Source: a virus. Taken from it: DNA of 64,000 nt. A program made the translations under genes and the position numbers. The notes under the pieces are model-generated. The model was not told where the DNA came from, searched no databases, and saw only the letters and a list, made by a program, of their open reading frames with translations. Positions 1-64,000 of this stretch are shown one piece after another. Within the stretch, counting starts at the first letter, position 1. Each line of letters opens with the position of its first letter. The stretch spans positions 32,001 to 96,000 of the IMG/VR virus record IMGVR_UViG_3300042007_000202. The stretch is one strand, 5' to 3'.

Positions 1-292
1 AGTCACTGCCCCACTCCTCCGGGTAGTGCTCCTGCCACCAGCCGAGAACGAACTCGTCGGCCGCGCCTTCCTTGTCGCTCTCCTCCTGCTGGTCCCACCC
101 CTTGAGCAGGCACAGGGCGATGCGCAGCCCGGCCATGCAGCCTTCGGCGTGCATCAGGGCCGCGCGCTGCTCGGGCATGTTGATCAGCTTGTCGCGGGCG
201 CGGTAGAGCCTGGCCGCTTCCTCTGCGATCCTCCCCACCGCCTCTTCCACAGTCTCCGGCGGCACGTCTGTGACCGCCTCCCGGTCGGTCAC
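1..292 (-). CDS. Hypothetical protein (3' end outside window)
   Basis: GTG at 292 overlaps the stop of the 289..1125 gene (GTGA); open frame VTDREAVTDVPPETVEEAVGRIAEE...GWWQEHYPEEWGSD runs off the window. Confidence 0.65.
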   Translation of the reverse strand, partial: MTDREAVTDVPPETVEEAVGRIAEEAARLYRARDKLINMPEQRAALMHAEGCMAGLRIALCLLKGWDQQEESDKEGAADEFVLGWWQEHYPEEWGSD

Positions 293-1125
293 TGTTCCCT
301 CCCGGCTTGCCAGCGCTCAAGGGCTTCCTTGTCGATCCGGCCGTCCAGACCCATGAGCTGGTCCAGCCGTTCGCGGGCGGCCACGTCGTTGCGGGCGATG
401 TCCAGCCCGTCGGGCCGGGGGTGCTCCCAGCCCTCCCACTCCACCAGCGTCGGGTAGGAGTCGGGCCCGGCCGCCAGGAACTCGCTGAACTGGTCGTCGC
501 ACCACGGTGGCACCCACGCCCCCGACCGGCACACGTACACCGCGTCGTACCAGACGTCGGGGTTGGTGCCGTCGTCCACGCGCCGGTCCACGGGGACCAG
601 CGGCTCCGGCTCCACCCGGCCCACCGCCTGACGCCAGGCCGGGTATGTCACCTCCAGGCGGGAGCCGTGCCCGTAGTGGACCAGCATCCAGTCCTCACAG
701 GACACCCGGCCGGTCTTCTTCCACTCCTCATACGAGCGGGTCTTGTTGTAGCCGGAGTCGTGGTGGGCGTCCCACAGGGACACGGTGTGCCAGTGGTTGA
801 CGCCGTACTCCTCATCCAGCCCCAGCGACGACGGCAGGATGTTCCCGGCGTGCAGGTTGCTGTCGCCGTATAGGACGCTGACGCCGTCCTCGTTGAACCG
901 GAAGCGGTCCCAGAACCCCTCGTAGCCCTCGCAGCGGGGCAGCTCCATGCCGTGACGCAGGAACGCCGACGCCCGGCCGCCCCAGCACACGGCGCTCAGG
1001 TAGAACGGGGCCTCCCTGTGGTCCCAGAGGTACATGAGCGAATCCGGGCCCGGCTCGGCCCGCATCGCGGGGTTGGGGAAGAAGAAGTCCCAGTCCACCA
1101 CCAGCAGCTTCAGCTCAGCGCTCAT
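289..1125 (-). CDS. Arginase/deacetylase-fold (UPF0489-like) putative metallohydrolase
   Basis: Motifs LLVVDWDFFFP, WDAHHDSGY (DxHxD) and SCEDW. Confidence 0.5.
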   Translation of the reverse strand: MSAELKLLVVDWDFFFPNPAMRAEPGPDSLMYLWDHREAPFYLSAVCWGGRASAFLRHGMELPRCEGYEGFWDRFRFNEDGVSVLYGDSNLHAGNILPSSLGLDEEYGVNHWHTVSLWDAHHDSGYNKTRSYEEWKKTGRVSCEDWMLVHYGHGSRLEVTYPAWRQAVGRVEPEPLVPVDRRVDDGTNPDVWYDAVYVCRSGAWVPPWCDDQFSEFLAAGPDSYPTLVEWEGWEHPRPDGLDIARNDVAARERLDQLMGLDGRIDKEALERWQAGREQ

Positions 1126-1369
1126 CGCTGCCCCCTTCCCGGCGACTCTCCGCGCCCGTCAGCAAGTCGAGCACGAGCAGCGGCCACAGCGCCACGGCCA
1201 GCAGCAGCACAGGGGTCATGACAGCGGCGAAGACGACCGGGCGGAAGCGGGGGTCCGGCTTGATGGCGTATCGGTATGCCCCGGCCAGGCCGTCGGGGAA
1301 GGTGAAGCCGATGACGGCCATGCCCACGGCCAGCCAAGCCAGGCCCCCCAGTGCGATCGTGACGGTCAC
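1115..1369 (-). CDS. Small membrane protein (2 TM)
   Basis: Two hydrophobic stretches; GTG start assumed at 1369. Confidence 0.5.
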   Translation of the reverse strand: MTVTIALGGLAWLAVGMAVIGFTFPDGLAGAYRYAIKPDPRFRPVVFAAVMTPVLLLAVALWPLLVLDLLTGAESRREGGSDER

Positions 1370-1644
1370 TTCTGCTCCGCCTTCCAGTTGGCCTGCATCG
1401 GCAGGTTCAGTTCCATGTGCCACGCTCCGTGTCCCACCGGCCCTCGCAGGCCGGGCAGTCCCTCACCGGCATTTCAGTGGTGTGCGCGCCGGGGTCGTTG
1501 GTGTGTCCGTCTGCGCCGACCATGTGCGTTCCGCCGCCCCGGAACAGCCCCTGGGCGAACTCGTCTGCGTTCATCGCTGCCGCCCCCTGGCGCCCCGCCC
1601 GGCCGCAAGGGCGGTGCCGGGCCGGGGGGCCGTCTGCGTCTTGG

Positions 1645-2187
1645 TCACTGGCCCTTCCCCCGCTCCGCGTACCAGATCATCTGCATGACGCGGAGGATGG
1701 CGTCCTCGGCCTGGTCGTCCTGCACCAGGTCTCGAAGCGTCCGCTTCCACGTCGGGTCCAGGTCCTCAAGGAACGCCTCGCTCAGCGGGGGCACGTCGGC
1801 CAGGAACTTGAGCGCCTTCTCGCGCCGCTCCTCGGGCGTGAGCTGGGGCAGCGTGTACTCCCGGCCGCCGTCGTTGTACGGCTCCTTGATGACGGCGCCG
1901 CCGGGCGACAGGCGCCACACCTCCTCGGGCTCGTCTCCGGGCTCGGGGCGGGGCTCTCCGGCCTTGCGGCGCCACACCAGCAGGTAGCCGGTCATGTCGG
2001 CCTCCGGGAACGCCACCTCGGGGCGGGGCGTGGCGGAGGTGTCCTCGTGCACGAAGAAGGTGCCGGAGGACTGCTTGCGGGCGCGGAGCTGGAGCGCGAC
2101 GCTGGCCCGCTCCACGGAGGGGAACGCCTCCAGGGCGCCCACCGTCTCGGTGTTCCTGTTGTAGTGGTGGACGGCGTAGATGGTCAT
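1645..2187 (-). CDS. Hypothetical protein
   Basis: AGGAG RBS before ATG; protein-like composition. Confidence 0.7.
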   Translation of the reverse strand: MTIYAVHHYNRNTETVGALEAFPSVERASVALQLRARKQSSGTFFVHEDTSATPRPEVAFPEADMTGYLLVWRRKAGEPRPEPGDEPEEVWRLSPGGAVIKEPYNDGGREYTLPQLTPEERREKALKFLADVPPLSEAFLEDLDPTWKRTLRDLVQDDQAEDAILRVMQMIWYAERGKGQ

Positions 2188-2199
2188 GCGGGCGGCTCC

Positions 2200-2733
2200 T
2201 TACGGGTAGCTGCGCAGTTCGGCTTCGGCTTGCAGGTCTTCGTTGGTGTCACCCAGCCACGCGGATGCGTGGAAGGTGCGCGGGTCGCTCTCGTGGAACG
2301 GGATGTAGTCGTCGTCGCCGTGCAGGCGGTAGGCGTGCGCGCCGGGGGTGTCGTGGCCGGGGCCGGGCTCGCCGTCCGGGTACGGCTCGTCCAGTTGGCA
2401 CATCTTCACGTCGCCGGTGCGGCGGAGGCTGCCCCAGGGGCAGACGTGGCCGGAGACGGCGAACATGGGCTTGTCTGTGGGTGAGCCGTCGGGGTAGTGG
2501 TAGACGGGTGTCTCGGGCATGTCGGGCGCGGCCAGCCGCAGCGCCGCCAGCACCCGCCGGACCACCTCGTTGCACTTCTCCGTGTCGTGGTCGACGACGG
2601 CGGTGACGTTGATGGCGGCCTGCTTGATCAGGTGCTCGGGGACCCGCGCCAGCCTCTCCGGCTGCGTGAACTCCTCCGGCGGCTGGGGCGTCCCGTGCGG
2701 GCAGCGCTCCGCGATATGAAAGTGCGGTGTCAT
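2200..2733 (-). CDS. Hypothetical protein (Cys/His-containing)
   Basis: ATG at 2733 overlaps upstream stop (ATGA); MTPHFHIAERCPHG... Confidence 0.65.
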   Translation of the reverse strand: MTPHFHIAERCPHGTPQPPEEFTQPERLARVPEHLIKQAAINVTAVVDHDTEKCNEVVRRVLAALRLAAPDMPETPVYHYPDGSPTDKPMFAVSGHVCPWGSLRRTGDVKMCQLDEPYPDGEPGPGHDTPGAHAYRLHGDDDYIPFHESDPRTFHASAWLGDTNEDLQAEAELRSYP

Positions 2734-3278
2734 GAGGGCTCCTGTGCGTCTTGCTGGGGCCACGGCAGGCCCTTCTGGAGGGCGGCGTATGCCTCCGCCC
2801 TGAAACGCTCCCACTGCGCCGTGTGGAGCGTCCTGAGCATGTGGTCGGCGGCGGTCGCCGCCTGCATCCACAGGATGTCGTCCTGGTGCTTGTCGTTACA
2901 CTCCCTCAGCGCGAGGACCTTACGGGCGGACATGAAGTACGTGGTGCGGGCCTGGGCGCCGCCGATCGGCTGGCCCAGCTCCTTCCACTGGAAGGCCTCC
3001 ATGCCTTCGACCAGCCCGTCCATCTCCATCGCCGCCAGGAGCCGTTCCGTGGCCGCGTAATCGATCACGGAACGGGCCCAGGTGACGGCTTCGTTCCTGC
3101 GCTGGCCGGTGGGCTGCACTCCGTACAGGCGGGCCGCAGCGATCAGCAGGTGGGCGCGGGTCATGGGGGCGGGTGCGCTGTCCAGGATGGTCAGGATCTG
3201 CCCCTTGGTCGGCACGGGCTTGTCCGCGTGGATGGGGGCGGGGTCCCCGGCGAGGGGGTACCGGCGGGCCCGGCTCAC
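2730..3278 (-). CDS. Hypothetical protein, possibly wHTH
   Basis: GTGA coupling; ILTILDSAPAPMTRAHL...LLAAMEMDGLVE is wHTH-like. Confidence 0.55.
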   Translation of the reverse strand: MSRARRYPLAGDPAPIHADKPVPTKGQILTILDSAPAPMTRAHLLIAAARLYGVQPTGQRRNEAVTWARSVIDYAATERLLAAMEMDGLVEGMEAFQWKELGQPIGGAQARTTYFMSARKVLALRECNDKHQDDILWMQAATAADHMLRTLHTAQWERFRAEAYAALQKGLPWPQQDAQEPS

Positions 3279-3625
3279 CGCTCCGCCTCCCGGAACGCGT
3301 TGTTCAGCGCGGTCACGAGCTTCTCCGAGCGTTCCACCAGCCACTCCGGGGCGCCGTCTTCCACGGTCAGCGGGCCGGACAGCAGGACGTTCCCGTGGCG
3401 GGTGCCGGGCTGGCGGTCGGACTTGCGCAACCACACGCCGTCCACGGCGGCGGCGCGCACGGACCAGTGGCCGTCGCACCCGCGCAGGGTGACCAGGGCG
3501 TAGTGCGCGGCCAGGTCGCGGGGGTTGCTCCTGCCGACTTCCCTGACCGGCTCGGCGCCTTCCGGCGGCACGATCCCCTGCATGAGTTCGCCGTCGCGCC
3601 ACACGGCGCTCTCGCTGCCGCTCAC
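3275..3625 (-). CDS. Hypothetical protein
   Basis: GTGA coupling at both ends. Confidence 0.65.
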   Translation of the reverse strand: MSGSESAVWRDGELMQGIVPPEGAEPVREVGRSNPRDLAAHYALVTLRGCDGHWSVRAAAVDGVWLRKSDRQPGTRHGNVLLSGPLTVEDGAPEWLVERSEKLVTALNNAFREAER

Positions 3626-4152
3626 CGTCCCCGCCTCTCTTCCGCGCGGGCGCGGCCTTCACCCACGAGGACGCCGGTGAGGAAGGCGATGCTGTCGTGC
3701 CACACCTGCTCGCGCTCCTGGGGGGTGAGCCCGTCGACCACCTCGGCCAGGCGGGCCGGGTCGCACACGGCGGCCAGGGCGCCGTCCGGCGCGACGGCCG
3801 CGTCCATGCGGAGGGACTTCAAGGCGCGCAGGGTCGGTTCGCTGACCACCTCAGCGACGGCGGGGGTGGCGGCTTCGGCCACGGCCGCCGCCGTCTCGCC
3901 GGGCATGGCGCCCTGGGCGTGCTGCTCGATGGAGGCGTACATCAGCCAGACGGACAGGGCCTGCTGCGCCAGGGGCGAGTACTGCGAGGCGATGGCGCAG
4001 TGGCGTTCCCTGCACGGCGCGCACAGGTTCCACGACGCGGCGAGCACCTTGGCCAGGTCGGGCGCCTTCTCCAGGATGGGGAAGGTGTCCAGCAGGTAGG
4101 AGGGCGGGGTGTGCGGCGCGCGCGGGCACGGGTTCTTCTCGGGGAGGTTCAC
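3622..4152 (-). CDS. Hypothetical protein (CxxC)
   Basis: GTGA coupling at both ends. Confidence 0.65.
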   Translation of the reverse strand: MNLPEKNPCPRAPHTPPSYLLDTFPILEKAPDLAKVLAASWNLCAPCRERHCAIASQYSPLAQQALSVWLMYASIEQHAQGAMPGETAAAVAEAATPAVAEVVSEPTLRALKSLRMDAAVAPDGALAAVCDPARLAEVVDGLTPQEREQVWHDSIAFLTGVLVGEGRARAEERRGR

Positions 4153-4754
4153 CGGTCGCCTCCCTGGACGGTACGGATGATCTCGGGCAGGGAAGCGTTG
4201 ATGGCGGCGGCCGTCAGTTCCACGGAGTGCAGGGCGTCATCCACCAGCGCGCGGCCGGTGGGCTTGCCGGGCGTGACGAGCGTGATCTGCGGGATGTGGC
4301 GGATGGTCGCCACGGTGGTGACGACCGGGCGGTCCGGCCGGACGCGGGGCTGCTGGAGGTAGGCGTAGTCGTCGCTCGACCAGTGGTGGTACGTGCCCCA
4401 GTCGTCGTACGTGTACGGGATCTTGGCGGCCAAGTCCCGATGCCGGAGCGGGAGTTCAACGGTGACCACCAGCCGGTCGCCGTCTTCGTCGTACCCGAGG
4501 GTGATCTTGTTGATGTCCGGCCGGAACTCCACCAGGCTGGGCGAGCTGACCTCCACCGTGGCCACCTGCCACGCCTGGATGGCGAACGCGATGGGCTCCA
4601 GCGGCTTCTTCTCCGGCTGCTCCCACGGGTCTTGGAACGACGGCTCACGCGCGCCGACGTAACTCCCGTACCGGGAGTAGCCGTTACTGGCGTTCTCGGC
4701 GTCGTGCTTTCGGTCCACGTGGACGATGTAGTCCGGGCCCCACGGCGTACTCAC
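4149..4754 (-). CDS. Hypothetical protein
   Basis: GTG at 4754 coupled to upstream stop; GGAGGAAGG RBS; MSTPWGPDYIVHVDR... Confidence 0.7.
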   Translation of the reverse strand: MSTPWGPDYIVHVDRKHDAENASNGYSRYGSYVGAREPSFQDPWEQPEKKPLEPIAFAIQAWQVATVEVSSPSLVEFRPDINKITLGYDEDGDRLVVTVELPLRHRDLAAKIPYTYDDWGTYHHWSSDDYAYLQQPRVRPDRPVVTTVATIRHIPQITLVTPGKPTGRALVDDALHSVELTAAAINASLPEIIRTVQGGDR

Positions 4755-5173
4755 TGGCCTTCCTCCTGTGCGATGTAGCGGAGCCTCTTGTAGGCCCGGC
4801 GGGTGATGCGGTCGGCGTTGTCGGCCTGGGGGCCCAGGGCGGCGAGCAGCGCCCTGGCGTCCTCCGGGTTGATGGGTCCGGGGTTGGTGCGGTACTTGCG
4901 CGGCTGCCGGGCGGGGAGCGTGACCTTGGGGTGGTAGCACTTCTCCCGCCGCCCGCTCTCGCCGTACGGCACCTTCCAGGCCCGGTCCTTGTCGGCGCTG
5001 TACAGGCTGTTGAGGGTGACCGTGACCTCACGCCCGCACAGGCGGCACGTCGCCTCGAACCGCTCGTCATAGTGCTCCGGCACGCCGCTCTTGGGCTGGT
5101 ACTCGGAGCGGTCGACCAGCGCCTCCTTCTCCTCCTGCGTGAGCTTGGCGACTCCGCGCGGGCGCTCGTACAT
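4751..5173 (-). CDS. Hypothetical protein (CxxC)
   Basis: ATG at 5173 with GAGAGG RBS; MYERPRGVAKL...TCRLCG. Confidence 0.7.
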   Translation of the reverse strand: MYERPRGVAKLTQEEKEALVDRSEYQPKSGVPEHYDERFEATCRLCGREVTVTLNSLYSADKDRAWKVPYGESGRREKCYHPKVTLPARQPRKYRTNPGPINPEDARALLAALGPQADNADRITRRAYKRLRYIAQEEGQ

Positions 5174-5241
5174 GGGGGCCTCTCGATCTGCGTGGATGGG
5201 GCCGGGTGGGCCCCCGGCCACCCGGCCGGGGGCGGGGGTGG

Positions 5242-6594
5242 TCAGGGGCACTCGGTGCACCACCCGCCCGCCTTGCGGATCTTGCCCTCGTCGCTGAGGC
5301 GGTCCAGGTGGTGGAGGGTCTTGTGGGTCTTGCAGGCCAGGGCGTAGCGGCTGTCCTGGCGGACTACCTCCGCGCCCGCCTTGGGCTTGTCGTAGAGCAG
5401 CTCCCAGCCGTCCACCGACGACGCGCCCAGGGCCTCGCGGCGGCCGGTCCGGCGGGCGGGCTTGGCGTCGCCCTGCGGGGCCTTGGGCTCGCTGGCGGGG
5501 ACGGTCGGGGCCGGGGTCTGGGCGGGCGCCTGCTGGGGCGTCTCGGGGGCCGTGGCGACCGGCGCGGCGGGGATCTCGTCCACGGGGGTGAAGACGGCGA
5601 CGCCCACGCGGTCGGAGCGGATGCCCTTGTAGACCTCGTTGCGCTTGATGGTCGCCTTGACCGTGACGAGCTGGTTCTCCTCCAGGTCCCAGGCGGACTT
5701 GGAGCTGGTGTTGGTGACCCAGGTGATGCCGGTGTCGGCGCCCTGGCCCTCCACCTTGACGAACAGGTACTCGCCGTCGCAGCGGTTCTCGATCTTGACG
5801 ACCTTGCCGGAGATGGTCATCCGGGGGCCCTTGGCGCCCGGGGGGACCTCGGCGGCGTGGCGGGTGGCGGCGGCGCGCTCGGCCTGGGCTGCGGTGTCGT
5901 CGTTGCGGACCACGGCCCGCAGGTACGCGGTGGACTGGGCTTCGAGGCAGCTGCCGTAGCGGATGGAGCGGATCATTTCCTGGATGCGGGCGGAGTAGAG
6001 GTCGAACACTTCGGACTCGATGACGAACTGGGCCCAGTGGCGGCCGTCGTCCAGGACGGCGGTCTCGGCGAGGCGGTCGGAGCGGTGCCGGGGGGTCTGC
6101 GCGGCCTCCTCGGTGTCCTCGATCTGGACGTAGTAGTCCATTTCCTCCTTGCCGGAGGGGGTGAGCGCCTCGGCCCAGGCGACCAGCTCGGGGTTGGCGG
6201 TGCGCCACGCGGCGATCTCCGCCTCCCTCTTCTCGAAGGCCTTGCGCTGCTTGGTGGACTCGGCCTTCACGGAGCGGGCGATGTTCCGGAGCTTGGTCTC
6301 GAACTCCTCGCCGTCGCTCCAGTAGTCGGTGACGCCGTGGCCCGCGCACTCGTAGCAGATGCCGTTGTCGGGGCCGTAGCCGATGTTGCCGGAGCCGCCG
6401 CACTTCCAGCAGAGGCTGTACCACATGTCGTCCATGCGGGCGAACTGGCGGGTCTTGGTGTGGTGGGGGGCGGTCCACTTGTACTCGCGGATCTCGTCCA
6501 CGTGGACCCGGCCGGTCGACCAGCCCACCATCGTGAAGTTCTCGCCGGTCAGGACGGTGAAGGTGGTCTCGATGTCGGCGGCCTGGGCGGTCAT
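5242..6594 (-). CDS. Multidomain protein: DnaJ-like Zn finger, putative OB-fold, Pro/Ala linker, C-terminal Cys domain
   Basis: CWKCGGSG...CYECAGHG; beta-rich RMTISGKVVKIE...LVTVKATIK; C-terminal YALACKTH...RKAGGWCTECP. Confidence 0.65.
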   Translation of the reverse strand: MTAQAADIETTFTVLTGENFTMVGWSTGRVHVDEIREYKWTAPHHTKTRQFARMDDMWYSLCWKCGGSGNIGYGPDNGICYECAGHGVTDYWSDGEEFETKLRNIARSVKAESTKQRKAFEKREAEIAAWRTANPELVAWAEALTPSGKEEMDYYVQIEDTEEAAQTPRHRSDRLAETAVLDDGRHWAQFVIESEVFDLYSARIQEMIRSIRYGSCLEAQSTAYLRAVVRNDDTAAQAERAAATRHAAEVPPGAKGPRMTISGKVVKIENRCDGEYLFVKVEGQGADTGITWVTNTSSKSAWDLEENQLVTVKATIKRNEVYKGIRSDRVGVAVFTPVDEIPAAPVATAPETPQQAPAQTPAPTVPASEPKAPQGDAKPARRTGRREALGASSVDGWELLYDKPKAGAEVVRQDSRYALACKTHKTLHHLDRLSDEGKIRKAGGWCTECP

Positions 6595-6643
6595 GGCGGG
6601 CTCCCCTGGTGGTTGGTGGTGGGGGCGGCGCCCCCTCTGCTGT

Positions 6644-6692
6644 GTGACACGAGATTATCACGGTCGGTCCGTGCGCACAAATCTCATGTCAC
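6644..6692 (-). promoter_or_regulatory. Promoter cassette with inverted GTGACAYGAGATT arms
   Basis: Minus strand reads GTGACATGAGAT-TTGTGC-17 nt-TAATCT-CGTGTCAC, upstream of the 6594 start. Confidence 0.7.
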
Positions 6693-6747
6693 ATCTGAGT
6701 GCGTGAAGAGGGGCCGCCCGCTAGCTGCGGACGGCCCCGGGCCCCGG

Positions 6748-7167
6748 TCAGTACGCGGTACTGCCCGCCGCCAGGCTCTGAATCGCGGCGGCCCGGTGCT
6801 CCGGGCAGTACGCCGTGATGGCCTTGATCACGATCTCCCTGGCGTCTTCGACCTTGGTGCCCCATTCCCAGCCGTTGGGGTAGAGGTCCCACCTGCCGCC
6901 GCCCTGGAGCATCCACGGAACTCCGTGCCCTTCGGCGGCGGAGGCGCACCACCGGGGCGGGAACTCAAGGATCTCCTCATCGGGGGGAGCCTTCTCCAGC
7001 CAGCTCGGCGTGCCCCTGACGGACGCCAGGAACTGTTCACCCGGGCTGACGCTCGGCGGCGGCGCGCTCTTCGGCGTGCTCTCCTGGCTGCCCGCGCCGG
7101 TTTCCCCGGAGCAGCCAGCCAGCAGCGCGACAGCGGCCAGCGCCGCCGCTATGGCCCGCGCCCCCAT
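6748..7167 (-). CDS. Lipoprotein (DUF732-like C-terminus)
   Basis: Signal peptide ending in lipobox LLAGC; FLASVR...AITAYCPEH; TGATG coupling. Confidence 0.7.
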   Translation of the reverse strand: MGARAIAAALAAVALLAGCSGETGAGSQESTPKSAPPPSVSPGEQFLASVRGTPSWLEKAPPDEEILEFPPRWCASAAEGHGVPWMLQGGGRWDLYPNGWEWGTKVEDAREIVIKAITAYCPEHRAAAIQSLAAGSTAY

Positions 7168-7619
7168 CAGTACTTCCCGTTGCCGAGGATCTGGCCGGTC
7201 GCGTTGTAGACCGTGACCAGGCCGTTCTTGCTGGCGTTGCCCCGGCTCTTCTGGAACTCCGCGAACGACGAGGCCAGCAGGGTGGCGGACCCGGTGGCGT
7301 CGGTGTCCATCAGGTCGCCCTTGAAGTCCGTGTGGATGCTGGCCGTGTCCAGGATGTCGTTGTTGTCCTCGCCGCCCTGGATCTTCGTGACGTGCTTGAC
7401 GGCCGCCTGCTCCTGGGGGGTCCCGTTCTTGGCGACGTACGCCTTGAACTCCTCCACCACCGACACGGACGGCGCCTTGGAGGCGGCCTGCTTGGGTGAG
7501 CTGCTGGACGCCTGGTCCTTCTTGGTGGCCGTGCCGTTCTCGCAGGCGGCCAGGCCCAGGACCAGGGCGGCGGACGCGGTGAAGGCGACGGCCGCCGCGC
7601 GGATGGTCTTGCGGTTCAT
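7167..7619 (-). CDS. Lipoprotein
   Basis: MNRK n-region, hydrophobic h-region, lipobox LAAC. Confidence 0.8.
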   Translation of the reverse strand: MNRKTIRAAAVAFTASAALVLGLAACENGTATKKDQASSSSPKQAASKAPSVSVVEEFKAYVAKNGTPQEQAAVKHVTKIQGGEDNNDILDTASIHTDFKGDLMDTDATGSATLLASSFAEFQKSRGNASKNGLVTVYNATGQILGNGKY

Positions 7620-7656
7620 GTGGAGGTCCCCCCATGTGCTGTGCGCTGATCGTGAC

Positions 7657-7705
7657 GAGGCGTCACTTTAAGTGCGGGGGATCCCGTGCGCAAACTTTGT
7701 GTCAC
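7657..7705 (-). promoter_or_regulatory. Promoter cassette for the lipoprotein pair
   Basis: GTGACACAAAGT-TTGCGC-17 nt-TAAAGT on the minus strand. Confidence 0.6.
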
Positions 7706-7767
7706 CCCCCTCCGGGGGCGGCGCTCCGTCGCTATCGTGAGCCCGAGCGCTGCCCGCCCGGCGGCGC

Positions 7768-8292
7768 TCAGAGGTCGAGCGTGAACTGCAAGCTCACACC
7801 GGAGCAGCCCCCGGCGACGTCGGCCGGGTCCTGGCTGATGAACTCGATACGGTCGCGCTTGAGCGCTTCACAGCAGGCCGCCGCCGCCCGCAGCGCGCGG
7901 GCGTCACGCAGGAACCCCCAGGCGGACTCGGTGCGCTCCTCGCACGAAACCGGCTGACCGTCCTGGCTGACCGGCACACACCGGTACACCCCGGCTTCGA
8001 TCCAGGCGCGCACCCGCATGGGCTGGCACTTCATCACCGAGGTCCGGTTGCCGATGGCCTGGGGGTCCAGCCGGACCACCCGCACGTACGCCTGCCCGCT
8101 GGCGCCGCCCTCGCACTCGCAGTCGCAGAAGTCGGCCGGGGGCTTGCTCGCGCCCCACACCAGACAGCAGGCGCACACCGGCCGCCCGGCCGCCGCCAGC
8201 TCGGCGCACACGCACGCCAGGAACGACTGGAGCTTGGGGCCCAGCGCGGGGTCCGCCTGCTCCGGGGTGAGGACGGGAGGGGGGGTGGTCAC
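7768..8292 (-). CDS. Cys-rich tail terminator/completion-like virion protein
   Basis: Follows the adaptor; GQAYVRVV..EAGVYRC..GGCSG pattern typical of cluster-B-like actinophage genes at this position; GTGA coupling. Confidence 0.55.
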   Translation of the reverse strand: MTTPPPVLTPEQADPALGPKLQSFLACVCAELAAAGRPVCACCLVWGASKPPADFCDCECEGGASGQAYVRVVRLDPQAIGNRTSVMKCQPMRVRAWIEAGVYRCVPVSQDGQPVSCEERTESAWGFLRDARALRAAAACCEALKRDRIEFISQDPADVAGGCSGVSLQFTLDL

Positions 8293-9167
8293 GTCTGATC
8301 TCCTCGCTGAGCCCACGGGGCCGGGTCAAGGTCCAGGCTGATCACGGCCGACGGCTGGCGCAGCGAGTTCGGGTTCACCGTGGCGATCCACGAGTCCACG
8401 TCCCGCAGGCCGGTGTAGCCCTTGTCCAGCCACTCCCCGGGGTCGAACATCTCGTAGGTGATGTTTTCGCGGGTCACGGTCTGCACCCGCTCCGGCAGGC
8501 GGCACCCCTTGGCGCCGGTGCACTGCTTGTAGATCTCGTTCGCCAGCGAGCCCAGCGCCCGCATCCCCGCCGCCGGGACGGCCCGTCCACGCAGATAGAG
8601 GACGGAGAAGGTGCCGGGCTCGGTGATGTCCTTCTCCAGGTCCTGGCACGTCGGCCAGCACTCCCCCTCCAGGCCGCCGACCCGGTTGAGGTCGCCGTAG
8701 CCGGAGCGCCGGTGCAGGGTGTACTGGTCGGGCGGGAGCACCTCCCCGTCCACGCGGACTTCCACCACGGCGTTGACCGGGCCGGGCAGCCGGATGGTGC
8801 AGGGGGGCTTGCAGCCGCAGTCCATGCGGGCGCACCCGCACCCGAAGTTGAACCACTTCCCCCGCTCGTCCAGGTACGGATTGTTCACGGAGTTCTGCCG
8901 GGGGTCCCACAGCCATCCCGTGCCGTGCTGGTCGGGGGTGCACGGGCGGCGGCACGGCCGGATCAGCTCCGGGCACAGCCCGTACCGCCCGGCGGTGCGC
9001 GCCCACAGCATCTCCGTGGCGATCTCCACCGCGAGCACGTGTTCCGGTGTCCAGTCGGACACCACGGCGGGGAAGTCCGGCGCGCAGGCGGTGTCCAGCG
9101 GCCACGCGCACGGCCCGGTCCCGTCGGGCGTGAGAGGGCCAGGGGTGGTCGGGTTGATCACCGGCAT
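8289..9167 (-). CDS. Head-to-tail adaptor/connector
   Basis: WPLDTAC...IATEMLWARTAGRYG, LPGPVNAVVEVRVDG, CRLPERVQTVTRE, TGLRDVDSWIATVNP. Confidence 0.75.
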   Translation of the reverse strand: MPVINPTTPGPLTPDGTGPCAWPLDTACAPDFPAVVSDWTPEHVLAVEIATEMLWARTAGRYGLCPELIRPCRRPCTPDQHGTGWLWDPRQNSVNNPYLDERGKWFNFGCGCARMDCGCKPPCTIRLPGPVNAVVEVRVDGEVLPPDQYTLHRRSGYGDLNRVGGLEGECWPTCQDLEKDITEPGTFSVLYLRGRAVPAAGMRALGSLANEIYKQCTGAKGCRLPERVQTVTRENITYEMFDPGEWLDKGYTGLRDVDSWIATVNPNSLRQPSAVISLDLDPAPWAQRGDQT

Positions 9168-9222
9168 AGATCGGTCCCTCCTCGCAGATCGTGTAGCCCG
9201 GACAGCGTATCCACGCAGACCG

Positions 9223-12200
9223 TCACGCCACGCGCTCCAGGACGAGGTACGAGTTCGCGTACACGGTCGTGCCGGTGGCGTCGGCCGCGCCCTGAGCCCA
9301 CTGGAAGGCGTAAGTGCCGCCGCTGGCCCCGGTGACCACGAGGCCCTTGAGCATGGCGCCGTTGGGGGAGCCCATGTCGAACCAGCCGTAGGAGCGCGCC
9401 TGGTCCAGGGTGTTGGCCATGGTGCGGACGGTGGTGGCGTCGGAGGCGACAGAGGCGCCCGGCTGGAGGGTGGTCCACCAGCCGGTAGCGCCGGAGGGGA
9501 TGGCGAAGTCCATGGTGATGTCGCCGCCCGCCGACCCTCCCCACACGATCAGCCCGCGCATCTCGTAGACGGCGTTCGCGGCCAGGGTGACCAGCAGTTG
9601 GGTGTCGTTGGTCTGGACGGCGGTGTTGGTCCGGGTCAGGTTCGACGTCCGGCGCGCGAACAGCCGCTGCCCGATTCCGCTGGCCTGGAGGTTGTTGGCG
9701 AACAGAGTGCCGTTGACCGTGAGGTTCGTGTCGGTGACCAGGCTGCCCGGCTGGTCCCGGTAGAGCGTGGTGTCCAGGGCGCTGGACCCGCCCGCGCCCC
9801 AGTACATCTGGCCGTTGACGAGCTGGTAGAAGCGGGGTTGGGTGTCGCCGCTGATGCGGTGGTCGCGGGCGGCGTCGGTGGCGTTGGTGCGCAGGGTCTG
9901 GAGCAGAGCGCCGGTGGTGAGCTGGCCGGAGGCTGATCGCCACAGTCCGGCGTCTGTGGTGCTCGCGCCGCCCGGCCCCCACCACATGGCGCCGTCGGCG
10001 TTCACGAACCAGCGGCTGGCCGTGTCGCCGGTGACCCGGGCACTGAAGACGTTCCCGGCGGTGGTGGGCCGGTAGACGCGCAGGAGCGTGTTCTGCGCGG
10101 TGAGGATCCCGGCGGCCTCCCGCTCCAGGAAGGTGTCGCGGGCGACTGCCCCTGAGCCCCACTCCATCACGCCGCTGGCGCTCATCCGCCACCGGTCGAA
10201 GGTGTCCCCGGTGACCTGTACGCCCAGGGCGACGGCCGTTCCGCTGGCGCGCATGAGCTGGAGCAGCCCGGACAGCGTGGATGTGCCCAGGACGGCCAGG
10301 TTCTCGTCGAGCTGGAGCAGGTTCGCCGCCGCGCGGCGGACGTGGACGTCGGTGGCTGCGGCGCCGGACCCCCAGCCCACGGTGCCGTCCCCGTTGAGGG
10401 TGAGGCGCGGTTCGGTGTCCCCGGTGACCTGCACGCCCAGGGCGCGGGTGGCCGCCGTGGCGACGGTGGACTGGAGGGTGCCGGTGAGGGTTCCCCCGGT
10501 GAGGGCGAGGTACTTGGTGGCGGCGTCCGCGATAGCGGCGTCGCGGGCGGCGTCGGCCTTGGCCTGGGCCCCGGCCTGAGTCTCCAGGAGCGACGTGTCC
10601 GCGATGCCGTGCACCGCCGTGGTGTCGGCGGCGTGCGCGGCCAGCTCCGCGTCCGTCGCGTAGGCGTCCAGGGCTGCGCCGTCGAGAGTGCCGGTGACAG
10701 TGAGGTCCCCGTTGAAGGTGGCCTGGGCGGCGCCCGTGTCGAAGTCGAAGACCGCGTCGAACGGGTTGGTGCCCAGCATGGTCCGGCCCACCAGGTGAGT
10801 GCCGCCGGGCTCCCACCGCTGGAGCGTGGTCTGGGCGCCGGTGAAGTCGGGGTTCTCCCAGGCGGAGATGTACACCTCGGGGGCGACTTCGAAGTCCAGC
10901 GCGGAGCCGGTGGTGCGCAGCCGGTAGGCGCCCTCGTCGTCTGCGCGCTGCACGGTGAGGTTCGCCCCGTCCACCACGATGCCTCCGGTCACGGTGCCGC
11001 CCGTGACGCGGTTGAGGTACTTGGTGGCGGCGTCCGCGATGGCGGCGTCGCGGGCGGTGTCGGCCTTGGTCTGGGCCCCGGCCTGAGTCTCCAGGAGCGA
11101 CGTGTCCGCGATGCCGTGGACGGCGGTGGTGTCGGCGGCGTGCGCGGCCAGCTCCGCGTCCGTCGCGTAGGCGTCCAGGTCGGCCTGCGTCAGCAGCGCG
11201 GCCGTGTCGGTGATGCCGTGGACATCGGTGGTGGCGTTCGCGTGGGCGTCCAGGGCGGCCTGCGTAGCCAGCCCGGCCAGGTCCGCGTCCGTCACCAGGA
11301 CGCTCGTGTCAGCGATGCCGTGCACCGCCGTGGTGTCGGCGGCGTGGGTGTCCAGGTTGCCCTGCACAGCGGCTACGTCGGCGTCGGTGGCGAGCCCCGC
11401 CAGGTCGGCTTGGGTGGCGAGCTGGGCGGTGTCCGCGATGCCGTGGACGGCGGTGGTGTCGGCGGCGTGCGCGGCCAGCTCCGCGTCGGTCGCGTACTGC
11501 TCAAGGTCCGCGGAAGTCAGGAGCTGCGAGGTGTCCGCGATGCCGTGGACGCCGGTGGTGTCGGCCACGTGGTCAGCGAGCGTGCCAGCGACAGCGGCCA
11601 CGTCCGCATCCGTGGCGAGGACGGAGGTGTCGGGGATGCCGTGGACGGCGGTGGTGTCGGCCACGTGGGCGGCCAGGTCCGCCTGCACCTGCTGGAACTG
11701 CGCGTCGGTGGGGATGGTGGAGGTGTCGGGGATGCCGTGGACGTTGGTGGTGTCGGCGGCGTGCGCGGCCAGCGCGGCGGCCTGGGCCTGGTCCCCGGCG
11801 GTGATCTGCTCCCCGAGGTCGCTGCGCGCTTCGTTCACCTTGGCGGTGGCGTCCGCGCTGGCGGTGGCTTCGGCGGCGGCTTCGGCGGCGTCGGCCTTGG
11901 CCTGGGCCCCGGCCTGAGTCTCCAGGAGTGACGTGTCCGCGATGCCGTGGACGGCGGTGGTGTCGGCGGCGTGGACGGCCAGCGCGGCGGACACGGCGTC
12001 GGCCTTGGCCTGGGCTCCGGCCTGAGTCTCCAGGCTGGCGGTGTCGGGGATGCCGTGAACGGCGGTGGTGTCGGCGTTGTGGGCGGCGATCTTGGCGTCC
12101 ACCTGCTGTGGGGTGACGCCCTCTTCTCCGGTGCCGATGGGGACGCGGATGGACTCCTGGTCGATGCTGATCCAGTAGAACCCGGCCTCCACCCAGAAGT

Positions 12201-12375
12201 GGAGGCGCCCGTTGTTGTCGGTGTTGAGCGGGTTGGGCAGCTCGGTGGTGCCGGAGGCGTCGGCGTAGAGGGTGGCGAACTCGTTGCTGTGCTCCGGGAA
12301 GACGCGGGCCGGAATGTTCCGGGCCAGCTCCCCTGTGGGAAACCAGTACACGTCGTCGTACTCGGCCAGGGCCAC
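9223..12375 (-). CDS. Fibre-like virion protein with 10 HxxDTTxVHGIxDT repeats
   Basis: N-terminal PNPLNTDNNG head-binding-like motif, Ala-rich His repeats, GGT(L/V)TG fibre motifs, beta-rich C-terminus. Confidence 0.75.
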   Translation of the reverse strand: MALAEYDDVYWFPTGELARNIPARVFPEHSNEFATLYADASGTTELPNPLNTDNNGRLHFWVEAGFYWISIDQESIRVPIGTGEEGVTPQQVDAKIAAHNADTTAVHGIPDTASLETQAGAQAKADAVSAALAVHAADTTAVHGIADTSLLETQAGAQAKADAAEAAAEATASADATAKVNEARSDLGEQITAGDQAQAAALAAHAADTTNVHGIPDTSTIPTDAQFQQVQADLAAHVADTTAVHGIPDTSVLATDADVAAVAGTLADHVADTTGVHGIADTSQLLTSADLEQYATDAELAAHAADTTAVHGIADTAQLATQADLAGLATDADVAAVQGNLDTHAADTTAVHGIADTSVLVTDADLAGLATQAALDAHANATTDVHGITDTAALLTQADLDAYATDAELAAHAADTTAVHGIADTSLLETQAGAQTKADTARDAAIADAATKYLNRVTGGTVTGGIVVDGANLTVQRADDEGAYRLRTTGSALDFEVAPEVYISAWENPDFTGAQTTLQRWEPGGTHLVGRTMLGTNPFDAVFDFDTGAAQATFNGDLTVTGTLDGAALDAYATDAELAAHAADTTAVHGIADTSLLETQAGAQAKADAARDAAIADAATKYLALTGGTLTGTLQSTVATAATRALGVQVTGDTEPRLTLNGDGTVGWGSGAAATDVHVRRAAANLLQLDENLAVLGTSTLSGLLQLMRASGTAVALGVQVTGDTFDRWRMSASGVMEWGSGAVARDTFLEREAAGILTAQNTLLRVYRPTTAGNVFSARVTGDTASRWFVNADGAMWWGPGGASTTDAGLWRSASGQLTTGALLQTLRTNATDAARDHRISGDTQPRFYQLVNGQMYWGAGGSSALDTTLYRDQPGSLVTDTNLTVNGTLFANNLQASGIGQRLFARRTSNLTRTNTAVQTNDTQLLVTLAANAVYEMRGLIVWGGSAGGDITMDFAIPSGATGWWTTLQPGASVASDATTVRTMANTLDQARSYGWFDMGSPNGAMLKGLVVTGASGGTYAFQWAQGAADATGTTVYANSYLVLERVA
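10507..11179. repeat. ~165-bp near-identical direct repeat within the fibre gene (about 10507-10672 and 11014-11179)
   Basis: Both copies encode LDAYATDAELAAHAADTTAVHGIADTSLLETQAGAQxKADxARDAAIADAATKYL. Confidence 0.85.
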
Positions 12376-12452
12376 GGCACCTCCTGAACGTGCGGCCGGG
12401 CGGGCGGCCCGTGGGCCACCCGCCCGGAGGGGTGATCTGCGCGGATAAGGGG

Positions 12453-13022
12453 TCAGGCGGCTGCGGTGGAGATGGTGACGTCCGGCGAGGTGAACGCGGA
12501 GCTGTAGGTGCCGTGGAGCGCCTGGACCTTGAAGTCGTAGTCGGTGTCGGCCGTCAGGCCGGTGGCGGTGGCGGTGGTGGTACCGGCGGGGACCGCGATG
12601 TAGGTCCAGGCGCCGGTGGAGCCGTCCGCCCGGTACGCCACGCGGTACCCGGTGGGGGCGGTGCCGTCGGGAGCGGTCCAGTCCACGGTGATGGCGGTGG
12701 TGGTGGGGACGCCGTCCACGGCCAGGCCGCTCGGCGCCTCGATCAGCTCGCAGTTGTTCGGGTTCACGCCGCTCACCTCGGCGTCGGTGGGCTGCACGAA
12801 GGTCGTGGCCCCCTCGTCGGGGCAGGTGATGACGGTCCCGCCGGGGGTGAGCGTGAGGGCCGGGGCCCCGTCACACACTCCGGCGGGGATCTCGAAGTAC
12901 GGCAGGTTGCCGTCGGTGCGGTAGAGGATCTGCTGCGCGGACTCCGCGCCGCCCCAGCAGACGAGCTGCTGGGCGATCTGCTGCATGGTCTCCTGAGTGG
13001 CGATGACCTTGACGCCAGCCAT
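12453..13022 (-). CDS. Fibronectin type III domain virion protein
   Basis: APSGL...ITVDWTAP...GYRVAYR...TGLTADTDYDFKVQA. Confidence 0.85.
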   Translation of the reverse strand: MAGVKVIATQETMQQIAQQLVCWGGAESAQQILYRTDGNLPYFEIPAGVCDGAPALTLTPGGTVITCPDEGATTFVQPTDAEVSGVNPNNCELIEAPSGLAVDGVPTTTAITVDWTAPDGTAPTGYRVAYRADGSTGAWTYIAVPAGTTTATATGLTADTDYDFKVQALHGTYSSAFTSPDVTISTAAA

Positions 13023-13133
13023 GGCTGCCTCCTGTTGGTGGGGCCCGGCGCCGCCAACGTGGGATCTGGCGGCGCCGGGGGTCTGCGGGTCGGCCGCCCG
13101 CCCGGCCGGGCGGCCGGGCGGAGGCTGGTGGGC

Positions 13134-14597
13134 TTACGGGAAGGGGACGGTGAAGTTGACCGACGTGGACGCCGCCGGGTTCGCCTTGCTGGTCACGGTC
13201 ACGGTCTTCGCGCCGTTCGCGGCGTACAGGTGACTCACGCTGCCCGCCTCGGTCTGGTCCACCACAGTCCCGTCGCCCCAGTTGATGCTGACGGGGCCGT
13301 TGGGCGCGTTGTCCCAGGTGAGGTCGGCGGTCATGCCGGTGGCGTCGGTGGCGTCCTCCACCACGCTGGCGGTCGGGTCGTCCTGGACGGGAACGCTGAC
13401 GGCCTCGCGGGCGCGGTAGGTCTCCACGTCCGCCCGGCGCACGGTCACCGTGTAGACACCGGCCGCCTTGTAGGTGTGGTTGACGTCGACGGTGCCGTCC
13501 CCGCCGACGGTGACTTCCTCGGGCTCGGTGCCGTCGCCCCAGTCCACCGTCGCCACGCCGCTGGCCTGTTCCGGCAGCGTCACCGTGGCGGTGACGGTGA
13601 AGCGGTCGTCGGGGTCGTCGGCGGTGAGCGTGAGCTGCGGGTCGTCGGCGGGGAGCGGGACGGTGATGTCCTTCTCCACCGTGACCGCCGGGGTCTGCTG
13701 GTCGCGGACGGTGATGGTGTACTCGCCGTCGGCGGCGTACGTGTGGGTCACGTAGGCGCCGTCGCTGGCGGTGGTCTCGGCGGTGGCGTCGCCCCAGTTG
13801 ATGACCACGGAGCCGAAGCCGTGGTTGTCCGCGCGCAGGCGGACCGTGCGGCGCGGCGACTCCCCGGCCACGCCCGTGATGGTCAGCTCGGCCACCTCCG
13901 GCGTCGGGCGGTCCACCGGCTGGGCGCCGCACTCCGGCTCCGGCGGCCGGATCGTGGTCTCGAACAGCCGGTAGTGGGTGTCCTCGCCGATGGGCTGGAG
14001 CAGCGGGCCGGGCGCGCCGTTGGCCTGGGTCTGCACCGGGTAGGGGCCGCGCCGCCAGCGGGAGCCGGTCTTGGTGCGGCCGTTGAAGGTGAAGCTGATG
14101 GCGTCGTTGCCGATCTCGATGTCGCCGGGCGCGCCGCCCTTGACCCACGGCAGCAGGATGTAGCCCCAGGAGCCCTGGGCGGCCTCTCCGGAGCACGCGT
14201 CGGAGGTGCCGTAGGTGTCCATCCAGATCTCCAGCGCGAAGCCGTCGCCGGAGAGGGAGCCGTTGGCGTTGTAGCCGATCACGTTGCCTTCGGCGTCCAG
14301 CACCTTGTCCCACGACTGGTTCATGATCTGGACCATGTCGGGGTCGACCTGGCAGAACTCGATCTCCGTGGAGTACCACTGGAGGCTGTCTTCGCCGGGT
14401 TCGTTGATGCAGGTCTGGCCGTTGGCCTTGGTGACGGTGATGGCGTCACCCTCCTGCACTTCGGCCGACAGGGTCGCCGTGACGAACCCGTCGCTGACGA
14501 CCTGGTTCCCGTCCCCGTAGACGGGTCGGCCGCAGGCGTCCAGCCGCGTCACGCGCATGGCGGTGCCGCGCAGGAAGCTCGGGCAGCTCGTAGCCAT
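13134..14597 (-). CDS. Major tail (tube)-like protein with three C-terminal PKD/Ig-like domains
   Basis: MRVTRLDACG...EIEFCQVDP...FALEIW...GYILLPW (cluster-B-type tube protein); three (I/V)xWGD...H(T/L)Y repeats. Confidence 0.8.
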   Translation of the reverse strand: MATSCPSFLRGTAMRVTRLDACGRPVYGDGNQVVSDGFVTATLSAEVQEGDAITVTKANGQTCINEPGEDSLQWYSTEIEFCQVDPDMVQIMNQSWDKVLDAEGNVIGYNANGSLSGDGFALEIWMDTYGTSDACSGEAAQGSWGYILLPWVKGGAPGDIEIGNDAISFTFNGRTKTGSRWRRGPYPVQTQANGAPGPLLQPIGEDTHYRLFETTIRPPEPECGAQPVDRPTPEVAELTITGVAGESPRRTVRLRADNHGFGSVVINWGDATAETTASDGAYVTHTYAADGEYTITVRDQQTPAVTVEKDITVPLPADDPQLTLTADDPDDRFTVTATVTLPEQASGVATVDWGDGTEPEEVTVGGDGTVDVNHTYKAAGVYTVTVRRADVETYRAREAVSVPVQDDPTASVVEDATDATGMTADLTWDNAPNGPVSINWGDGTVVDQTEAGSVSHLYAANGAKTVTVTSKANPAASTSVNFTVPFP

Positions 14598-15010
14598 TAC
14601 TGGTCATCCCCTTCCTTCGTCTGCGCAGATCGCGCGCTGGTGGCCTTCTTCGCGGCCGTCTTCTTGGCCGCTGCCTTGCGGGCGGCCGTCTTCTTGGCGG
14701 CCGGGCGGTGGGCCTTGGGCGCGTCGGGGCCGGGGCCCTCCTCTTCCGGCCCCGACGCGGGCTCGGCAGGCGCCGCCGCGCGCGGCGCGCTGGGCGCGGG
14801 CGCGGGGGGGCTGGGGTCTTCGGGCGGCGGGGCCAGTCCCGCCTGCTCGTAGACGCGGCCGACGGACTCCTCGGGGACGCGCAGCGCCTGGCTGCCCGCG
14901 CCGGACACCGTGGTCACGTACTCGGCCCCGACCACGGCCAGAGCGGCGCGGGCCAGCCGCTCCATGGACACGTCCGCTGTGGGGTAGACCAGCGCGTAGT
15001 TCGTGGTCAT
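14597..15010 (-). CDS. Hypothetical virion-associated protein with Lys/Ala-rich tail
   Basis: Coupled to both neighbours; AAKKTAARKAAAKKTAAKK low-complexity segment. Confidence 0.7.
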   Translation of the reverse strand: MTTNYALVYPTADVSMERLARAALAVVGAEYVTTVSGAGSQALRVPEESVGRVYEQAGLAPPPEDPSPPAPAPSAPRAAAPAEPASGPEEEGPGPDAPKAHRPAAKKTAARKAAAKKTAAKKATSARSAQTKEGDDQ

Positions 15011-15849
15011 CAGCCCTCGCCTCCCACGGTCACCAGCACCGCCGCCCGGTAGCAGTCCGCGTCCAGCGCGTACGTCCGCTCGGCCAGCGCCATCCGTGTG
15101 TTGTCGGAAGTCGTGAAGGTCTCGTTCGCGAAGGCGGCGCCGCGCCAGCCGCGAACCGACCCCGTGGCCACCAGCCAGAAGGTGTCTGCGGCGGGCGGGG
15201 TGACGGGGTCGAAGGGGTTGTCGGGGTAGCCGCCGCCGAACGCGACCCGCGAGCCCAGGCGGGTGCGGAGGACTTCGCCGGTGTCGGCGGCGGGCTGAAG
15301 GAGGTTGAGGCTGTCCCAGTAGGTCTGGGTCCAGCGGGGGGCGTGGAAGGTGGGCGCGCCGCCGTAGTTGAGGGCGGCGTCCTTCTCCAGCACCCCCACG
15401 GCCCGCTTGATGCCGACGGCCGCTGCGGCTTCTCCGAGGGGGTAGCGGGGGTCTTCCAGGCCGAGCACGAGGGCGGCGAACGCCTTCTCCGCCTCACGCT
15501 CCTCGATCAGCCCCAGCCGCTCCAAGGCCATGCCGCGCGGGTCTTCGAACCCGACGGCGTTGCATTCGGCGCGGTTGTAGACGGTGAAGGGGCCGGAGCC
15601 TTCGGCCAGTTCGGGCCCGCTGAACACGGTCTTGTCGTGGGTGGTGCCGGGCCCGGGGTCAAGGGGCGCGGGGCACATGCCCAGGACGTAGCCGCCCTGG
15701 GCGCAGTGGTTGGTGAAGTACTCAACTCCGGCGCGCTGCCACGGGCCCTCGCCGTCGGTGATGCTCGCGACGGAGAACAGGCCGTAGCGGTACGGCTCCA
15801 GGAGGGGAGCGGAGTCCACCCAGGTCTTGCCGGGGGTGGGTGTGGACAC
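15010..15849 (-). CDS. Second capsid protein (pentamer/minor capsid type)
   Basis: Directly after the MCP; YGLFSVA, RLGSRVAFGGGYP, N..MALAERTY resemble the cluster-B-like capsid pentamer protein. Confidence 0.65.
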   Translation of the reverse strand: MSTPTPGKTWVDSAPLLEPYRYGLFSVASITDGEGPWQRAGVEYFTNHCAQGGYVLGMCPAPLDPGPGTTHDKTVFSGPELAEGSGPFTVYNRAECNAVGFEDPRGMALERLGLIEEREAEKAFAALVLGLEDPRYPLGEAAAAVGIKRAVGVLEKDAALNYGGAPTFHAPRWTQTYWDSLNLLQPAADTGEVLRTRLGSRVAFGGGYPDNPFDPVTPPAADTFWLVATGSVRGWRGAAFANETFTTSDNTRMALAERTYALDADCYRAAVLVTVGGEG

Positions 15850-15976
15850 GGGGTCTCCGTTGCGTCAGAGGGCCTGGGAGCGTGGCGGCCGGGGCTCCGG
15901 GCATGACTCCGATTCCCCCGGAGCCCCGGCCGCGTTCAGACGGGCGCCCGGCCGGGCGGGCGGGCGGCCGGGCTCA

Positions 15977-17824
15977 TCAGGAGCAGGTGGTGAGCTGGTG
16001 GCTTCCGGAGAGGCCGTTGGCGCAGAGCGGCACCGTGACGACGTAGGACTGGAGGCAGCGGGAGCAGACCTGCCAGCCTTCCTCGGTGAACAGGGCGGTG
16101 TAAACGTTCTGGATCAGCGAGGCGTGGTCGTAGACGCCGTCCAGGTTGATGACGTCGGCCTGGAGCTGGAAGAAGGTGCCCGCCGGGTAGAGCAGGAACT
16201 TGACCTGCTCGGGCCAGGCGGTGGGGATGTCGCCGCCGAAGTCGGTTGCGACGCCCGAGGAGAGGGCGTCCTGCCAGTCGTAGACGTACTGCGGGGAGAC
16301 GCCGACCGCGCGGAGGTAGCCGTCGATCATGGCGTCGGAGACGTTCCAGCGGTTGTCGATGCCGAGCTTCTTGCGCAGGTCGGACTTGAGGATGCCGCGC
16401 ATCCAGTACGGCGCCACCATCTCCAGCGTGGCGTTCTGCGACAGGCGCCAGTGGTAGCGCTGGTACTGGACCTGGAGCTCCAGGATGGACAGCAGGCTCT
16501 CGACCGCGCCGGGGCCGTGGCCGTCAGCGATGGGCGCTGCCGGGTTGGGGTCAGCGACGGCCGGGAAGGTGACGGCCGTGCTCATGGCCTCCATCTTGGC
16601 CAGCTTGCGGGCGTTCATCTTGTGGGCGTGGATGAGCAGCGAGCCCTGGATGAACTGCTCCACGCGCTCGGGCCAGCCGCGCTCCATCAGGATCGGCGTC
16701 CTGATGCACATGCCGCTCACGTCCATGCGGCACTCTTCGAACTCCGGCGGGCAGGGGACCTCGACGCAGGTCTTCTCGACTCCGGCGATGGCCTGGGTCT
16801 CGGTGAGGTAGAAGCCGGTGGAGCCCCAGATGGCGGACCAGTCGAAGTCGGCCGGGTAGCGGATGCCTCCCCGGCGGGCGGTGACGGAGGGCAGGTCGAT
16901 CATGCCCTCTTCGGTCATGCGGATGGGGCAGAGGTCGTAGAGCTGCTCGCTGGGGGCGCACCATCCGGCCGCCGCGACCAGGCTTCCGCCGGGCAGGCGG
17001 GACTCGTCGGTGGCGCGGGCGATGACCTCTTCGGCCTGGCTGTCGTCCTGGATGACGAACTCGCTGGAGACCTCGCGCTTGATGCGGGCGAGCCCGACGC
17101 GGGTGCGTTCGCCGTCGCGGCCGGAGTTGACGTTCCCCGTGATCATGGGGCCCATCCGGTTCTCCCACGCGCGGGCCACGTCGCCCAGGCCGTTCTCCAT
17201 GGTCTGGCCGGTGGAGAACTCGGGGACGTCGGCGGCGGCGATGAGGTTGTACCGGGCGAAGGGCTGGGGGCCGTCGCTCTCCTGCTGGGCGGGGACGGCG
17301 CCACGGCGGGTGCCGAGCGGGACGCGGGCGGTGTTCTTCACGTTGGCTGCCACCAGTTCTCGTGCCTGGGCTCCGGCTCCCTCCTCGGTGTCGTCGTCCG
17401 GGGTCTGCCCCGGCGGCTGGTCCTCGGGGGTGTCCTCGGCGTTGTCGTCTTCGGGGGTCGGCTCCGGGTCGGGGGCCGGTTCGCCGTCGCCTTCGCCGCC
17501 GTCGGTGGCCTCGGCTTCCGGCTGCTGGAGTCCGCGCAGGCGTTCTCCGATCTCGGCTGCGCGGGCGGAGCGCTCGTCCTGCTGGGCGGTGACCACTCCG
17601 ATGCCGTCGGCGATGCGGGCCAGCGTCTCCAGCTTCTGGAGGGTGTCTTCGCTGGCGGGTCCGGCGTCCTCGGGGGACAGCTCGTCGTAGAGCGCCAGGA
17701 CGGCCTGGCTCAGCTCCTGCGGGGTGACCTCGGGGTGCTCGGTGAGGTGCTGCTGGATGACTGCGGGCTGGTCCTCTGCGGGGACGTCTGCGAGCCGGTT
17801 GAGAAGATCGTTGATGAAGCTCAC
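15977..17824 (-). CDS. Major capsid protein (hexamer type) with N-terminal acidic scaffold-like region
   Basis: SLVAAAGWCAPSEQLYD, RRGGIRYP, QYVYDWQ, LYPAGTF, YTALFTEEG; GTG start at 17824 assumed. Confidence 0.85.
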   Translation of the reverse strand: MSFINDLLNRLADVPAEDQPAVIQQHLTEHPEVTPQELSQAVLALYDELSPEDAGPASEDTLQKLETLARIADGIGVVTAQQDERSARAAEIGERLRGLQQPEAEATDGGEGDGEPAPDPEPTPEDDNAEDTPEDQPPGQTPDDDTEEGAGAQARELVAANVKNTARVPLGTRRGAVPAQQESDGPQPFARYNLIAAADVPEFSTGQTMENGLGDVARAWENRMGPMITGNVNSGRDGERTRVGLARIKREVSSEFVIQDDSQAEEVIARATDESRLPGGSLVAAAGWCAPSEQLYDLCPIRMTEEGMIDLPSVTARRGGIRYPADFDWSAIWGSTGFYLTETQAIAGVEKTCVEVPCPPEFEECRMDVSGMCIRTPILMERGWPERVEQFIQGSLLIHAHKMNARKLAKMEAMSTAVTFPAVADPNPAAPIADGHGPGAVESLLSILELQVQYQRYHWRLSQNATLEMVAPYWMRGILKSDLRKKLGIDNRWNVSDAMIDGYLRAVGVSPQYVYDWQDALSSGVATDFGGDIPTAWPEQVKFLLYPAGTFFQLQADVINLDGVYDHASLIQNVYTALFTEEGWQVCSRCLQSYVVTVPLCANGLSGSHQLTTCS

Positions 17825-17960
17825 GGCGTGGGCACACCCTTTCGGGTATCTCGTTCCGTGCCCTCGGCCCATCAACCAGCAGAGCGTCCTACGTAGCGTA
17901 GCCGACTGCTCACGCTTCGTGCCCGAGCGGGCGTCCATCCGCGCAGATCAGGTGTCAGAT

Positions 17961-18009
17961 GTGACACGAGATTTGCATGCGCGGTCGCACGGTGATAACT
18001 TGATGTCTC
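17961..18009 (+). promoter_or_regulatory. Promoter cassette driving the plus-strand operon
   Basis: GTGACACGAGAT-TTGCAT-17 nt-TAACTT-GATGTCTC. Confidence 0.7.
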
Positions 18010-18056
18010 GCAAGGGGGCTGCGGCCCCCACCACCACCGACCCGGAGGAGCCAGCC

Positions 18057-18479
18057 ATGGCCAGCCCGATCGCCTCATGGAACGTCACCTACACCGACGC
18101 CGAAGGCAAGCGCCACCGCATCACCGGCCTGCCCGACTGGGACACCGCCCGGGAGGAGGCCGCCCGGCTGCGCGCCACCGGCGCCCGATGGGTCAAGACC
18201 CACCCCCACTTCGCCACCCTCCAGGACACCATCGCCTACGCCAGCCGGAACCTGATCCCCAAGGCCGAGGCGGAGCCGCTGTTCATCACCGAACTGGACG
18301 GCCCCACCTTCGCGTCGGCGGAGGAGCTGGACGACTACCGCTGGCGCAACGCCTCCGACGACCGCTCCGACTACGACGCGGAGATGGCGTACGAGCGCCA
18401 CCTGGAGACCAACGACCAGTACCGGTGGGAGCACGAGCAGGACGAACTCCGCGCCGCCGCCTTCGGCTACGGCTTCTGA
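18057..18479 (+). CDS. Hypothetical protein
   Basis: GGAGGAG RBS; MASPIASWNVTY... Confidence 0.75.
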   Translation: MASPIASWNVTYTDAEGKRHRITGLPDWDTAREEAARLRATGARWVKTHPHFATLQDTIAYASRNLIPKAEAEPLFITELDGPTFASAEELDDYRWRNASDDRSDYDAEMAYERHLETNDQYRWEHEQDELRAAAFGYGF

Positions 18480-18540
18480 CCCACCCCCGGGGGCGGCCAC
18501 CCGGCCGCCCCTCCCCGTCCGCGCAGATAGAGAGGCCGCC

Positions 18541-18951
18541 ATGCCCCAGCGGCGCACCCCCGCGCCCCCGTCCACCCGCCCGCTCCGCACCGACGACGAA
18601 CTCCACATCCTGGCCCTGGGTGCTCTGGCCGAACGCCACGGCGCCGGGCCCGACGAGGCCCTGGCCCAGCAGTACGCCACCGAGTACGACGAGATCATGC
18701 GCGCCTTCCGGGGCGCCCGCCGCCAGCGCATGGCGCACCTGTACCCGAACGTCGCCGCGCAGCACCTGGACGGCCAGGTGCTCACCGTGCTCAAAGACGA
18801 CCTGGACGGCGAGAGCACGGCGGACCTGGTCATCACGCTGGTCCATCACCTGGAGATGCTGACCAAGAGCACCACCTACGACGACGGACACGCCTTCAAG
18901 GTGGCCGCTCTCTGGCGCGAGCTGGCCTTCCGGGGCATCACCCTCACCTGA
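18541..18951 (+). CDS. Hypothetical protein
   Basis: GAGAGG RBS; GC-biased third codon positions. Confidence 0.75.
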   Translation: MPQRRTPAPPSTRPLRTDDELHILALGALAERHGAGPDEALAQQYATEYDEIMRAFRGARRQRMAHLYPNVAAQHLDGQVLTVLKDDLDGESTADLVITLVHHLEMLTKSTTYDDGHAFKVAALWRELAFRGITLT

Positions 18952-18976
18952 TCCACGCAGATAGGACACACACCGC

Positions 18977-19477
18977 ATGAGTAACGCAACCTTCCGGCTC
19001 GTCTCCGAGCTGCCCGAGGTGGACAACCCCCTCATCAGCAAGCCGGACCACATCGTCAACCCGTTCGCCGGGCAGGCGCGCAACCCCGGCCACCGCTTCA
19101 CGCTCCTGCGGGGCGAGGCGCGCTGGGCGTGGGCGCACGTGCTGCGCGCCGTGGGCGGCTGGACCGTGATCTCCGCTGGCGTCCTGTCCACGTCGGTTTT
19201 CCCGACCGCCGACGAGGCCGGGGAGTACCTGGTCCGCCAGTTCCTGGGCGCCAACGGCGACGGCTACGACCACCTCTCCCACGAGGCGTACGCCCAGCGG
19301 GGGCGCATCGCCCACATCCGGGACGAGGCCGAGCCCCACACCACGTACTGCGGGGAGGCCGCTACCACCCCGGCGGTGTTCGACCTGGGCGAGCCCAACC
19401 ACGTGGAGCAGCACTGCATCAAGTGCGACCGGTCCTACCGCGCCACGCACTACGGCCGGATGGCGGTGACCCACTGA
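18977..19477 (+). CDS. Hypothetical protein with C-terminal H/C Zn-binding motif
   Basis: AHI...TYCG...HCIKC. Confidence 0.7.
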   Translation: MSNATFRLVSELPEVDNPLISKPDHIVNPFAGQARNPGHRFTLLRGEARWAWAHVLRAVGGWTVISAGVLSTSVFPTADEAGEYLVRQFLGANGDGYDHLSHEAYAQRGRIAHIRDEAEPHTTYCGEAATTPAVFDLGEPNHVEQHCIKCDRSYRATHYGRMAVTH

Positions 19478-19683
19478 TGGCGCTCGGCAAGCCCGAGGGG
19501 TGGGCGTGCGCGCACAACCCCTGGCACGCGTACGCCCCGGCCAGCCCGACCCGGTGCCGCCACTGCGGCGAGGAGCGCTCAGCGGCCGACGCCTTGGTGT
19601 CGCTGGTGGCCGGGTGGGAGGGCTGGTCGGAGCAGATGGCGCGGGACCTGGTGGAGCTGCACGCCGAGCAGGTGAAGGCGTGA
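19477..19683 (+). CDS. Small Cys/His protein
   Basis: TGATG coupling; CAH...CRHCG. Confidence 0.6.
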   Translation: MALGKPEGWACAHNPWHAYAPASPTRCRHCGEERSAADALVSLVAGWEGWSEQMARDLVELHAEQVKA

Positions 19684-19700
19684 GGGGGCCGCGCGCCACC

Positions 19701-20015
19701 ATGAGCAACGACGGCGAGATGCGCGTCGATCTGAAGGTGGCGGTGCGCGCCAGCCGGGATGAGCTGGCGATCGTGCTGATCCGGGGGAAGGCGCCGTACC
19801 ACGTGGCCGGAGAAGACCGCGAGGAGCTGTCGGCCGCCGCCGCAGAAAGGGCGATCAAGCAATTCCTGTGCCAGTGGGGCACGGAGGTGGAGGGCTGGTC
19901 GGACCACATGGAGGAAGGCCAGCGGGATGAGTGGCTGGAGTGGGCGCGGCGCCAGGTGGACCGCGCCTACCCGGCCCTGGCCCCCGGCGGGAGCGACGGC
20001 CCGCCCGGCAGCTGA
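19701..20015 (+). CDS. Hypothetical protein
   Basis: MSNDGEMRVDL...; followed by a hairpin. Confidence 0.65.
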   Translation: MSNDGEMRVDLKVAVRASRDELAIVLIRGKAPYHVAGEDREELSAAAAERAIKQFLCQWGTEVEGWSDHMEEGQRDEWLEWARRQVDRAYPALAPGGSDGPPGS

Positions 20016-20027
20016 GCCGCCCGCGAC

Positions 20028-20075
20028 GCGCGAAGGCGCCCCCGGGTGCCAACGGGGCCGGGGGCGCCTTCGCGC
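20028..20075. terminator. Bidirectional hairpin between convergent operons
   Basis: GCGCGAAGGCGCCCCCGG...CCGGGGGCGCCTTCGCGC, 18-bp perfect stem. Confidence 0.75.
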
Positions 20076-20121
20076 GCATGGAACACACAAACGGCCACTT
20101 CGAGGAGAAGCGGCCCTCACT

Positions 20122-20325
20122 CTAGCGGCCGTACATGGCGTCGCGGGCGAACCACACCAGGGCGCCCGGCCACACGGCCACCATGACTCCCCACAGGGCC
20201 CAGCGCTTGCGCTGGGTAAGGTCCCGGCCGCCGGTCTCCTGGAAACCAGCGGCGAGCCAGCGGGGGGAGGGCCCGAGCGCCGCCATGAGGACGGCGCCGG
20301 TGAGCCAGATCCAGAAGGCGGTCAT
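20122..20325 (-). CDS. Small membrane protein
   Basis: MTAFWIWLTG...WALWGVMVAVWPGALVWF; ATGA coupling. Confidence 0.6.
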   Translation of the reverse strand: MTAFWIWLTGAVLMAALGPSPRWLAAGFQETGGRDLTQRKRWALWGVMVAVWPGALVWFARDAMYGR

Positions 20326-20525
20326 GCGATCGGCAGTCCGGTGCGGTGGTCGATCTTCTGGTAGGTGGAGCCCGGGTTGGCCTGCTGTGCCTTCTTGGCG
20401 GCGGGCTCTTCCCAGTAGTCGACGGTGGCCCCGTTGGTGTGGGTGAGGCGCCACACGGCGGCGGTGCCGCCTGCCATCACCGTGGACGCGACCGCGCCCC
20501 GGCGGCCTCCGCAGTTGCAACCCAT
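20322..20525 (-). CDS. Small phage protein (MGCNCG type)
   Basis: GGAGGAGG RBS; an MGCNCG N-terminus is common in actinophage small proteins near capsid genes. Confidence 0.65.
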   Translation of the reverse strand: MGCNCGGRRGAVASTVMAGGTAAVWRLTHTNGATVDYWEEPAAKKAQQANPGSTYQKIDHRTGLPIA

Positions 20526-20690
20526 CTGTTCCTCCTCCACCGGCCCGCGCCGGACGCTAACGTTGTGTGTGCAACCGGGCACGGAACGAGACGGCGAGAA
20601 GGCGTCCTGTGCGCGGCCTGTCGGGGGGTCCCCCGGGCGTCGCACTGGGCGTCGTGCGAGCAAGCCGGGGGACCACCTGATCCGCGTGGA

Positions 20691-21194
20691 TCAGGCAGGG
20701 TCGAGCCACTTCACCCGCGTTCGCCCCTCGTGGCCGTTGATGGCCATGGCCTCTTCGATGGACGGCCACTCCACGATGGAGCGGACTTCGCCCAGCCACA
20801 TGAGCACCACCCCGCCGTGGGGGAAGACGGCGCCCTCCACGGCGATGCCCGGCCCGCTGGTGCCGGTCTCGTCCTCGCGGCGGTCGTAGATGAACCGGCG
20901 GGGGGCGACCTCGTAGTCCAGCGGCTCACCGATGCTGGTCGCGCACCACCGCAGCTTCCCCCGGCCCCACCAGTCCTCCATCAGGGCGGCCATGTTGGCG
21001 TACCGCTGGCAGGTCTGGCCGGACTGCGACATGACGACGATGCGCCCGTCGGAGAACACCGCGCCGGAGGCGATGGGGACCTGGTTGCGGTCCAGCATCA
21101 CGAAGGTGCGCAGGTTGCCCTCGTAGGTGGCGGGGATGAGGTGCCCCTTGTTGATCTCGGCCGGGATGACCTCATCCTCAGTGTCGACTGGCAT
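20691..21194 (-). CDS. Phage hypothetical protein with duplicated GAVFxxG domain
   Basis: ASGAVFSDGRIVV and DETGTSGPGIAVEGAVFPHGGVVLMW. Confidence 0.7.
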   Translation of the reverse strand: MPVDTEDEVIPAEINKGHLIPATYEGNLRTFVMLDRNQVPIASGAVFSDGRIVVMSQSGQTCQRYANMAALMEDWWGRGKLRWCATSIGEPLDYEVAPRRFIYDRREDETGTSGPGIAVEGAVFPHGGVVLMWLGEVRSIVEWPSIEEAMAINGHEGRTRVKWLDPA

Positions 21195-21220
21195 GCATTT
21201 CTCCCACGGTTGTGTGCTGG

Positions 21221-21427
21221 TCACTCGTCCGGGAAGCCGCAGGCTTCGAGGAACTTGGAGCGGTTGAAGCCGTAGCCGCCCCGGTACTGGCGGGCGCAGG
21301 CGGAGGCCAACTGGCGGGCCGCCACGCCGAGGACGGCCAGGGCCGCCCCGTTGTCCTCGGCGACCCACCGCTTCGTGTCGGCCACCGCGTTGGCGATGGC
21401 CCAGAAGTCCTTCTTGCTCATGGCCAT
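21221..21427 (-). CDS. Small phage protein
   Basis: SKKDFWAIA...FNRSKFLEACG. Confidence 0.65.
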   Translation of the reverse strand: MAMSKKDFWAIANAVADTKRWVAEDNGAALAVLGVAARQLASACARQYRGGYGFNRSKFLEACGFPDE

Positions 21428-21431
21428 GGCG

Positions 21432-24400
21432 TCAGCTCGCGCGCGCGGCGGCCTTCATCGCCTCCCACTTCTGGATGGCCGCACAGGCTTCGGCCTTGCT
21501 GCCGGGGTTGACCTGCTGGATGCCGGGCCAGTTCAGGTCGCCGGAGGCGCACATCTTCTTCGCGGCGTTGACCCCGGTGGCGATGGCCCGGCTGGTGTCC
21601 ATGCCCTTGCTCTTGAGGTGGTCAGCGATCCGCTTGATGTACGGCGGCAGCCCGCCTTGCTGGTCGACCCAGTTCTTCGCCAGGGCGATGTCCTGGTTGC
21701 TCGGGGTGGGCAGGCCGCCGAACCCGGCCAGGGGCATGGGCACTTCGGTCTTGCGCTGGGGCTGGAGGCCGCTGATGCGCTTCCTGGCGAGGGCTGTGCG
21801 GCGGGCCAGGTCGGTGGCGCGGCGCTGGCTGGCGGTCTCCCTGAAGGCGGCCATGCGCTCTTCCAGGGAAGCGGCGCGCTGGCGGCGGGCGGCGCGGCCT
21901 TCCAGCTCATCCGCGACGGCCGCCGCCAGGTGCACCGGCTCCGCCTGGCGCAGCTCGAACGCCTGGAGGCCGCTGGCCTGGGCGGCGGGCTGGCTGTCGG
22001 GGGCGGAGGGCGGGGTGGCCTCTTCCTCCTTGGGCCAGAACCCGGCCGCGACGAGGGAGAAGAACGAGCCGTCGGGGCCGGTCTTCTTCGCGGCGAGGGG
22101 GAAGCCGGGGCTGTTGACCGCCAGCGCGGCGATCAGCTCGGCGCCGCCCCGGACCTCGCGCCAGTCCCCGGAGAACGAGGCGAGGGAGAGGCGGAGGCGG
22201 TCTTCCTGGCTGACGAAGGGGAGCACTGCCCCGGCGACCCAGATGCCGTGGGCGTCTTCACCGACGCGGACCACGGCGGCCTGGGTGCCGGTGTGGTCGT
22301 AGTGGGACATGGCGCCGGTCGCGCTGGCTGTCAGCTTGGCGTGGCCGGTGTTCATGGTGATCAGGCCGCAGCGGACCGTGCCTGTGCTGGTGCGGACGGG
22401 GCGCAGGTTGTAGTAGGCGTAGCCGGAGGCGGAGTGCGGCGGGGGGACGCAGCGGTCCTTGAAGCCGACGTGGCAGGAGCCCCAGGCGGCGAGGTAGCCG
22501 GATACCTGCCCGGTCTCTACATCCACGCGGATGGAGTGGGCGCCGGAGCTGCCGTCGGGCTGCTCGAACCACTCGCCGGGCGGGGTCCAGCCGGGGGCGA
22601 AGGTCTCTGTGGTGGCGGAGGCGGTGATGGCGACGGCCTGGCACGGCTCGCATCCGGCCGGAGGCTCGGACGCCTCGGCCTCCTGCACGATGGACTCGGC
22701 CTCGTCCACCACGGCGGCGGCGGCCTCGGTCTCCGGCGCCCCGGCTGCTGTGATCTTGTCCCACGGGGTGGCCTTGACCTCCTCGCGCAGGGCGCCCATG
22801 TCCGCCAGTCCGGCCGGGTCCCACCACGCGACGACCTCAATACTGTCGCCGTCGGGGTCGTCCGGGTTCAGGACGGTGCGGTCGTCGGGGTCGGGGTTGA
22901 TGCCGACGCCGCTCTCCTCCGGCACCAGCAGCAGGAAGCCCTGGTACACGCCGTTGTCGCTGGTCCAGGTGTCCACGATCTCGCCCTGGCCGCGCATGTC
23001 GCAGCCGGTCTCCTCGCAGAACTCCCGGAAGGCGGCGTCCTCGGCGGTCTCGCCCTCCTCGATGCCGCCGCCCGGCCACTCCCACATGCCGGAGGCGGGG
23101 TCTTCGTCGTCCAGGGCGCGCTGGATCAGCAGCACGCGGCCGGTGTCCTGTGCCTTGACCGCCAGCCCGGCGTGCGTGGGGGTGGATGCCGGGCTGGCGG
23201 GGTCTTCGTCCTCCGCGAGACGCGTGACGCCCATCTGCGCGGATGGGGTGACGTCGTCGGGGGTGGAGGGGCGGGCGCCGGGGGCGTCGCAGGGGGCGGG
23301 CTCCCATCCGGTGCCGTCCTCGGTCGGCGCGACGCACTCCCCCGTCACGACAGGGGTTTCAGGGTCAAGCTCTTCAGCGGCCTGCTCGTCGTCTGCGGCG
23401 ATGTCCTGGGGGACATCCCCCGCCTCGGCCTCCTCGTCATCCTCAGTGGCCGTCTGGGAGTCCTCAGCCGGTACCGCCTCTTCCTCCGGCTCCACGGGTG
23501 CTTCGCCCTGGGCCTGTTCCGGCTCGAACGGGCCGTCGCCGGTGGGGTTCGCCGGGACCGCTTCGGGGTCTTCGCAGTCAGCCGCCATCCACGCGCCGAT
23601 CTCGTCCTGCTTCACGCAGCCCCAGGCCGGGTCGTAGCCCACGATCTCCGAGAACGCCGCAGCGGTGAGGGCCTGGCCGTCCGCGTCCGCGAGAGCGATG
23701 GCCGCGTTGGGGAAGGCCGGGTGGGCCAGGAGGGTGGCGCCCATAATGCGCCAGCCGTCGTAGACGTCGCCGACCATGAGGGAGCGGTCGTTGGGGTCGC
23801 CGTCCGGCACGATGGTGCCGTCTTCCCTGAGGAGCACCTGGTGGGCGCTGGCGTCGTCCACGTCCAGACTGACGAAGCGGACGAAGCCCAGGCCGACCTT
23901 GCGGGCCAGGTCGCGCCCGACCGGGTCCTCCATGTCGAAGCGGCCCTCGCCCCACACCTGGCTCCCTTCGGTCCAGATGCGGTCGATGACGCCGACGCCG
24001 AGTTCGGAGCCGTCGTGGCCCTTGGCCAGGGTGCCCTGGACGAGGAGCGGCAGCGGAAGGGGGCGGGAGCGGACGCCGCCCTCGGGGGTGGCGAGCATTC
24101 GCTGATCCGCGGACCACTCGTCCATGAAGCCCAGGACGCCGCGCCACCGGCCGCTGGGCTCCACGGTCACGGGTCCTGTCTCGGTGACGGTGGGCGTGGT
24201 CATGGACTCCTCCTGTGGTGCTGAGGCGGCGGTGAGGGCGGGGTCCCCGGCGGGGCCGTAGCGGGCGGAGCAGCGGCAGTTGATGACTTCGCCTGCGGGG
24301 CCGAGGGGGTCGCCGGGGAACTGGAGGCGGTGGCCGCCGATCTCGAACGGCTCGGTCAGGGGGCGGACTTGGCCGTCGGCGTTGAGGTGGGTCTCGCGTA

Positions 24401-25010
24401 CGCGCTGGTCGTGGGTGCATTGCCAGCGCTTCTCCCACGGCTGGCCGGTGCGCTCCTGTTCCGCGAGCGCGCCGTGCGCGGCGCCCGCGTTGAGGGCCGT
24501 CATGGTCTCGGTGCGGGTCATGGTCATGATCTGGCCGTCCCACTCCTCCAGCGTCATCAGCGCGGACAGGCGTTCCTTGAGCTGGGCGGGGGATTCGCCG
24601 CTCGGCCGGTGCAGGATGGCGCGCAGCAGCCGGTCAGCGAAGGCGCGCCGGAACCCGGCGAGGCGGTCGCCCAGGCCTTCGCCGTGGCCTTGGTCGTCGT
24701 CGGGGGCGTCGTCGGGGCGGCCGGTGATCCGTCCGAAGCTGCCGCGCCACAGGGCGCGGGTGGGGCCGAGGACGAAGCGGTTCAGGATGCGCCGCCAGGT
24801 CGCCTCTGACGGCACGCCCGGCGGGTGGCCGGGCTCGGGCTCGGCGGCGGCTGTCAGGGCCTCCAGAGAGCCGCCCAGCGGTCCCTTGCGGGCTTCCGCG
24901 AGGAAGGCTTCCACGGCGTCCCGGATGGCGGGGTAGAGCTGGGCTTCGGCCCGGCGGATGTAGGTGTAGTCCTTCATCCGCTCGGACAGCCACGGGTCAG
25001 GCATGGGCAA
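21432..25010 (-). CDS. MuF/SPP1-gp7 head morphogenesis protein fused to capsid maturation protease-like and NUDIX domains
   Basis: RTETMTALNAG..KRWQCTHDQRVRETH..DGQ..FPGDP..EVINCRC (MuF); LVQ..H..GVI..SLD..GATLLAHPAF (protease-like); GGGIEEGETAEDAAFREFCEETG (Nudix box); GYLAAWGSCHVG..GEDAHGIWVAG..SGDWR. Confidence 0.85.
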   Translation of the reverse strand: MPMPDPWLSERMKDYTYIRRAEAQLYPAIRDAVEAFLAEARKGPLGGSLEALTAAAEPEPGHPPGVPSEATWRRILNRFVLGPTRALWRGSFGRITGRPDDAPDDDQGHGEGLGDRLAGFRRAFADRLLRAILHRPSGESPAQLKERLSALMTLEEWDGQIMTMTRTETMTALNAGAAHGALAEQERTGQPWEKRWQCTHDQRVRETHLNADGQVRPLTEPFEIGGHRLQFPGDPLGPAGEVINCRCSARYGPAGDPALTAASAPQEESMTTPTVTETGPVTVEPSGRWRGVLGFMDEWSADQRMLATPEGGVRSRPLPLPLLVQGTLAKGHDGSELGVGVIDRIWTEGSQVWGEGRFDMEDPVGRDLARKVGLGFVRFVSLDVDDASAHQVLLREDGTIVPDGDPNDRSLMVGDVYDGWRIMGATLLAHPAFPNAAIALADADGQALTAAAFSEIVGYDPAWGCVKQDEIGAWMAADCEDPEAVPANPTGDGPFEPEQAQGEAPVEPEEEAVPAEDSQTATEDDEEAEAGDVPQDIAADDEQAAEELDPETPVVTGECVAPTEDGTGWEPAPCDAPGARPSTPDDVTPSAQMGVTRLAEDEDPASPASTPTHAGLAVKAQDTGRVLLIQRALDDEDPASGMWEWPGGGIEEGETAEDAAFREFCEETGCDMRGQGEIVDTWTSDNGVYQGFLLLVPEESGVGINPDPDDRTVLNPDDPDGDSIEVVAWWDPAGLADMGALREEVKATPWDKITAAGAPETEAAAAVVDEAESIVQEAEASEPPAGCEPCQAVAITASATTETFAPGWTPPGEWFEQPDGSSGAHSIRVDVETGQVSGYLAAWGSCHVGFKDRCVPPPHSASGYAYYNLRPVRTSTGTVRCGLITMNTGHAKLTASATGAMSHYDHTGTQAAVVRVGEDAHGIWVAGAVLPFVSQEDRLRLSLASFSGDWREVRGGAELIAALAVNSPGFPLAAKKTGPDGSFFSLVAAGFWPKEEEATPPSAPDSQPAAQASGLQAFELRQAEPVHLAAAVADELEGRAARRQRAASLEERMAAFRETASQRRATDLARRTALARKRISGLQPQRKTEVPMPLAGFGGLPTPSNQDIALAKNWVDQQGGLPPYIKRIADHLKSKGMDTSRAIATGVNAAKKMCASGDLNWPGIQQVNPGSKAEACAAIQKWEAMKAAARAS

Positions 25011-27102
25011 GGGAGGACCCCTCTCCGTCGCACTGGAACTGGGCGACGGCCCGCTCCAGGTAGTCGGGGTGGTGTTCCTCGCGGGCGAGTAGGAGCGCGC
25101 GCACGTAGTGGTCCACCGCCTGGTGCAGGCACGGTTCGCCGGGGGTGGACTCGTGGAACTCCGCGTACGCGCCGCGCAGCATCTGGTCGAGCTGGCCGGG
25201 GTCTGCGTGGAGGGTGAGGTGGACGGACTCGGGGGGGAGCTGCTGGAGCTGCGTGCGCTGGTTGCGGGGGGTGGAGCGGATGAGGAACTGTCCGGCCCGG
25301 CTGAGGGCGCGGCGGACGGCCATGTCGAGGCAGCGGGTGCGCCAGTCGCCGCCGTGGCTGAGGGCGGGGCGGGCGCTGGCGGTCATGGCGCGCTCCAGCC
25401 CTTCGCGGGTGACGGGGCGGCTGGCTCCGGCCTGGGGTGCGTTGTTGCGGCCTCCGGCGGCCGGGAGCCCGGCCGGGCGGGCGGCCGGGCGGCCGGGCTG
25501 CTGGGCGGGGGTGGGGCCGGGGGTGCCGGGGTAGCCGCCGATGCGGCTGATGTTGGTGGGGTTGCCCAGGGGGGCCTGTACGCCTTGGGGTGTGGCGGCG
25601 GCGATGGCCTCCGGGGGGAGGGGGATGCCCAGGCGCGGGAGCAGGTAGGGGGCGAGGTTGGCGTTCGTCAGGGCGACGCGTTCCATCAGGCGGCGGGCGC
25701 GCTCCTGCTCGTCGGGGGCGTCCTCTTCGGAGAAGCCCAGTTCGCGCAGGTAGGCGGCGTCGGAGATGACCTGGTTGGCGAAGGCGGTGTCGGCCTCGGG
25801 GGCGCGGTTGGGGCGGAGGGTGAGGTCGCTGGTGTCGTACCAGATGGCGTACTTCTGCCAGCCCTGGATGCGCAGGGCTTTGAGCGCCGGGCGCAGGAGG
25901 TTGGTGGTCAGGGAGTCGCAGATCAAGCCGAGCAGTGGCTCGATGTGCAGCTTGATGGCCGATTCCTCCACTTGCCAGGCCGACCAATGGTTCGCGTCGC
26001 CCAGGCCGGTCAAAACCTCTGGCGGCATGTCCATGCCAGTGGCCACGCGGCGGATCGCGCTCTCGCGCAGTTCCTGGACGTTCTCGTCGAGCTTCGTGCT
26101 GAAGCTGATGTGCTTCAGTTCCTTGCCCTTTTCGGCCGGGCCCCGCACCACCAGCGGCACCACGGCGGACGCGCTGTCGCGGTTCTTCAGGGGGGCGGCC
26201 ATGGCCTCGATGAGGGCGGCCGTGAAGGGGTCCGGGTGGAGGGGGTTGACGCCCTCGGACTGCTCGGGGCTGGGAGTGGTCAGCTCGTCGGGGACGAACA
26301 GGACACCGGCGCCTGCCAGGCGGGACTCCGCGCTGGCGGTGATGTGGGCGGAGAGGTCGACGAGTTCGCGCAGCGGCTGGCGCAGGGCGAGCAGGGGGGA
26401 GTCGGGGTTGTAGCCGACGCGGGGGTGGGGGCGCCAGATGCGCAGGATGGTCGCCTGCTCGGGGTCGATGTCGATGTACTCGTTCGGCATGTCCGGGCTG
26501 ACGATCTTGAGCCCGGCGCCGGTGGACTGGAGCTCGTCCGCCGAGCACACCAGCCAGCGGCGCCCTTCGTCGCCGTCTTCACCGACGACGACGCTGGTGA
26601 CGTCCTGGCCGTATCCGGCGCTCTGGCCGCCGGGGTCGTCGAAGCCGATGAGGTAGCTCTCGCCGGGGATGTTGAGGTGGATGGCGAGGCGGCGCAGCAT
26701 CTCCGCCTGCCCGAGCTGCCCGCCGCCCAGCTCGTCCAGGACGGCGACGGCCTGCTGGGCTTCGAGGTCTACGGCACCGGTGGTCTCGTCGGTGCTGAGG
26801 TCGACGGGGGTGGGCTCGCTGGAGCCGTCGGGATCCACCACGCCGACGTAGAGGCGGGCGCGGGAGCAGGCGTTGGCGATCCAGGTGACGCCGAAGCGGA
26901 GTTCGGTGACGGTGTCGTAGAGGTCCCAGGCGTCGCGCTGCCAGTCCTGCTTGCGGCCGACGACGGTGCGGACCTGGGCCTTGCTGACGAGGGCCGCCGA
27001 CGCCATCACCGTGGTGCCCGCGTTCTGGTAGGTGACGACCCTGCCCGCGCGGTCGCGGCGGATCAGGTGCTTGGGGCGGCGGTGGATATTCCAGAGCGGC
27101 AC
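24997..27102 (-). CDS. Portal protein
   Basis: WQRDAWDLYD..ELRF, RIWRPHPR, SRLAGAGVLFVP, SASAVVP, RRVATGMDMPPEVLTG..NHWSAW. Confidence 0.85.
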   Translation of the reverse strand: MPLWNIHRRPKHLIRRDRAGRVVTYQNAGTTVMASAALVSKAQVRTVVGRKQDWQRDAWDLYDTVTELRFGVTWIANACSRARLYVGVVDPDGSSEPTPVDLSTDETTGAVDLEAQQAVAVLDELGGGQLGQAEMLRRLAIHLNIPGESYLIGFDDPGGQSAGYGQDVTSVVVGEDGDEGRRWLVCSADELQSTGAGLKIVSPDMPNEYIDIDPEQATILRIWRPHPRVGYNPDSPLLALRQPLRELVDLSAHITASAESRLAGAGVLFVPDELTTPSPEQSEGVNPLHPDPFTAALIEAMAAPLKNRDSASAVVPLVVRGPAEKGKELKHISFSTKLDENVQELRESAIRRVATGMDMPPEVLTGLGDANHWSAWQVEESAIKLHIEPLLGLICDSLTTNLLRPALKALRIQGWQKYAIWYDTSDLTLRPNRAPEADTAFANQVISDAAYLRELGFSEEDAPDEQERARRLMERVALTNANLAPYLLPRLGIPLPPEAIAAATPQGVQAPLGNPTNISRIGGYPGTPGPTPAQQPGRPAARPAGLPAAGGRNNAPQAGASRPVTREGLERAMTASARPALSHGGDWRTRCLDMAVRRALSRAGQFLIRSTPRNQRTQLQQLPPESVHLTLHADPGQLDQMLRGAYAEFHESTPGEPCLHQAVDHYVRALLLAREEHHPDYLERAVAQFQCDGEGSSLAHA

Positions 27103-27124
27103 GGCGGCAGTCCTCCTCGCTCGG

Positions 27125-27622
27125 TCAGGGGGTCGTGGGCGGCTGTGTGAGCTGGATAGCTACGTGGCCGGAGTGGACCTGCTGAGTGGGCGGGGGCGGG
27201 GAGTCGAGCCAGTCGGCTGCGATGGCGGTGACCCAGGACATGGCGAAGACGGCCACGGTGTAGGTGAAGCCGGTGGCGAGGGAGTGGGTGGGCCACAGGC
27301 CGAGCCAGCAGCGGTAGTAGGCGAGGGTGAGGGCGGCGGAGACCCAGAAGCCGGAGCACCAGGGGCAGGTGACGAGCTTGGCCGCGTAGCGCCAGAAGCG
27401 GGGGGCAGGGCGGAGGGGGCCGGGGCCGTCGGGGGTTTCGCCGTAGATCTGGCGGGGCGCCCGGCCGCCCGCCCGGCCGGGCGGCCGGGCGTGTCGGGGC
27501 TGGGCTTTCATGTCGATCCAGTCACGCAGGGGCTGAGTGATGGTGTCCTCGGTGATGAGCCTGGTGATGCGGGCGGTCGCGAGGAGGGTGAGGAGGGAGA
27601 TGAGTACGGAGAGCCATGCCAC
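27125..27622 (-). CDS. DUF1360-like membrane protein
   Basis: ATARITRLITEDTIT.PLR and LVTCPWCSGFWVS. Confidence 0.7.
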   Translation of the reverse strand: MAWLSVLISLLTLLATARITRLITEDTITQPLRDWIDMKAQPRHARPPGRAGGRAPRQIYGETPDGPGPLRPAPRFWRYAAKLVTCPWCSGFWVSAALTLAYYRCWLGLWPTHSLATGFTYTVAVFAMSWVTAIAADWLDSPPPPTQQVHSGHVAIQLTQPPTTP

Positions 27623-27764
27623 GCTCCACAGAGTAACGATGTGCTCACGGACTGTCGCGTAAGTGGGTGACTGGCTTCCTGGGGAAGGGCGCTGGCCTGC
27701 ACGGATGCGGCCCGGCCGGGCGGGCGGCCGGGCACTGTCAGTGGCGAGCCGTAACTTTCCGTGA

Positions 27765-28235
27765 ATGGACGCCGAGGAGTGGGCCGGGGAGCTGCTGCGG
27801 GTGATCCGCGCGTACGGCCAGGGCCGGGCGCGGACCTTCGCGGAGGCGGGCTACCCGCTGCCGTGGGGGGTGGAGCTGACGCTGCCCACGGGGGCCCGCA
27901 TCTATCTCCAGACGGTGACCGACCCCTCCGACTCCGACCACCCGCCCACGGGGCCCGTGGCGCCCGCGATGGACCCGGTGGAGCTTCCCGCCGAGGGGCC
28001 GACGGAGCTGGCCGCCGTGGAACGCTGGCTGGGCTGGTGCCTCACCGGCCATCAATCCGCGTGGATCAGGGAGGTGGAGCTGTTCCAGGCGCGGCGCGGC
28101 CGTCGCTCCGTCCCCCACGGCCTTGCCGTCAAGGCGCACTCAGGGGCGCGGATGTGGATCTACTTCCGGCATGCCACCCCCGCCGGGCGCGACCCGCGCG
28201 GCATGGCCGTGTGGCGGCTCCAGCCGACCGTGTAG
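27765..28235 (+). CDS. Hypothetical protein
   Basis: Isolated plus-strand ORF with plausible composition. Confidence 0.55.
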   Translation: MDAEEWAGELLRVIRAYGQGRARTFAEAGYPLPWGVELTLPTGARIYLQTVTDPSDSDHPPTGPVAPAMDPVELPAEGPTELAAVERWLGWCLTGHQSAWIREVELFQARRGRRSVPHGLAVKAHSGARMWIYFRHATPAGRDPRGMAVWRLQPTV

Positions 28236-28239
28236 GGCC

Positions 28240-28590
28240 TCAGCCGCCCGGGGGCGGCACGATCATCCGCGCGGGGCGGCCGGTGGTGCTGATGCTGAAA
28301 TCGTCGAGCCAGGCGAGCGCGGCATGAACGGGGTCTTCACCGTCGGGATACTCGTACAGGGCGAAGCACATGATTCCATCGCCTGTCGACATATGGACCA
28401 GGTCATCTTCCGCCCCCCGGCGCCACGTGCGGGATGCCGCGCCCATGAGGTCGGGGTAGGTTTCGGCGAGACGATCAATGATCGCCTGCATCTCGGCGTG
28501 CGCCTGCTCGTGGCTGTAGCCGCCCGTGCCGTAGACGGGCGAGCCGAAGCCGTCGCTGATGCTGAGCCTGACGGTGAGGGTGTTCCACAT
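28240..28590 (-). CDS. Hypothetical protein
   Basis: ORF with somewhat lower GC. Confidence 0.55.
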   Translation of the reverse strand: MWNTLTVRLSISDGFGSPVYGTGGYSHEQAHAEMQAIIDRLAETYPDLMGAASRTWRRGAEDDLVHMSTGDGIMCFALYEYPDGEDPVHAALAWLDDFSISTTGRPARMIVPPPGG

Positions 28591-28741
28591 GGGCCGACCC
28601 TATTGGGCGGCGGGCGGCGCGGGGCCGGTTCGGCGGCGCTGCGCCGCGATGTCAGCGGGAGCGCCTACCGTGGTTGACGTAGGCCCGCCCCGGACATCCC
28701 ATGTCCATGCTGCTGGCGCTCGCGCGGGGCGGGCCTCGCTC

Positions 28742-29020
28742 TTATCCGTTGACCTTGTCGAACGTGGGCGTCTCCTCATGCTCCACGTCCAGGCGCCACT
28801 TCGCCATGCAGCCGTCCTGGTAGACGGCCATGGTCGGCAGGTGGCCGCCCTGGGGGTCGGAGACGAACAGCTCCTTGTAGAAGGTCAGTACGGGGTCGCC
28901 GTGCCAGGGGCAGCCCTTCTTGAGTTCTTTCCGGCGGTCGACCACGCGCTGGAGCGTGGCGGCGTCCCAGTCGGGCCGGGGGAAGCCGGGCGGGAAGCTG
29001 GCGAACGGGTCTTCGTTCAT
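28742..29020 (-). CDS. Hypothetical protein
   Basis: ATGA coupling. Confidence 0.6.
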   Translation of the reverse strand: MNEDPFASFPPGFPRPDWDAATLQRVVDRRKELKKGCPWHGDPVLTFYKELFVSDPQGGHLPTMAVYQDGCMAKWRLDVEHEETPTFDKVNG

Positions 29021-29343
29021 GTCGTGATACTCCGGGGCGGGGTCAGCGGCAGCCCGTCAGCCGCGACCCAAGGCGGGTTCTTGAAGTCCCAGGGCTCAGC
29101 TGTGAGCTGCATGGCGTGGGTGGGGTTGTCCGCGCGGTGGACTTCGGCCCAGGCGTCCCTGTCGGACGCCGAGAAGAAGGGCTCCCGCACGGTGCAGCAG
29201 CAGCAGGAAGCGTAGTACGCCCAGAGTTCGGTGAGGCCGTTGGCGTAGGTGACGATGGTGGCGCCGGTGGCCTGGCCGTCTGCGTTGACGGGCATCTCGC
29301 GGCGGATAATGTCGCGGTTCTTGTCCGCGTGGATGGCGCTCAC
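29017..29343 (-). CDS. Hypothetical protein
   Basis: Coupled to the downstream ORF. Confidence 0.55.
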   Translation of the reverse strand: MSAIHADKNRDIIRREMPVNADGQATGATIVTYANGLTELWAYYASCCCCTVREPFFSASDRDAWAEVHRADNPTHAMQLTAEPWDFKNPPWVAADGLPLTPPRSITT

Positions 29344-29571
29344 CGGGTACGCCTACCCGGCCGGAAGGGAATGATCTGCGCGGATCGTTCGATGGGGGTA
29401 GTCATGGGTGGCTTGGTCTCCATCACAGCACCGTATTGGTGTAGCGCCGTCCGGAGTGGCTGGCGGCCGGTGGGGGTCGGGGGCAGCTCACGCGGACGGG
29501 CGGAGAAGGGCGGGCCGGTCAGGCTGGCGAGAAGGCGAGGAGACGCGGCGGCCCGGACAGGTGAAGCTGGT

Positions 29572-30243
29572 TCAGCCGGTGAACCACTCCAGGAGCTGGC
29601 CGCGCAGCCGCTCCTGCGCCTCGGCCTCGGTGGCGCCTTCGGCGCGGAGCTGAGTCACGGGGCACACGGCCACGTACCCCCCGGCGCCCAGCCGCTCTCG
29701 CGTCTGCACCATCAGCTCCCGGCCCGGCTCGTGCCCGGCGTCGGGGAAGTATGTGGCGTGCACCCGGCGCATGGCTTCGCTGAAGCGCTCGGCCAGCTCG
29801 TCAGCGGAGCTGGAGGAGTTGATGTAGCGGGCGGTGGCGTGGTCGCCCTGGATGGCGATGTACTCCACCCAACGCAGGATGAACATGCGGAAGCGGCGGA
29901 TCTGCCCGTCCCGGCCGGTCTCGGTCAGGCGGGTCATCTGCTGTAGCTCGGCGTCGAAGTGGCTCACGGTCTCCGGGCTGATCTCCGCTACGGCGTCCCG
30001 GAGGCAGCCGACGGAGCGGGTGAGCGGGACGTAGGTCTGCTCTCGGCCCTCGCTGTGGTCCACGGAGACGGGGACCACAGCGAAGGACTCGGCCACGGCA
30101 GCGCCGGGGTTGTCGCGGAGGCGGCCGATGGCGTCGGCCAGCTCGTCGAACACCTGGGGCGGCAGGCCCTTGATCTGCTCCATGGCCTCGTCGCTGATGA
30201 CGACTTCGTAGGGGGCCTCGGAGGCGGTGGGTGGCTCGGTCAT
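29572..30243 (-). CDS. Composite TA-like protein (RelE-like N-terminus, DUF6247-like middle, HicB-like C-terminus)
   Basis: YEVVISDEAMEQIKGLP..LRDNP; LRDAVAEISPETVSHFDAE..FILRW; YVAVCP..RAEGATEAEAQERL. Confidence 0.45.
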   Translation of the reverse strand: MTEPPTASEAPYEVVISDEAMEQIKGLPPQVFDELADAIGRLRDNPGAAVAESFAVVPVSVDHSEGREQTYVPLTRSVGCLRDAVAEISPETVSHFDAELQQMTRLTETGRDGQIRRFRMFILRWVEYIAIQGDHATARYINSSSSADELAERFSEAMRRVHATYFPDAGHEPGRELMVQTRERLGAGGYVAVCPVTQLRAEGATEAEAQERLRGQLLEWFTG

Positions 30244-30283
30244 ACCCGGAGAGTACCTGTGGGAGATGGCGGAGGGGCTGACC

Positions 30284-30562
30284 TCAACCGAACAGCGTGG
30301 GCTGCTGGTAAGGGCTTGCTGCGGGGGTGGTGGGGCCGGGGGTGCCGGGCAGGCGCGGGAGGCCCTTGATGGGGTGCAGGGAGCCGGGGCACAGGGTGTA
30401 GGCGTCGCCGGTGGGGGCCCGGTGCCGGGCCAGTAGGCCGGTCCTCATGTGCTCGGCTGGCCACCTCTTGCACGACTTCTCGGGGCAGAGGTAGCGGTCG
30501 GGGGCCGCCGCCGCCCGTTTTCCTGAGCTGGCGGGGCCCCCCGGGGTGGGGGGTTGGGTCAT
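30284..30562 (-). CDS. Small Zn-binding protein ending QQPTLFG
   Basis: CPEKSC..RH..CPGS. Confidence 0.5.
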   Translation of the reverse strand: MTQPPTPGGPASSGKRAAAAPDRYLCPEKSCKRWPAEHMRTGLLARHRAPTGDAYTLCPGSLHPIKGLPRLPGTPGPTTPAASPYQQPTLFG

Positions 30563-30572
30563 GCAGGTGAGG

Positions 30573-30815
30573 CTAGTTGGCGATCCGTAGTGCCGGGCGG
30601 GCGGGCGGCCGGGCGGGCGGGCGGCCGGGCATCTCGGCTCCGAGGGCGCGCCCGGCTGCCAGGAGCTTGTCCGCTGCATCCCGGACCAGGCAGCGGACCT
30701 CGAAGTGCCCGCCGGAGTGGAGATCCTTGAGGAGTTCGCGCAGATCAGCCTCTTGGGCCATCACTGCTTCGCGGATCTGGACAGGGTCCGGAGGTGGCAA
30801 GAAGTCGTTGTCCAT
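30573..30815 (-). CDS. Hypothetical protein
   Basis: Helical 80-aa ORF. Confidence 0.5.
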   Translation of the reverse strand: MDNDFLPPPDPVQIREAVMAQEADLRELLKDLHSGGHFEVRCLVRDAADKLLAAGRALGAEMPGRPPARPPARPALRIAN

Positions 30816-30982
30816 TCAGTCACATTAGCGACGAAGTGACTACGGAGTGGAAGCGTTTGTACAAGTCGCCTGTGAGGGTTTCCTGCGCGAGGTGTGCACT
30901 TGCCCCCGGCATCGGATGATCGCGTTCCGGTTTAGGGCGTGCCGCAGGTGACACGTGCCTGCCTGGGCTCGGAGGAAACGTG

Positions 30983-31260
30983 CCTGGCCCCTCCCCCGGG
31001 CTGAGCGCGAGGGAGGGGCCAGGTGTTCGGGGGGCCACCCCTGTGGTGCGGAAGAGGCGGGGTGGCCCCCGGCGCCCGCAGCGGCACGGGTGCCCGTCCC
31101 GGCGTGCGCGTCTGAGGTCGGCAAAGGAGGGTGCCGCAGCGCAGGCCGGGGAGGTTCCTGGGCCGCGCCCCCGCTTGTGCTGGAGGGCGGGGGCGCGGTG
31201 GGTGCACACGACCGACAGAGGCTGTCCTGGGGAGGTAGCGCGCCCATCCCGTGCACCGCG
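30983..31260 (-). ncRNA. Candidate multi-hairpin sRNA with C/U-rich anti-SD loops
   Basis: Four consecutive stem-loops; upstream ATGCAC-17 nt-TAACTT promoter-like site at about 31267-31295; no convincing ORF. Confidence 0.4.
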
Positions 31261-31397
31261 TACATGAAGTTAGCACACGCGCACGCTGTGTGCATGGGGT
31301 AGGGCGGCCCCTTCTCTTGCGGGTGGTGTGGGGGCGCCGCCGCCCCGGGCCCGTAAGCGGCCCGGGGGGCGGACATGGGGTTTGCGTACGCGCGCCG

Positions 31398-32987
31398 TTA
31401 CCGCCCGCCGCCTGGCAGTCCCGGCCCGCTGCGCCCGAGCGGGATCGAGCCGAACCCGCCGCGCTGCCCTGCCTGCTGGGCGGCCTGGGCGATGCTGACC
31501 TGGGAGGCGTTGCCGATGTGCTGGCTGGCGCCGGGGATCTTGAGCAGTCCGTAGGCGAGGTACGTGCTGGCGTCGATGCGGCCCGGCGAGTCGGTGTGGT
31601 CCGGCTGCCACGTGGCCCACTCCTCCTCCATCTCCGGCAGGTACGCCGTGGTGCGGATCCGGTCCTCCAGCCACTGCTGGGCGATGGGCTCCGCCCGCAG
31701 GTGCTTCCCCGTCTTCGCGGTGACGGGCTGGATGTACGGCTTGAGGGCGCCCTTGGGGATGGCGCCTTCCTTCTGGAGGGCTTCCCACGCGGTGGCGATG
31801 GCCAGGTTGACCATGTCGCCTCCGTAGTTGCGTTCTACGAGGATGACCGTCGCGCCGATCTCGAACGCCAGCAGGCATGCCCGCCGCGACCACTGCGCGG
31901 ACGAGCACGGGCGGGAGCGGTCGTGGGTGATGTAGAGCCGCTGGTCTGTGCCCCGGAACCCGCCGATGATCCCGGCGACGTCCCGGCCGCCGCCGGACGG
32001 GTCGACCGCGACGGCGATCCGCTCGGGCTGGGGGACGGCGGGGTGGCCGTGCAGGCGGCGCTGGTCGGCGAGCTGGTCGCGGGTGATGAGTGCGCCCTCA
32101 GCCGGTTGGGGGTCGCCCTGGTAGAGGGCGCCCCAGTCGCGCGGGGTGGATGTGGAGCGCTTGTCGGCCCAGTGGGCGCTGAGGGCTTCGGTGTCCTCGT
32201 CGGGGAGGGCGGGGTGGGTGAGGGGGTCGCCCGGCTGGCGGCCGAGCGGGTCGTCCGGGCTGACGGCCACGGCCGGGAGGTGGATGACGCGCCACCGGCC
32301 GCCGGTGTCGGTGGTGCCTTCGTGGCGGAGGACCCGCCCGGCGAGGTCGTCTTCGTGCCAGCGGGTCATCACCAGCACGATCGGCACCCCGGGGCGCAGG
32401 CGGGACAGGAAGACGCTGCTCCACCACTCCCAGACGTGGTTGCGCATCCTCAGGCTGTCGGCGTCGCGACGGTCCTTGTGGGGGTCGTCGACGATGCCCA
32501 CACCGGTGATGGGGAAGCCCGTGAGGGAGCCGCCCACGCCGGTAGCGCGGACGCCGCCGCCGGAGGTGACGGACCAGTCGTAGACGTTGGACTCGCCGCG
32601 CTGGAGGTGCAAGCCGTAGGCGGCGCCGCGCTCGATGACGTGGCGGCGGACCGCGCGGGACTTCTTGATGGCCAGGGACGCGGCGTAGGAGGCGATCGCG
32701 TTACGCGAGGTGGGGTGGCGGGTGAGCCACCAGAACGGCAACAGCTCGGACACCAGTGTCGACTTGCCGACCTGCGGGGGGGTGGCCAGCAGGAGCCGGT
32801 CGTAGTCCTTGCCGAGGCGGGTGAGTTCGCCGCCGATGAGGCGGGTGTGGGCCCGCGCCATGAAGCCGGGCGGGTCGAGGTAGCGGCCCATGGCGGCCGG
32901 GTTGGTCAGGGCGGCCAGCCGCTTGGCCTCGGCGCGGGTGTCGGCTGACGTGAGGTCAGCGAAGGTCGTGCTCACCCCGCCCCCCAT
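31398..32987 (-). CDS. terL: Terminase large subunit
   Basis: Walker A PPQVGKST, Walker B GIVDDPHKD, VMTRWHEDDLAG, ALYQGDP, nuclease AVDPS. Confidence 0.95.
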   Translation of the reverse strand: MGGGVSTTFADLTSADTRAEAKRLAALTNPAAMGRYLDPPGFMARAHTRLIGGELTRLGKDYDRLLLATPPQVGKSTLVSELLPFWWLTRHPTSRNAIASYAASLAIKKSRAVRRHVIERGAAYGLHLQRGESNVYDWSVTSGGGVRATGVGGSLTGFPITGVGIVDDPHKDRRDADSLRMRNHVWEWWSSVFLSRLRPGVPIVLVMTRWHEDDLAGRVLRHEGTTDTGGRWRVIHLPAVAVSPDDPLGRQPGDPLTHPALPDEDTEALSAHWADKRSTSTPRDWGALYQGDPQPAEGALITRDQLADQRRLHGHPAVPQPERIAVAVDPSGGGRDVAGIIGGFRGTDQRLYITHDRSRPCSSAQWSRRACLLAFEIGATVILVERNYGGDMVNLAIATAWEALQKEGAIPKGALKPYIQPVTAKTGKHLRAEPIAQQWLEDRIRTTAYLPEMEEEWATWQPDHTDSPGRIDASTYLAYGLLKIPGASQHIGNASQVSIAQAAQQAGQRGGFGSIPLGRSGPGLPGGGR

Positions 32988-33018
32988 CCACGCAGATGGG
33001 GGGCGGGGGAGCCATGGC

Positions 33019-33279
33019 TCAGTCCCCCAGGTACAGCGAGAGACTGAAGACGCCGTACAGGCTGGCGATGTGCGTCAGCAGCGGCGCCAGGGCCTCCTTG
33101 GTCGGGTGTTCGACGCCCAGGGCGGGCGCGCCGTTGCTCATCTCGGTTCGGTAGATCTGCGCGGATGAGGCTTCGGTGGCCCTGGCCAGGGCTGCCTCCG
33201 TCTCGGCCAGGCACTTGTCCCGCTCGTCGGCGCGGGCGAACGCCGCGATCAGCGTCCAGGGGCGGGTGGGTTGGGTCAT
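33019..33279 (-). CDS. Hypothetical protein
   Basis: GGAGGAG RBS; MTQPTRPW... Confidence 0.6.
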   Translation of the reverse strand: MTQPTRPWTLIAAFARADERDKCLAETEAALARATEASSAQIYRTEMSNGAPALGVEHPTKEALAPLLTHIASLYGVFSLSLYLGD

Positions 33280-33378
33280 GGGTGGTCTCCTCCGCATTGG
33301 GGAGACACGAGGTTAGCGTACGCAGCGCGCGTCCACCCGGCCGCCCGCCCGGCCGGGCGGGCGGCCGGGTGTCGGCGT

Positions 33379-33621
33379 CTAGTACTCGCCCGGACTGCCG
33401 CTGTCCGTGACCAGCGTTACCCGTGCCGAGGTGAAGTCCAGGGCCCACTTGCCGAGCGAGGCCAGCGGGGCGCGCTCCACGGAGCGCACCACCAGTTGCT
33501 GGTCGTTGGGGTACTTGGTGACGCGGACGCCGGGGGTGGCGGTCTCGGGTCGGCTGTCGATGCCGGTCAGGGCCTGCTGCGCCTGGGCGGCGTCGGGCAG
33601 CCTGATGATCAGCTCCCACAT
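33379..33621 (-). CDS. Hypothetical protein
   Basis: GGAAAGGA RBS. Confidence 0.6.
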   Translation of the reverse strand: MWELIIRLPDAAQAQQALTGIDSRPETATPGVRVTKYPNDQQLVVRSVERAPLASLGKWALDFTSARVTLVTDSGSPGEY

Positions 33622-33666
33622 GGGGGGTTTCCTTTCCTGGGGGTTGGGGGGTGCGCGTCATCGCGT

Positions 33667-34269
33667 TCAGTCCGGGAGGTCGAGCACGTCGTAGGGGTCG
33701 ATCTGCCCGCTGGTGGCGTGCTTGCGGGCCAGGTGCATGATCGCCTCGTCCAGCTCGGCGCGGAGGGCGTTGTCGTCCGGGGGGACGTGGGAGAAGCGGA
33801 CGGGGCCGCCGGAGCGGCCGGTGACGGCCACGTTCTGGTCGGGTTCCCCGAGCGCGAAGCGGATGAGCTTGCTGTAGGCGTCGGCCACGCGCACGGTCTC
33901 CGTGGCGTTGAGGTTCTGTCCGACCAGCGAGGTGATCGCTTCGGTGGCCTTCTCGTGGAAGGCGGCGGCCAGCTTCAGGTGGTCCTGGACCATCCGGCGC
34001 TGGCGCTCCATGATCGCCGCCACCCACTGGTCGTCCATGTGCCGGTCGAAGGCTTCGGCGCGGACGGTCCAGCGGAAGGTGTGGCTGTACTGCTGGGCGG
34101 TGCGGTGGGTGACGTTCAACCTTTCCGCGACCCGCTTCAAGGTTCGGGTGCGGCCCAGGTCGCGGTAGACGGTGAACTGGCCCCAGCGCTTGACGCTCTC
34201 TCCGGGCTGGCGGTCCCAGGGGTCGCGGCCGTCTTCGGCGAGCGTGATGGGCTCGCGCGGGGTGGGCAT
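33667..34269 (-). CDS. terS: Terminase small subunit
   Basis: PWDRQPGESVKRWGQFTVYRDLG..RTLKRVAE..WTVRAEAFD and VTGRSGGPV; upstream of terL. Confidence 0.75.
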   Translation of the reverse strand: MPTPREPITLAEDGRDPWDRQPGESVKRWGQFTVYRDLGRTRTLKRVAERLNVTHRTAQQYSHTFRWTVRAEAFDRHMDDQWVAAIMERQRRMVQDHLKLAAAFHEKATEAITSLVGQNLNATETVRVADAYSKLIRFALGEPDQNVAVTGRSGGPVRFSHVPPDDNALRAELDEAIMHLARKHATSGQIDPYDVLDLPD

Positions 34270-34775
34270 CAGGTCCTCTTCTCATCCGCGTGGATGGGGG
34301 GCGTGGGGTCCGCGAAGAAGCCCTTGCACACCTGGGCGGGCAGGTGCTGGGGGTCGGGGTTGTGGGGCATGTGGCAGCGTTCGCAGCGGGGGTGGGGGCT
34401 GGTGGCGGCGTCGGCGGGCGGGCTGTGCGGCATCACCTGGGGGGAGGGTCCGCGTCCGTCGGCGCAGACCCGGCAGAACGGCATCATGGCGTGGTTGTAG
34501 TAGGTGATCTTGGCGGAGCCGCACTGGACGCACCGGGCGGTGGCGTGCTCGGGGACGGTGGGGTCGGTGCGGTCCAGGGTGTTGTGGGCGAGGCGGACGG
34601 CCGTGGTGACGGCTTCCTGGAGGGGGGTGACGGGTGGGGGGCTGCCGTCGCCGGGGCCGGTGAGGAGGTGGGTGGCCTGGGCCTGGCAGGCGAGGTAGTT
34701 CCCGACGTGGATGAGGGTGGCCAGGGCGTGTTCCAGGGTGGTGCGGGCTTCGGTGAGGTCGTCGGTGCGGGTCAC
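34269..34775 (-). CDS. Hypothetical protein with CxxC motifs
   Basis: Coupled to both neighbours; CVQC, CRVC, CERC. Confidence 0.6.
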   Translation of the reverse strand: MTRTDDLTEARTTLEHALATLIHVGNYLACQAQATHLLTGPGDGSPPPVTPLQEAVTTAVRLAHNTLDRTDPTVPEHATARCVQCGSAKITYYNHAMMPFCRVCADGRGPSPQVMPHSPPADAATSPHPRCERCHMPHNPDPQHLPAQVCKGFFADPTPPIHADEKRT

Positions 34776-35713
34776 GCGCCCACCTCCTGGGGGGTGTCGG
34801 CGGCGTCCATCTGGGCGGCGAGCCGCTTGCGGTTGCGGGCTTCGACGCTGTTCACAGCCTTGGCGGCCTCCTCGCTGTAGCTGCCGCACTTGATCATGTT
34901 GGCGCGGAAGTAGCTGACCACGCTGATGCGTTCGGCTCCGCACCGCTCGCACATGCCGTTGCGGCGCTCGCCGCACTCGCAGAAGATCGCCGTGTTGCCG
35001 TGGTACTCGTGGGCGTCGATCAGGGCCAGGTCGCCGTGCTGCATGTCCAGCGCCACCCGGTACTTGGGGAAGACGAGCTGGCCGCCGGTGTAGGAGCCCT
35101 TGCGGAGGCAGGCCAGGGTGGAGAACCCGGCCTCCAGGTCGCCCGCGTCCAGGTGGGTGCCGGTGGGGTAGGTGTTGTTGACCGTGACCGTGCTGAAGGG
35201 TGTGCCGGGCACGACCCACTCGGGGTAGGTCTTGTTCACCTCGGCCATCTGCACGGCGTACCGGTCGGGCAGGCGGGCCTCGAAGTGCCGCGCGATGGCC
35301 TGGAGGAAGGGGCGTAGCGTCTCCCACTGGGGCAGGTTCGCGCCGGTCCACGCGGTCAGGCGGCAGTACTTCTGGTGTCCGGCGGAGTCGAACGCGCCGA
35401 TGATGGCGGAGGGGACGGGCAGGGCGCGGGACTTGTTGCCGGAGCCGGACTTGACCCTCCTTGACCCCGAGGCTGCTCCACGGTTCTCGGTCTTGGCGGA
35501 CTTCAGGGCGTGCAGGGTCTCGTAGACGCCGGGGAGTTCGGCTTCCTTGAGGAGCGCGCCGGGCAGGTACACCACGAGCGGGTGGCCGTTGGGCTTGAGG
35601 AGCTTGGCCGGGCCGGTGAGGAGGGCGTTGAAGTCTTCCTGGCCGAGGATCTTGCCGATCTTGGACTCCAGCTCGGCTGTGGGGATGCGGGTGCGCAGGC
35701 GGGCTTCAATCAC
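34772..35713 (-). CDS. TET/JBP-family 2OG-Fe(II) dioxygenase (5-methylpyrimidine oxidase)
   Basis: CRLTAWT; PFSTVTVNNTYPTGTHLDAGD (HxD); GGQLVFP; DAHEYHGNT (distal His); RISVVSYFR (2OG-binding Arg); GTG start at 35713. Confidence 0.85.
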   Translation of the reverse strand: MIEARLRTRIPTAELESKIGKILGQEDFNALLTGPAKLLKPNGHPLVVYLPGALLKEAELPGVYETLHALKSAKTENRGAASGSRRVKSGSGNKSRALPVPSAIIGAFDSAGHQKYCRLTAWTGANLPQWETLRPFLQAIARHFEARLPDRYAVQMAEVNKTYPEWVVPGTPFSTVTVNNTYPTGTHLDAGDLEAGFSTLACLRKGSYTGGQLVFPKYRVALDMQHGDLALIDAHEYHGNTAIFCECGERRNGMCERCGAERISVVSYFRANMIKCGSYSEEAAKAVNSVEARNRKRLAAQMDAADTPQEVGA

Positions 35714-36509
35714 GGCTCTCCCCCTTCTGAGCGGCGGCGTGGTGGCGCTGGGGCTTGGGGATGAAGGACAGTTCGCCGGGCCGCTTGGGGTGGGGGCGCA
35801 GGTACTGGGGCCAGCGTTCGGTGAGGCGGTTGACGAGGCCCATCTCGGCGCCGGGGGTGCGGTTGGCGACGGCTCCGCCCCGGTTGCTGTAGTGCTGGTA
35901 TCCGGCGACGTACATGTCCAGGCGGGCCACCTTCCCGTAGGTGTCCAGGTGGGCGCAGGTGTAGTCGTAGTCCTCCTTGAAGGGGAGGGTCTGGTCCCAG
36001 CGGGGTTCGGCCGTGTCGGCGGCGCACAGGGAGCCGATGATGAAGCCGTAGTCCAGGGTCCGGCCGCGCGCGAAGTAGGCGTTGTCGGTGGGTGGTACGC
36101 CGACCAGGTGCACGCTGCCGTTGAGGGCGGCGAGCATGGCGTTGCGGAGCTGGATCCAGGGGACGGGGCGGCCCTTGGGGTGGGAGTCGGTGACGTGCTT
36201 GAAGCCCTTGGCGTCGTCGTCGGTCTGGATGCACACGGCTCCGGCTTCAACCGCGTGGATCAGGGCCGCGTTGCGGGCGGCCGCAAGGGCGAACTCGCCC
36301 TGGCCGGGGTCGCGTACGGCGAGGACGGCGTCGGCTCCGGCGGCGGCGTAGTCGTGCCGCTCGTGCCACGGCACCACCCACGTGATCATGTCCGGGGCGA
36401 ACAGGGCCTGCATGGCGGGGACGTTGCCGGGGCGTCCGGCGCTGATGCAGTACACGCCGAAGGAGCGGCCGTCCACGGACTGGTACACGGCGATGGCGGG
36501 GGTGCTCAC
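35706..36509 (-). CDS. GT-A glycosyltransferase, TET-associated (TAGT/GREB1-like)
   Basis: CISAGRP, ARNAAL, IQTDDD (DxD), KEDYDYT, YSNRGG; overlaps the TET gene. Confidence 0.8.
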   Translation of the reverse strand: MSTPAIAVYQSVDGRSFGVYCISAGRPGNVPAMQALFAPDMITWVVPWHERHDYAAAGADAVLAVRDPGQGEFALAAARNAALIHAVEAGAVCIQTDDDAKGFKHVTDSHPKGRPVPWIQLRNAMLAALNGSVHLVGVPPTDNAYFARGRTLDYGFIIGSLCAADTAEPRWDQTLPFKEDYDYTCAHLDTYGKVARLDMYVAGYQHYSNRGGAVANRTPGAEMGLVNRLTERWPQYLRPHPKRPGELSFIPKPQRHHAAAQKGESRD

Positions 36510-36736
36510 GCGGTCCTCCGGCGGGGGGCGGGGCCGTACGGGCTGGCCCAGGCCGGGCGGTCGGGGCGGCGGCCGTTGAGGAGGGCCGCGTACCGCTGTA
36601 GGGCGCGGGCGGCGGCGCGGACGTGCTTGAGGATGGCGTCGATGGCGGCGTGCAGGCGCGCCTTCTGCTCGGGGGTGAAGCGGGGCACCTGGACGCGGGG
36701 GCGGGCGGGCGGCCGGGCGGCCGGGCGGGCGCTCAT
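36506..36736 (-). CDS. Small basic hypothetical protein
   Basis: Coupled at both ends; ..DRPAWASPYGP. Confidence 0.55.
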   Translation of the reverse strand: MSARPAARPPARPRVQVPRFTPEQKARLHAAIDAILKHVRAAARALQRYAALLNGRRPDRPAWASPYGPAPRRRTA

Positions 36737-37032
36737 GCGGGGTGTTCCTCCTTGAGGCGGTAGGTGACGGCGAACTCGCTGTCGGGGACGGGGTACAGGC
36801 GGCCCTTCCCGTCCATGACCAGGACGTCGCCGGGGGCGGCGTAGACCGTGCCGCAGCGGCTGACGAGGGGGACGCACGGGCCGAGGCCGGGCATGTGCAC
36901 GGGGTGCAGGACGCGGTTGAAGAATGTGCACGCTTCGGCCAGGTTGTCGCCGGTCCACACCATGGCCTGGACCTTGGTGGGTCGGTGGACGTAGAGCCCG
37001 GCCGGGCGGGCGGCCGGGCGGCCGGGCGTCAC
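36733..37032 (-). CDS. Phage hypothetical protein
   Basis: PTKVQAMVWTGDN..APGDVLV..G.LYPV...FAVTY, a common phage small-protein pattern. Confidence 0.65.
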   Translation of the reverse strand: MTPGRPAARPAGLYVHRPTKVQAMVWTGDNLAEACTFFNRVLHPVHMPGLGPCVPLVSRCGTVYAAPGDVLVMDGKGRLYPVPDSEFAVTYRLKEEHPA

Positions 37033-37595
37033 GAGGGGAGTCCCTTGAGGAAGCGCCAGCGGCTGTAGACGAGGAAGGCGTCGTGGAGGGCGTGGTGGGC
37101 GCCGTCGGGGGCGGACTGGGGCAGCTCGGTCTCCGTGACGCCCAGGCGGGAGGCCTCCTGCTGGATGTCGTGGGTGAAGCGGGGCATGTAGGGCGGGAGC
37201 GCGGCCATGGGCCCGTAGAGCTGGCAGAGGGCGACGTGGTCGTAGGCGCCGTAGTCGGCCCAGAGTTCGGCGGGTCCGGCCGCCGCCATGAAGGCGTCGA
37301 TGGTGCGGCGGAACTGGCCGAGGGGGCGGACGTCGGGGTGTTCGCGGTCGAGGTGGCCGAGTCCGGCCTGCATGCAGCGGCAGCCCGGTTTGCACGGGCG
37401 GACGGGCAGGTGGGGCCAGACGTGTTCCTTGAGGTAGGGGTGGGTGGCGACGCGGTGTTCGTCCAGGTCGCCGTTGACGACGTACAGGGAGGCGCCGCCT
37501 TGGGTGGTGGCTCCGAAGCTGATGGGGTCGATGAGGTGGCCGTCCTCCAGGAACTCGAAGTCGTAGAAGACGCGGTCGTGGGCGGGGGCGGTCAC
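37029..37595 (-). CDS. DEDDh 3'-5' exonuclease (Rv2179c-like)
   Basis: VFYDFEFLEDG, LWADYGAYDHVALCQLYG, HHALHDA. Confidence 0.8.
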   Translation of the reverse strand: MTAPAHDRVFYDFEFLEDGHLIDPISFGATTQGGASLYVVNGDLDEHRVATHPYLKEHVWPHLPVRPCKPGCRCMQAGLGHLDREHPDVRPLGQFRRTIDAFMAAAGPAELWADYGAYDHVALCQLYGPMAALPPYMPRFTHDIQQEASRLGVTETELPQSAPDGAHHALHDAFLVYSRWRFLKGLPS

Positions 37596-38419
37596 TGGGC
37601 GTCTCCGCCCACGCGGATGGCGGCCTGGCCGAGGATCTTGTCCCACTCCAGCGGCGGGCTGCCGTGGTGGGCGGCTTCCAGGACGACGTTGGCGATGCGG
37701 ACGGCTGAGCACATCAGCGGGCCGGTGGGCTGGTCGCCCAGGTGCTCGCGCATGGCTTCGATGTCCAGCAGGAGCTGGCTCTTGGCGTCGACCTCCATCA
37801 CGAACACCATCTCGGCCAGGCCCTTGGCGGCGAGGGACTGTTCTCCGGCTACGCGGGCGCCCCGGCTGGTCTCCTGTTCGGGGGTCTCGGCGTAGTGGGC
37901 GCCGGACGGTCCGGCCTCCATCACCACGCCCCCGTCGTCGTCTTCGTCGCCGGTGTCGGGCAGCTCGGGCTCCACGCGGGCCATCAGGTCGTCGAGGAAG
38001 GCGTCGTCGTAGCCGGTGCCTTCCAGGCCGGTGTCGCTGTCGGCGATGTCGGACAGGAGTTCCGCCAGCAGGTAGTCGTTGCGCTTGGAGAGCTCGGCGG
38101 TGCGGTTGGCGGCGGCGACGATCTTCTTGGCGCGGGTGTTGTCCACGTCCACGCGGATGGCGTCCAGGTGGGTCCAGCCGATCCTTTCGGCGGCCTGGGT
38201 GACGTGGTTGTGGGAGAGGATGTAGCCGGTCGACTTCTGCACGATGACCGGTTCGAACAGGCCGTTCTCTGCGAGGCTCTCCGCGATGGCGTCCACGTCG
38301 CCTTCGTTGGGGTTGCCGGGGAACTGGCGCAGCTCGCTGATGGGGATGCGCTCCACCTGGCTCAGGAGGGAGTGCAGGTTCTCCGCCGTGTCGGCGGCGG
38401 CCGGGGCCTTGGGGGTCAT
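37592..38419 (-). CDS. ParB/Srx-like N-terminal domain protein
   Basis: GNPNEGDVDAIAESLAENGLFEPVIV..ILSHNH..AA..G..AANRTAE..GTGY. Confidence 0.75.
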   Translation of the reverse strand: MTPKAPAAADTAENLHSLLSQVERIPISELRQFPGNPNEGDVDAIAESLAENGLFEPVIVQKSTGYILSHNHVTQAAERIGWTHLDAIRVDVDNTRAKKIVAAANRTAELSKRNDYLLAELLSDIADSDTGLEGTGYDDAFLDDLMARVEPELPDTGDEDDDGGVVMEAGPSGAHYAETPEQETSRGARVAGEQSLAAKGLAEMVFVMEVDAKSQLLLDIEAMREHLGDQPTGPLMCSAVRIANVVLEAAHHGSPPLEWDKILGQAAIRVGGDAQ

Positions 38420-38558
38420 CGGATCTCCGTGGATCAGGGTGGTTCGACTACCCCGAAGATAGCTCTAGGTGACTGATCCGAAGCTCCCCGTGACGACACG
38501 CGCCGCGCCTCCCTGGTCTGTCGGGTGGCGCGGCGCGTGGGGGGAAGGGGGAGGGTTG

Positions 38559-39560
38559 TCAGGTGACGGGCACGGGGCGGCCGTGGCCTCCGGTGGGGTC
38601 GGGGGTGGTCTCCTCGTCTTCTCCTCCCCCGCCGCCGGGGTGGCAGATGGGGCACCAGGGCTGGTAGCTGACGTGGAACTTGCTGAGCATCATGCCCGCG
38701 ACCATGATCAGGAAGGCGGTAGCGGAGGCGGATCGGCTCCACGGCTCAGGGATGTAGGGGGCGCCGCACATCAGGGCCAGGGCGACGAAGATGCCTCGGT
38801 CGCTGAGCTGGTGGCTGAGGAAGAACCGCCTGCGCCGGGCGGAGGCGTACTCGGGGGCGTCGGTGCGGAACTCGTGGACGCACTTCTCGCACAGGGACAT
38901 CGTGTGCTGCCGGTCCATGAACAGGGCGAGGGCGAGGAAGACGAGGGACAGACCGCTGATGAGGGGGGCGGGCCCGGCCTTGGGGAGGAAGAGGGTGACG
39001 AGCGCGAACAGCATGGCTGCCAGCGACAGGTGGAAGCTGCGGTGGATGAGCCCCTCGGCGTGCGTCTTGATCCAGGTGTGCAGTTCGCCGCTGCTGGCGC
39101 GGCCGGGGTCGTTGAGCTGGTAGAAGCGGCGGGCGGAGAGGTAGCCGATGAGCAGGAGCACCAGCGTGAAGTGGACGGCCTGGGAGGTGGCGCTGAACGT
39201 GGTGTCGGCGTCGGCGTCGGCGTCCCGTCCGTCGGACAGCAGGGGCAGGCCGACGAACAGGAAGAGGAGCAGCAGCGCCATGACGACCAGGCCGTACCTG
39301 CCGTAGGCCAGCCAGAGCCGGTGCAGTGGCGTGCGCCGTTCTGCGGGGACGGGTGTGCAGTAGGCGCACGCGGTGGTGTAGCGGATGTGGAGGTATGCCA
39401 TGCACAGCAGGGCCCCGGCGATGATGGCGAGGGTCAGGCTGGCGGCGTGGATGGCCCAGTGGCGGCCGTCGATGTCGGTCAGGGGGACCTGGACGGCGGA
39501 CACCAGCAGCGCTGCCTTGAGCGCGTGGTGGACGAGGGGGGATGGCAGGGACAGTTTCAC
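38559..39560 (-). CDS. Multi-pass membrane protein with repeated H..CxxC motifs
   Basis: Several TM segments; HIRYTTACAYC, HTMSLCEKC, QPWCPICH; GTGA-coupled to the Xre gene. Confidence 0.7.
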   Translation of the reverse strand: MKLSLPSPLVHHALKAALLVSAVQVPLTDIDGRHWAIHAASLTLAIIAGALLCMAYLHIRYTTACAYCTPVPAERRTPLHRLWLAYGRYGLVVMALLLLFLFVGLPLLSDGRDADADADTTFSATSQAVHFTLVLLLIGYLSARRFYQLNDPGRASSGELHTWIKTHAEGLIHRSFHLSLAAMLFALVTLFLPKAGPAPLISGLSLVFLALALFMDRQHTMSLCEKCVHEFRTDAPEYASARRRRFFLSHQLSDRGIFVALALMCGAPYIPEPWSRSASATAFLIMVAGMMLSKFHVSYQPWCPICHPGGGGGEDEETTPDPTGGHGRPVPVT

Positions 39561-39832
39561 TCGGTCTCTCCGGGTTTCTCGAACTTGACGACCAGCCGTA
39601 CGCCGAGGGCTTGGGCGATGCGCAGGAGCAGTCCGAGGGAGGGGATGCCGTTCGCGCTCTCCACGACGGAGATGCGCGGTTGCTTGGTGCCAGCCTTCTC
39701 GGCCAGCCCCCCCTGGCTGAGCCCTTGTTGGGTGCGCAGCGTGAAGACTTCCTGTGCGATGGCGTAGGCCAGTTCCCTCTCTTGATCGTTCTGCGTGCTT
39801 TCGACGCCGTGTGTTTTCTTGAGCACCTTCAT
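39557..39832 (-). CDS. Xre-family HTH regulator
   Basis: LRTQQGLSQGGLAEKAGTKQPRISVVES..PSLGLLLRIAQALG. Confidence 0.9.
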   Translation of the reverse strand: MKVLKKTHGVESTQNDQERELAYAIAQEVFTLRTQQGLSQGGLAEKAGTKQPRISVVESANGIPSLGLLLRIAQALGVRLVVKFEKPGETE

Positions 39833-39865
39833 AACGCAAACGTTATCTTATACGGGTTGCGTTAT
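39831..39865. promoter_or_regulatory. AT-rich inverted repeat (candidate Xre operator)
   Basis: ATAACGCAA-17 nt-TTGCGTTAT abutting the Xre start codon. Confidence 0.6.
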
Positions 39866-39981
39866 ATGCCAAACCGGCTGGCTGGCGGGCCGGGCGAGCG
39901 GAAAGGAGAGGCGCCGCCCCCGGCAGCGGGGGCGGCGCGTGCGCCGCTCCTGTGGGCGCCCCCCTGCTCCAGAGCGCGGTT

Positions 39982-40257
39982 TCAGGGGGTGTCGGAGGGA
40001 GGGGTCGTGCAGGCTCGCACGAGCACCTTCCAGACCTTCACGGCGGACGCCGGGGCCGGGGCCTCGGCGCCGCTCTCCCAGAGCGCCAGGCGCCACGTGG
40101 GGACGTTGCAGGCGCGGGCCATGTCATCCACCGACCAGCCCGACAGCGTCCGCAGCCGGGTGGCCGTGCCGTCGCGGAGGGCCTGGAGCGCCAGCCGGGC
40201 GCGGTCGTTGTCGGTCAGGCGCGGCGGCGGGAAACGGTCGTCGGCCATGGGCGTCAT
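39982..40257 (-). CDS. Xre/Cro-like HTH protein
   Basis: LRTLSGWSVDDMARACNVPTWRLALWESG..P. Confidence 0.7.
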   Translation of the reverse strand: MTPMADDRFPPPRLTDNDRARLALQALRDGTATRLRTLSGWSVDDMARACNVPTWRLALWESGAEAPAPASAVKVWKVLVRACTTPPSDTP

Positions 40258-40414
40258 GTTGCCCGGCCGGGCGGGCGGCCGGGCGGCGACACACCTACAG
40301 CGGTCGGCCCGTCTGCGCGGACAGCGCGCAGGCCCCCGGCCGGTGTGCCGCCTGGGGGACAGAGCGGCGTACCGGCCGGGGGCCTGCGCAGGCGGCGAAC
40401 AGGGGGGGTGGTGC

Positions 40415-40768
40415 TCAACCGCCGGGCGCCAAGCTACCGCGCTGGTGCCACAGATCCCAGGCCGCCAGCGCCTCGGCGCGCCGTTCGGCCGGGTTCACCG
40501 GCTGGAAGTTCTCGCCGCCGTGACAGGAGCACTTGCCGAGCTGGTGGAACGGGGAGCCCACGGTCGTGCGCAGGAAGCACTCCCGGTGGTAGGCGACGGT
40601 GCCGAGCTGGCCGCCTTCCAGGACGGCCGGAATGACGACCCCCCGGTCACCCTCCTCGAAGGCCAGCGCGCAGAAGCCGCACAGCCTCCCCACGGGGGTG
40701 TCGGTGCGGGGGGCGGTGTCGCACAGGGGTGAGTCCCAGGGCTCACCGAAGTACGGGCTGGGGGTCAC
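40415..40768 (-). CDS. Hypothetical Zn-binding protein
   Basis: CGFC..YHREC..CSCH. Confidence 0.6.
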   Translation of the reverse strand: MTPSPYFGEPWDSPLCDTAPRTDTPVGRLCGFCALAFEEGDRGVVIPAVLEGGQLGTVAYHRECFLRTTVGSPFHQLGKCSCHGGENFQPVNPAERRAEALAAWDLWHQRGSLAPGG

Positions 40769-40781
40769 GGTTCTCCGGTCG

Positions 40782-41150
40782 TCAGGTCACGTCGGCCGGG
40801 CGCTTGGCCTTGGGCGGGACGTAGGTGAACAGGGCGGGCTGGAACTCGCCGTACGGGAGCAGGACCTGCTCCGGCGCGGCCAGGATGCGCACGCACTTCT
40901 GGCAGTTGACCGGCTTCCGCACGGCGCGCAGCGCCGTGGGCGACCAGCCGTAGACCGGGGTGTGGCAAAGGGGCTGGGGTACGAGTTCGCCGTACAGCCA
41001 GCGCTCGGAGTCGACGGCGTGGACCACATCGCTGTCGCGGACGGACATGCGCTGGCCGTCCGCGAACTTGAGTCGCATCTCGCGGGCGAACGCGCGCAGG
41101 TCCGCGACCGCGATGAGCGGCACGTCCTGAGGGTTCGTCTCTGTCGTCAT
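40782..41150 (-). CDS. Hypothetical Zn-binding protein
   Basis: VVHAV..PLCH..VNCQKC..QPALF. Confidence 0.65.
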   Translation of the reverse strand: MTTETNPQDVPLIAVADLRAFAREMRLKFADGQRMSVRDSDVVHAVDSERWLYGELVPQPLCHTPVYGWSPTALRAVRKPVNCQKCVRILAAPEQVLLPYGEFQPALFTYVPPKAKRPADVT

Positions 41151-41249
41151 GCCCTTATTGTCACCCGTTCGGTGCAGCGGTATCCAGGGTTTTCGGTGTG
41201 AGTGCGCCGCCGTGACGGCGTGTCACGATGTGTGCACTCGCTGAATGTG

Positions 41250-41522
41250 TTATCGGGGCAGCGCCACGGCCAGGCATGCGACGGCGTGTGTGGTCAGCAG
41301 GGCCATGCCGATGGCGACAGTGGGGAGAGCGTAAGTGCAGTGCTGGCGCCACACCCGGCGGGCGCGACGCTCTGTAGCCGCTACGGCGGACCGGTTGCCC
41401 GAAAGGGCGGCGCCGTGCGTCAGGGCGCGCACCCGGCGGGCCCTGACGTCGGCCAGGAAGCTGACGCCGAGGGTGACGGCGGCCACCACTGTGACGGTCG
41501 CCGGGGAGAGGGGCCACATCAT
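41250..41522 (-). CDS. Small membrane protein
   Basis: Hydrophobic N- and C-terminal segments; GGGGAGG RBS. Confidence 0.45.
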   Translation of the reverse strand: MMWPLSPATVTVVAAVTLGVSFLADVRARRVRALTHGAALSGNRSAVAATERRARRVWRQHCTYALPTVAIGMALLTTHAVACLAVALPR

Positions 41523-41539
41523 TCTGTACGCCTCCCCTC

Positions 41540-41821
41540 TCACGCCTGCTCGATGCGTTCGTGCGCTCCGCCCCACCATCCCGGCCGCTGCCGGGCGCGC
41601 GCCCGGTGCGCCCAGAAGGCTGCCGCTCCCCCGTTCACGCTGGCGCAGAGCCAGTTCACCCAAGAGGGGAGGCCGCTGGTGTACCAGGCGGTGACGGCCA
41701 GGGCGGAGTACAGCGCGCAGGCGGCGGTGCAGAAGCCGGGGCCGGTGGCTCTCCCGGCGAAGTAACCGAGTACGGCCGCCGCAGCCAGGCTTGCGGCGAA
41801 CAGGGTGGACGGGGTCAGCAA
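41540..41821 (-). CDS. Small membrane protein
   Basis: Three hydrophobic segments; TTG start with AGGA RBS. Confidence 0.55.
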   Translation of the reverse strand: MLTPSTLFAASLAAAAVLGYFAGRATGPGFCTAACALYSALAVTAWYTSGLPSWVNWLCASVNGGAAAFWAHRARARQRPGWWGGAHERIEQA

Positions 41822-42108
41822 CGGTCGTTCCTATCTGCGTGGATCAGGGAGGCGAGGTGGGCGTGCCGGGCCCGGCGGGCCGGGGCGGTGCGGGCGGCCA
41901 GGGCGAACAGGCAGGCGACCCCGCCGGGCATGAGCGCCCACCAGGTGCCCGTGCAGGCCACGGCGCCGGTCACCGCGAACTGGACCATGGCCGACAGGCG
42001 GTAGAAGCCCTCCGCCCCCACGCGGCGCGGCGCCAGCACGGAGACGCACGCCAGGGCGACCTGGAGGGTGGCGCCCACGGCGATGGCCCAGAGGGCGGAG
42101 TCGGGCAT
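41815..42108 (-). CDS. Small membrane protein
   Basis: Three hydrophobic segments; TGATG coupling. Confidence 0.6.
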   Translation of the reverse strand: MPDSALWAIAVGATLQVALACVSVLAPRRVGAEGFYRLSAMVQFAVTGAVACTGTWWALMPGGVACLFALAARTAPARRARHAHLASLIHADRNDRC

Positions 42109-43187
42109 CAGGCGACTTCCACCGTCTGGAGGAACTGCCCCAGGGCGTGGACTTCGCGGCCGGTGTGCTTGTGGCGGGTGAGCTGCCTGGCCTTGAGGCG
42201 CCCGAGCGCCTTGTGCGCGTCGGACTTCACGCAGTAGGCGAAGCCGTCCCCGGGGATGCTCAGGAGCAGGAAGCGGATGCGGTGGGCGGCCATCTCGGGG
42301 TCGGGGTCCAGGGTGGCCTCCCCGATCCGCATGAGCTGACGGTCCATCCAGCCCAGGGTGGGGTCTTCCAGGGCGTGGGCCTGGGCCTCGGCCTGGCGGT
42401 CGGCGTCACCGAGGGCGGCGTACGCTCCGGCCGAGGAGAACCACACCTTGGTCGCGCTGTAGTGGAGGGCGTGGTGCGGCTCCAGGGCGCCGTGCACGCG
42501 GGGGATGTTGGCCTGGGCGGTGGCCAGGTCGGCGCGGGCGGCTTCCTTGTTGCCGAAGACGGCGTGGGCGTTGGCGCGGTGGGTGTAGGCCATGAGCAGT
42601 GCCGGGCCGCCGTGGTGTTCGGCCGCCTTGATGATGTTCTCCGTCCGGCGGAGCACGGTGTTCCACTTGCCGGAGTACATGGGGACCCAGTTGGCCTGGG
42701 CGCTGATGAAGGCGCGCAGGTCGGGGTTGGCGTCCCCGGCGGCGTGGTGGCCGCGCGAGTACAGCTCGGTCGCGGCGCGCATGTGGCCGAAGTCCACGTA
42801 GCACCCGGCGGCGAAGGCGGCGGCTTCGGCGGCGAGGCGGCGGGCCTCGTTGCGCCGGTTGGCCGGGGCCCCGTCGCGCAGGGCGTTGGCCTGGGCGTAG
42901 AGCCACAGACCGGAGTCGCGGACCTCGTGATGGTTGGTCATGCCGGGCTCGGTGACGTAGTGCCGGGCCAGGTAGTCCAGCTCGTGGCGGGCGCGGGTGA
43001 AGCGCTCCTGCCAGGTCCCGGACTGGAGGGTGTGGTCGCCGTCGGGGGTTTCGGCGGCGCTGGCCGCCCATTCGGGAAGGCCGGTGGCGGCGAAGCCGAG
43101 GGCGGCGGCGATGAGTGCGCGTCGGCGCATGATGACAGGGTCCTTGTCGTCCGGAGGTGCAGAGGCGGATGAGCGGATGAGGTACAC
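42108..43187 (-). CDS. TPR-like helical protein (Streptomyces XRE-TPR regulator body, no HTH)
   Basis: MRRRALIAAA motif; AAFAAGCYVDFG..AATELY; YMPMYSG-type segment; paralogue of the adjacent gene. Confidence 0.65.
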   Translation of the reverse strand: MYLIRSSASAPPDDKDPVIMRRRALIAAALGFAATGLPEWAASAAETPDGDHTLQSGTWQERFTRARHELDYLARHYVTEPGMTNHHEVRDSGLWLYAQANALRDGAPANRRNEARRLAAEAAAFAAGCYVDFGHMRAATELYSRGHHAAGDANPDLRAFISAQANWVPMYSGKWNTVLRRTENIIKAAEHHGGPALLMAYTHRANAHAVFGNKEAARADLATAQANIPRVHGALEPHHALHYSATKVWFSSAGAYAALGDADRQAEAQAHALEDPTLGWMDRQLMRIGEATLDPDPEMAAHRIRFLLLSIPGDGFAYCVKSDAHKALGRLKARQLTRHKHTGREVHALGQFLQTVEVA

Positions 43188-43224
43188 GACTTCGCTCCTT
43201 GGAAGGCGTGCCGGGTGGCAGGAG

Positions 43225-44334
43225 TCAGTGGCCGGTGATGCGGAGCAGGTGCAGGCGGAGTGCTTGGACGGTGTCGCTGCGGGGGTCGCGCTGGGCGGCG
43301 CGGATCGCGACGGCGCGGGCGCGGCCGACGATGGGCTCGGGGGGGTGGTCGTATCCGCGCAGAATGGTGAGGGCGTGGTGGGCGGCGGCGGCCGGGTCCC
43401 GGGTGACTTCGGCGCGGCCCATGTCGAGCATCGGCCGGTGCATCTGGCTGACGCTGGAGTCGCTCATGGCGGCTTCGTAGGCCTTGGCGTGACGGCGGCC
43501 GTCACCGAGGCTGGCGTAGACCTCGGCGGTGGCGAGGCGGAGCTTGACCCACGCGAAGCGCTGGGGGTGGTGGGGGGCGGGCAGGCTGGCGCTCCCCGCG
43601 TCCCTGTAGTGGCCCATCGAGCCGTAGGCCAGCCGCATGGCCTGCTCGGTGGTGTGGGTGTCCCCCAGGGCCGCGTAGGAGCGCGCCAGCAGGGCGTAGG
43701 CGGCCACGGCCGCGCGCCCGCCGGGCCGGGTGGCCTTGGCCAGGTGGCTGAGGGCGGTGGTGGCGGTGTCGATGGAGCGCTCGAACTTCCCCGCGTACAG
43801 CGGCATGTAGGCGCGGCCGGTGTAGATGGTCGCCGTCATCTCGTGGTTCCCGGCTTCCTGGGCGGCGCGGAGGGCCGCGCCGTACATCTTGACCGCTGCG
43901 GCGCGCTGGCGGCGGTCGCCGTAGATCATGGCGCACTGGCGGGCGGCCTCGGCTTCCACGGTCAGGGCGCGGCGGAACTGTTCGGCGTTGCGGGCGGAGC
44001 GCTTGGCCGCGACGTGCGCCTGGGCCCACTGCCACAGCGCCACGTCGAGCAGTTCGGCGCGGGCGGGGGCGGAGGCGGGGCTGACGTAGGCGGCGCCGGT
44101 CTTCCAGATGTCGGCGGCGATGTCGTTGATGGCGGTGGGCAGGGTGACGGACCCGTCGAGCCTGTTGGGCGCGTTGACGGCGGCCTCGGCGAGGTTCGCG
44201 GGGAGTAACCCGGCTCCGGTCGCGGAGACGACAGCAGCGATGAAGCGGCGGCGTCGCATCGGCTCCTCCTTGGCTCTGACTCGGGGCGCCCAGCTCGGGC
44301 GCCGGGGCACGGGGGGCGGTGTCGCTGTCGTCAT
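43225..44334 (-). CDS. TPR-like helical protein, paralogue of 42108..43187; contains a TTA codon
   Basis: MRRRRFIAAVV; RAYMPLYAG; ARSYAALGD; TTA at 44206-44208. Confidence 0.65.
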   Translation of the reverse strand: MTTATPPPVPRRPSWAPRVRAKEEPMRRRRFIAAVVSATGAGLLPANLAEAAVNAPNRLDGSVTLPTAINDIAADIWKTGAAYVSPASAPARAELLDVALWQWAQAHVAAKRSARNAEQFRRALTVEAEAARQCAMIYGDRRQRAAAVKMYGAALRAAQEAGNHEMTATIYTGRAYMPLYAGKFERSIDTATTALSHLAKATRPGGRAAVAAYALLARSYAALGDTHTTEQAMRLAYGSMGHYRDAGSASLPAPHHPQRFAWVKLRLATAEVYASLGDGRRHAKAYEAAMSDSSVSQMHRPMLDMGRAEVTRDPAAAAHHALTILRGYDHPPEPIVGRARAVAIRAAQRDPRSDTVQALRLHLLRITGH

Positions 44335-44347
44335 GATGGCTTGGTCC

Positions 44348-44962
44348 TCAGTCGAGGGGGGCCGTGCGGGCGGCCAGTTGGCGGGAACCGAACGTGGCGC
44401 GGGCCGCCCACACGGCGAGCGTCGCGCGGAATGCGGGCAGGAGCAGGGGGGCGTGGTCGGCCTGTTCGCACAGGCGCGCCCACTGCCACTCGGCCTCCCG
44501 GGTGTTCCTGCTGTGAAGGTGCAGGGCGAAGGTCTGGAGCTGGAGGCGTGCGGCGGCGAAGGCGGCGTGCTGTTCGGCGGGGGGTGTGGCCAGCCGCCGG
44601 TGGGCGGCCGTGCTCTCCAGCAGCGCGGCGGCCTCCAGGTCGCCGTCGGGGACGGCCCAGGACAGGGAGGGCGCGTCCGTGCTGGGGCGGCCCTGGCAGA
44701 CGCGGCGGACGAGTTCCGTGCACAGGAAGAACTCGCCCGGCGCGCCGTAGTGCACGGCCGCCCACTCCCCGTGGCTGACGGCCTCACGGGGGCGGCCGGT
44801 GGCCGCGCAGACGAGCAGGCGGCGGGCGTGGTAGCCGATGTCTTCCGCGCCCTCCAGGTCCACGGTGCGGTGCTTTCCGGTGCAGCCGTCGCCCTCGTGG
44901 TGAGCGCTACGGCCGGGCGGTGGAGTCATCGGGGCCTCACTCTCTGTGTCAGTGGTACCCAT
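44348..44962 (-). CDS. Hypothetical protein
   Basis: Follows promoter-like cassette at 44954-45002; true start may be the second Met. Confidence 0.55.
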   Translation of the reverse strand: MGTTDTESEAPMTPPPGRSAHHEGDGCTGKHRTVDLEGAEDIGYHARRLLVCAATGRPREAVSHGEWAAVHYGAPGEFFLCTELVRRVCQGRPSTDAPSLSWAVPDGDLEAAALLESTAAHRRLATPPAEQHAAFAAARLQLQTFALHLHSRNTREAEWQWARLCEQADHAPLLLPAFRATLAVWAARATFGSRQLAARTAPLD

Positions 44963-45030
44963 GATTATCGGTCGCGCATGCCGTGTGCAAGCTGCATGTC
45001 ACATTACCGCCCGGCTTTGTGCTCAGCCGG

Positions 45031-45831
45031 TTACGGTTTGCGACGGAGCGCCGACCGGGCCATGTATCCGCCGCCGTTGTTCCAGCCGGGGCTGATGGAC
45101 GCGTCGGAGACCACCTCCCGCCCCTGGGCCACCTCCTCGTAGCGGGCGGCCATGGCGTCGTGGTGACGAACGCCGTAGGCGGCCGTGCCCAGGATGGCGG
45201 CGCCCTTGATCAGCTCCGTGGGGTCCTTGCGGTCGGGCGACTTGAACAGCTCGGCTGCGATGGCGCGCCGGTCGCGGGAGGTGTGAGCGGCGACCAGGGC
45301 GGCATGCAGGTAGGGGAGCCACCGCTTGGTCAGGTTGATACCGGCCTCGGTCTCGGCCAGGCCTTGCTGGAGCGCCAGGTGGGGGGCGAGGCCCTCCTGC
45401 TGGAGCTTCTGCTGCTTGTCGGCGGCCATGCGCAGCCGCTGCTCTTCGGTGGCCTCGATGACGATGAGCGTTCGCAGGTCCACGGCTCCGACCAGGTCGC
45501 GGAAGCGGCTGTCGCGGGTGAGCGGGGCGGTCTCGATCTGCGCGATCCACTCGGACATCACGTCGATCGGGCCTCGCCAGCCGTAGTCGTTCCACAGCAG
45601 CCTGAGGGCGCCGATCACGCGTTCCAGGTCGTCCATGTGCGCCACGGTCGCGATCGCCTGGGCGTATTCGGCGCTGTCACGCTTGGGCGGCGCGGGGGGC
45701 TGCGCGTCGTCCACTGCGGCCAGGGCGAGAGCCAGGAACTCGGCCAGGAAACCGGCCGCGCCCTCCTCCGCGCCGGTGTCGATGACGGTGGCGACGTTGG
45801 GGTCGAACAGGTCGGCCAGGAATTCATCCAT
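45031..45831 (-). CDS. Hypothetical helical protein
   Basis: AAGGAG RBS; MDEFLADLFDP... Confidence 0.7.
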   Translation of the reverse strand: MDEFLADLFDPNVATVIDTGAEEGAAGFLAEFLALALAAVDDAQPPAPPKRDSAEYAQAIATVAHMDDLERVIGALRLLWNDYGWRGPIDVMSEWIAQIETAPLTRDSRFRDLVGAVDLRTLIVIEATEEQRLRMAADKQQKLQQEGLAPHLALQQGLAETEAGINLTKRWLPYLHAALVAAHTSRDRRAIAAELFKSPDRKDPTELIKGAAILGTAAYGVRHHDAMAARYEEVAQGREVVSDASISPGWNNGGGYMARSALRRKP

Positions 45832-45902
45832 GTTCACGGGGCTCCTTGATGTGCGGACGCCCGCCAGCCGGGCGGCTGGCGGGCGGGTGGGGCAGTGTGT
45901 GG

Positions 45903-46763
45903 TCAGTCGCGTGCGGGAGCGGCCTTGGTGTCGCCCTCGGCGCACATGGCGTTCGCGGTCTCGGCGTGCCACCAGAACGTTCCGTAGCGGCCGTCGGTAT
46001 GCAGGATGCGCCCGGCGCAGTGCGCGCACCGGACGAGCGGCTGCGACTCGATGCAGGCCTTGGTTCCGGCGTCCAGGATCGTGTGCAGCACGGCCACGCT
46101 GAGGTCGCCGCTCGCGTGGATGTGCACGGATGCCTCGCGCTGGGAGGGCGGCAGTGCGGCCGTCTTGTCTCCCGGCGGGTTGTCCAGGTACGCCGTGAAG
46201 CTGGCTTCGCCGCCCTTGCGGCCGTTGCCGAGCAGGGCCGCCTTGCGCAGGGCCCGGCGCAGCCCCGGGAAGCGGCGGGCTATCTCGTCGCGCTCCGCCT
46301 TCTTGGCGGCGGCGCGGGCCTCCCGATCGGCGTTCTGCGTCGCCGTCTTCTCGCTGGCGAGCGCTTGCAGGTAGTCGCGGGCCTGCTGGGGGTCGACCAG
46401 GTATGTGGTGCGGCCGGGGCCCCACGGGCTGGGGGCCGGTAGGCCGTTGTCCTTGGTGAGGATGATGCGTCGTTCGGGGCCGCCCTCCACCGTCTCGGCG
46501 GAGATGTAGTGGGGGCCGACTGCGGCGGCCTGCGCTCCGGGCAGTTCGACGGTCCAGTGGCGAGACGGTGTCAGTTCGAGGAGCGCGCCGGAGGCGCAGG
46601 CGGCGCGGAGCCACTTTCGGGCGGTGCCCGTGGTGACGTGGGTGCGCTCCGCGACCTTCTCTGCGACCTCCGCCATGGAGAGCAGGCCGGGCGTGGCGGC
46701 GTGAATCGCCTCCAGGGCGATCGTGGCCGCTTGGTCGGCCTTCGTCGGTGGGGTGGTGGGCAT
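45903..46763 (-). CDS. wHTH-like N-terminus plus C-terminal CxxC protein
   Basis: LLSMAEVAEKV..TARKWLRAACASG; CAHC..WWH..C. Confidence 0.6.
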   Translation of the reverse strand: MPTTPPTKADQAATIALEAIHAATPGLLSMAEVAEKVAERTHVTTGTARKWLRAACASGALLELTPSRHWTVELPGAQAAAVGPHYISAETVEGGPERRIILTKDNGLPAPSPWGPGRTTYLVDPQQARDYLQALASEKTATQNADREARAAAKKAERDEIARRFPGLRRALRKAALLGNGRKGGEASFTAYLDNPPGDKTAALPPSQREASVHIHASGDLSVAVLHTILDAGTKACIESQPLVRCAHCAGRILHTDGRYGTFWWHAETANAMCAEGDTKAAPARD

Positions 46764-46856
46764 CGCGTTCTCCCGTCCGTGTGGCGGCGGGTGTCCACCG
46801 GCGTCCCGGCCGGGCGGACCCGGCCGGGACGCTGTCCTTCCCGCCCCTCAATGCGT

Positions 46857-46905
46857 GAGACACGAGATTAGCATTGGGTGGACGCGTATGCAAACCTAAT
46901 GTCTC
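46857..46905 (-). promoter_or_regulatory. Promoter cassette with inverted GAGACAY arms
   Basis: GAGACATTAGGT-TTGCAT-17 nt-TAATCT-CGTGTCTC. Confidence 0.7.
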
Positions 46906-46915
46906 ATTAGGGTGT

Positions 46916-47704
46916 TCAGCGGCGTTTCTTCCCGCAGTCGGGGCAGCACCCGCGCTTCTTGCTCCGTCTCTTCTCCGAGCGGCCCGCACTCTTCCAGCCG
47001 TCTACCAGCTCCGGCTGCATCCGGCGGAGGTCACCCACGCCCGCGCGGACAGTCCAGGCCAGCGATCCGCTCAGATCCGGCGGGGGGTTCACCATGTCCT
47101 CCACCCACTCGTTGCCCATAGGCATGGCCCTGGTCCGCCAGTAGAGGTGAGTCGCTGACGCGCCCAGGCAGGCCGCCCACACGCGCCGGTCCTTGTAGTG
47201 GGCGTTCAGCCAGCGAGTGAAGACCGCCCGCCCCTTGTCCATGTCCGCGAGGGACACCGCCGGGCGCAGCACCGTGGCGGCCTCGTCCCAGTACGGGGCC
47301 AGGGACCGCAGCAAGTCCCGCAGCTCCTCCCCCTCGCGGATGGACTCCGCCAGGGCTTCATGCCGGGGCAGCCCCGGGTGCGCCTTCGGGGCCAGCTCGT
47401 GTGCCTGCCTCAGGATGAAGTCGTCATCCAGAAGGCTCACGACGTCGTCCAGGCGCACATTGCCGAAGGCGTCGACACACCGGTCCGGGACGTTGATCGA
47501 CAGAGCGCCGATCAGCTCCACCATCACCTCCACCGCGCACCGCCAGCCGCGCCACTGGAACACCGGCTCGATGGCGGCGTCGAACTCGTCCTTGGTGTGC
47601 GTCGCGCAGACGTTGAGGATGATCCGGCGGTAGGCGGCGCTGCCCAAGGGCGGCGGCTCGTCCGCGATGAACTCCCCTTCCTGTTCGGCCTCAAAGATCG
47701 GCAT
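46916..47704 (-). CDS. Hypothetical protein with C-terminal CPDC
   Basis: MPIFEAEQEG...; GGGGAG upstream. Confidence 0.65.
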   Translation of the reverse strand: MPIFEAEQEGEFIADEPPPLGSAAYRRIILNVCATHTKDEFDAAIEPVFQWRGWRCAVEVMVELIGALSINVPDRCVDAFGNVRLDDVVSLLDDDFILRQAHELAPKAHPGLPRHEALAESIREGEELRDLLRSLAPYWDEAATVLRPAVSLADMDKGRAVFTRWLNAHYKDRRVWAACLGASATHLYWRTRAMPMGNEWVEDMVNPPPDLSGSLAWTVRAGVGDLRRMQPELVDGWKSAGRSEKRRSKKRGCCPDCGKKRR

Positions 47705-48314
47705 CCCTGGTCTCCCCCTTTTCGTCGTCCACGTCGGGCACATCCGCGTGGATATGCGCCATGAACAGTTCGTGCTCCATCTCCGCCTCCGTGACCTGGC
47801 TGTAGCGCAGCCGGACAGCGGCTTCCGCCATCAGGATCAGGAGCGTCAGTTTCAACCTGCGCGGCTCCTCTCTGGCGTAGTCGGAGATCACGCGGACCAG
47901 TTCGGCAAGATCGCCCTTGCTGGCGGCCTGGGCTACCGCGTTGCAGGCGGCGCCCAGTTGATCCCCCTCGGCCACGAGCCGCGCCACCGTCTCCGGGCTG
48001 GGCTCCTCCCCCTCCACGCGCCGGATCAGCTGCGTCATCTGCTCGTAGCCGAGCGAGTCGGGGCGCCCCGGGGGAGAGGGCAGGAGCGCCCTGGCGGACC
48101 CCCACACGTACGCCATCCGCGCCAGGCCCGCGCTGCCCCAGATGGCTCCCATGTCGGCCATGTAGCCACGGGCGGCGTCGTGCCAGCCGGTGGCGTAGGC
48201 GGTCGACGCCAGGAGGGCGGCATGAGTGGCCTCGTTGATCATCCGGTCGAAGGTCTCTTCGGTGAGATCGATCCGGCGCTTCATGTCGCCCTCGCAGCGG
48301 TCACACATGATCAT
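47691..48314 (-). CDS. Hypothetical helical protein
   Basis: ATGA-coupled to the RHH gene. Confidence 0.65.
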   Translation of the reverse strand: MIMCDRCEGDMKRRIDLTEETFDRMINEATHAALLASTAYATGWHDAARGYMADMGAIWGSAGLARMAYVWGSARALLPSPPGRPDSLGYEQMTQLIRRVEGEEPSPETVARLVAEGDQLGAACNAVAQAASKGDLAELVRVISDYAREEPRRLKLTLLILMAEAAVRLRYSQVTEAEMEHELFMAHIHADVPDVDDEKGETRDADL

Positions 48315-48844
48315 TCCTCTTCTAGTTCGATTCCCCTCGCCTCCAGGTGGGCGCGCAGCGCCGTTTCCACCTCGTCGTAACGGCGAGTGCCGTCGCGTTC
48401 CACCAGGGCCGCCAGGCCGTCGATGAGGAAGGAGGGGACCTGAACGGTGAGCTTGTCTCGGGGGATGCGCTTGGTCCGCTCCCGGGGCAGTACGGCCGGT
48501 GCGCCGCGCTGAGCCAGGGCGCCGGTGGTGCGGCCGGTGCGCGCGGGCAGCCGCTTGGGCTCGGCCGTTTCCGGCTCCAGCTCCATCACGCTGAAACCGC
48601 CCTGTAGGCCGGTCTCCTCGGACACCCGCGCGACGGCGGCGTCCGCGTCCGGCGCGTAGACGCGGGCCAGCTCCCGGCTGGAGCGGTTGTCGGTGGCCGC
48701 CCACAGCCGGTCCGGCGCCGTCGCCCGCTTGCCCTTGCGTCGTGCCTGGTGGGCGGCGAAGTCCGGGTCCTCCTCGGCGGTCGGCGCTGGGGAGGCGAGC
48801 AGGGAGCCGAGTCCTGCGGCGCGGGAGTTCCTGTTGCTGCTCAT
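48311..48844 (-). CDS. Partition partner with C-terminal ribbon-helix-helix (type Ib ParB/ParG-like)
   Basis: GLGSLL N-terminus; KLTVQVPSFLIDGLAALVERDG..YDEVETAL; directly downstream of parA. Confidence 0.65.
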   Translation of the reverse strand: MSSNRNSRAAGLGSLLASPAPTAEEDPDFAAHQARRKGKRATAPDRLWAATDNRSSRELARVYAPDADAAVARVSEETGLQGGFSVMELEPETAEPKRLPARTGRTTGALAQRGAPAVLPRERTKRIPRDKLTVQVPSFLIDGLAALVERDGTRRYDEVETALRAHLEARGIELEEE

Positions 48845-48858
48845 GCGGTGATGTCCTC

Positions 48859-49563
48859 TCAGGGGTTGTCCAGCTCGTGCTGGACGGCGGGGTAGTCGTG
48901 GAACCCCTTCACCGACTCCGTGTAGGCGTACTGGTAGGCGGTGCGGTGCTTCACGACGTTGGACAGCACAGGGATTCCGGCCTTGCGCATCTCGCTCTTG
49001 GCGTCTTCGGCCATGCGCTGGGACTTGACGCCCGTGAGCAGGATGCTGGCGGGGATCTCCCGTGCTTCTTCTTCCTTGCCGATCGCGGTCCGCGCGGAAT
49101 CGACAAGGGTGTCCAGGTCGACGGGGCTGGGGCTGGCGGTGAGCAGCATGTAGTCCGCGATGCGGTACGCGGCCTGCAAGATGCGGTCGTTGTCGCCGCC
49201 CGTGTCGATGATGATCAGGTCGTACATCTCGTGCCAGCCGTCGTCGAGGATGCGTTCCTTCAGGTCGTCGGAGGGGTGTGTCTCGACCTTGAAGGGCAGG
49301 GGCGCGCGGCGCTCCCTGGCGCGGCGGTTCCACTTCCGGCTGGTGCCGGACTTGGGGTCGGCGTCGACCACGAGCACGCGAAGGCCCACCGCCGTGTAGA
49401 CGTGAGCCAGGTAGATCGCCGTGGTGGACTTGCCGATGCCGCCCTTGATGCCGCCGATGACCAGGATCGCCGCGCGGGCGAGCTGGTCCAGCGGGAGGCC
49501 GAGGAGGCGGGTGGTTCTTGCCGTCTTGGTGGTGCGGCGGGATGCGAACACGGATTCAGACAC
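48859..49563 (-). CDS. parA: ParA-family partition ATPase
   Basis: KGGIGKST, LVVDADP, YDLIIIDTG. Confidence 0.92.
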   Translation of the reverse strand: MSESVFASRRTTKTARTTRLLGLPLDQLARAAILVIGGIKGGIGKSTTAIYLAHVYTAVGLRVLVVDADPKSGTSRKWNRRARERRAPLPFKVETHPSDDLKERILDDGWHEMYDLIIIDTGGDNDRILQAAYRIADYMLLTASPSPVDLDTLVDSARTAIGKEEEAREIPASILLTGVKSQRMAEDAKSEMRKAGIPVLSNVVKHRTAYQYAYTESVKGFHDYPAVQHELDNP

Positions 49564-49638
49564 GGTTGGGTTTTCTCTCTGTGGGGGCCGCCCGCCCGGC
49601 CGGGCGGGCGGCCTCGTAAGGGCAGTGTGGCAGGTGGT

Positions 49639-50982
49639 CTAGTCGATCGGGGGGAAGGTGTGCACGCCGTCCTTGGGGGCGAGGGGGTTGGGGATGATGA
49701 ACTTCTCGGGGTCGTAGCTGACGCTCCGGACTTCCTTCCCGAGGCAGGTGTTGTTCCACGCCTGCATGATCAAGTACATGTCCAGGTCGCGCTTGGAGCG
49801 GCCCTTGAGCGGCTGTCGGCGCCGGGTGGAGGAGCCCAGGTAGTACAGGCCCAGGGTGTGTCCGGGCTCGCCGCGCTTGAGGTCCATGGTCTGGACGCGC
49901 TTGTACCAGGACGTCACCAGGCGGTGGTCGCCGCCCATCTTCCGGGTGATCAGGTAGTGGGCCAGCATGGTGGCCTGGGTGCTGATGGACAGCTTGCCGA
50001 GGACGCCGTGCTTCACGGAGACCCGCAGGTTGGGGTGGGCTTCCAGGGTGGCGAACACCTGGGCTTCGGTGACCTTGGGCGCGTGGCGCCACTGGTCCTG
50101 GTCGTCGTAGTTGAACCAGAGGAACGCGAAGGTGGCGAGGGATGCGAGGCGGCTCGTGTTGACTTCCTGCGCGCCGTAGAGCATGTCGGCCGTGGTGCGC
50201 TTCTTGCCCCGGTCCATGACGTCGTAGGTGTCGGGCGGGGTGTCGTAGGAGACCCAGCAGGGGAACGGGACCTCGGACTCCACGCACGCGTGAAGGCGGT
50301 GCTGCCCGTTGGCCGTCATGTTGTTGGTGTCGATGCACACCGGGTCGGCCGGGTTCAGCTTCCACTCCCCGCGCCGCATCGCCTCCGCGTAGTCGCGGAC
50401 CTTCTTGTCGTCCAGCCGCCGCTGGTAGGGGGCCAGCCGCGTGAGCAGCTCCAGGGCGCGTTCGGGGTGGATCAGCTCGGCCTGCATACGGCCCGCGTTC
50501 TCCAGGAGCTGCACGGGCGCGTCATCCAGGAGGGAGGGCCCGGCGGGCTGGGCGGCGGGGGCTTGCACCCTGGCGGAGCCGTTGACGGAGCCGCCCTTGC
50601 CGTGGCGCTTGCGCTGGTGCTGGCGCCTGTCGGGGCTGGGGTCCTCGGGGGTGTCGGTGTTGATGCCCCAGTACGCCAGGAGGAACCGGTGCTGCTGCTC
50701 GGCGGGGTCCGTCTCCTCGATGCGGCACTGGCGGCCGATCTTCTCCAGCTCCTCGTAGAGGGCCTGCGTCCAGCCGAGCTTGTTCTTGGCGCGGGTCAGG
50801 TCGTTCTGGTACTGGCGTTCCGCGGAGTTCGCGCTGACGGTGATCGTCGCTTCGGGCACGCCGTATTCCGGGACGGCCAGGCGGATCAGCTTGTACCGGC
50901 CGCGCTCCTGCGGCTCCATGGCGTAGCCCGGCGTCTGGCCGACGAAGCGGATGAATGCCAGTGCGTGTGCGTTCTTGCTCAT
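49639..50982 (-). CDS. ParB/Srx-like domain protein (NGQHRL)
   Basis: QRRLDDKKVRDYAEAMRRGEW..NGQHRLHACV..MDRGKKRT. Confidence 0.65.
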   Translation of the reverse strand: MSKNAHALAFIRFVGQTPGYAMEPQERGRYKLIRLAVPEYGVPEATITVSANSAERQYQNDLTRAKNKLGWTQALYEELEKIGRQCRIEETDPAEQQHRFLLAYWGINTDTPEDPSPDRRQHQRKRHGKGGSVNGSARVQAPAAQPAGPSLLDDAPVQLLENAGRMQAELIHPERALELLTRLAPYQRRLDDKKVRDYAEAMRRGEWKLNPADPVCIDTNNMTANGQHRLHACVESEVPFPCWVSYDTPPDTYDVMDRGKKRTTADMLYGAQEVNTSRLASLATFAFLWFNYDDQDQWRHAPKVTEAQVFATLEAHPNLRVSVKHGVLGKLSISTQATMLAHYLITRKMGGDHRLVTSWYKRVQTMDLKRGEPGHTLGLYYLGSSTRRRQPLKGRSKRDLDMYLIMQAWNNTCLGKEVRSVSYDPEKFIIPNPLAPKDGVHTFPPID

Positions 50983-51461
50983 ACGTGTGCCCCCTGGGCG
51001 GGCAGTAGGTGCTCGCCGTCTTCTGTGATGCGGGTGAGGTGCGGTACGCGGGCGGGCGGGCGGCCGGTCAGGGCCTTGACGCTTGCGGTGTAGGTGCTGA
51101 TGGCGGCGTCAAGGGATCGGTGGGCCAGCAGCTCGACGAAGCCGCGAGAGGCGGTGAGGGTGGTGAGGGTGGTGCGGGCGAGAGCGACGCGGGGGTGGCC
51201 GTGGGCGTCGCAGTGCCACAGCTCGTGCGTCAGCCCGGCGGGCGGCGCGCTGTCGGCCCAGCCGTGCCCGCCCCACAGCAGCGTGCGCCGCTCCGCGTGG
51301 AACAGGAGGGCGTCCAGGGCGTGGGCGGGGTGCGCGGGATAGGCGGCCACCAGCCAGTAGTCGATGCCGTCGCGCCGGTGGACGGAGGGGCGCCCGCGCG
51401 TGGCGTGCGTCCCTCCGTCCGGCGGCGCGGGCCGTGCGGCGTAGATGTGCAGGTCGCTCAT
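50979..51461 (-). CDS. Hypothetical protein
   Basis: Coupled to the downstream gene. Confidence 0.55.
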   Translation of the reverse strand: MSDLHIYAARPAPPDGGTHATRGRPSVHRRDGIDYWLVAAYPAHPAHALDALLFHAERRTLLWGGHGWADSAPPAGLTHELWHCDAHGHPRVALARTTLTTLTASRGFVELLAHRSLDAAISTYTASVKALTGRPPARVPHLTRITEDGEHLLPAQGAHV

Positions 51462-51462
51462 C

Positions 51463-51723
51463 TCAGGCGCCGTCCCGGGCGGTGAGCTTGCGCAGGCTGG
51501 CGGCGATGTCCGCGAGGGACAGCGCGATGGACACCTGGGCCAGGGGGGCGACGTTCTGGGAGTCGACCCCGGCCAGGAGGACGCCGGTGTACTCGGGTCC
51601 GGGGAGGTTGACCCGGCGGCCGAGTTCGGCGTTGATGGCGGACACGGCGTCCAGCGGCTCCTCCGGGATGCCCGTGGGCTGGCCGGAGGCCTTCCGCCTT
51701 TGCGTGTCGTCGAAGCTGCTCAT
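51463..51723 (-). CDS. Hypothetical protein
   Basis: Start at 51723 preferred because 51771 lies inside the promoter cassette. Confidence 0.55.
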   Translation of the reverse strand: MSSFDDTQRRKASGQPTGIPEEPLDAVSAINAELGRRVNLPGPEYTGVLLAGVDSQNVAPLAQVSIALSLADIAASLRKLTARDGA

Positions 51724-51906
51724 TTGGCTTGAACCCTCGCTTTGGTCGATCCTATCGATGCCGTGTGTCATGACGTTATCACACGTGATCGTTGTACACG
51801 TGCTTTGTGTTGCCCGGCCGGGCGGGCGGGCGGGAGTACCCCCGGCCGGGCGGCCGGGCGGGTCTCGCCGGTGCGTGCGGGCCGGAGGGCTGCCCCGGCC
51901 TGCGCG

Positions 51907-52632
51907 TCAGCCCTCCGGCCCCTCTTCGAGTTCACGCACAGCGGCCCTCAGCCGGTCGCGCGACCGGCGGAAGAACTCGCGAGGCGGGAGATCGTCCTCG
52001 GGGTTTTCCACGGGCAGGCGGGGGCTGGGCCAGGTCTTGCCGACGCGGAAGGCCGGGCGGCCGAACCAGACGGTGGCCATGTCCCAGGTGTAGAGGGACG
52101 GGACGCCGCTGTCGGGGTCGGGCAGGCGCGTCTGGACCATCCCCTGGTGGGTCAGGTAGACCCCGGCGATCCCCGTGGACAGCATCGCCTTCCAGTCGAT
52201 CATCCTGGACATGATGCCGGTGCGAAGGCCGCAGGTTTCCAGGAGCCGGGACAACGGGTGGTCGTCCTGGGGGAACGCGGCGTACAGGGCGACGGCGTCC
52301 TCGGCCCGGTCGACCACGGCGAACGGCGCGGCGGGGGCCGGGAAGATCTGCGTCTGCCACGCGTAGTTGACGAACGTCTGCATGCCCTCCTGCTCGCACC
52401 ACTCCGTCCACGCGGATCGGCGGGGGACGGGGCGCCACTTGCCCTCGGGGAGGACGGCCGGGGACGTCCAGAGGCCGCCTGAGGGTTTGCTGTCGCCGGG
52501 GTGGTTGGTGATGGGGCGCCACTTCTTGCGGGCCATGGTGTGGGGGGCGGGGTCGTGCCGGAGGAGGACCGGCAGCTCACTGCCGAACCGGATCGGGATC
52601 CTGAGATCGCGCCAGGGGCTGCGCGTAGCCAT
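51907..52632 (-). CDS. Phage hypothetical protein (KPxGGLWTSP family)
   Basis: KPSGGLWTSP..AWTEWC..IDW..GVYLT..LYTWD; AAGGA RBS. Confidence 0.7.
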   Translation of the reverse strand: MATRSPWRDLRIPIRFGSELPVLLRHDPAPHTMARKKWRPITNHPGDSKPSGGLWTSPAVLPEGKWRPVPRRSAWTEWCEQEGMQTFVNYAWQTQIFPAPAAPFAVVDRAEDAVALYAAFPQDDHPLSRLLETCGLRTGIMSRMIDWKAMLSTGIAGVYLTHQGMVQTRLPDPDSGVPSLYTWDMATVWFGRPAFRVGKTWPSPRLPVENPEDDLPPREFFRRSRDRLRAAVRELEEGPEG

Positions 52633-52757
52633 GCGGTGGTCCTTCGTTCGTTGCCGTGTGCGAGGGGTCGGCCGTGGGCCGAAGGGTAGACGCCCCCGGC
52701 CGCCGCCCGGCCGGTCTTTACAGGATCGGCAGGAGCGGCGGCCGGGGGCCGGGCGGG

Positions 52758-53816
52758 CTACAGGCGGCCGTCGGCGGCCAGGACCGCCAGGTTCTTCGCG
52801 CGGACCTTGAGCTTCTCCTGGGAGAAGATCGTCCGGCCCATCAGGGTGTCGGTGTTCTTGTAGCGCCGGTCGTGGTCCAGGTACTCGCCGCCCGCCTGCA
52901 TCAGGCCGTAGGCCGTGTTGCCGATGCCCTCGCAGGTCGGGGAGTCCAGGATGACGCGGACCTTCTGGCGGGCGATGGTGACGTTCTCCAGCGCCTTCGG
53001 CTTGAGCTTGTGCTCCAGCTTGGTCGGGTAGACGAACTCGTCGACCCAGCGGCTGACCTGCTCGTCCGAGACGGTCTTGAGGATCATCTCGTCAGCCAGC
53101 TCGGCGTAGGCCTTCATCTCCTTCTCGGCGCCGGACAGGGCCGCCTTGACGTCGGCCTGGAGCTCGGCCATGCGCTGGCGCCACTGGGAGCGGTGGTGGA
53201 AGGCGAAGGTGGTGGCGCTGGCCTCGGACTGGGTGTCGGCGTAGTGCCAGGTGTTGGCGCAGACCACGCGGATGTTCGTGGCGATGGCCTTGCAGGCGCC
53301 GTGGCCGTCGTGGCGGTTGAGGAGCGCGATGTAGCGGGCGGTGGGGCTGGGGTCGCCCTTGATCTCCAGGAAGTCGCCCATCTGGAGCAGCGCCCACACC
53401 TGGCGCCCGCTGTCCAGGCACCCGGCGGTCTCGAACTTGATCTCGTGCCCCGACATGAACGTCTCGATGATGTCGCCCATGTCGGAGTTGGTGATCAGCT
53501 CGTACTGCTCCAGGGCGGTGTCCAGCACCATGTTGTTGTCGGAGCGGACGATGAGCTTGTGGCCCTCCACCGCCTCGTAGGTGGTGGTGGGCTCGCCGTC
53601 CACGACGGCCGGGACCCGGCGGTACAGGGGCTCCTCGATGGGGTCCCAGTCCAGCCCGGCCGGGACGCGCGCCTCCTGCCACGTCTTCGGCGCCTCCTCC
53701 AGGATCACGGTCCGGCCGTCCTGGCCGGTCTCCCCGTAGTGCCACGGGAGCTCCCGCAGCGGCGCGTTCGCGCCTTCCTGGTGGACGCTGAACATCTTTT
53801 CGACCTTGTGTGCCAT
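52758..53816 (-). CDS. DUF932 / TIGR03299 phage-plasmid protein
   Basis: MAHKVE..PWH..AGLDW..ETAGCLDSGRQVW..HDG..RVVCANT..GNTAYGLMQA..EYLDH. Confidence 0.88.
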   Translation of the reverse strand: MAHKVEKMFSVHQEGANAPLRELPWHYGETGQDGRTVILEEAPKTWQEARVPAGLDWDPIEEPLYRRVPAVVDGEPTTTYEAVEGHKLIVRSDNNMVLDTALEQYELITNSDMGDIIETFMSGHEIKFETAGCLDSGRQVWALLQMGDFLEIKGDPSPTARYIALLNRHDGHGACKAIATNIRVVCANTWHYADTQSEASATTFAFHHRSQWRQRMAELQADVKAALSGAEKEMKAYAELADEMILKTVSDEQVSRWVDEFVYPTKLEHKLKPKALENVTIARQKVRVILDSPTCEGIGNTAYGLMQAGGEYLDHDRRYKNTDTLMGRTIFSQEKLKVRAKNLAVLAADGRL

Positions 53817-53881
53817 GCGGCTTCTTCCTCCTGTGTCGGCGGGGTTGGCCCGGTCCGCTGGGCCGATCCGCGCGGATTGAC

Positions 53882-53930
53882 GCAACACCAATATTACACA
53901 CACATGCTGCGTGCGCAAATCCCGTGTCTC
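53882..53930 (-). promoter_or_regulatory. Promoter cassette upstream of the DUF932 gene
   Basis: GAGACACGGGAT-TTGCGC-16 nt-TAATAT-TGGTGTTGC; flanked by 12-bp palindromes at 53866 and 53935. Confidence 0.65.
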
Positions 53931-53983
53931 TTGTATCTGCGTGGATCGGCCCGGCCGGAGGCGCCCGCCCCCGCCCGAACAGC

Positions 53984-54022
53984 AGACGGCCCCGTCTCCC
54001 TCGGGGGGAGACGGGGCCGTCT
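53984..54022 (-). terminator. Hairpin terminator
   Basis: AGACGGCCCCGTCTCCC..GGGAGACGGGGCCGTCT. Confidence 0.7.
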
Positions 54023-54040
54023 GGGGTGGTCGGCCGACCG

Positions 54041-54496
54041 CTACACGGCCACCGACACCGGCAGCTCACTGCCGTCGCCGCTGAAGAACGCGGCGGCGGC
54101 GGCCAGCTTGCCTCCGCACCGCTCGTCCAGGTTGGCCAGAACAGCCGCCAGCAGGTCCTCCCGGTCCTTCACATCCGGGTCCGCCAGGGCGGCATCCAGA
54201 GCCTCCTGGATGTGGGCCCGGACGCCGGGGTACATGTCCGCCTGCCCGAGCACGTAGGCGGGAACCTCCCGCGTGTTCAGGTTCCGTGCTTCGCCGTCCG
54301 TGGTCACGACCTGGTACGCCGGGCGTTCGCCGGTCCTGTCGTATCGCTTGTACTGCGGCCCGCCCGCCTCATTCATTGCGCGCAGAGCCGCGACCCGGCG
54401 GGCGATGGCGTTCTTGCCCAGCTCCGGGGCCGACGGCGCGTACACCGACATCCTGATCACCTTCTTCCCATGGTCTATGAGACACCAGTATTGCAC
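54041..54496 (-). CDS. Hypothetical protein (start uncertain)
   Basis: ORF followed by a terminator. Confidence 0.6.
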   Translation of the reverse strand: MQYWCLIDHGKKVIRMSVYAPSAPELGKNAIARRVAALRAMNEAGGPQYKRYDRTGERPAYQVVTTDGEARNLNTREVPAYVLGQADMYPGVRAHIQEALDAALADPDVKDREDLLAAVLANLDERCGGKLAAAAAFFSGDGSELPVSVAV

Positions 54497-54523
54497 GCGC
54501 GTGATGCGTCAGCCATCGTGCAC

Positions 54524-55048
54524 TCACTCGCCCGGCTGTTCGGACGGCAGCTCAGAGTCGGATTCCGCCTCAGGACTCGGGGCGGGTTCGGCCCGCTGAG
54601 CACGGCGGCGCTGGGCTTCGCTGGTGATCCCGGCGATGTCGACCAGGGCCGCGCGCACCTGGCGCGTGACGCATCCGGGGAGCGACGCCAGCAGCTCCAC
54701 TGAGCCCTCCCAGCCCCCGTCGGCACGCAGGTCGGCCAGGGCGCGGCCGAACACCCGGCGCACCACGTAGTCGCCCATGGAGCCCCAGTCCGTACGCTCG
54801 CGCAGCGCCTTGGCTCTGGGGCTGCCGAGGCTGGACGCCTCCAGCAGCTCCGCGAACTCGCGCTCCTGCTCGGTGGGTGCCGCCTCGGTGCCGGTGCGGG
54901 CGGCCACGTCGCCCGGCGGGATGTCCAAGGCCGCCGCCACGGCGGAGTCGAACTCCTCCACCAGTCCACGCAGATGGGGATCGTCTTGGGCGTAGTAGCG
55001 CAGGCGGCCCAGAGTGGAGAGTGCGGCGGCATGCGTGATGGCGTCCAT
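54524..55048 (-). CDS. Hypothetical protein
   Basis: MDAITHAAAL... Confidence 0.6.
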   Translation of the reverse strand: MDAITHAAALSTLGRLRYYAQDDPHLRGLVEEFDSAVAAALDIPPGDVAARTGTEAAPTEQEREFAELLEASSLGSPRAKALRERTDWGSMGDYVVRRVFGRALADLRADGGWEGSVELLASLPGCVTRQVRAALVDIAGITSEAQRRRAQRAEPAPSPEAESDSELPSEQPGE

Positions 55049-55056
55049 GCTGGTCA

Positions 55057-56235
55057 CTAGGAGCCCTCCTCCAGGTTCACGACGGCGGCCGGGGTGGCGC
55101 CGCCTTCCTTGCGGCGGCGGATCTCTGCCTTGGTCATGCGGCGGACGGCCACAGCCGATTCGCACTCCTTGTCGCCCACGCCGTAGCGGGCGGGCTCCTT
55201 CACCCGGCGGACGGCGAACCCGCGCCCCGGCAGGATCTCCTCCAGCCGGGCCAGCGCCTCCGCGTTGGGTACCACCGTTCCGGTGTCCGGGTTGTACCAG
55301 CCGATCATCTCCTCGTAGGGCTCGATCAGCTTCTCATCGCGGTAGAACTTGCTGCTCATGACGGTGTAGCCGGGGGTGCGGTAGGAGCGCCACTCGTCCT
55401 TGAGGCCGAGGGCGGAGGCCATGCCCTTGGTCGTGGGCATGGGGTCCTGGGTGGACTCCACGGCTTCCAGCCAGTCTTCGTAGACCGCGCCGAGCGCCTT
55501 GTGCAGGGACTCGCCCGGCTTGCACCGGCCGCACAGCTTCGTCGGCAGCCTGTCTGCGGTGGCCCGGCCGCGCGCGTAGCGGAACGCCCCGGCCAGCAGC
55601 ACCTCCTGTACCTCGGCCTTGCGGGCGTACTTGTAGGCGTTGGGGTAGGACAGGTTTTCGTGGCCCTTGGTGACCGTGCAGCCAGCCACGTGGATGACCG
55701 GCACCATCATGTCCGGGGCGACCTTCGTCTCCCGGATGCGCGGCGTGAACGTGACCCAGGTTCGCGGGCCGAGTTCGGCGTCTTCGCGGTCCTGCGCTTC
55801 CTGTGCCGCGCGGGCCTCGGCGCGCCGCTCCTCCTCCTCCGCCTCCCGGCGCATCTCCACGACCTCGTCCCGGCGCGCGGTCAGGGCGGCGTCGGTGGGG
55901 GCGTAGTCGGTCCATGCGTCCTGGAAGGCTGCCCAGTGGCGGCTCTGGGCGGACTCCCATGCGGCGCGGGCGGCGGCCAGCTTGTCGTCGGCGCGCTGGA
56001 GTTCGGCGGTGAAGGTCTCGTACGCCTTGGCCCAGGCGGCGCGTTCCTCGTCGCTGGCGCGGACGGCGTGCTGGTCGTAGTAGCCCTCGCCGGTGTCGTA
56101 CGGGTCCACCTCCATGTCGGTGATGGCGTGGACCATGTCGTCGTCGTTGATGTTGTCCAGAACGTCGCTGACGCTGCTGTCGCTGTGGAGGCGGTAGTAC
56201 TTCGGCTTCTCGCCAGGGGTGTCATGCGGTGTCAT
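55057..56235 (-). CDS. Coiled-coil plus H/C Zn-motif hypothetical protein
   Basis: MTPHDTPGEK..; IHVAGC..LCGRC. Confidence 0.7.
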   Translation of the reverse strand: MTPHDTPGEKPKYYRLHSDSSVSDVLDNINDDDMVHAITDMEVDPYDTGEGYYDQHAVRASDEERAAWAKAYETFTAELQRADDKLAAARAAWESAQSRHWAAFQDAWTDYAPTDAALTARRDEVVEMRREAEEEERRAEARAAQEAQDREDAELGPRTWVTFTPRIRETKVAPDMMVPVIHVAGCTVTKGHENLSYPNAYKYARKAEVQEVLLAGAFRYARGRATADRLPTKLCGRCKPGESLHKALGAVYEDWLEAVESTQDPMPTTKGMASALGLKDEWRSYRTPGYTVMSSKFYRDEKLIEPYEEMIGWYNPDTGTVVPNAEALARLEEILPGRGFAVRRVKEPARYGVGDKECESAVAVRRMTKAEIRRRKEGGATPAAVVNLEEGS

Positions 56236-56240
56236 GGGTG

Positions 56241-56870
56241 TCAGTTCTCCAGGAGTCCCCATCCGGCGGGGCCGCGCCACGTGAGCGGCTGGCCGTCGGC
56301 GGGGGTGTCGTAGTAGGCCATGGCGGGCGCGGGGGCGTTCGCCTTGACGATGGCGAGCAGCGTATTGAGGCCGGTGGTCAGGCGCCCTTGCCGGTCCACG
56401 CGGATGGGGCTGACGAGGCGGTAGTCCCACTCGCCGTTCGTGAGCTGGGCGGCCATCTCGTTGACGCTGACCAGGTCGAAGCAGTCGGCGGCGTACTTGG
56501 CGTCGGCGGTGTTGGCGAGGGTCAGTGCGACGCCCGGCTCGAAGATGGCCACCGGGTCTTCGCTGTGCTCGGTGTCGTCGGGGAAGAGCAGGTGTTCCGC
56601 GTGGAACAGGGTCAGGGCGCGGCCCAGCGTGGTCACCACGGTGCCGTCGTCGGTCTTGCGGGCCACGGGGACGGGGATGCCGGTCTCCAGGACGGCGTCC
56701 GGGACGGCCAGCTCCAGGTTCGGGTCCGCTCCGGCTTTGGCGCGGTGGGCCAGGTCGCGCAGCCAGGCGCCGAAGGCCGTGGGCAGGGGGGGCCAGATGG
56801 CCTGGCGTACGTAGGCGATGGGGTCGGTGGCCGGGTCGGGGCCCGGCGGGGTGTTCCTCGTGTCGCTCAT
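56241..56870 (-). CDS. Hypothetical protein, possibly degenerate ParB-like
   Basis: AAQLTNGEW..SPIRVDRQGRLTTGLNTLLAIV echoes the 49639..50982 ParB-like core without the QHR motif. Confidence 0.55.
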   Translation of the reverse strand: MSDTRNTPPGPDPATDPIAYVRQAIWPPLPTAFGAWLRDLAHRAKAGADPNLELAVPDAVLETGIPVPVARKTDDGTVVTTLGRALTLFHAEHLLFPDDTEHSEDPVAIFEPGVALTLANTADAKYAADCFDLVSVNEMAAQLTNGEWDYRLVSPIRVDRQGRLTTGLNTLLAIVKANAPAPAMAYYDTPADGQPLTWRGPAGWGLLEN

Positions 56871-56956
56871 GTCGGCCTCTGTGGAGTTGCGGGTCGGCGG
56901 GTGGGCGGCGAGGCCCGGCGGGCGCTGGCAGGTCCTGGGGCGCCCGCCGGGGGCCG

Positions 56957-57208
56957 TCAGGGGCGGGTGGCCTCGTAGACGGTCAGGTAGAAGACGGGGC
57001 CGTCGATCAGCGTGGACCGGACGCGGCCTTCGCGTTCCAGGCGGAGCAGCCGCCGGTGGGTGGAGCGGCGGGTGGAGCGCAGGGCTTCTGCCACCTCGTG
57101 GAGTTCGCTGTGCGGGTTGCGTTCCAGCCAGCGGAGCAGGGCTTCGTCCCTGCGCTGGCCGAGGCGCATCCGACCGGCGGCCGTCACGTAGTCGGCCAGC
57201 GCCATCAT
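56957..57208 (-). CDS. Small wHTH DNA-binding protein
   Basis: LLRWL..HEVAEAL..STHRRLLRLEREGRV. Confidence 0.65.
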   Translation of the reverse strand: MMALADYVTAAGRMRLGQRRDEALLRWLERNPHSELHEVAEALRSTRRSTHRRLLRLEREGRVRSTLIDGPVFYLTVYEATRP

Positions 57209-57212
57209 CCGG

Positions 57213-57476
57213 TCACCTCTTCGGGGGGTGGAGCACGACGCCGGGCGCGTGGTCCGGCATGGGGCCGTCGTCGGGGTTGGGGGCCTTGGGGCATTCGCGG
57301 TCTTCGCCTCCGACGAGGTTGCCCACGGTCCAGGGGGCGCCCTCTTCGGCCAGGCTGATGACCTCCCCGCAGTACGTGCAGCAACTGCGCTTGGGGTAGC
57401 CGTCCGGGTCGGGCTCCGGCGGCGAGGGCGGGGGGCCGTGCACCACGGGCGGACTGGCGGGAATGAACGGGATCAC
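57213..57476 (-). CDS. Small Cys protein
   Basis: CTYCGEVI..W..C..H. Confidence 0.55.
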   Translation of the reverse strand: MIPFIPASPPVVHGPPPSPPEPDPDGYPKRSCCTYCGEVISLAEEGAPWTVGNLVGGEDRECPKAPNPDDGPMPDHAPGVVLHPPKR

Positions 57477-57946
57477 GGTGCCTGCTTCGGGTCGTGTTCG
57501 GGGGTGTCCGGCGCGCCGGGGAGGGGGTGGGCGGCCACGTCGGCTTCGAGGATGTCATCGGGGTGGACCTGTTCGATGCGCTCGCCGTGGCACACGTCCA
57601 CGTAGAAGCGGCGGGCCACGGCGGTGTCGATGTGGTCGTGCCGTCCCAGGGCGCCGATGTGGGTGTAGCCGTTGGCGACGACGCGGACGTGGACCGCCTG
57701 TCCGGTGGTGCACCCGCGCAGCATCGCGTCCAGCGCCATCCCGGTGTACGGGGGCACGGGGGCGCCCTGGTCCCTCAGGGCGCTCAGCAGGTGCTTCGCG
57801 CGGAGCTGGGGGCAGGGCTTGGTGCCGGTCCAGTGGTGGGCGGTGCAGAAGCCGTGTGCTTCCAGGTCGCACGGGGTGTCTTCGTAGAGGTCGGCCACGA
57901 TGCCGAGGGCGACGGTGAGGGCGGCCTGCTGGCTGAGGAGAGCCAT
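57473..57946 (-). CDS. Hypothetical protein
   Basis: AGGA RBS; PC..HGFCTAH..PCP. Confidence 0.6.
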   Translation of the reverse strand: MALLSQQAALTVALGIVADLYEDTPCDLEAHGFCTAHHWTGTKPCPQLRAKHLLSALRDQGAPVPPYTGMALDAMLRGCTTGQAVHVRVVANGYTHIGALGRHDHIDTAVARRFYVDVCHGERIEQVHPDDILEADVAAHPLPGAPDTPEHDPKQAP

Positions 57947-58002
57947 GGGTTCCTGTCTGCGCGGATAGGCCGGGCGGGCGCCCGCCCGGCCGGGTGGGCG
58001 GG

Positions 58003-58341
58003 TCAGGTGAGGGTGATCTCGAAGGCGTCGGGCCAGCCGTGGGTGCGGACGATGCGCTCCTGGTCGGCCTGGGGGTGCTTGGCGTAGTTCCGGATCAGCG
58101 TGGCCATGCGTTCGGTCTGGCGCTGCTTGAGGTGGAGGGGCATGCCGGAGCGGTGGCCGAGCACGATGTAGGGGCGGTCGCTGGAGTGGCGGGCCCAGCC
58201 CGCTTCGAACCGGCCGCGCCGGTCGGTGGAGACCATGATGGCCTTGCGGGTGAAGTGCTCGGCGGCCAGCTCGCGCAGTTCCTCCAGGAGCGCTTCGGCG
58301 GCCAGGGGCATCCGGTTGCCGGGCCGGGGTTTGGTGTTCAC
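58003..58341 (-). CDS. Hypothetical protein
   Basis: GAGAGGA RBS. Confidence 0.65.
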   Translation of the reverse strand: MNTKPRPGNRMPLAAEALLEELRELAAEHFTRKAIMVSTDRRGRFEAGWARHSSDRPYIVLGHRSGMPLHLKQRQTERMATLIRNYAKHPQADQERIVRTHGWPDAFEITLT

Positions 58342-58389
58342 GGTGGCTTGGTCCTCTCTCGATCTGCGCGGATCGGGTGGGGGTGCTGT

Positions 58390-59526
58390 TCAGCGCATGG
58401 GGTGGTTGGTGATGGTGCGGCCGTCGTCCTTCGCCGCGTTCACCGGGATCGGCGCCAGCCAGTGGATGTCGATCTCCTGGCGGCCGGGGCCGACCCGGTA
58501 CAGGTGCAGGTGTGCGCCGCGCACGTGGGGGCGGACCTTCTTGCCGGTCCCCGGGCCGAGCTGGGCGGCGGCGGGCGGGCGGCGGATGTGGTCGGCGATG
58601 ACCGAGCCGGTGACCCAGCCCAGGCGGCGGACGCGGGGGGACTTGGGGCGCCGGGGCTTGCCTTTGGCGGCCGGGGGGCGGATGGCGCGGGGCTTGGCGT
58701 CCACCTCCGCGCTCCGGGAGCACGCGTACAGCAGGTGTGCCACGGCGGCGCGGGCGCACGTGGTCATGTAGGTGCGGCGGGTGTCGTCGTCGGTGCGGCG
58801 CAGGCGGACGTCCGGCGCCCAGGCGAACGTCTTGTCGACGATCACTTCCACCAGCTCGTCGATGGTGAACTCCCCGCTGAGGGGGACGGAGAACTGGACG
58901 GCGTCAAGGTCCTGGACGCGGTTGTCGGCGGTCAGCACCGTGGAGTGGACGACCACCCGGTAGGCGTTGGCCTCGGGGTCGTGGGTGTCCACGGGGATGC
59001 CCTGGCCCGTCTCCATGGCCGCGCGCATCTGCCCCACGTAGGGGTAGCGCGGGCTGACCACACCCGTCACGGTGACGGCGATGATCCGCCCGGGGAGTCC
59101 GTCCGCGTGGACCAGCTCGGGGGCGCCCGGCAGCAGGAACATGGGGTTGATGTGGGGCAGCCGGGTGAGCACCGCGCCGGGGATCTTGACGTCGGACTTG
59201 AGTTCCATCAGCTTCGCCGTCATGGCGGGGTGGGGCTCGTAGGTGTCGCGCTGGGCCTCCCAGAGCCGGTGCAGCCGCAGTTCGCCCGCCGCCTGGACCA
59301 TCCGCTGCTGATCGGCGTAGCCCAGCTTCCTGAGCGCGTCTTCGATCTGGGCGGTCGGGACCTTGCCGGGCCCGCTCAGGAGCCCGTCCAGGCCGAGCTT
59401 GCGCAGCTTGCGCTCACTGTAGGCCGCGCTGTCCTGGATCGTGTCCGCGATCCACTCGGCGGTGTACGGGTCCGGCGCGGGGGGTGGCGGGTAGAGCGGG
59501 TGGTCCAGGAGGACGGACGGGGCCAC
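58390..59526 (-). CDS. Mobile-element hypothetical protein with C-terminal RPHxRxAH motif
   Basis: VRPHVRGAHLHLYRVGPGR..HWLAPIPVN. Confidence 0.7.
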   Translation of the reverse strand: MAPSVLLDHPLYPPPPAPDPYTAEWIADTIQDSAAYSERKLRKLGLDGLLSGPGKVPTAQIEDALRKLGYADQQRMVQAAGELRLHRLWEAQRDTYEPHPAMTAKLMELKSDVKIPGAVLTRLPHINPMFLLPGAPELVHADGLPGRIIAVTVTGVVSPRYPYVGQMRAAMETGQGIPVDTHDPEANAYRVVVHSTVLTADNRVQDLDAVQFSVPLSGEFTIDELVEVIVDKTFAWAPDVRLRRTDDDTRRTYMTTCARAAVAHLLYACSRSAEVDAKPRAIRPPAAKGKPRRPKSPRVRRLGWVTGSVIADHIRRPPAAAQLGPGTGKKVRPHVRGAHLHLYRVGPGRQEIDIHWLAPIPVNAAKDDGRTITNHPMR

Positions 59527-59538
59527 GGCGGGACTCTC

Positions 59539-60420
59539 TCAATCTGCGTGGATGGACTCGGTGGGGGTGCCGAGCGCGGAGGTCAGGACGGTGAGGTCAG
59601 CGAGCGCGTCGCGCTTCGCTTCGTCGGCGGTCGGCCGGACCACGAGGGTGCGGCCGTCAGCGACCTGGATGACGCGGAAGCCGCCCTCGGGGTGGACGGC
59701 CTCCAGCCGGAGCACAATGCCACGGGCGCGGAAGTCCTCGCGCCAGTAGCCCACCTCCTCGGCGCGCAGTCGCTCCATGCGGTAGCCGCCGCGCGTGTTG
59801 AGCAGGCCGTTCCCGCGTAAGGCTGCGCCGGTCTGCGTGGATGCGCGCACCCGGGCCAGCTCGCGGCCGTCGCTCCTGGCGGTCAGGCGCCACACGTCGG
59901 TGCGCTCGCCGCGCGGGGCCGGGATGCCGCCGGGCAGCGGGCACTGGCCGGTCATGTGGCGGAGCATCATCACCTGGTCCAGCAGCCGTTCCACCGGCCA
60001 CGCCAGGGCCTCCTGGTACGCCTTGCACACGCTGTAGCGCGCGGAGCGGGCGGGGCTGCCTTCCAGGGCGGCGGCGGGCGCGGTGTGCGCCACGTACGCG
60101 GCGGCGTGCTCGCGCTGCGAGCGGCGCAGGGCGCCTTCCTGGTTGGCGATGATCAGGTCCAGCTCGGCCATCTCTTCGGCGTCCGGCATCTGCGGCAGGA
60201 GCTGCGCACTCCAGTCGACCGTGACGTACCGGGTGGTGGTGCCGTTGCGGTGGCGGCGGATGCGTTCGGTGGTGGTGCGCGTCATCTCCGCGAGGCCCCT
60301 GCGTTCCAGGGCCTCGGCGGTGGTGCGGGCGACGCGGTGCGTGCCGCCGCTGTGGATCTTTCCGTCAGGGGCCTCGCGCAGGGCGTCGTAGGCCCTGGTT
60401 TGCGCCTTGCTGAGCTTCAT
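59539..60420 (-). CDS. Hypothetical protein, N-terminal wHTH-like; contains a TTA codon
   Basis: KLSKAQ..TAEALERRGL; TTA at 59818-59820. Confidence 0.65.
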   Translation of the reverse strand: MKLSKAQTRAYDALREAPDGKIHSGGTHRVARTTAEALERRGLAEMTRTTTERIRRHRNGTTTRYVTVDWSAQLLPQMPDAEEMAELDLIIANQEGALRRSQREHAAAYVAHTAPAAALEGSPARSARYSVCKAYQEALAWPVERLLDQVMMLRHMTGQCPLPGGIPAPRGERTDVWRLTARSDGRELARVRASTQTGAALRGNGLLNTRGGYRMERLRAEEVGYWREDFRARGIVLRLEAVHPEGGFRVIQVADGRTLVVRPTADEAKRDALADLTVLTSALGTPTESIHAD

Positions 60421-60451
60421 GTGGCTTGGTCCCTCAGTCGCGGTGCCGTGT

Positions 60452-60500
60452 GAGACATGACGTTATCACCGGGGATTGGTGTGCGCAAATGTTGTGTCAC
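60452..60500 (-). promoter_or_regulatory. Promoter cassette with inverted arms
   Basis: GTGACACAACAT-TTGCGC-17 nt-TAACGT-CATGTCTC. Confidence 0.7.
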
Positions 60501-60781
60501 GCGGGCGGGCGGCGGGCCGACCGGCCGGACCAGTCCTCCTCACCTGGCCCGAAGACGTCCAGGAACTCGACCGCGCCGTCGGGCGGCAGGCGGTCGATGC
60601 GGAAGCTGTCGCCTCCCCGGAAGCGGTGCGGCTCGGGCGGCCGGGCCGTCCAGGTGAGCCGGTCCTTGCGGGTGATTGCGCAGTCCACCCGGCGGCCGTC
60701 GGCCGTGGCGATCCAGCACTCGCTGGGCTCGGCGGGTTCCCCTGGTGTGAGTTCGCGGTCGTATCCGGACTGGGTGCTCAC
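60497..60781 (-). CDS. Hypothetical protein
   Basis: GTG at 60781 with AGGAAGG upstream. Confidence 0.45.
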   Translation of the reverse strand: MSTQSGYDRELTPGEPAEPSECWIATADGRRVDCAITRKDRLTWTARPPEPHRFRGGDSFRIDRLPPDGAVEFLDVFGPGEEDWSGRSARRPPA

Positions 60782-61035
60782 CGGTGCCCTTCCTGTTGCT
60801 GCTGCGTTCGCTGCTGGCCATCCTGCCGCCCCCTGACGGCCGATTGGGGGAACGGCCGCCCGGAGGGCCCGCAGGCCGTCCACGGGGCGCCAGGAGGCCG
60901 CCAGGCGCCCGCCGGGCCGCGCCTGCGCCCACGGGGGCGCCAGTGACCTCAGGCGCGCAGGGTCGAAGACCCGAGCACCTGAGGTTGCTGGCGGTGGGCG
61001 GTCCAGCGCGCCCTGGGCGCTGGCGAGGGGGGTGC

Positions 61036-61307
61036 AGGGGGGGCGAGGAGCCCCCCTTGCGAGGCCGGGCGGAAGGGGGGCTGCTGACCCCCCTTGGGGG
61101 CCCCGGCCCCCCGCTGCCCGCAGACGGCCGGAAAGGGCCCCTGACCTGCGGGGATGGCCGCCTTCGCGCGCGCCCACGCGTGCGCGCGCGTTCTTCCTAA
61201 AGAGCAGTTTGCTGCAAATCGTCCTCTGACCTGCGCAAACGCGATTTGCAAAGGGGGGCTGTAGCCCCCCTTCGAATGCCGCAAGGGGGGCTACAGCCCC
61301 CCTTTGC
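61036..61307. repeat. Palindromic AAGGGGGGCTNNAGCCCCCCTT repeats; candidate replication origin
   Basis: Copies at 61251-61272 and 61283-61304 form a perfect 25-bp inverted repeat (61248-61272 / 61283-61307); degenerate copies near 61036-61058 and 61073-61095; non-coding region upstream of rep-like genes. Confidence 0.7.
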
Positions 61308-61493
61308 GCAGGTCGGCGCAGGAGGGCGTGAATTGTCAGTGTGGCCATGTATCGACATCTCGACAGACACGCGTTCGTAGCTCTTCGGGTGATTGCACGC
61401 TGGTGAGCGGGGTGATACGCAGGGTGAACGTTGGACAACCGGGCGGCCGGGCGGCCGGGCGGGCGGCCGAGTTCCGTCACCCCTTCGGTGGAC

Positions 61494-61544
61494 ATGACAC
61501 CAGGGTTGCGGGGGCACCAGACCCCCCTTAAGTTATGGTGTCGC
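61494..61544 (+). promoter_or_regulatory. Promoter cassette of the rep-like operon
   Basis: ATGACACCAGGG-TTGCGG-17 nt-TAAGTT-ATGGTGTCGC. Confidence 0.55.
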
Positions 61545-61594
61545 ATAACTTGATCAAGGGCGGCGGAGCGCAGGTGGGAGAGGGCGTGTGAACG

Positions 61595-62194
61595 TTGGAG
61601 CGGGCTTATGACCACCACGTGGTGCGCTTGCAGGCGGAGGAGGAGGAACGTCTCCCTGCTGGCGAGGAACCGCGTTCCCCGAGGCCGGTGCGGCTGGTGG
61701 ACGCCGCCGGGGGAAAGGTCCAGGAAGTCACCGCGCTCCGCCTGGGCCACGGCCACCGGCTCGCGGTCGAGAACGCACGCACGCAGTACGAGTTCTACGG
61801 CGGATCGTTCTACCTGGCCTCCAGGGAGCTGTCAGCGAAGCTGCCGACGCTCGGGCTCACCGCCTTGCAGTACGACGTCTGGCACACGCTCCTGGGCGTT
61901 CAGCAGCGGGGAGGGGTGATCACCATGACGCAGGCACAGCTCGCTGAGCGGCTGCACACGGACCGCAAGGAGATCGGCGCGGCCGTGGGCATCTTCCGCC
62001 GGTGGGGGCTTCTCTACACGCCCGCGCGCGGCCGGATCTGCCTCAACCCGCGCATCGCCTTCTACGGCTCCAGCGAGCGCCAGGAAGAGGCGCTGGCGGA
62101 CATGCTGCCGTACGACGTGCCTCCGATTACGCTGCCAGCAGGGACCGCCCGGCCGCGCAGCAGGAAGCCCCGCACGGGGCCGAAGGGAGTCTGA
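61595..62194 (+). CDS. RepL-like wHTH replication/maintenance protein 1
   Basis: QYDVW..LLG..ITMTQAQLAERL..LNPRIAFYGS. Confidence 0.7.
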   Translation: MERAYDHHVVRLQAEEEERLPAGEEPRSPRPVRLVDAAGGKVQEVTALRLGHGHRLAVENARTQYEFYGGSFYLASRELSAKLPTLGLTALQYDVWHTLLGVQQRGGVITMTQAQLAERLHTDRKEIGAAVGIFRRWGLLYTPARGRICLNPRIAFYGSSERQEEALADMLPYDVPPITLPAGTARPRSRKPRTGPKGV

Positions 62195-62634
62195 TGACGG
62201 TGAGCGCCGAAGAGGCACCCCAGACCGTCGCCGTGGAGGACTTCAGCTACTACACCGCCCAGGAGCTGGCCCGCGCGCTGCCGATGTACCGGCTGACGGC
62301 CGCCCAGTACGACGTGTGGAACGTTCTGCTGGGCCGGATGGAGCGCGGCGGCCGGGTCTACATGACGCAGGACGACATCGCTGAGTACCTGGGCACGGAC
62401 AAGGCCAACATCTCCCCGGCGCTCAAGGTGCTCAGGGAGAAGGGCCTGGTCTGGATGGAGTCGCGGGCCGTCTACCGGATCAACCCGCGCATCGCCTTCA
62501 AGGGCAGCGTGACCGAGTGGAACGACGCGATGGAGGACGTGCCGCCGGACGTGCCGGAGGTGCTGATCCCGAAGTACCGGCGGCGCCCGCCGCGCGCCAG
62601 CCGCACCGGAGGGCGCCCGCTGCGGAGCGTGTAG
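62194..62634 (+). CDS. RepL-like wHTH replication/maintenance protein 2
   Basis: QYDVWNVLLG..MTQDDIAEYLG..KGLV..YRINPRIAFKGS; TGATG coupling. Confidence 0.75.
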   Translation: MTVSAEEAPQTVAVEDFSYYTAQELARALPMYRLTAAQYDVWNVLLGRMERGGRVYMTQDDIAEYLGTDKANISPALKVLREKGLVWMESRAVYRINPRIAFKGSVTEWNDAMEDVPPDVPEVLIPKYRRRPPRASRTGGRPLRSV

Positions 62635-62645
62635 CGATCCACGCG

Positions 62646-62684
62646 GAAGGGCCCGCCGCCCCGACCCGGGGCGGCGGGCCCTTC
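62646..62684 (+). terminator. Hairpin terminator
   Basis: GAAGGGCCCGCCGCCCC..GGGGCGGCGGGCCCTTC. Confidence 0.7.
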
Positions 62685-62753
62685 CTCATCCGCCGCGCGG
62701 CTCGCCCGGCCGGGCGCCCGGCCGCCCGGCCGCCCGGCCGGGACAATGCGCCC

Positions 62754-63143
62754 ATGACGATCTCTGTCGACTTCGACGTCCCCATCCACGACTACACCCG
62801 GGGCTGGCAGGACGGCTCCATCTACGGGGATGAGACACCCGGCGCCTTCCAGGCCCTGCGCGACCTCATGGCCGTCGACGCCGTCTTCATCCACACCACT
62901 CGCCCCGCCGGGCCGGTAGCCGCATGGCTGGCCGAACGCGGCGGCTTCGCCACCGTCGTCGATGACGGCACGCTGGACCTGGAGTTCTGGAACCGGCGCG
63001 GCATCCTGCTGGTGACCAACCGCAAGTACCCCGCCCACGCCTACATCGACGACCGCGCCGTTCCCTTCACGGGCGACTGGCAGGAGGCCATCCGGCGGGC
63101 GGCGGAGTTCCTGCCGGTACTGCGGGCGGAGGGGGACGGCTGA
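62754..63143 (+). CDS. Minimal HAD-superfamily hydrolase
   Basis: VDFDVPIH, IHTTR, K, YIDDRA motifs. Confidence 0.75.
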   Translation: MTISVDFDVPIHDYTRGWQDGSIYGDETPGAFQALRDLMAVDAVFIHTTRPAGPVAAWLAERGGFATVVDDGTLDLEFWNRRGILLVTNRKYPAHAYIDDRAVPFTGDWQEAIRRAAEFLPVLRAEGDG

Positions 63144-63388
63144 TGCGCCCCGAGGCCGCTGACGTACTAGCCAGGCTCCGCCGGTCCATCCTCCGGGGAG
63201 ACTGGCCGGTCGGCTGCCGCGCGCCCGCCCTGGCCGAGCTGGTGAGCGTGCACGGCCTCAACCGGTCACAGGCGTCCCTGGTCCTGAGCGCGCTCGCGAA
63301 GGAGGGGCTGATCGTCCGGGCGCGCGGCATCGGCCCCACCGTGGTGTACGAGCCTGAGCAGCCCTCGAAGGACCGGCCGGAGCCGTGA
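63143..63388 (+). CDS. GntR-family wHTH regulator (stand-alone)
   Basis: LRRSILRGDWPVG..P..AEL..HGLNRS..LSALAKEGLI..RGIGPTV. Confidence 0.8.
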   Translation: MRPEAADVLARLRRSILRGDWPVGCRAPALAELVSVHGLNRSQASLVLSALAKEGLIVRARGIGPTVVYEPEQPSKDRPEP

Positions 63389-63525
63389 ATGCGCAGCCGC
63401 CCCCGCCGTGCCGCTCACGCGACGCACGGCGCCCCCAGGGCCGTGAACCCCGGGGGCCACTGCAAATCTCATGTCACCCGGCCGGGGGGGGGCCCGGGGG
63501 GGCGCCCCCCCCGGGGGGGGCACGG

Positions 63526-63750
63526 TCAGGCGTCGCCGTCTTCGTCCGTGACGCCCTGCGCCTCCGCCCACTCGCAGCACGCCTTGGCGAAGAGCGCGGG
63601 GCCCTGCGCCGCCTGCTCGGAGCGGAACACCTCCGGCGCCGCGCCCAGGGTCTCCACGACCACCACGCCGCCGGGCAGCAGGTAGAAGTCGGTGTCGCTG
63701 AACGCCTCGGTGTGGAAGACGTCGACGCTGATCTGCGAGTAGCGGTCCAT
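63526..63750 (-). CDS. Hypothetical protein
   Basis: GAGGAG RBS. Confidence 0.55.
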   Translation of the reverse strand: MDRYSQISVDVFHTEAFSDTDFYLLPGGVVVVETLGAAPEVFRSEQAAQGPALFAKACCEWAEAQGVTDEDGDA

Positions 63751-63859
63751 GGTGATCTCCTCGTCCGTGGTGGGGGGCTCCGCGCCCCCGAAGAATGCGA
63801 ATCTCGTGTCACCCGGCCGGGCGGGCGGCCGGGGGGCCGCCCGCCCGGGGGTCAGGGGG

Positions 63860-64000
63860 TCAGTGCTTGCACCCGGCGGCGCACCAGCCGCCCGCCTTGC
63901 GGACGGCGCGCTCGTCCACCAGTCGGGCCACCGTGTACGCGGTGCCCGTGTTCACGCAGATCAGGGCGTACTGACCGTCGCGGCGCCCGACCTGCGCCGC
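63860..64000 (-). CDS. C-terminal fragment sharing the RKAGGWC domain with 5242..6594
   Basis: AAQVGRRDGQYALICVNTGTAYTVARLVDERAVRKAGGWCAAGCKH*. Confidence 0.65.
   Translation of the reverse strand, partial: AAQVGRRDGQYALICVNTGTAYTVARLVDERAVRKAGGWCAAGCKH

Follow-up and report, generated by a model that had tools for sequence, protein, structure and literature searches.

Dispersed copies of a 12-bp palindrome as a probable array of protein-binding sites in a Streptomyces phage

A Streptomyces phage with a genome of ~109 kb carries a 12-bp palindrome far more often than expected, and we put at roughly 70% the probability that these copies form an array bound by a dimeric DNA-binding protein of the phage itself, whose identity and effect we infer from sequence. 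The window analysed here (64,000 nt) comprises bases 32001-96000 of a single virus contig of 108,671 bp with a GC content of 71%.

Abundance, conservation and symmetry of the palindrome

The first-pass annotation had counted 35 copies by eye, and a search of the window for RTCYRCGYRGAY found the same 35 and no others, at identical positions (Table 1). Its rough estimate that base composition predicts fewer than one copy also agreed with our results, as dinucleotide-preserving shuffles of the window (n = 100) gave a mean of 0.51 copies and a maximum of 3. Across the whole contig there are 52 copies, or 0.48 per kb. Two checks that it had proposed, codon-preserving shuffles and the density in the host chromosome, were run, and the excess held in both. 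The phage genome has 24 copies wholly within called CDSs, compared with a mean of 1.09 (maximum 4) when codon order was shuffled within genes and 4.95 (maximum 11) when only synonymous codons were shuffled; the 28 CDS copies of the relative G001 compare with 1.14 and 5.42, respectively. The 9.4-Mb Streptomyces genome G002 contains 150 matches, or 0.016 per kb, which is ~30-fold below the phage. At least 27 of these fall on three phage-like contigs and, among the matches listed, the chromosomal ones are mostly of the GC-rich G...C form, a product of codon usage.

The same word occurs at ~0.5 per kb in two relatives, one an IMG/VR contig of 111 kb and the other a set of phage-like contigs in Streptomyces sp. 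NPDC051907 (0.43-0.61 copies per kb), while more distant relatives that have only structural (head and tail) genes in common with the phage carry 0-0.02 copies per kb. G001, whose DNA is ~75-88% identical to that of the phage, has 59 copies, and when C is also allowed at position 5 and G at position 8 the counts rise to 67 in the phage and 89 in G001. The word is kept at 31 of the 46 sites aligned between the two genomes, one of them in a short, apparently non-orthologous alignment, and mostly by way of changes at degenerate positions. Intergenic copies are 0.88-0.93 identical, compared with ~0.75 for their flanks. The CDS copies are conserved no better than their surroundings, which suggests that many sites may be weak or subject to turnover.

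Positions 2, 3, 6, 7, 10 and 11 of the 12-mer are near-invariant, and the other six take mainly transitions; TA is strongly avoided at the Y-R steps (1 in 104 half-sites, ~12 expected). Outside the 12-mer, C is preferred two bases out and Y one base out, mirrored on the other side, and the Y at -1 and R at +14 are found in intergenic as well as CDS copies. These symmetric flanks lengthen the core to a 16-bp dyad-symmetric site; no longer repeat containing the copies was found around them. The two halves show no covariation of the hairpin type, and in the commonest variant base pairing is impossible both at positions 4/9 and at 5/8, which excludes an RNA hairpin as the role of the 12-mer. The properties of the sequence would instead fit recognition of double-stranded DNA by a symmetric dimer. 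The first-pass annotation had proposed that a dimeric protein binds the palindrome all across the element, and of the roles considered this is the best fit to the mirror symmetry, the symmetric flanks, the missing hairpin covariation and the conservation amid diverging DNA.

Table 1. Copies of the 12-mer in the window and genes discussed in the text
Coordinates	Strand	Feature	G001 state or supporting match
3222..3233	.	CDS copy, 45 nt from 5' end of gene 2730-3278 (minus)	relaxed variant at orthologous place, G at position 8
4713..4724	.	CDS copy, 30 nt from 5' end of gene 4149-4754 (minus)	kept
5186..5197	.	junction copy, GC hairpin on one side, RBS on other; 12 nt upstream of gene 4751-5173 start (minus)	identical
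6496..6507	.	CDS copy, gene 5242-6594 (minus)	lost
8585..8596	.	CDS copy, gene 8289-9167 (minus)	lost
8748..8759	.	CDS copy, gene 8289-9167 (minus)	identical
9209..9220	.	gene-end copy, 2 nt past stop of 1050-aa gene 9223-12375 (minus)	stretch not alignable
12435..12446	.	gene-end copy, 6 nt past stop of gene 12453-13022 (minus), then GC hairpin	kept, one transition
14619..14630	.	21 nt upstream of gene 13134-14597 start (minus)	lost
17937..17948	.	promoter-side copy, divergent intergenic region, 14 nt upstream of promoter-cassette arm	kept
18517..18528	.	junction copy preceded by hairpin; 12 nt upstream of gene 18541-18951 start (plus)	relaxed, C at position 5
18951..18962	.	junction copy, first A ends TGA stop of gene 18541-18951; next start codon 14 nt downstream	
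20680..20691	.	gene-end copy overlapping TGA stop of gene 20691-21194 (minus); perfect 18-bp palindrome with flanks	identical
22521..22532	.	CDS copy, MuF/NUDIX head gene 21432-25010 (minus)	kept
23233..23244	.	CDS copy, MuF/NUDIX head gene 21432-25010 (minus)	lost
28055..28066	.	CDS copy, called gene 27765-28235 (plus)	relaxed variant
29323..29334	.	intergenic copy, gap 29021-29571, first of pair 51 bp apart	kept
29374..29385	.	intergenic copy, gap 29021-29571, second of pair 51 bp apart	kept
32986..32997	.	at start of large terminase gene 31398-32987 (minus), in loop of 10-bp G/C arms	
33155..33166	.	in small ORF 33019-33279 or intergenic, upstream of terminase gene	not alignable
34284..34295	.	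junction copy, within final 15 nt of gene 34269-34775, immediately ahead of RBS and start codon of gene 33667-34269 (minus)	kept
38147..38158	.	CDS copy, TET-associated ParB-like gene 37592-38419 (minus)	relaxed variant
40311..40322	.	intergenic copy, upstream of hairpin and Xre-type gene 39982-40257 (minus)	kept
41833..41844	.	junction copy, TG before, RBS-like run and TTG start after (minus)	identical
47742..47753	.	CDS copy, 51 nt from 3' end of gene 47691-48308 (minus)	lost
52406..52417	.	CDS copy, gene 51907-52632 (minus)	kept
53866..53877	.	promoter-flanking copy, 13 nt downstream of -10 box, 49 nt upstream of DUF932 gene 52758-53816 start (minus)	identical
53935..53946	.	promoter-flanking copy, 6 nt upstream of promoter-cassette arm, same DUF932 promoter as 53866 copy	identical
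54964..54975	.	intergenic copy, gap 54461-55056	kept
56394..56405	.	CDS copy, gene 56241-56870 (minus)	kept
57955..57966	.	junction copy, order stop-hairpin-12-mer-RBS; 8 nt upstream of gene 57473-57946 start (minus)	kept
58362..58373	.	junction copy, 16 nt past stop of gene 58390-59526, 20 nt upstream of gene 58003-58341 start (minus)	identical
59101..59112	.	CDS copy, gene 58390-59526 (minus)	lost
59542..59553	.	junction copy ending just ahead of gene 59539-60420 stop codon, ~15 nt upstream of gene 58390-59526 start (minus)	identical
59831..59842	.	CDS copy, gene 59539-60420 (minus)	differs at position 1
37592..38419	-	ParB-like protein, TET/JBP-glycosyltransferase operon	phrog_723, 2e-36
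39982..40257	-	Xre-type HTH protein, 91 aa, weaker candidate binder	HTH_31/HTH_3 matches
48311..48844	-	177-aa protein, preferred candidate binder, encoded directly after ParA	ORF
48859..49563	-	ParA/MinD-type ATPase, motor of partition module	Pfam CbiA 6.8e-14, MipZ 3e-13 and others
49639..50982	-	447-aa protein, second candidate binder; ParB-N/sulfiredoxin-fold domain ~165-261 and helical C-terminal domain	phrog_5931
63143..63388	+	GntR-type winged-helix protein, 81 aa, candidate binder	PF00392 match

Placement relative to genes and promoters

The density of the 12-mer outside CDSs is five-fold that within them. In 11 copies the first A of the 12-mer doubles as the final base of a TGA stop codon (0.3 expected), and for 16 copies a start codon follows within 30 nt (2.9 expected). 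We examined all eight sites that had been cited as lying just upstream of an RBS or at a gene end (5186, 18517, 18951, 34284, 41833, 57955, 58362 and 59542), and in each case an RBS-like purine run and a start codon do follow within ~8-20 nt. The observation on copies inside genes held too, with 15 of the 24 CDS copies lying in frame 0 and encoding Ile-(His/Arg/Cys)-(Ala/Val)-Asp.

A few copies adjoin promoters. Two conserved ones flank the promoter at the head of a co-directional run that leads from the DUF932 gene to ParA and its partner, and on the G002 contig C133 the DUF932 homologue has a copy 28 nt upstream. Most phage promoters carry a different inverted repeat with 9-bp arms, so the main repressor probably reads a sequence other than the 12-mer. 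This bears on the suggestion that the array is a stoperator-like repression grid: the 12-mers do resemble stoperators in their placement at short gene junctions, but we do not class them as such, given their symmetry and the presence of the other repeat at the promoters.

Candidate binders and the partition module

Our preferred candidate is the 177-aa protein encoded next to ParA, whose C-terminus has a strand-helix-helix pattern that we read as ribbon-helix-helix-like. An AF2 model has two C-terminal helices, and Pfam, a PDB profile search, Foldseek and VIA-align gave no specific ribbon-helix-helix match. A search found 16 homologues; in an alignment of 14 the C-terminal 55 residues are almost invariant, and identity outside them is 42-51% across the three motif-bearing genomes. 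In Streptomyces assemblies the contigs that carry homologues are 103-115 kb long, in keeping with a plasmid-prophage, and the phage probably has a plasmid lifestyle. The family occurs in G000, G001 and G002 and was found in none of the others among 400 Streptomyces genomes sampled, but every non-structural gene of the lineage co-occurs with the motif in the same way, so this pattern does not discriminate. That the 177-aa ParA partner binds the array, the partition-linked version of our reading, is a tentative prediction to which we give somewhat less than even odds.

The second candidate, the 447-aa protein, had been labelled ParB-like, a description that Foldseek and VIA-align uphold only for its ParB-N/sulfiredoxin-fold domain. 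The AF2 model (pLDDT 85) has as its best Foldseek rows ParB/Noc proteins throughout, all weak (E 0.009-0.1), and VIA-align against ParB/Noc N-domains gave Z 6.0-6.7 over 86-90 residues; its GxxRxxA motif is invariant in 28 homologues. The copies may be parS/Noc-like sites, as had also been suggested. A ParA module is present and the 16-bp form resembles parS, but we found no ParB with a DNA-binding HTH in the phage, and there is no clustering of the sites near the par genes. A search around these genes found no repeat array fit for a local centromere, a point in favour of the partition-linked reading.

Other proteins could possibly bind the 12-mer, either those with no family match or the GntR-type protein, which is 75% identical in G001 and has a 35% homologue in the motif-free relative G318. 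The Xre-type protein is a weaker candidate, since its putative recognition helix differs in G002 at about half of the positions, yet the same DNA word is used there.

The first-pass annotation had further offered the 12-mer as the targeting sequence for the ParB-TET-GT machinery. The ParB-like protein of the TET operon is of the 5mYOX-associated kind and its gene neighbours a Tet_JBP gene (5.8e-19), but in the literature the stand-alone enzyme prefers the trinucleotide NTC and the ParB-dependent enzyme, inconclusively, NTG then NTA, with no long sites, so that we regard targeting by a 12-mer as unlikely. No C5-methyltransferase was found in the phage genome. Recombination sites were also considered as a role for the 12-mer and rejected.

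Proposed mechanism and known systems

In the mechanism that we propose, a symmetric dimer of a protein of this phage lineage would read the 16-bp dyad site on double-stranded DNA. Such sites, 50 to 90 per ~110-kb genome, are packed preferentially into the few bases that separate a stop codon from the following RBS, a subset lies beside sigma-70-type promoters, and others are scattered more loosely within genes. The 177-aa protein, as the DNA-binding partner of ParA, may occupy them, in which case the sites could act as a dispersed centromere of a low-copy plasmid-prophage and also as a genome-wide transcription brake, through a roadblock where genes meet and through repression beside promoters. 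A comparable dual mode of centromere function and transcription control is that of KorB with its OB sites on RK2, and of omega on pSM19035, although to our knowledge 50 to 90 sites is far above any known centromere set. Arrays of such a kind have already been seen in other actinobacterial phages, and the 17-bp repeats of Cluster O mycobacteriophages are the closest precedent for the 12-mer array of this phage.

Abundance and anatomy of the palindromic site

A pattern search of the window returned exactly the 35 copies of the 12-bp palindrome that the first-pass annotation had counted by eye, against 0.51 expected from dinucleotide-preserving shuffles. Across the whole 108.7-kb phage genome there are 52 copies of this strict pattern, and 67 when C at position 5 and G at position 8 are also allowed (the relaxed pattern). 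Twenty-four of the strict copies lie wholly within called coding sequences (CDSs) and 28 do not, with densities of 0.27 and 1.47 per kb, respectively; genes were called by third-position GC content (135 genes covering 82% of the genome), a crude procedure in which start codons especially are approximate. The 24 CDS copies compare with 1.09 when codon order was shuffled within each gene and 4.95 when only synonymous codons were shuffled, and the excess is therefore present in the encoded peptides and in synonymous codon choice alike, with rare codons such as GAT and GCA employed to form the word. In the 9.4-Mb genome of Streptomyces sp. NPDC051907 the pattern has 150 matches (0.016 per kb), of which at least 27 are on three phage-like contigs; the chromosomal ones among the matches listed are mostly of a codon-driven G...C form. 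The codon-preserving shuffles and the comparison with a host chromosome, which the same annotation had proposed as checks on its count, both come out in its favour.

The specificity of the site was probed by relaxing one position at a time. Positions 2, 3, 6, 7, 10 and 11 are almost invariant, positions 1, 4, 9 and 12 admit transitions almost exclusively, and C at position 5 or G at position 8 is tolerated in approximately 10-18% of sites. CG, CA and TG all occur commonly at the two pyrimidine-purine steps, whereas TA is seen once among 104 half-sites; independence of the two positions would predict about 12. Thus, at least one G:C pair is kept at each step, which would fit direct reading of a guanine on either strand. 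The flanks are symmetric as well: a pyrimidine occupies position -1 in 97% of the copies outside CDSs and 79% of those inside, with a purine at +14 in 93% and 83%, respectively, and C predominates at -2 and G or A at +15. The full unit is therefore a 16-bp dyad, and at two places in the genome it extends to an exact 18-bp palindrome. Conservation stops about three bases either side of the word, the exception being three promoter-side copies in duplicated gene cassettes; the copies are therefore not pieces of a longer repeat, and membership of such a repeat or of a mobile element was rejected.

The two halves of the word do not covary, and in its commonest variant two of the five inner pairs are unpaired, for which reasons an RNA hairpin, a DNA hairpin and a cruciform were all rejected. 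On the coding strand CA outnumbers TG about threefold at the degenerate steps. We read this bias as an effect of composition and not of site orientation, because the coding strand of intergenic DNA is generally poor in T and the AT skew of the genome is strong. A GATC or Dam-type explanation was likewise rejected, as GATC occurs at its expected frequency and 30 of its 454 sites touch a 12-mer, and a Z-DNA-type alternation of the central six bases was abandoned when the site proved to tolerate C at position 5 and G at position 8.

Lineage, conservation and placement

The phage is represented by a single virus contig of 108,671 bp with a GC content of 70-73% throughout, and the window covers its bases 32,001-96,000. 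Among the encoded proteins are a phage portal, a large terminase, a component of the tail and a tyrosine recombinase, along with a head protein of composite domain structure (see table). Near-identical DNA was found neither in the phage collection nor in the plasmid collection, and terminase identity reaches no more than 48% with Gordonia phages and 47% with Saccharomonospora phage PIS 136. A 19-base phage junction sequence has one match in the genome collection. The matching contig, 9.8 kb long and from Streptomyces sp. NPDC051907, shows synteny with phage bases 6,000-13,200, and Streptomyces is therefore very probably the host genus. Two phage proteins, of 177 and 447 aa, have homologues in several Streptomyces assemblies on contigs measuring 103-115 kb, among them S. 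longwoodensis (109,842 bp), S. andamanensis (106,095 bp), NPDC059278 (103,011 bp) and a JGI contig of 114,657 bp; together with the encoded ParA ATPase this suggests a plasmid-prophage lifestyle. Elements of the lineage appear in several Streptomyces assemblies as separate contigs of approximately 100-115 kb or as a handful of small ones, including C106, C133 and C166, the three phage-like contigs of NPDC051907, a pattern suggestive of extrachromosomal phage-plasmids rather than integrated prophages.

A pattern scan of IMG/VR identified one contig with repeated matches, a close relative here called G001, which is 111,261 bp long, 98% complete, and syntenic across 81% of the phage at approximately 75-88% DNA identity. 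It carries 59 strict copies, compared with 3 for a reversed control pattern, and 89 relaxed ones. Where sites could be aligned between the two phages the word is kept in 31 of 46, one of the 31 (at 18951) lying in a short, apparently non-orthologous alignment; the differences are mostly transitions at degenerate positions, and four further sites scored as lost carry the relaxed variant. For intergenic copies, identity to G001 is 0.88-0.93 within the word against about 0.75 in the flanks, whereas CDS copies have no identity peak at the word. Copies at junctions and promoters are therefore held in place, while gene-internal copies are numerous in each genome but turn over.

A third and more distant relative consists of the three NPDC051907 contigs, with a portal 74% identical to that of the phage and 0.43-0.61 strict copies per kb, and a 12-kb IMG/VR fragment has 5 copies in 10.5 kb. 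Five Streptomyces elements that are more distant still, one of them plasmid NC_015952, have portals 48-56% identical and 0-0.02 copies per kb over 12-191 kb, and have only head and tail genes in common with the phage; among their exact palindromes of 10-14 bp we saw none analogous to the word. Saccharomonospora phage PIS 136 has one copy only and is too distant to inform. The presence of the word in close relatives and its near absence from those with only head and tail genes in common make it a trait of one lineage, as is that lineage's entire non-structural gene set.

The word is placed non-randomly with respect to genes. In 11 copies its first A is the last base of the TGA stop codon of a called gene (0.3 expected under random placement), 16 of the 67 sites end within 30 nt upstream of a start codon (2.9 expected), and ten sites are close to a stop and a start alike; among the sites flanked by TG, about half do not coincide with a stop codon. 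Two junction orders recur, the first comprising a stop codon overlapping the word, an RBS-like purine run and a start codon, and the second a stop codon, a GC-rich hairpin, the word, an RBS and a start codon. Siting between stop and RBS is only loosely explained by the shortness of these gaps, by the ability of the flank to supply TGA, and by the prospect that a block there would end the transcript after a complete gene. Pairing of junction copies with the 3' end of 16S rRNA was considered and dropped, since the word is symmetric and stands in the wrong order with respect to the RBS.

The genome also contains a very abundant family of GC-rich stem-loops with arms formed by CCCGGCC/GGCCGGG-type words. 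Individual 12-mers belonging to it recur about 45 times, a crude scan found 94 hairpins with stems of 8-12 bp, and many GC-rich hairpins lie 3' of stop codons without a T-run, often adjoining the palindromic word; they may be terminators or RNA-stabilising structures. The copy at the start of the large terminase gene is the only one framed by C-rich and G-rich arms in the manner described in the table.

Promoters largely carry a different repeat. Twenty-one promoter-like cassettes in the genome have -35 and -10 boxes of the sigma-70 type within 9-bp inverted arms that begin GACAC and are unlike the 12-mer in sequence, and several can be read as promoters on both strands. These cassettes look like a second, separate operator family controlling most promoters. 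The 12-mer lies 6 or 14 nt upstream of the arm in 5 of the 21, three of the five being paralogous copies in duplicated gene cassettes and so not independent. One promoter is bracketed by a pair of copies (the upstream one before the arm, the downstream one 13 nt past the -10 box) and heads a co-directional run of genes from DUF932 to ParA and the gene after ParA.

Coordinates of the features discussed in the text. Positions are those of the window unless marked "genome", which refers to the whole contig.
Feature	Position	Strand	Description
Head protein gene	21432-25010		1192 aa; MuF-like domain fused to a NUDIX hydrolase domain
Start of large terminase gene	32976-33007		12-mer exactly in the loop between 10-bp C-rich and G-rich arms
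Gene run with dioxygenase	33667-38419		Tet_JBP dioxygenase and ParB-like protein, beside likely small terminase
TET/JBP operon	34772-38419
ParB-like protein gene	37592-38419	-	275 aa
Xre-type gene, first	39557-39832		91 aa
Xre-type gene, second	39982-40257	-
Partition-like module	48311-50982		unusual order: 447-aa ParB-N-fold protein, ParA ATPase, 177-aa protein
ParA partner gene	48311-48844	-	177 aa
ParA gene	48859-49563	-
ParB-N-fold protein gene	49639-50982	-	447 aa
GntR-type gene	63143-63388	+	81 aa; winged helix
Copies bracketing a promoter	53866, 53935
Promoter-like cassettes (examples)	17963-18010, 46859-46905, 53880-53928, 63802-63810; genome 4668-4712, 96485-100446, 107513-107648		inverted 9-bp arms
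GC-rich stem-loops (examples)	5200-5227, 12396-12427, 18489-18512, 57967-57992
Single parS-like sequence	56593-56608		16 bp, inside gene 56241-56870; 3 mismatches from chromosomal parS; palindromic save for the two innermost flanking pairs
Single genes bracketed by copies	genome 1032-1487, genome 1559-1822		both absent from G001

Candidate readers and alternative explanations

We predict that a symmetric dimer encoded by the lineage binds these sites specifically on duplex DNA, and put the probability of this reading at about 0.7. Few phage proteins have any family match, and the DNA-binding candidates comprise two adjacent Xre-type proteins, a GntR-type winged-helix protein, and the proteins encoded directly before and directly after ParA. 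Choosing among these by phylogenetic profiling was uninformative, since the motif-free relatives hold only head and tail genes in common with the phage.

The protein preceding ParA has a high-confidence predicted fold in which residues 165-261 resemble the N-terminal domains of ParB and Noc (Z 6.0-6.7, rmsd about 3 Å, 86-90 residues aligned). Its best Foldseek rows are all ParB/Noc, yet weak; a GxxRxxA motif is invariant in 28 homologues, and fold searches matched nothing specific to its C-terminal helical domain. The ParB-like protein of the TET/JBP operon consists of the N-domain only. Family and fold searches found no phage protein with a ParB-type DNA-binding domain, the two proteins with a ParB-N fold being without a demonstrable one.

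An alignment of 14 homologues of the ParA partner revealed a variable N-terminal part and a nearly constant C-terminus of 55 residues, which a structure model resolves into a basic arm, a short strand-like segment and two helices. We read this C-terminus as ribbon-helix-helix-like; that fold, which forms only in the dimer, was matched neither by Pfam nor by a PDB profile search or two fold searches. An R-x-x-G-L-G-x-L-L motif at the N-terminus is reminiscent of the ParA-stimulating peptide of chromosomal ParB. All three genomes that bear the motif encode this family, which was found in none of the rest of 400 sampled Streptomyces genomes, and scans of IMG/VR and of a metagenome collection recovered it from G001 only. 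This co-occurrence is not discriminating, because the word travels with the whole non-structural gene set of the lineage.

Our preference for the ParA partner as candidate reader is circumstantial. It is favoured because no local centromere-like repeat array was found around the par genes, because a conserved pair of 12-mers brackets the promoter of the gene run to which it belongs, and because the central CG is fixed. The word itself does not cluster at 46500-52700, and G001 lacks the lone copy (47742) that lies near the partner gene. A fixed CG on the dyad is commoner with readers that sit on the dyad than with classical helix-turn-helix (HTH) dimers. In the mechanism we propose, a dimer of the ParA partner would read the dispersed 16-bp sites on duplex DNA, and the bound sites would act as centromere sites spread over the plasmid-prophage; they would also brake transcription genome-wide, a block at a junction ending the transcript after a complete gene. 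Centromere binding and global repression of transcription are combined in this way by KorB on plasmid RK2 and by omega on pSM19035. We hold this assignment of reader and function tentatively, at somewhat less than even odds.

The same kind of array may instead be read by a dedicated transcription regulator with no role in partition, and serve as a silencing, insulating or timing grid after the manner of Cluster A stoperators or Cluster O repeats, the latter being presumed to have a reader of this sort. The symmetry, conservation, and junction and promoter placement of the sites fit such a regulator as well as they fit the ParA partner, no clustering near the par genes is seen, and the Cluster O 17-mers exist without a par system (PMC4351075). 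The regulator would be the GntR-type protein or a protein without a family match, but no candidate stands out. In the second Xre-type protein about half of the putative recognition helix is changed in NPDC051907, where the DNA word is unchanged; the first has no match in G001 and may belong to an accessory module, for example as an antitoxin; and the GntR-type protein has a 35% homologue in a motif-free relative. Most promoters, moreover, are enclosed by the other repeat. We consider a dedicated regulator possible but doubtful.

It is improbable that the word acts in mRNA at junctions, whether as a processing site, a translational operator, or a termination/reinitiation signal between stop and RBS. 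The roughly one quarter of sites lying 3-30 nt upstream of a start codon, the 11 that overlap a TGA stop, and the predominance of CA over TG at the degenerate steps of the coding strand would suit such a role. Single-stranded reading, however, does not need a mirror-symmetric constraint, and any hairpin formed by the commonest variant would have two mismatches in halves that do not covary. About half of the copies are gene-internal, about half of those flanked by TG are not at stop codons, and the CA bias agrees with the general shortage of T on the intergenic coding strand and the AT skew.

Equally improbable is a role in directing or limiting thymine hypermodification by the dioxygenase, glycosyltransferase and ParB-like protein of the TET/JBP operon. 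This operon encodes a Tet_JBP dioxygenase and a ParB-like protein of phage type, and the longer gene run around it includes a possible glycosyltransferase without a family match and a weak, sub-threshold match to a 3'-5' exonuclease. No C5-methyltransferase was found in the phage genome, so thymine is the likely substrate, and two T residues, both in an NTC context, are invariant in each site. By analogy with described systems the run probably encodes a ParB-dependent thymine hypermodification pathway (PMC13229309). The thymine dioxygenases characterised in that 2026 study have trinucleotide preferences, clear for NTC in a stand-alone enzyme and an inconclusive trend to NTG, then NTA, in a ParB-dependent one; oxidation in vivo was broad (17-35% of T), and the ParB partner of such phage 5mYOX systems is without an obvious DNA-binding domain (PMC13229309). 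An enzyme of this kind needs neither an excess of the word nor its placement at gene junctions. With related enzymes preferring trinucleotides, the 12-mer is unlikely to be the targeting sequence of the ParB-TET-GT machinery, as the first-pass annotation had suggested it could be.

A shade less probable again is binding of a host protein, with the sites acting, for instance, to decoy or recruit host ParB or DnaA. Each half of the 16-bp form agrees with chromosomal parS at 6 of its 8 positions, and the core of the half-site resembles a DnaA box. The best sites are nevertheless five mismatches away from parS over 16 bp, the phage has no canonical parS, and the degenerate positions of the word fall on bases that are fixed in DnaA boxes. 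The host genome, at 0.016 matches per kb of mostly codon-driven G...C form, has no comparable family. No canonical parS closer than three mismatches was found in the phage genome, and a single sequence at that distance is listed in the table.

Use of the sites as crossover points for exchange of gene cassettes, by the phage tyrosine recombinase or by short-homology recombination, is largely refuted: a recombinase is encoded and copies bracket some single genes, but only 5.6-8.2% of the ends of segments non-homologous between the phage and G001 lie within 25 bp of a site, compared with 9.3-10.6% of all gene boundaries, and at least 50 recombination sites in both orientations would scramble a genome whose synteny is intact.

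The ParA-partner reading can be extended into a wider proposal that we regard as unlikely as a whole. Here the Streptomyces phage-plasmids of approximately 110 kb would use a small ParA partner and 50-90 dispersed 16-bp sites, written into stop codons and junctions, as a joint segregation and silencing system. If the TET/JBP operon acts like its relatives, the sites would be read on DNA containing hypermodified thymine, and the modification could possibly tune binding.

Comparison with known systems

The KorB-binding OB sites of RK2 and the omega-heptad sites of pSM19035 are short, symmetric, scattered sites, a number of them adjoining promoters and others far away, that are bound by a partition DNA-binding protein. 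Each plasmid has about a dozen, through which KorB, an HTH ParB, and omega, which binds runs of heptads, act as global repressor and centromere binder. What we propose here is likewise a set of dispersed symmetric sites that would be read by a partition protein, but with 50-90 sites in place of about a dozen; Noc uses approximately 70. Like the sites of the ParB-parS and Noc-NBS systems, the present one is palindromic, measures 16 bp with its flanks and has a central C-G core, a likeness to parS that is partial; unlike classical parS, the sites are not clustered at the par genes. ParB-family readers combine a CTP-binding domain at the N-terminus with an HTH domain that binds DNA. In type Ib partition modules a small ParA precedes a small centromere binder of ribbon-helix-helix fold; here the ParA is clear and the partner has a conserved C-terminal strand-helix-helix pattern, for which the family and fold searches gave no ribbon-helix-helix match.

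Among phage repeats, the Cluster A stoperators bound by the L5 repressor gp71 are asymmetric, oriented with transcription, and match the operator of the early promoter, while the start-associated sequences of Cluster K contain the RBS, are asymmetric, and are tied to start codons. The former are summarised and the latter mentioned in the literature on Cluster O phages (PMC4351075). With stoperators the present array shares dozens of copies of a short site in short intergenic gaps across a phage genome. Stoperators are proposed to stop transcription. The present sites are mirror-symmetric with CA over TG as their sole strand bias, and the 21 promoter cassettes carry a different 9-bp arm, with the 12-mer near only 5. 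The stoperator identity entertained in the first-pass annotation is thus not borne out: the site has neither asymmetry nor orientation, and the promoters carry another repeat in place of a matching operator. The resemblance to the Cluster K sequences, a short conserved word just upstream of start codons, holds for only about a quarter of sites (16 of 67 within 30 nt), and the word lies 5' of the RBS, is symmetric and has no fixed tie to starts, which sets it outside that class.

Of the features described so far, the 17-bp dyad repeat of Cluster O mycobacteriophages comes closest, and the array has the defining features of that kind. Corndog and its relatives carry over 30 copies of a dyad-symmetric 17-mer, many of them intergenic and about a third inside genes. 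These copies lie neither at points of rearrangement nor at most promoters; their function is unknown, and they were predicted by the authors to bind a dimeric protein (PMC4351075). Both are arrays of tens of copies of one short dyad-symmetric word across the genome of an actinobacterial phage (here 52 strict or 67 relaxed). In both the word is common to close relatives (59 copies in G001 and 0.4-0.6 per kb in the NPDC051907 contigs), intergenic and intragenic copies are mixed (here 28 non-CDS and 24 CDS), and there is no enrichment near homology breakpoints. The Cluster O repeat has invariant 7-bp arms and a 3-bp spacer, whereas the present site is continuous over 12-16 bp, with a fixed central CG and six positions that tolerate transitions. 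Overlap with stop codons is seen here and not reported for Cluster O, and those phages have no integrase and no parAB (PMC4351075), while this one has a ParA module and a tyrosine recombinase. The array is accordingly a new sequence family in an undescribed lineage, with transition tolerance, a fixed register with stop codons and a neighbouring ParA module as its special traits.

Cluster O-type arrays are among the least understood regulatory features of actinobacterial phages. The present lineage offers a tractable case, with a sharp word, few candidate readers beside a ParA module, Streptomyces contigs of approximately 100-115 kb, and probably hypermodified thymine. An identified reader would provide a compact, orthogonal pair of operator and regulator for Streptomyces genetics, and would tell whether arrays of the Cluster O kind silence transcription, organise or segregate the genome, or do both.

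Follow-up and report, generated by a model that had tools for sequence, protein, structure and literature searches.

A predicted ParB-associated thymidine hypermodification operon with a TAGT-type glycosyltransferase in a Streptomyces phage or phage-plasmid

The closest described system is clade C1 of the phage 5mYOX dioxygenases (5mYOX176/ParB176; O'Toole et al., PNAS 2026, PMC13229309), in which a TET/JBP dioxygenase of ~300 aa with a C-terminal tail is accompanied by a co-oriented ParB composed of NBD, linker and CTD, with no DNA-binding domain. Terminase genes are often near, no C5-methylase adjoins, and sister loci carry P-loop kinase and amino-acid:DNA transferase (AADT) genes. ParB-dependent phage 5mYOXs produce 5-hydroxymethyluracil (5hmU) in vivo and in vitro, and the published role of the ParB is to activate the dioxygenase on dsDNA (PMC13229309). 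Phage GT-A DNA glycosyltransferases of the TAGT type (PF20691; Pyle et al., Cell Rep 2024, 10.1101/2023.12.21.572611) adjoin 5mYOX genes, are defined by an R...DDD...EDY motif and structurally resemble the base-J glucosyltransferase (JGT); the characterised enzymes act on 5hmC made by a C5-methyltransferase (C5-MT)/5mYOX pair, not on 5hmU. The mining survey in the same work found ParB and terminase genes neighbouring glycosyltransferase-containing pathways, and a methylase near only ~20-30% of 5mYOX-containing contigs (10.1101/2023.12.21.572611). In the trypanosomatid base J pathway (JBP1/JBP2 and JGT), thymine is converted to 5hmU by a TET/JBP enzyme and then O-glycosylated by a GT-A enzyme, both steps being post-replicative and on DNA. 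Phages with a 5hmdU DNA kinase and an AADT (PhiW-14, SP10, ViI, M6; PMC8256090) also use 5hmU in DNA as acceptor, which they obtain from a pre-replicative dUMP hydroxymethylase.

The window analysed here is a 64,000-nt stretch of a viral record of 108,671 bp (108.7 kb; 99% complete, 71% G+C). It contains eight minus-strand genes that run from a ParB-like gene to the small terminase subunit gene (Table 1) and are chained by 1-, 4- or 8-nt stop/start overlaps: 4-nt GTGA/ATGA overlaps at five junctions, an 8-nt overlap between glycosyltransferase and dioxygenase, and a 1-nt TGATG overlap between the CxxC ORF and TerS. GC3-based gene calls and the junction sequences thus bear out the order given in an earlier note made from the letters alone, which had also proposed a glycosylated, base-J-like mark. 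We consider it fairly likely that the run encodes a post-replicative pathway for thymidine hypermodification in a temperate Streptomyces phage or phage-plasmid, ParB-activated and ending in glycosyl-5hmU.

Table 1. Features of the ParB-to-terminase region, in window coordinates
Feature	Length	Coordinates	Strand	Evidence or context
TerL, large terminase subunit	529 aa	31398..32987	-	phrog_38 1.1e-80; PF03237 7e-9
Intergenic motif GCTAACCTCGTGTCTC, one copy	16 nt	33302..33317	-	just upstream of g081 and TerL
GC-rich perfect palindrome	38 bp	33334..33371	.	100% self-complementary; RNA fold dG -51.7 kcal/mol, z -6.0
Small ORF g082	80 aa	33379..33621	-	45 nt 3' of TerS; GC3 0.94; 57% identity in L008
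TerS, small terminase subunit	200 aa	33667..34269	-	phrog_6299 1e-24; last gene of translationally coupled run
Zn-ribbon-like ORF g084 (CxxC ORF)	168 aa	34269..34775	-	two CxxC pairs and a CxxC/His-rich tail; between dioxygenase and TerS
TET/JBP-family 2OG/Fe(II) dioxygenase (5mYOX)	313 aa	34772..35713	-	Tet_JBP PF12851 E 5.8e-19; phrog_24024 1e-54
TAGT-type GT-A-fold glycosyltransferase	267 aa	35706..36509	-	phrog_842 1e-7; fold match
Small Arg/Pro/Ala-rich ORF g087	76 aa	36506..36736	-	GC3 0.99
Small ORF g088	99 aa	36733..37032	-	weak PHROG matches: phrog_1810 1e-6, phrog_419 1e-4 (families of unknown function)
Rv2179c-like DEDDh-type 3'-5' exonuclease	188 aa	37029..37595	-	phrog_2259 1.8e-34; PF16473 E 1.6e-5
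ParB-like protein	275 aa	37592..38419	-	phrog_723 2e-36; Pfam ParB_N weak, 0.005
GC-rich hairpin		38490..38545	-	in 139-nt spacer 5' of ParB-like gene; RNA fold dG -36.7 kcal/mol, z -5.8 vs shuffles

The edges of the unit are marked by structured spacers. The hairpin ahead of the ParB-like gene probably terminates the preceding gene and delimits the transcription unit on its 5' side. The final gene of the unit is probably g082 (Pfam and PHROG searches gave no family match); the palindrome beyond it is probably a terminator or attenuator closing the unit. The motif GCTAACCTCGTGTCTC occurs five times in the window (0.04 expected), in each case in a spacer preceding a gene block, and looks promoter-associated; its copy upstream of g081 and TerL therefore suggests that TerL, which is not translationally coupled to the modification module and is given here for context only, is transcribed apart from TerS.

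The dioxygenase scores 68.4 bits against PF12851 (cut-off 34.9) and has more than 1000 homologues. The HxD..H..R motif read earlier is present as H187-x-D189, H238 and R262, invariant across 21 homologues, as are C245, C247, C255, C258 and C276 in the homologue alignment; the stretch from the second His to the Arg contains a Cys4 insert, and a tail of 37 aa extends past the last conserved Cys. In size and tail the protein is like the clade C1 enzymes and may be one of them, an assignment that rests on context features rather than on alignment to 5mYOX176, 97 and 89. Across ~50 related loci, ParB and dioxygenase flank genes for P-loop kinase 3 (22 ORFs; 23 loci), AADT (16 ORFs; 20 loci), and also PLP, FAD and TAGT enzymes; the kinase, AADT and TAGT genes are thymidine-hypermodification machinery, and for kinase and AADT cassettes an action on 5hmC has been suggested as well (PMC8256090). 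Sister loci of this dioxygenase family carry PF18751 and PF18724 genes, and in the dioxygenase tree the small glycosyltransferase-bearing clade of the window falls inside a well-supported clade of 12 rows whose members variously carry kinase/AADT, glycosyltransferase and PLP/FAD cassettes.

Four genes of the run, the exonuclease, g088, g087 and g084, are not conserved components of the modification system. The exonuclease, which scores 25.1 bits against PF16473, just below the cut-off of 27, occurs in 4 of 81 related loci, is adjacent only in L008 and is missing from the operon of Streptomyces andamanensis; it is best read as accessory. Among the small ORFs, g088 is kept in the closest relatives only (79% identity in L008, 46% in L087), g087 in the same two (51-52%; no match in Pfam or PHROG), and g084, whose CxxC pairs had been noted before, likewise (72% and 55%). 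Searches with g084 gave no match in Pfam and PHROG and an uninformative best score of 0.84 in the ESM Atlas, and in L007 and L021 TerS directly follows the dioxygenase.

The ParB-like protein consists of an N-terminal ParB/Srx fold (~20-150), a disordered acidic linker (~150-178) and a helical C-domain (~180-265), as in clade C1. Its AF2 model (pLDDT 75.5; N-domain 85-93) finds M. xanthus, B. subtilis and C. crescentus ParB, Noc and KorB as best Foldseek matches (E 3e-6 to 1e-4), and profile alignment to Spo0J (6sdk) gives E 1.4e-6; M. xanthus and C. crescentus ParB are also the reported best structural matches of 5mYOX-associated ParBs (PMC13229309). Neither the model nor Foldseek reveals an HTH or other recognisable DNA-binding domain. 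Of the 81 related loci, 59 have a homologue upstream and in the same orientation, which together with the domain architecture and the published role supports the functional tie to modification that had been proposed, and by analogy the protein is predicted to activate the dioxygenase. The further suggestion of site-specific placement of the mark by this protein finds no support, given that no DNA-binding domain is recognised and that the published role is activation on dsDNA.

The ParB-like protein could instead assist the phage-plasmid in packaging or partition, for example as a nuclease or as a partner of the pac site or the terminase, in which case dioxygenase and glycosyltransferase would act alone. 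The circular Streptomyces plasmid pSITFR-21c encodes a ParB-N protein directly upstream of its terminase genes, with no TET/JBP gene within the 15.4-kb stretch around the terminase gene; in the window the dioxygenase gene is the fifth one after the ParB-like gene; and ParB domains homologous to the N-domain of the ParB-like protein also occur in fusion with N6/N4 methyltransferases. Unlike the clade C1 ParBs, moreover, the protein lacks the canonical CTP-binding arginines (N-P-N for QPR, H-N-H-V for GERR), so it may differ in mode from ParB176 or not be an activator; however, mutating the equivalent NTP-motif residues of ParB176 did not abolish activation (PMC13229309). We regard this alternative as unlikely, since the 59 ParB-dioxygenase pairs come from diverse phages and only 25 of these loci showed a TerL downstream, the protein has no HTH with which to recognise a site, and the ParA-type ATPase of the record lies 10 kb away, followed by small genes of its own.

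The glycosyltransferase alone falls below the Pfam TAGT cut-off (E 0.063, 13.6 bits) and represents a divergent branch relative to the PF20691 proteins; 17 of 34 homologues match the family, the best at 3.7e-10. In BFVD its AF2 model (pLDDT 91.8, pTM 0.88) matches proteins with a TAGT domain best (E 4e-19, TM 0.76/0.83, rmsd 2.5 A over 239 columns), in agreement with the proposed TAGT assignment, and GT-A enzymes in the PDB match at VIA Z 13-14.5 over 200-230 residues. The ARN, DDD and KEDYD motifs that had been read in it are present (R79-N80, D97-D99, K178-E-D-Y-D182), with R79, D97-D99 and E179-D180-Y181 invariant in the homologue alignment. Its predicted acceptor is 5hmU in DNA, to which it would attach a sugar. 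It is rather improbable that the pathway ends with 5hmU, or with a uracil oxidised further, with a glycosyltransferase directed at a non-DNA target such as a virion protein or cell-wall polymer. GT-A folds are generic, the best PDB matches are protein or polysaccharide glycosyltransferases, the Pfam score is subthreshold, and no phage glycosyltransferase was demonstrated to glycosylate 5hmU in the literature searched; against this, the TAGT proteins score far above any PDB glycosyltransferase, the gene occupies the same ParB-X-dioxygenase slot as the DNA kinases and AADTs of sister loci and overlaps the dioxygenase start by 8 nt, and its motif is common to DNA GT-A enzymes and JGT (10.1101/2023.12.21.572611).

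The earlier note had favoured thymine as substrate because it saw no C5-MT in the window, an absence that extends to the whole record, where we found no C5-, N4- or N6-methyltransferase and no thymidylate-synthase-like gene (PF00145, PF01555, PF00303). A C5-MT is present in just 3 of 49 related viral records, in no case adjoining the dioxygenase, and 10 of the 13 records with a completeness of 90% or more lack one. PF00145 was likewise not found in the relative-carrying assemblies of S. andamanensis (8.9 Mb, home of the closest cultured relative, with a syntenic operon), Haloechinothrix alba and Microbispora sp., which may be incomplete. Thymine as the predicted substrate is supported by these absences, the slot genes of related loci and the published ParB-dependent enzymes (PMC13229309). 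That the dioxygenase instead oxidises 5-methylcytosine from a host or undetected phage methylase, yielding glycosyl-5hmC, has precedent in clade A and B phage TETs, whose adjoining GT-A or GT-B enzymes glycosylate 5hmC (PMC8256090; 10.1101/2023.12.21.572611), in the in vitro oxidation of 5mC by published T-dioxygenases (PMC13229309) and in the C5-MTs of the relative-carrying S. hazeniae and S. africanus genomes, and is nevertheless very improbable in view of the missing methylases and the 5hmU-type tailoring genes in sister loci.

In the thymidine pathway that we favour, the dioxygenase, with Fe(II), 2-oxoglutarate and O2 and activated on dsDNA by the ParB-like protein as 5mYOX176 is by ParB176, would hydroxylate the 5-methyl of thymine in phage dsDNA to give 5hmU, and the TAGT-type enzyme would then glycosylate the new hydroxyl, with a nucleotide-sugar as donor. 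The family and fold matches, the conserved motifs and 10.1101/2023.12.21.572611 support a base-J-like mark, with glycosyl-5hmU as its predicted form. Coupling to TerS and the bracketing hairpins suggest that the mark is probably made while the DNA is readied for packaging, and its likely use would be to shield the injected genome from host nucleases; the likely role is anti-restriction rather than the transcription control of base J. The operon further differs from the base J pathway in belonging to a virus genome and in having a ParB-like helper and no J-binding or SWI2/SNF2 domain; from the PhiW-14 group in its predicted post-replicative origin of 5hmU and in a glycosyltransferase that replaces kinase and AADT; from the characterised phage GT-A enzymes in its predicted acceptor; and from clade C1, where kinase, AADT or GATase sets are stressed, in its TAGT-type enzyme, in an exonuclease among the genes separating ParB from dioxygenase, and in belonging to a 71% G+C actinomycete element.

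That element is a Streptomyces phage, and plausibly a phage-plasmid as had been proposed: the record encodes a ParA-type ATPase and a RepL-like wHTH protein, close relatives are stand-alone contigs of ~103-111 kb in cultured Streptomyces assemblies, and related circular Streptomyces plasmids exist. Because metavirome mining has already reported the co-occurrence of ParB, glycosyltransferase, 5mYOX and terminase genes together with the absence of a methylase, the combination is not new; the operon is a further example of a kind of pathway described in 2024-2026, for which the cultured Streptomyces strains that carry close relatives are a useful lead.

The record is 108,671 bp long with a CheckV completeness of 99%, and the window, at 71% G+C, carries nearly every gene on the minus strand. 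Gene calls guided by GC3 and by inspection of the junction sequences confirm the run of eight coupled minus-strand genes, from a ParB-like gene to the small terminase gene (TerS), that the earlier note had read from the sequence. Five of the junctions are GTGA or ATGA overlaps, the glycosyltransferase and dioxygenase genes overlap by 8 nt, and TGATG leads into TerS. A hairpin stands ahead of the unit (dG -36.7, z -5.8); after TerS come a small ORF, g082, and a perfect 38-bp palindrome (dG -51.7, z -6.0), beyond which a copy of a 16-nt intergenic motif precedes a second small ORF, g081, and the large terminase gene (TerL). The overlaps, the placement of hairpin and palindrome, and that of the motif thus link TerS to the modification genes, and TerL appears to have a separate start. 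The motif itself, GCTAACYTCRTGTCTC, has 5 matches with at most 2 mismatches in the window, against 0.04 expected; all five lie in spacers directly before gene blocks, a similar sequence is found near record base 80, and the motif probably belongs to a phage promoter or transcript start. The exonuclease, g087, g088 and the Zn-ribbon (CxxC) ORF were considered as core parts of the system and rejected, as they occur in the nearest relatives only; a search of the ESM Atlas with the Zn-ribbon ORF gave nothing usable.

Features of the modification operon and other features of the window
Feature	Position	Strand	Basis or remark
ParB-like	37592-38419	-	first of eight-gene run
Exonuclease, Rv2179c-like	37029-37595	-	phrog_2259 1.8e-34
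g088	36733-37032	-	gene call
g087	36506-36736	-	gene call
Glycosyltransferase, GT-A	35706-36509	-	fold and TAGT-like homologues
Dioxygenase, TET/JBP	34772-35713	-	PF12851
Zn-ribbon (CxxC) ORF	34269-34775	-	gene call
TerS	33667-34269	-	last of eight-gene run
Hairpin	38490-38545		ahead of unit
Palindrome	33334-33371		after g082
GCTAACYTCRTGTCTC copy	17994-18009	+
GCTAACYTCRTGTCTC copy	33302-33317	-
GCTAACYTCRTGTCTC copy	46857-46872	-
GCTAACYTCRTGTCTC copy	46890-46905	+
GCTAACYTCRTGTCTC copy	60452-60467	-
ParA/MipZ-type ATPase	48862-49551	-
1050-aa ORF	9223-12375	-	repeats at 10481-12100
DUF932 protein	52761-53795	-	PF06067, E 3.8e-37

By its sequence the dioxygenase is a clear member of the TET/JBP family. 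It matches PF12851 with 68.4 bits (cut-off 34.9, E 5.8e-19), a six-frame search of the record returns the same single match, and it matches phrog_24024 at 1e-54. The HxD...H triad and distal arginine recognised earlier are H187-x-D189, H238 and R262, all invariant among 21 homologues (55-100% identity); in homologues down to 55% identity C276 and the cysteines of a Cys4 insert do not vary either. R262 would, from its position, be the 2-oxoglutarate ligand. In an alignment of the window family C276 is the last invariant cysteine, with 37 residues beyond it; the ParB-dependent clade C1 of 5mYOXs (TET/JBP-family dioxygenases acting on 5-methylpyrimidines) has a C-terminal extension after the last Cys common to both subclasses (C280 of 5mYOX176, PMC13229309). 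A PDB-sequence profile search with the dioxygenase alignment returned chance matches and no TET/JBP chain, and is uninformative at such distance.

The dioxygenase family numbers over 1000 proteins, with 561 or more IMG/VR loci, mostly of high G+C, and the isolate genomes that carry its relatives are actinomycetes. The 8-kb region had no megablast match among 50,697 phage records, and a protein search of the same collection found the dioxygenase in 13 isolated phages only, at no more than 40% identity; the collection thus holds no close cultured relative. Homologues in the isolated phages are mostly named 'SNF2 DNA repair protein'; in Caulobacter phage Cr30 (KF301602), Stenotrophomonas phage DLP_6 (KU682439), Synechococcus phage S-CBWM1 (MG450654) and Pelagibacter phage HTVC112P (MN698246) the name is this or 'DnaJ chaperone', and both are probably carried-over misannotations. 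HTVC112P has a ParB-like gene under or adjoining the dioxygenase match.

The glycosyltransferase scores 13.6 bits against the Pfam model of TET-associated glycosyltransferases (TAGT, PF20691), under the cut-off of 27.5 (E 0.063); 17 of its 34 homologues match the same model at E <= 0.01, the best at 3.7e-10. Its AF2 model (pLDDT 91.8) has a GT-A fold, with Z scores of 13-14.5 to GalNAc-T2, BcsA, WrtF and AvpGT in the PDB. In BFVD the best match is a TAGT-domain protein (E 4e-19, TM 0.76/0.83, rmsd 2.5 A) and 8 of the 18 top matches are named TAGT, so that the nearest viral folds are those of the family to which the earlier note had assigned the protein. A PDB-sequence profile search with its alignment gave chance matches only. 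Phage DNA GT-A enzymes have structural likeness to the trypanosome base-J glucosyltransferase and share a defining R...DDD...EDY motif (10.1101/2023.12.21.572611); the window protein has it as R79, D97-D99 and E179-D180-Y181, in agreement with the ARN, DDD and KEDYD motifs of the earlier note. R79, D98, D99, E179, D180 and Y181 are invariant among the 34 homologues. At position 97 the window protein and its near relatives have Asp, and many other homologues have Ser.

The ParB-like protein (phrog_723, 2e-36) is modelled by AF2 as a structured region at 20-150, a disordered acidic linker at 150-178 and a helical region at 180-265. The N-domain is well modelled, and its best PDB matches, over some 140 columns, are the ParB proteins of M. 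xanthus, B. subtilis and C. crescentus, Noc and KorB. The model contains no HTH parS-binding domain; one short helix (139-149) and the linker lie between the two domains. In a profile alignment with Spo0J (6sdk) the box I QPR position is N36-P-N38 and the box II GERR position is H70-N71-H72-V73, so the CTP-binding arginines of segregation ParBs are missing from this protein. Among 60 dioxygenase-linked ParBs, G-N-[H/N]-T is the rule at box II and GEHR occurs in 3. The lack of CTP arginines agrees with the report that mutating NTP-motif residues of ParB176, the activator of 5mYOX176, did not stop activation (PMC13229309). We rejected the gene as a partner of the record's only ParA-type ATPase: the two lie 10 kb apart, the ATPase has its own downstream small genes, the ParB-like protein has no HTH, and its gene accompanies that of the dioxygenase across unrelated phages.

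The suggestion that thymine is the substrate had rested on the lack of a C5-cytosine methyltransferase in the window, and the lack extends to the whole 108,671 bp: six-frame searches of the record found no C5-, N4- or N6-methyltransferase and no thymidylate-synthase-type domain, and Pfam scans of the remaining genes found none of either kind. Pre-replicative synthesis of 5hmU or 5hmC was rejected, as there is no thymidylate-synthase-like gene. A C5-methylase occurs in 3 of 49 related records and never adjoins the dioxygenase. Streptomyces andamanensis carries a syntenic operon (ParB-g088-g087-GT-dioxygenase-CxxC-TerS-TerL) with 73-85% identity to the window for ParB, glycosyltransferase, dioxygenase, TerS and TerL. 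PF00145 has no match in the genomes of S. andamanensis, Haloechinothrix alba and Microbispora sp., so thymine would be the sole 5-methylpyrimidine on offer in at least some carrier hosts. The missing methylase in record and S. andamanensis, together with thymidine-hypermodification genes in relatives, supports the reading of thymine as substrate and of a base-J-like mark; the product, its dependence on ParB, its timing and its biological role are what we infer.

Those genes belong to the neighbourhoods of related loci. Of 81 such loci, 59 have a ParB homologue upstream of the dioxygenase and on its strand, 17 have the window-type glycosyltransferase, and 25 have TerL downstream. Between ParB and dioxygenase, related loci have P-loop kinase 3 (PF18751) in 22 ORFs and amino-acid:DNA transferase (AADT, PF18724) in 16. 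Where the window-type glycosyltransferase is absent, the slot is occupied by these two, by enzymes of the PLP and FAD types, by phosphatases, by an amidoligase or by additional TAGTs, a gene set known from thymidine hypermodification. In a maximum-likelihood dioxygenase tree the window groups with two glycosyltransferase-bearing loci (L007 and L008), inside a well-supported 12-row clade that includes 4 kinase/AADT, 4 glycosyltransferase and 3 PLP/FAD loci, and the glycosyltransferase label needs at least 8 changes on the tree. These changes and the mixing of cassettes within one clade indicate that the tailoring cassette has been swapped repeatedly behind a ParB-dioxygenase pair that is itself conserved.

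O'Toole et al. (PNAS 2026, PMC13229309) showed post-replicative oxidation of T to 5hmU by phage 5mYOXs and, for one subclass, the need for a ParB homologue that consists of an NBD and a CTD and has no DNA-binding domain. The commonest neighbours in their mined contigs are glycosyltransferases (31%), ParBs (27%) and terminases (19%), C5-methyltransferases being rare at 6%. Before them, Pyle et al. (10.1101/2023.12.21.572611) observed both ParB and terminase in the vicinity of methylase-free GT-A/5mYOX pathways. The window matches the ParB-dependent subclass (clade C1) in ParB architecture, in having no neighbouring C5-methyltransferase and in the interleaving of kinase/AADT-bearing loci with its own clade, such T-hypermodification genes being linked to relatives in that subclass. 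It thus fits the ParB-dependent class in every context feature tried, and it is by context that it is set there. It differs in that its tailoring enzyme is a glycosyltransferase, whereas PMC13229309 stresses kinase, AADT and GATase; in the five genes between ParB and dioxygenase; and in its N-P-N and H-N-H-V for QPR and GERR. Unlike a segregation ParB CTPase, its ParB has neither box I/II motifs, HTH nor adjoining ParA, and unlike trypanosomatid JBP/JGT its dioxygenase (313 aa) consists of the Tet_JBP domain only, with no J-DNA-binding or SWI2/SNF2 domain. The locus adds to a recently published kind and opens no new category.

Alongside the ParA/MipZ-type ATPase the record encodes a RepL/MarR-like wHTH protein, a tyrosine recombinase, HU and an amidase/LysM lysin (genes partly outside the window), and a full set of head and packaging genes; no DNA polymerase, primase or helicase is recognisable in it. 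In Streptomyces assemblies, close relatives form contigs of 103-111 kb that stand alone. The two ends of the S. andamanensis contig each correspond to genes internal to the record, by which the contig is circularly permuted relative to the record with no host flank, and 40 Streptomyces plasmids carry homologues of TerL. The phage-plasmid label given earlier is therefore plausible from the ParA/RepL-like genes, the stand-alone contigs and the plasmid-borne TerL homologues; the record's own ends, with no terminal direct or inverted repeats, are silent on topology. One such plasmid, the circular 103.5-kb pSITFR-21c of Streptomyces sp. ITFR-21 (NZ_CP134608.1), has a TerL 50% identical to that of the window; in the stretch 38255-53667 it encodes, upstream of the terminase, ParB-N, PAPS-reductase-family and Mg-chelatase-domain proteins and a DNA cytosine methyltransferase. 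The set resembles a ParB-linked DNA-modification module of another type that occupies the same slot, and the stretch preceding the terminase seems to be a hot spot for such modules.

Elsewhere in the window, the 1050-aa ORF contains imperfect direct repeats of ~100-270 bp (77-96% identity) and probably encodes a repeat-domain tail or fibre protein. Segments of 76-184 bp with 82-88% identity recur across g126-g129, from window position 63855-64000 onward to record 95855-98519, and represent paralogous small genes or their upstream regions. The early region encodes a DUF932 protein; plasmids and integrative elements often carry members of this family.

A further reading, which we regard as unlikely, is that glycosyl-5hmU would be written only from the TerS-coupled late operon, with plasmid-state DNA left unmodified and a nucleotide-free ParB-fold activator. 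The hairpin-bracketed, TerS-coupled operon would be late, and only capsid-bound DNA would be base-J-like; the activator, by natural loss of every canonical CTP-binding arginine, would work without nucleotide. If true, this would amount to a lifestyle-dependent epigenetic switch, and to the first chemically defined post-replicative glycosylated thymine in a bacterial virus, with a culturable host. Post-replicative thymine oxidation in phages was shown only in 2025-26, and we found no demonstration of a phage glycosyl-5hmU product in the literature.

The locus is a glycosyltransferase-bearing member of the ParB-linked dioxygenase family, and gives comparative support for repeated swaps of glycosyltransferase, kinase/AADT and PLP/FAD cassettes behind one ParB-dioxygenase pair. 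Its ParB is a natural case of missing CTP-motif arginines, in line with the ParB176 mutants (PMC13229309). Close relatives reside in culturable strains (S. andamanensis PCU 347, S. longwoodensis and Streptomyces sp. NPDC059278), so that native DNA could be examined directly for the predicted base.
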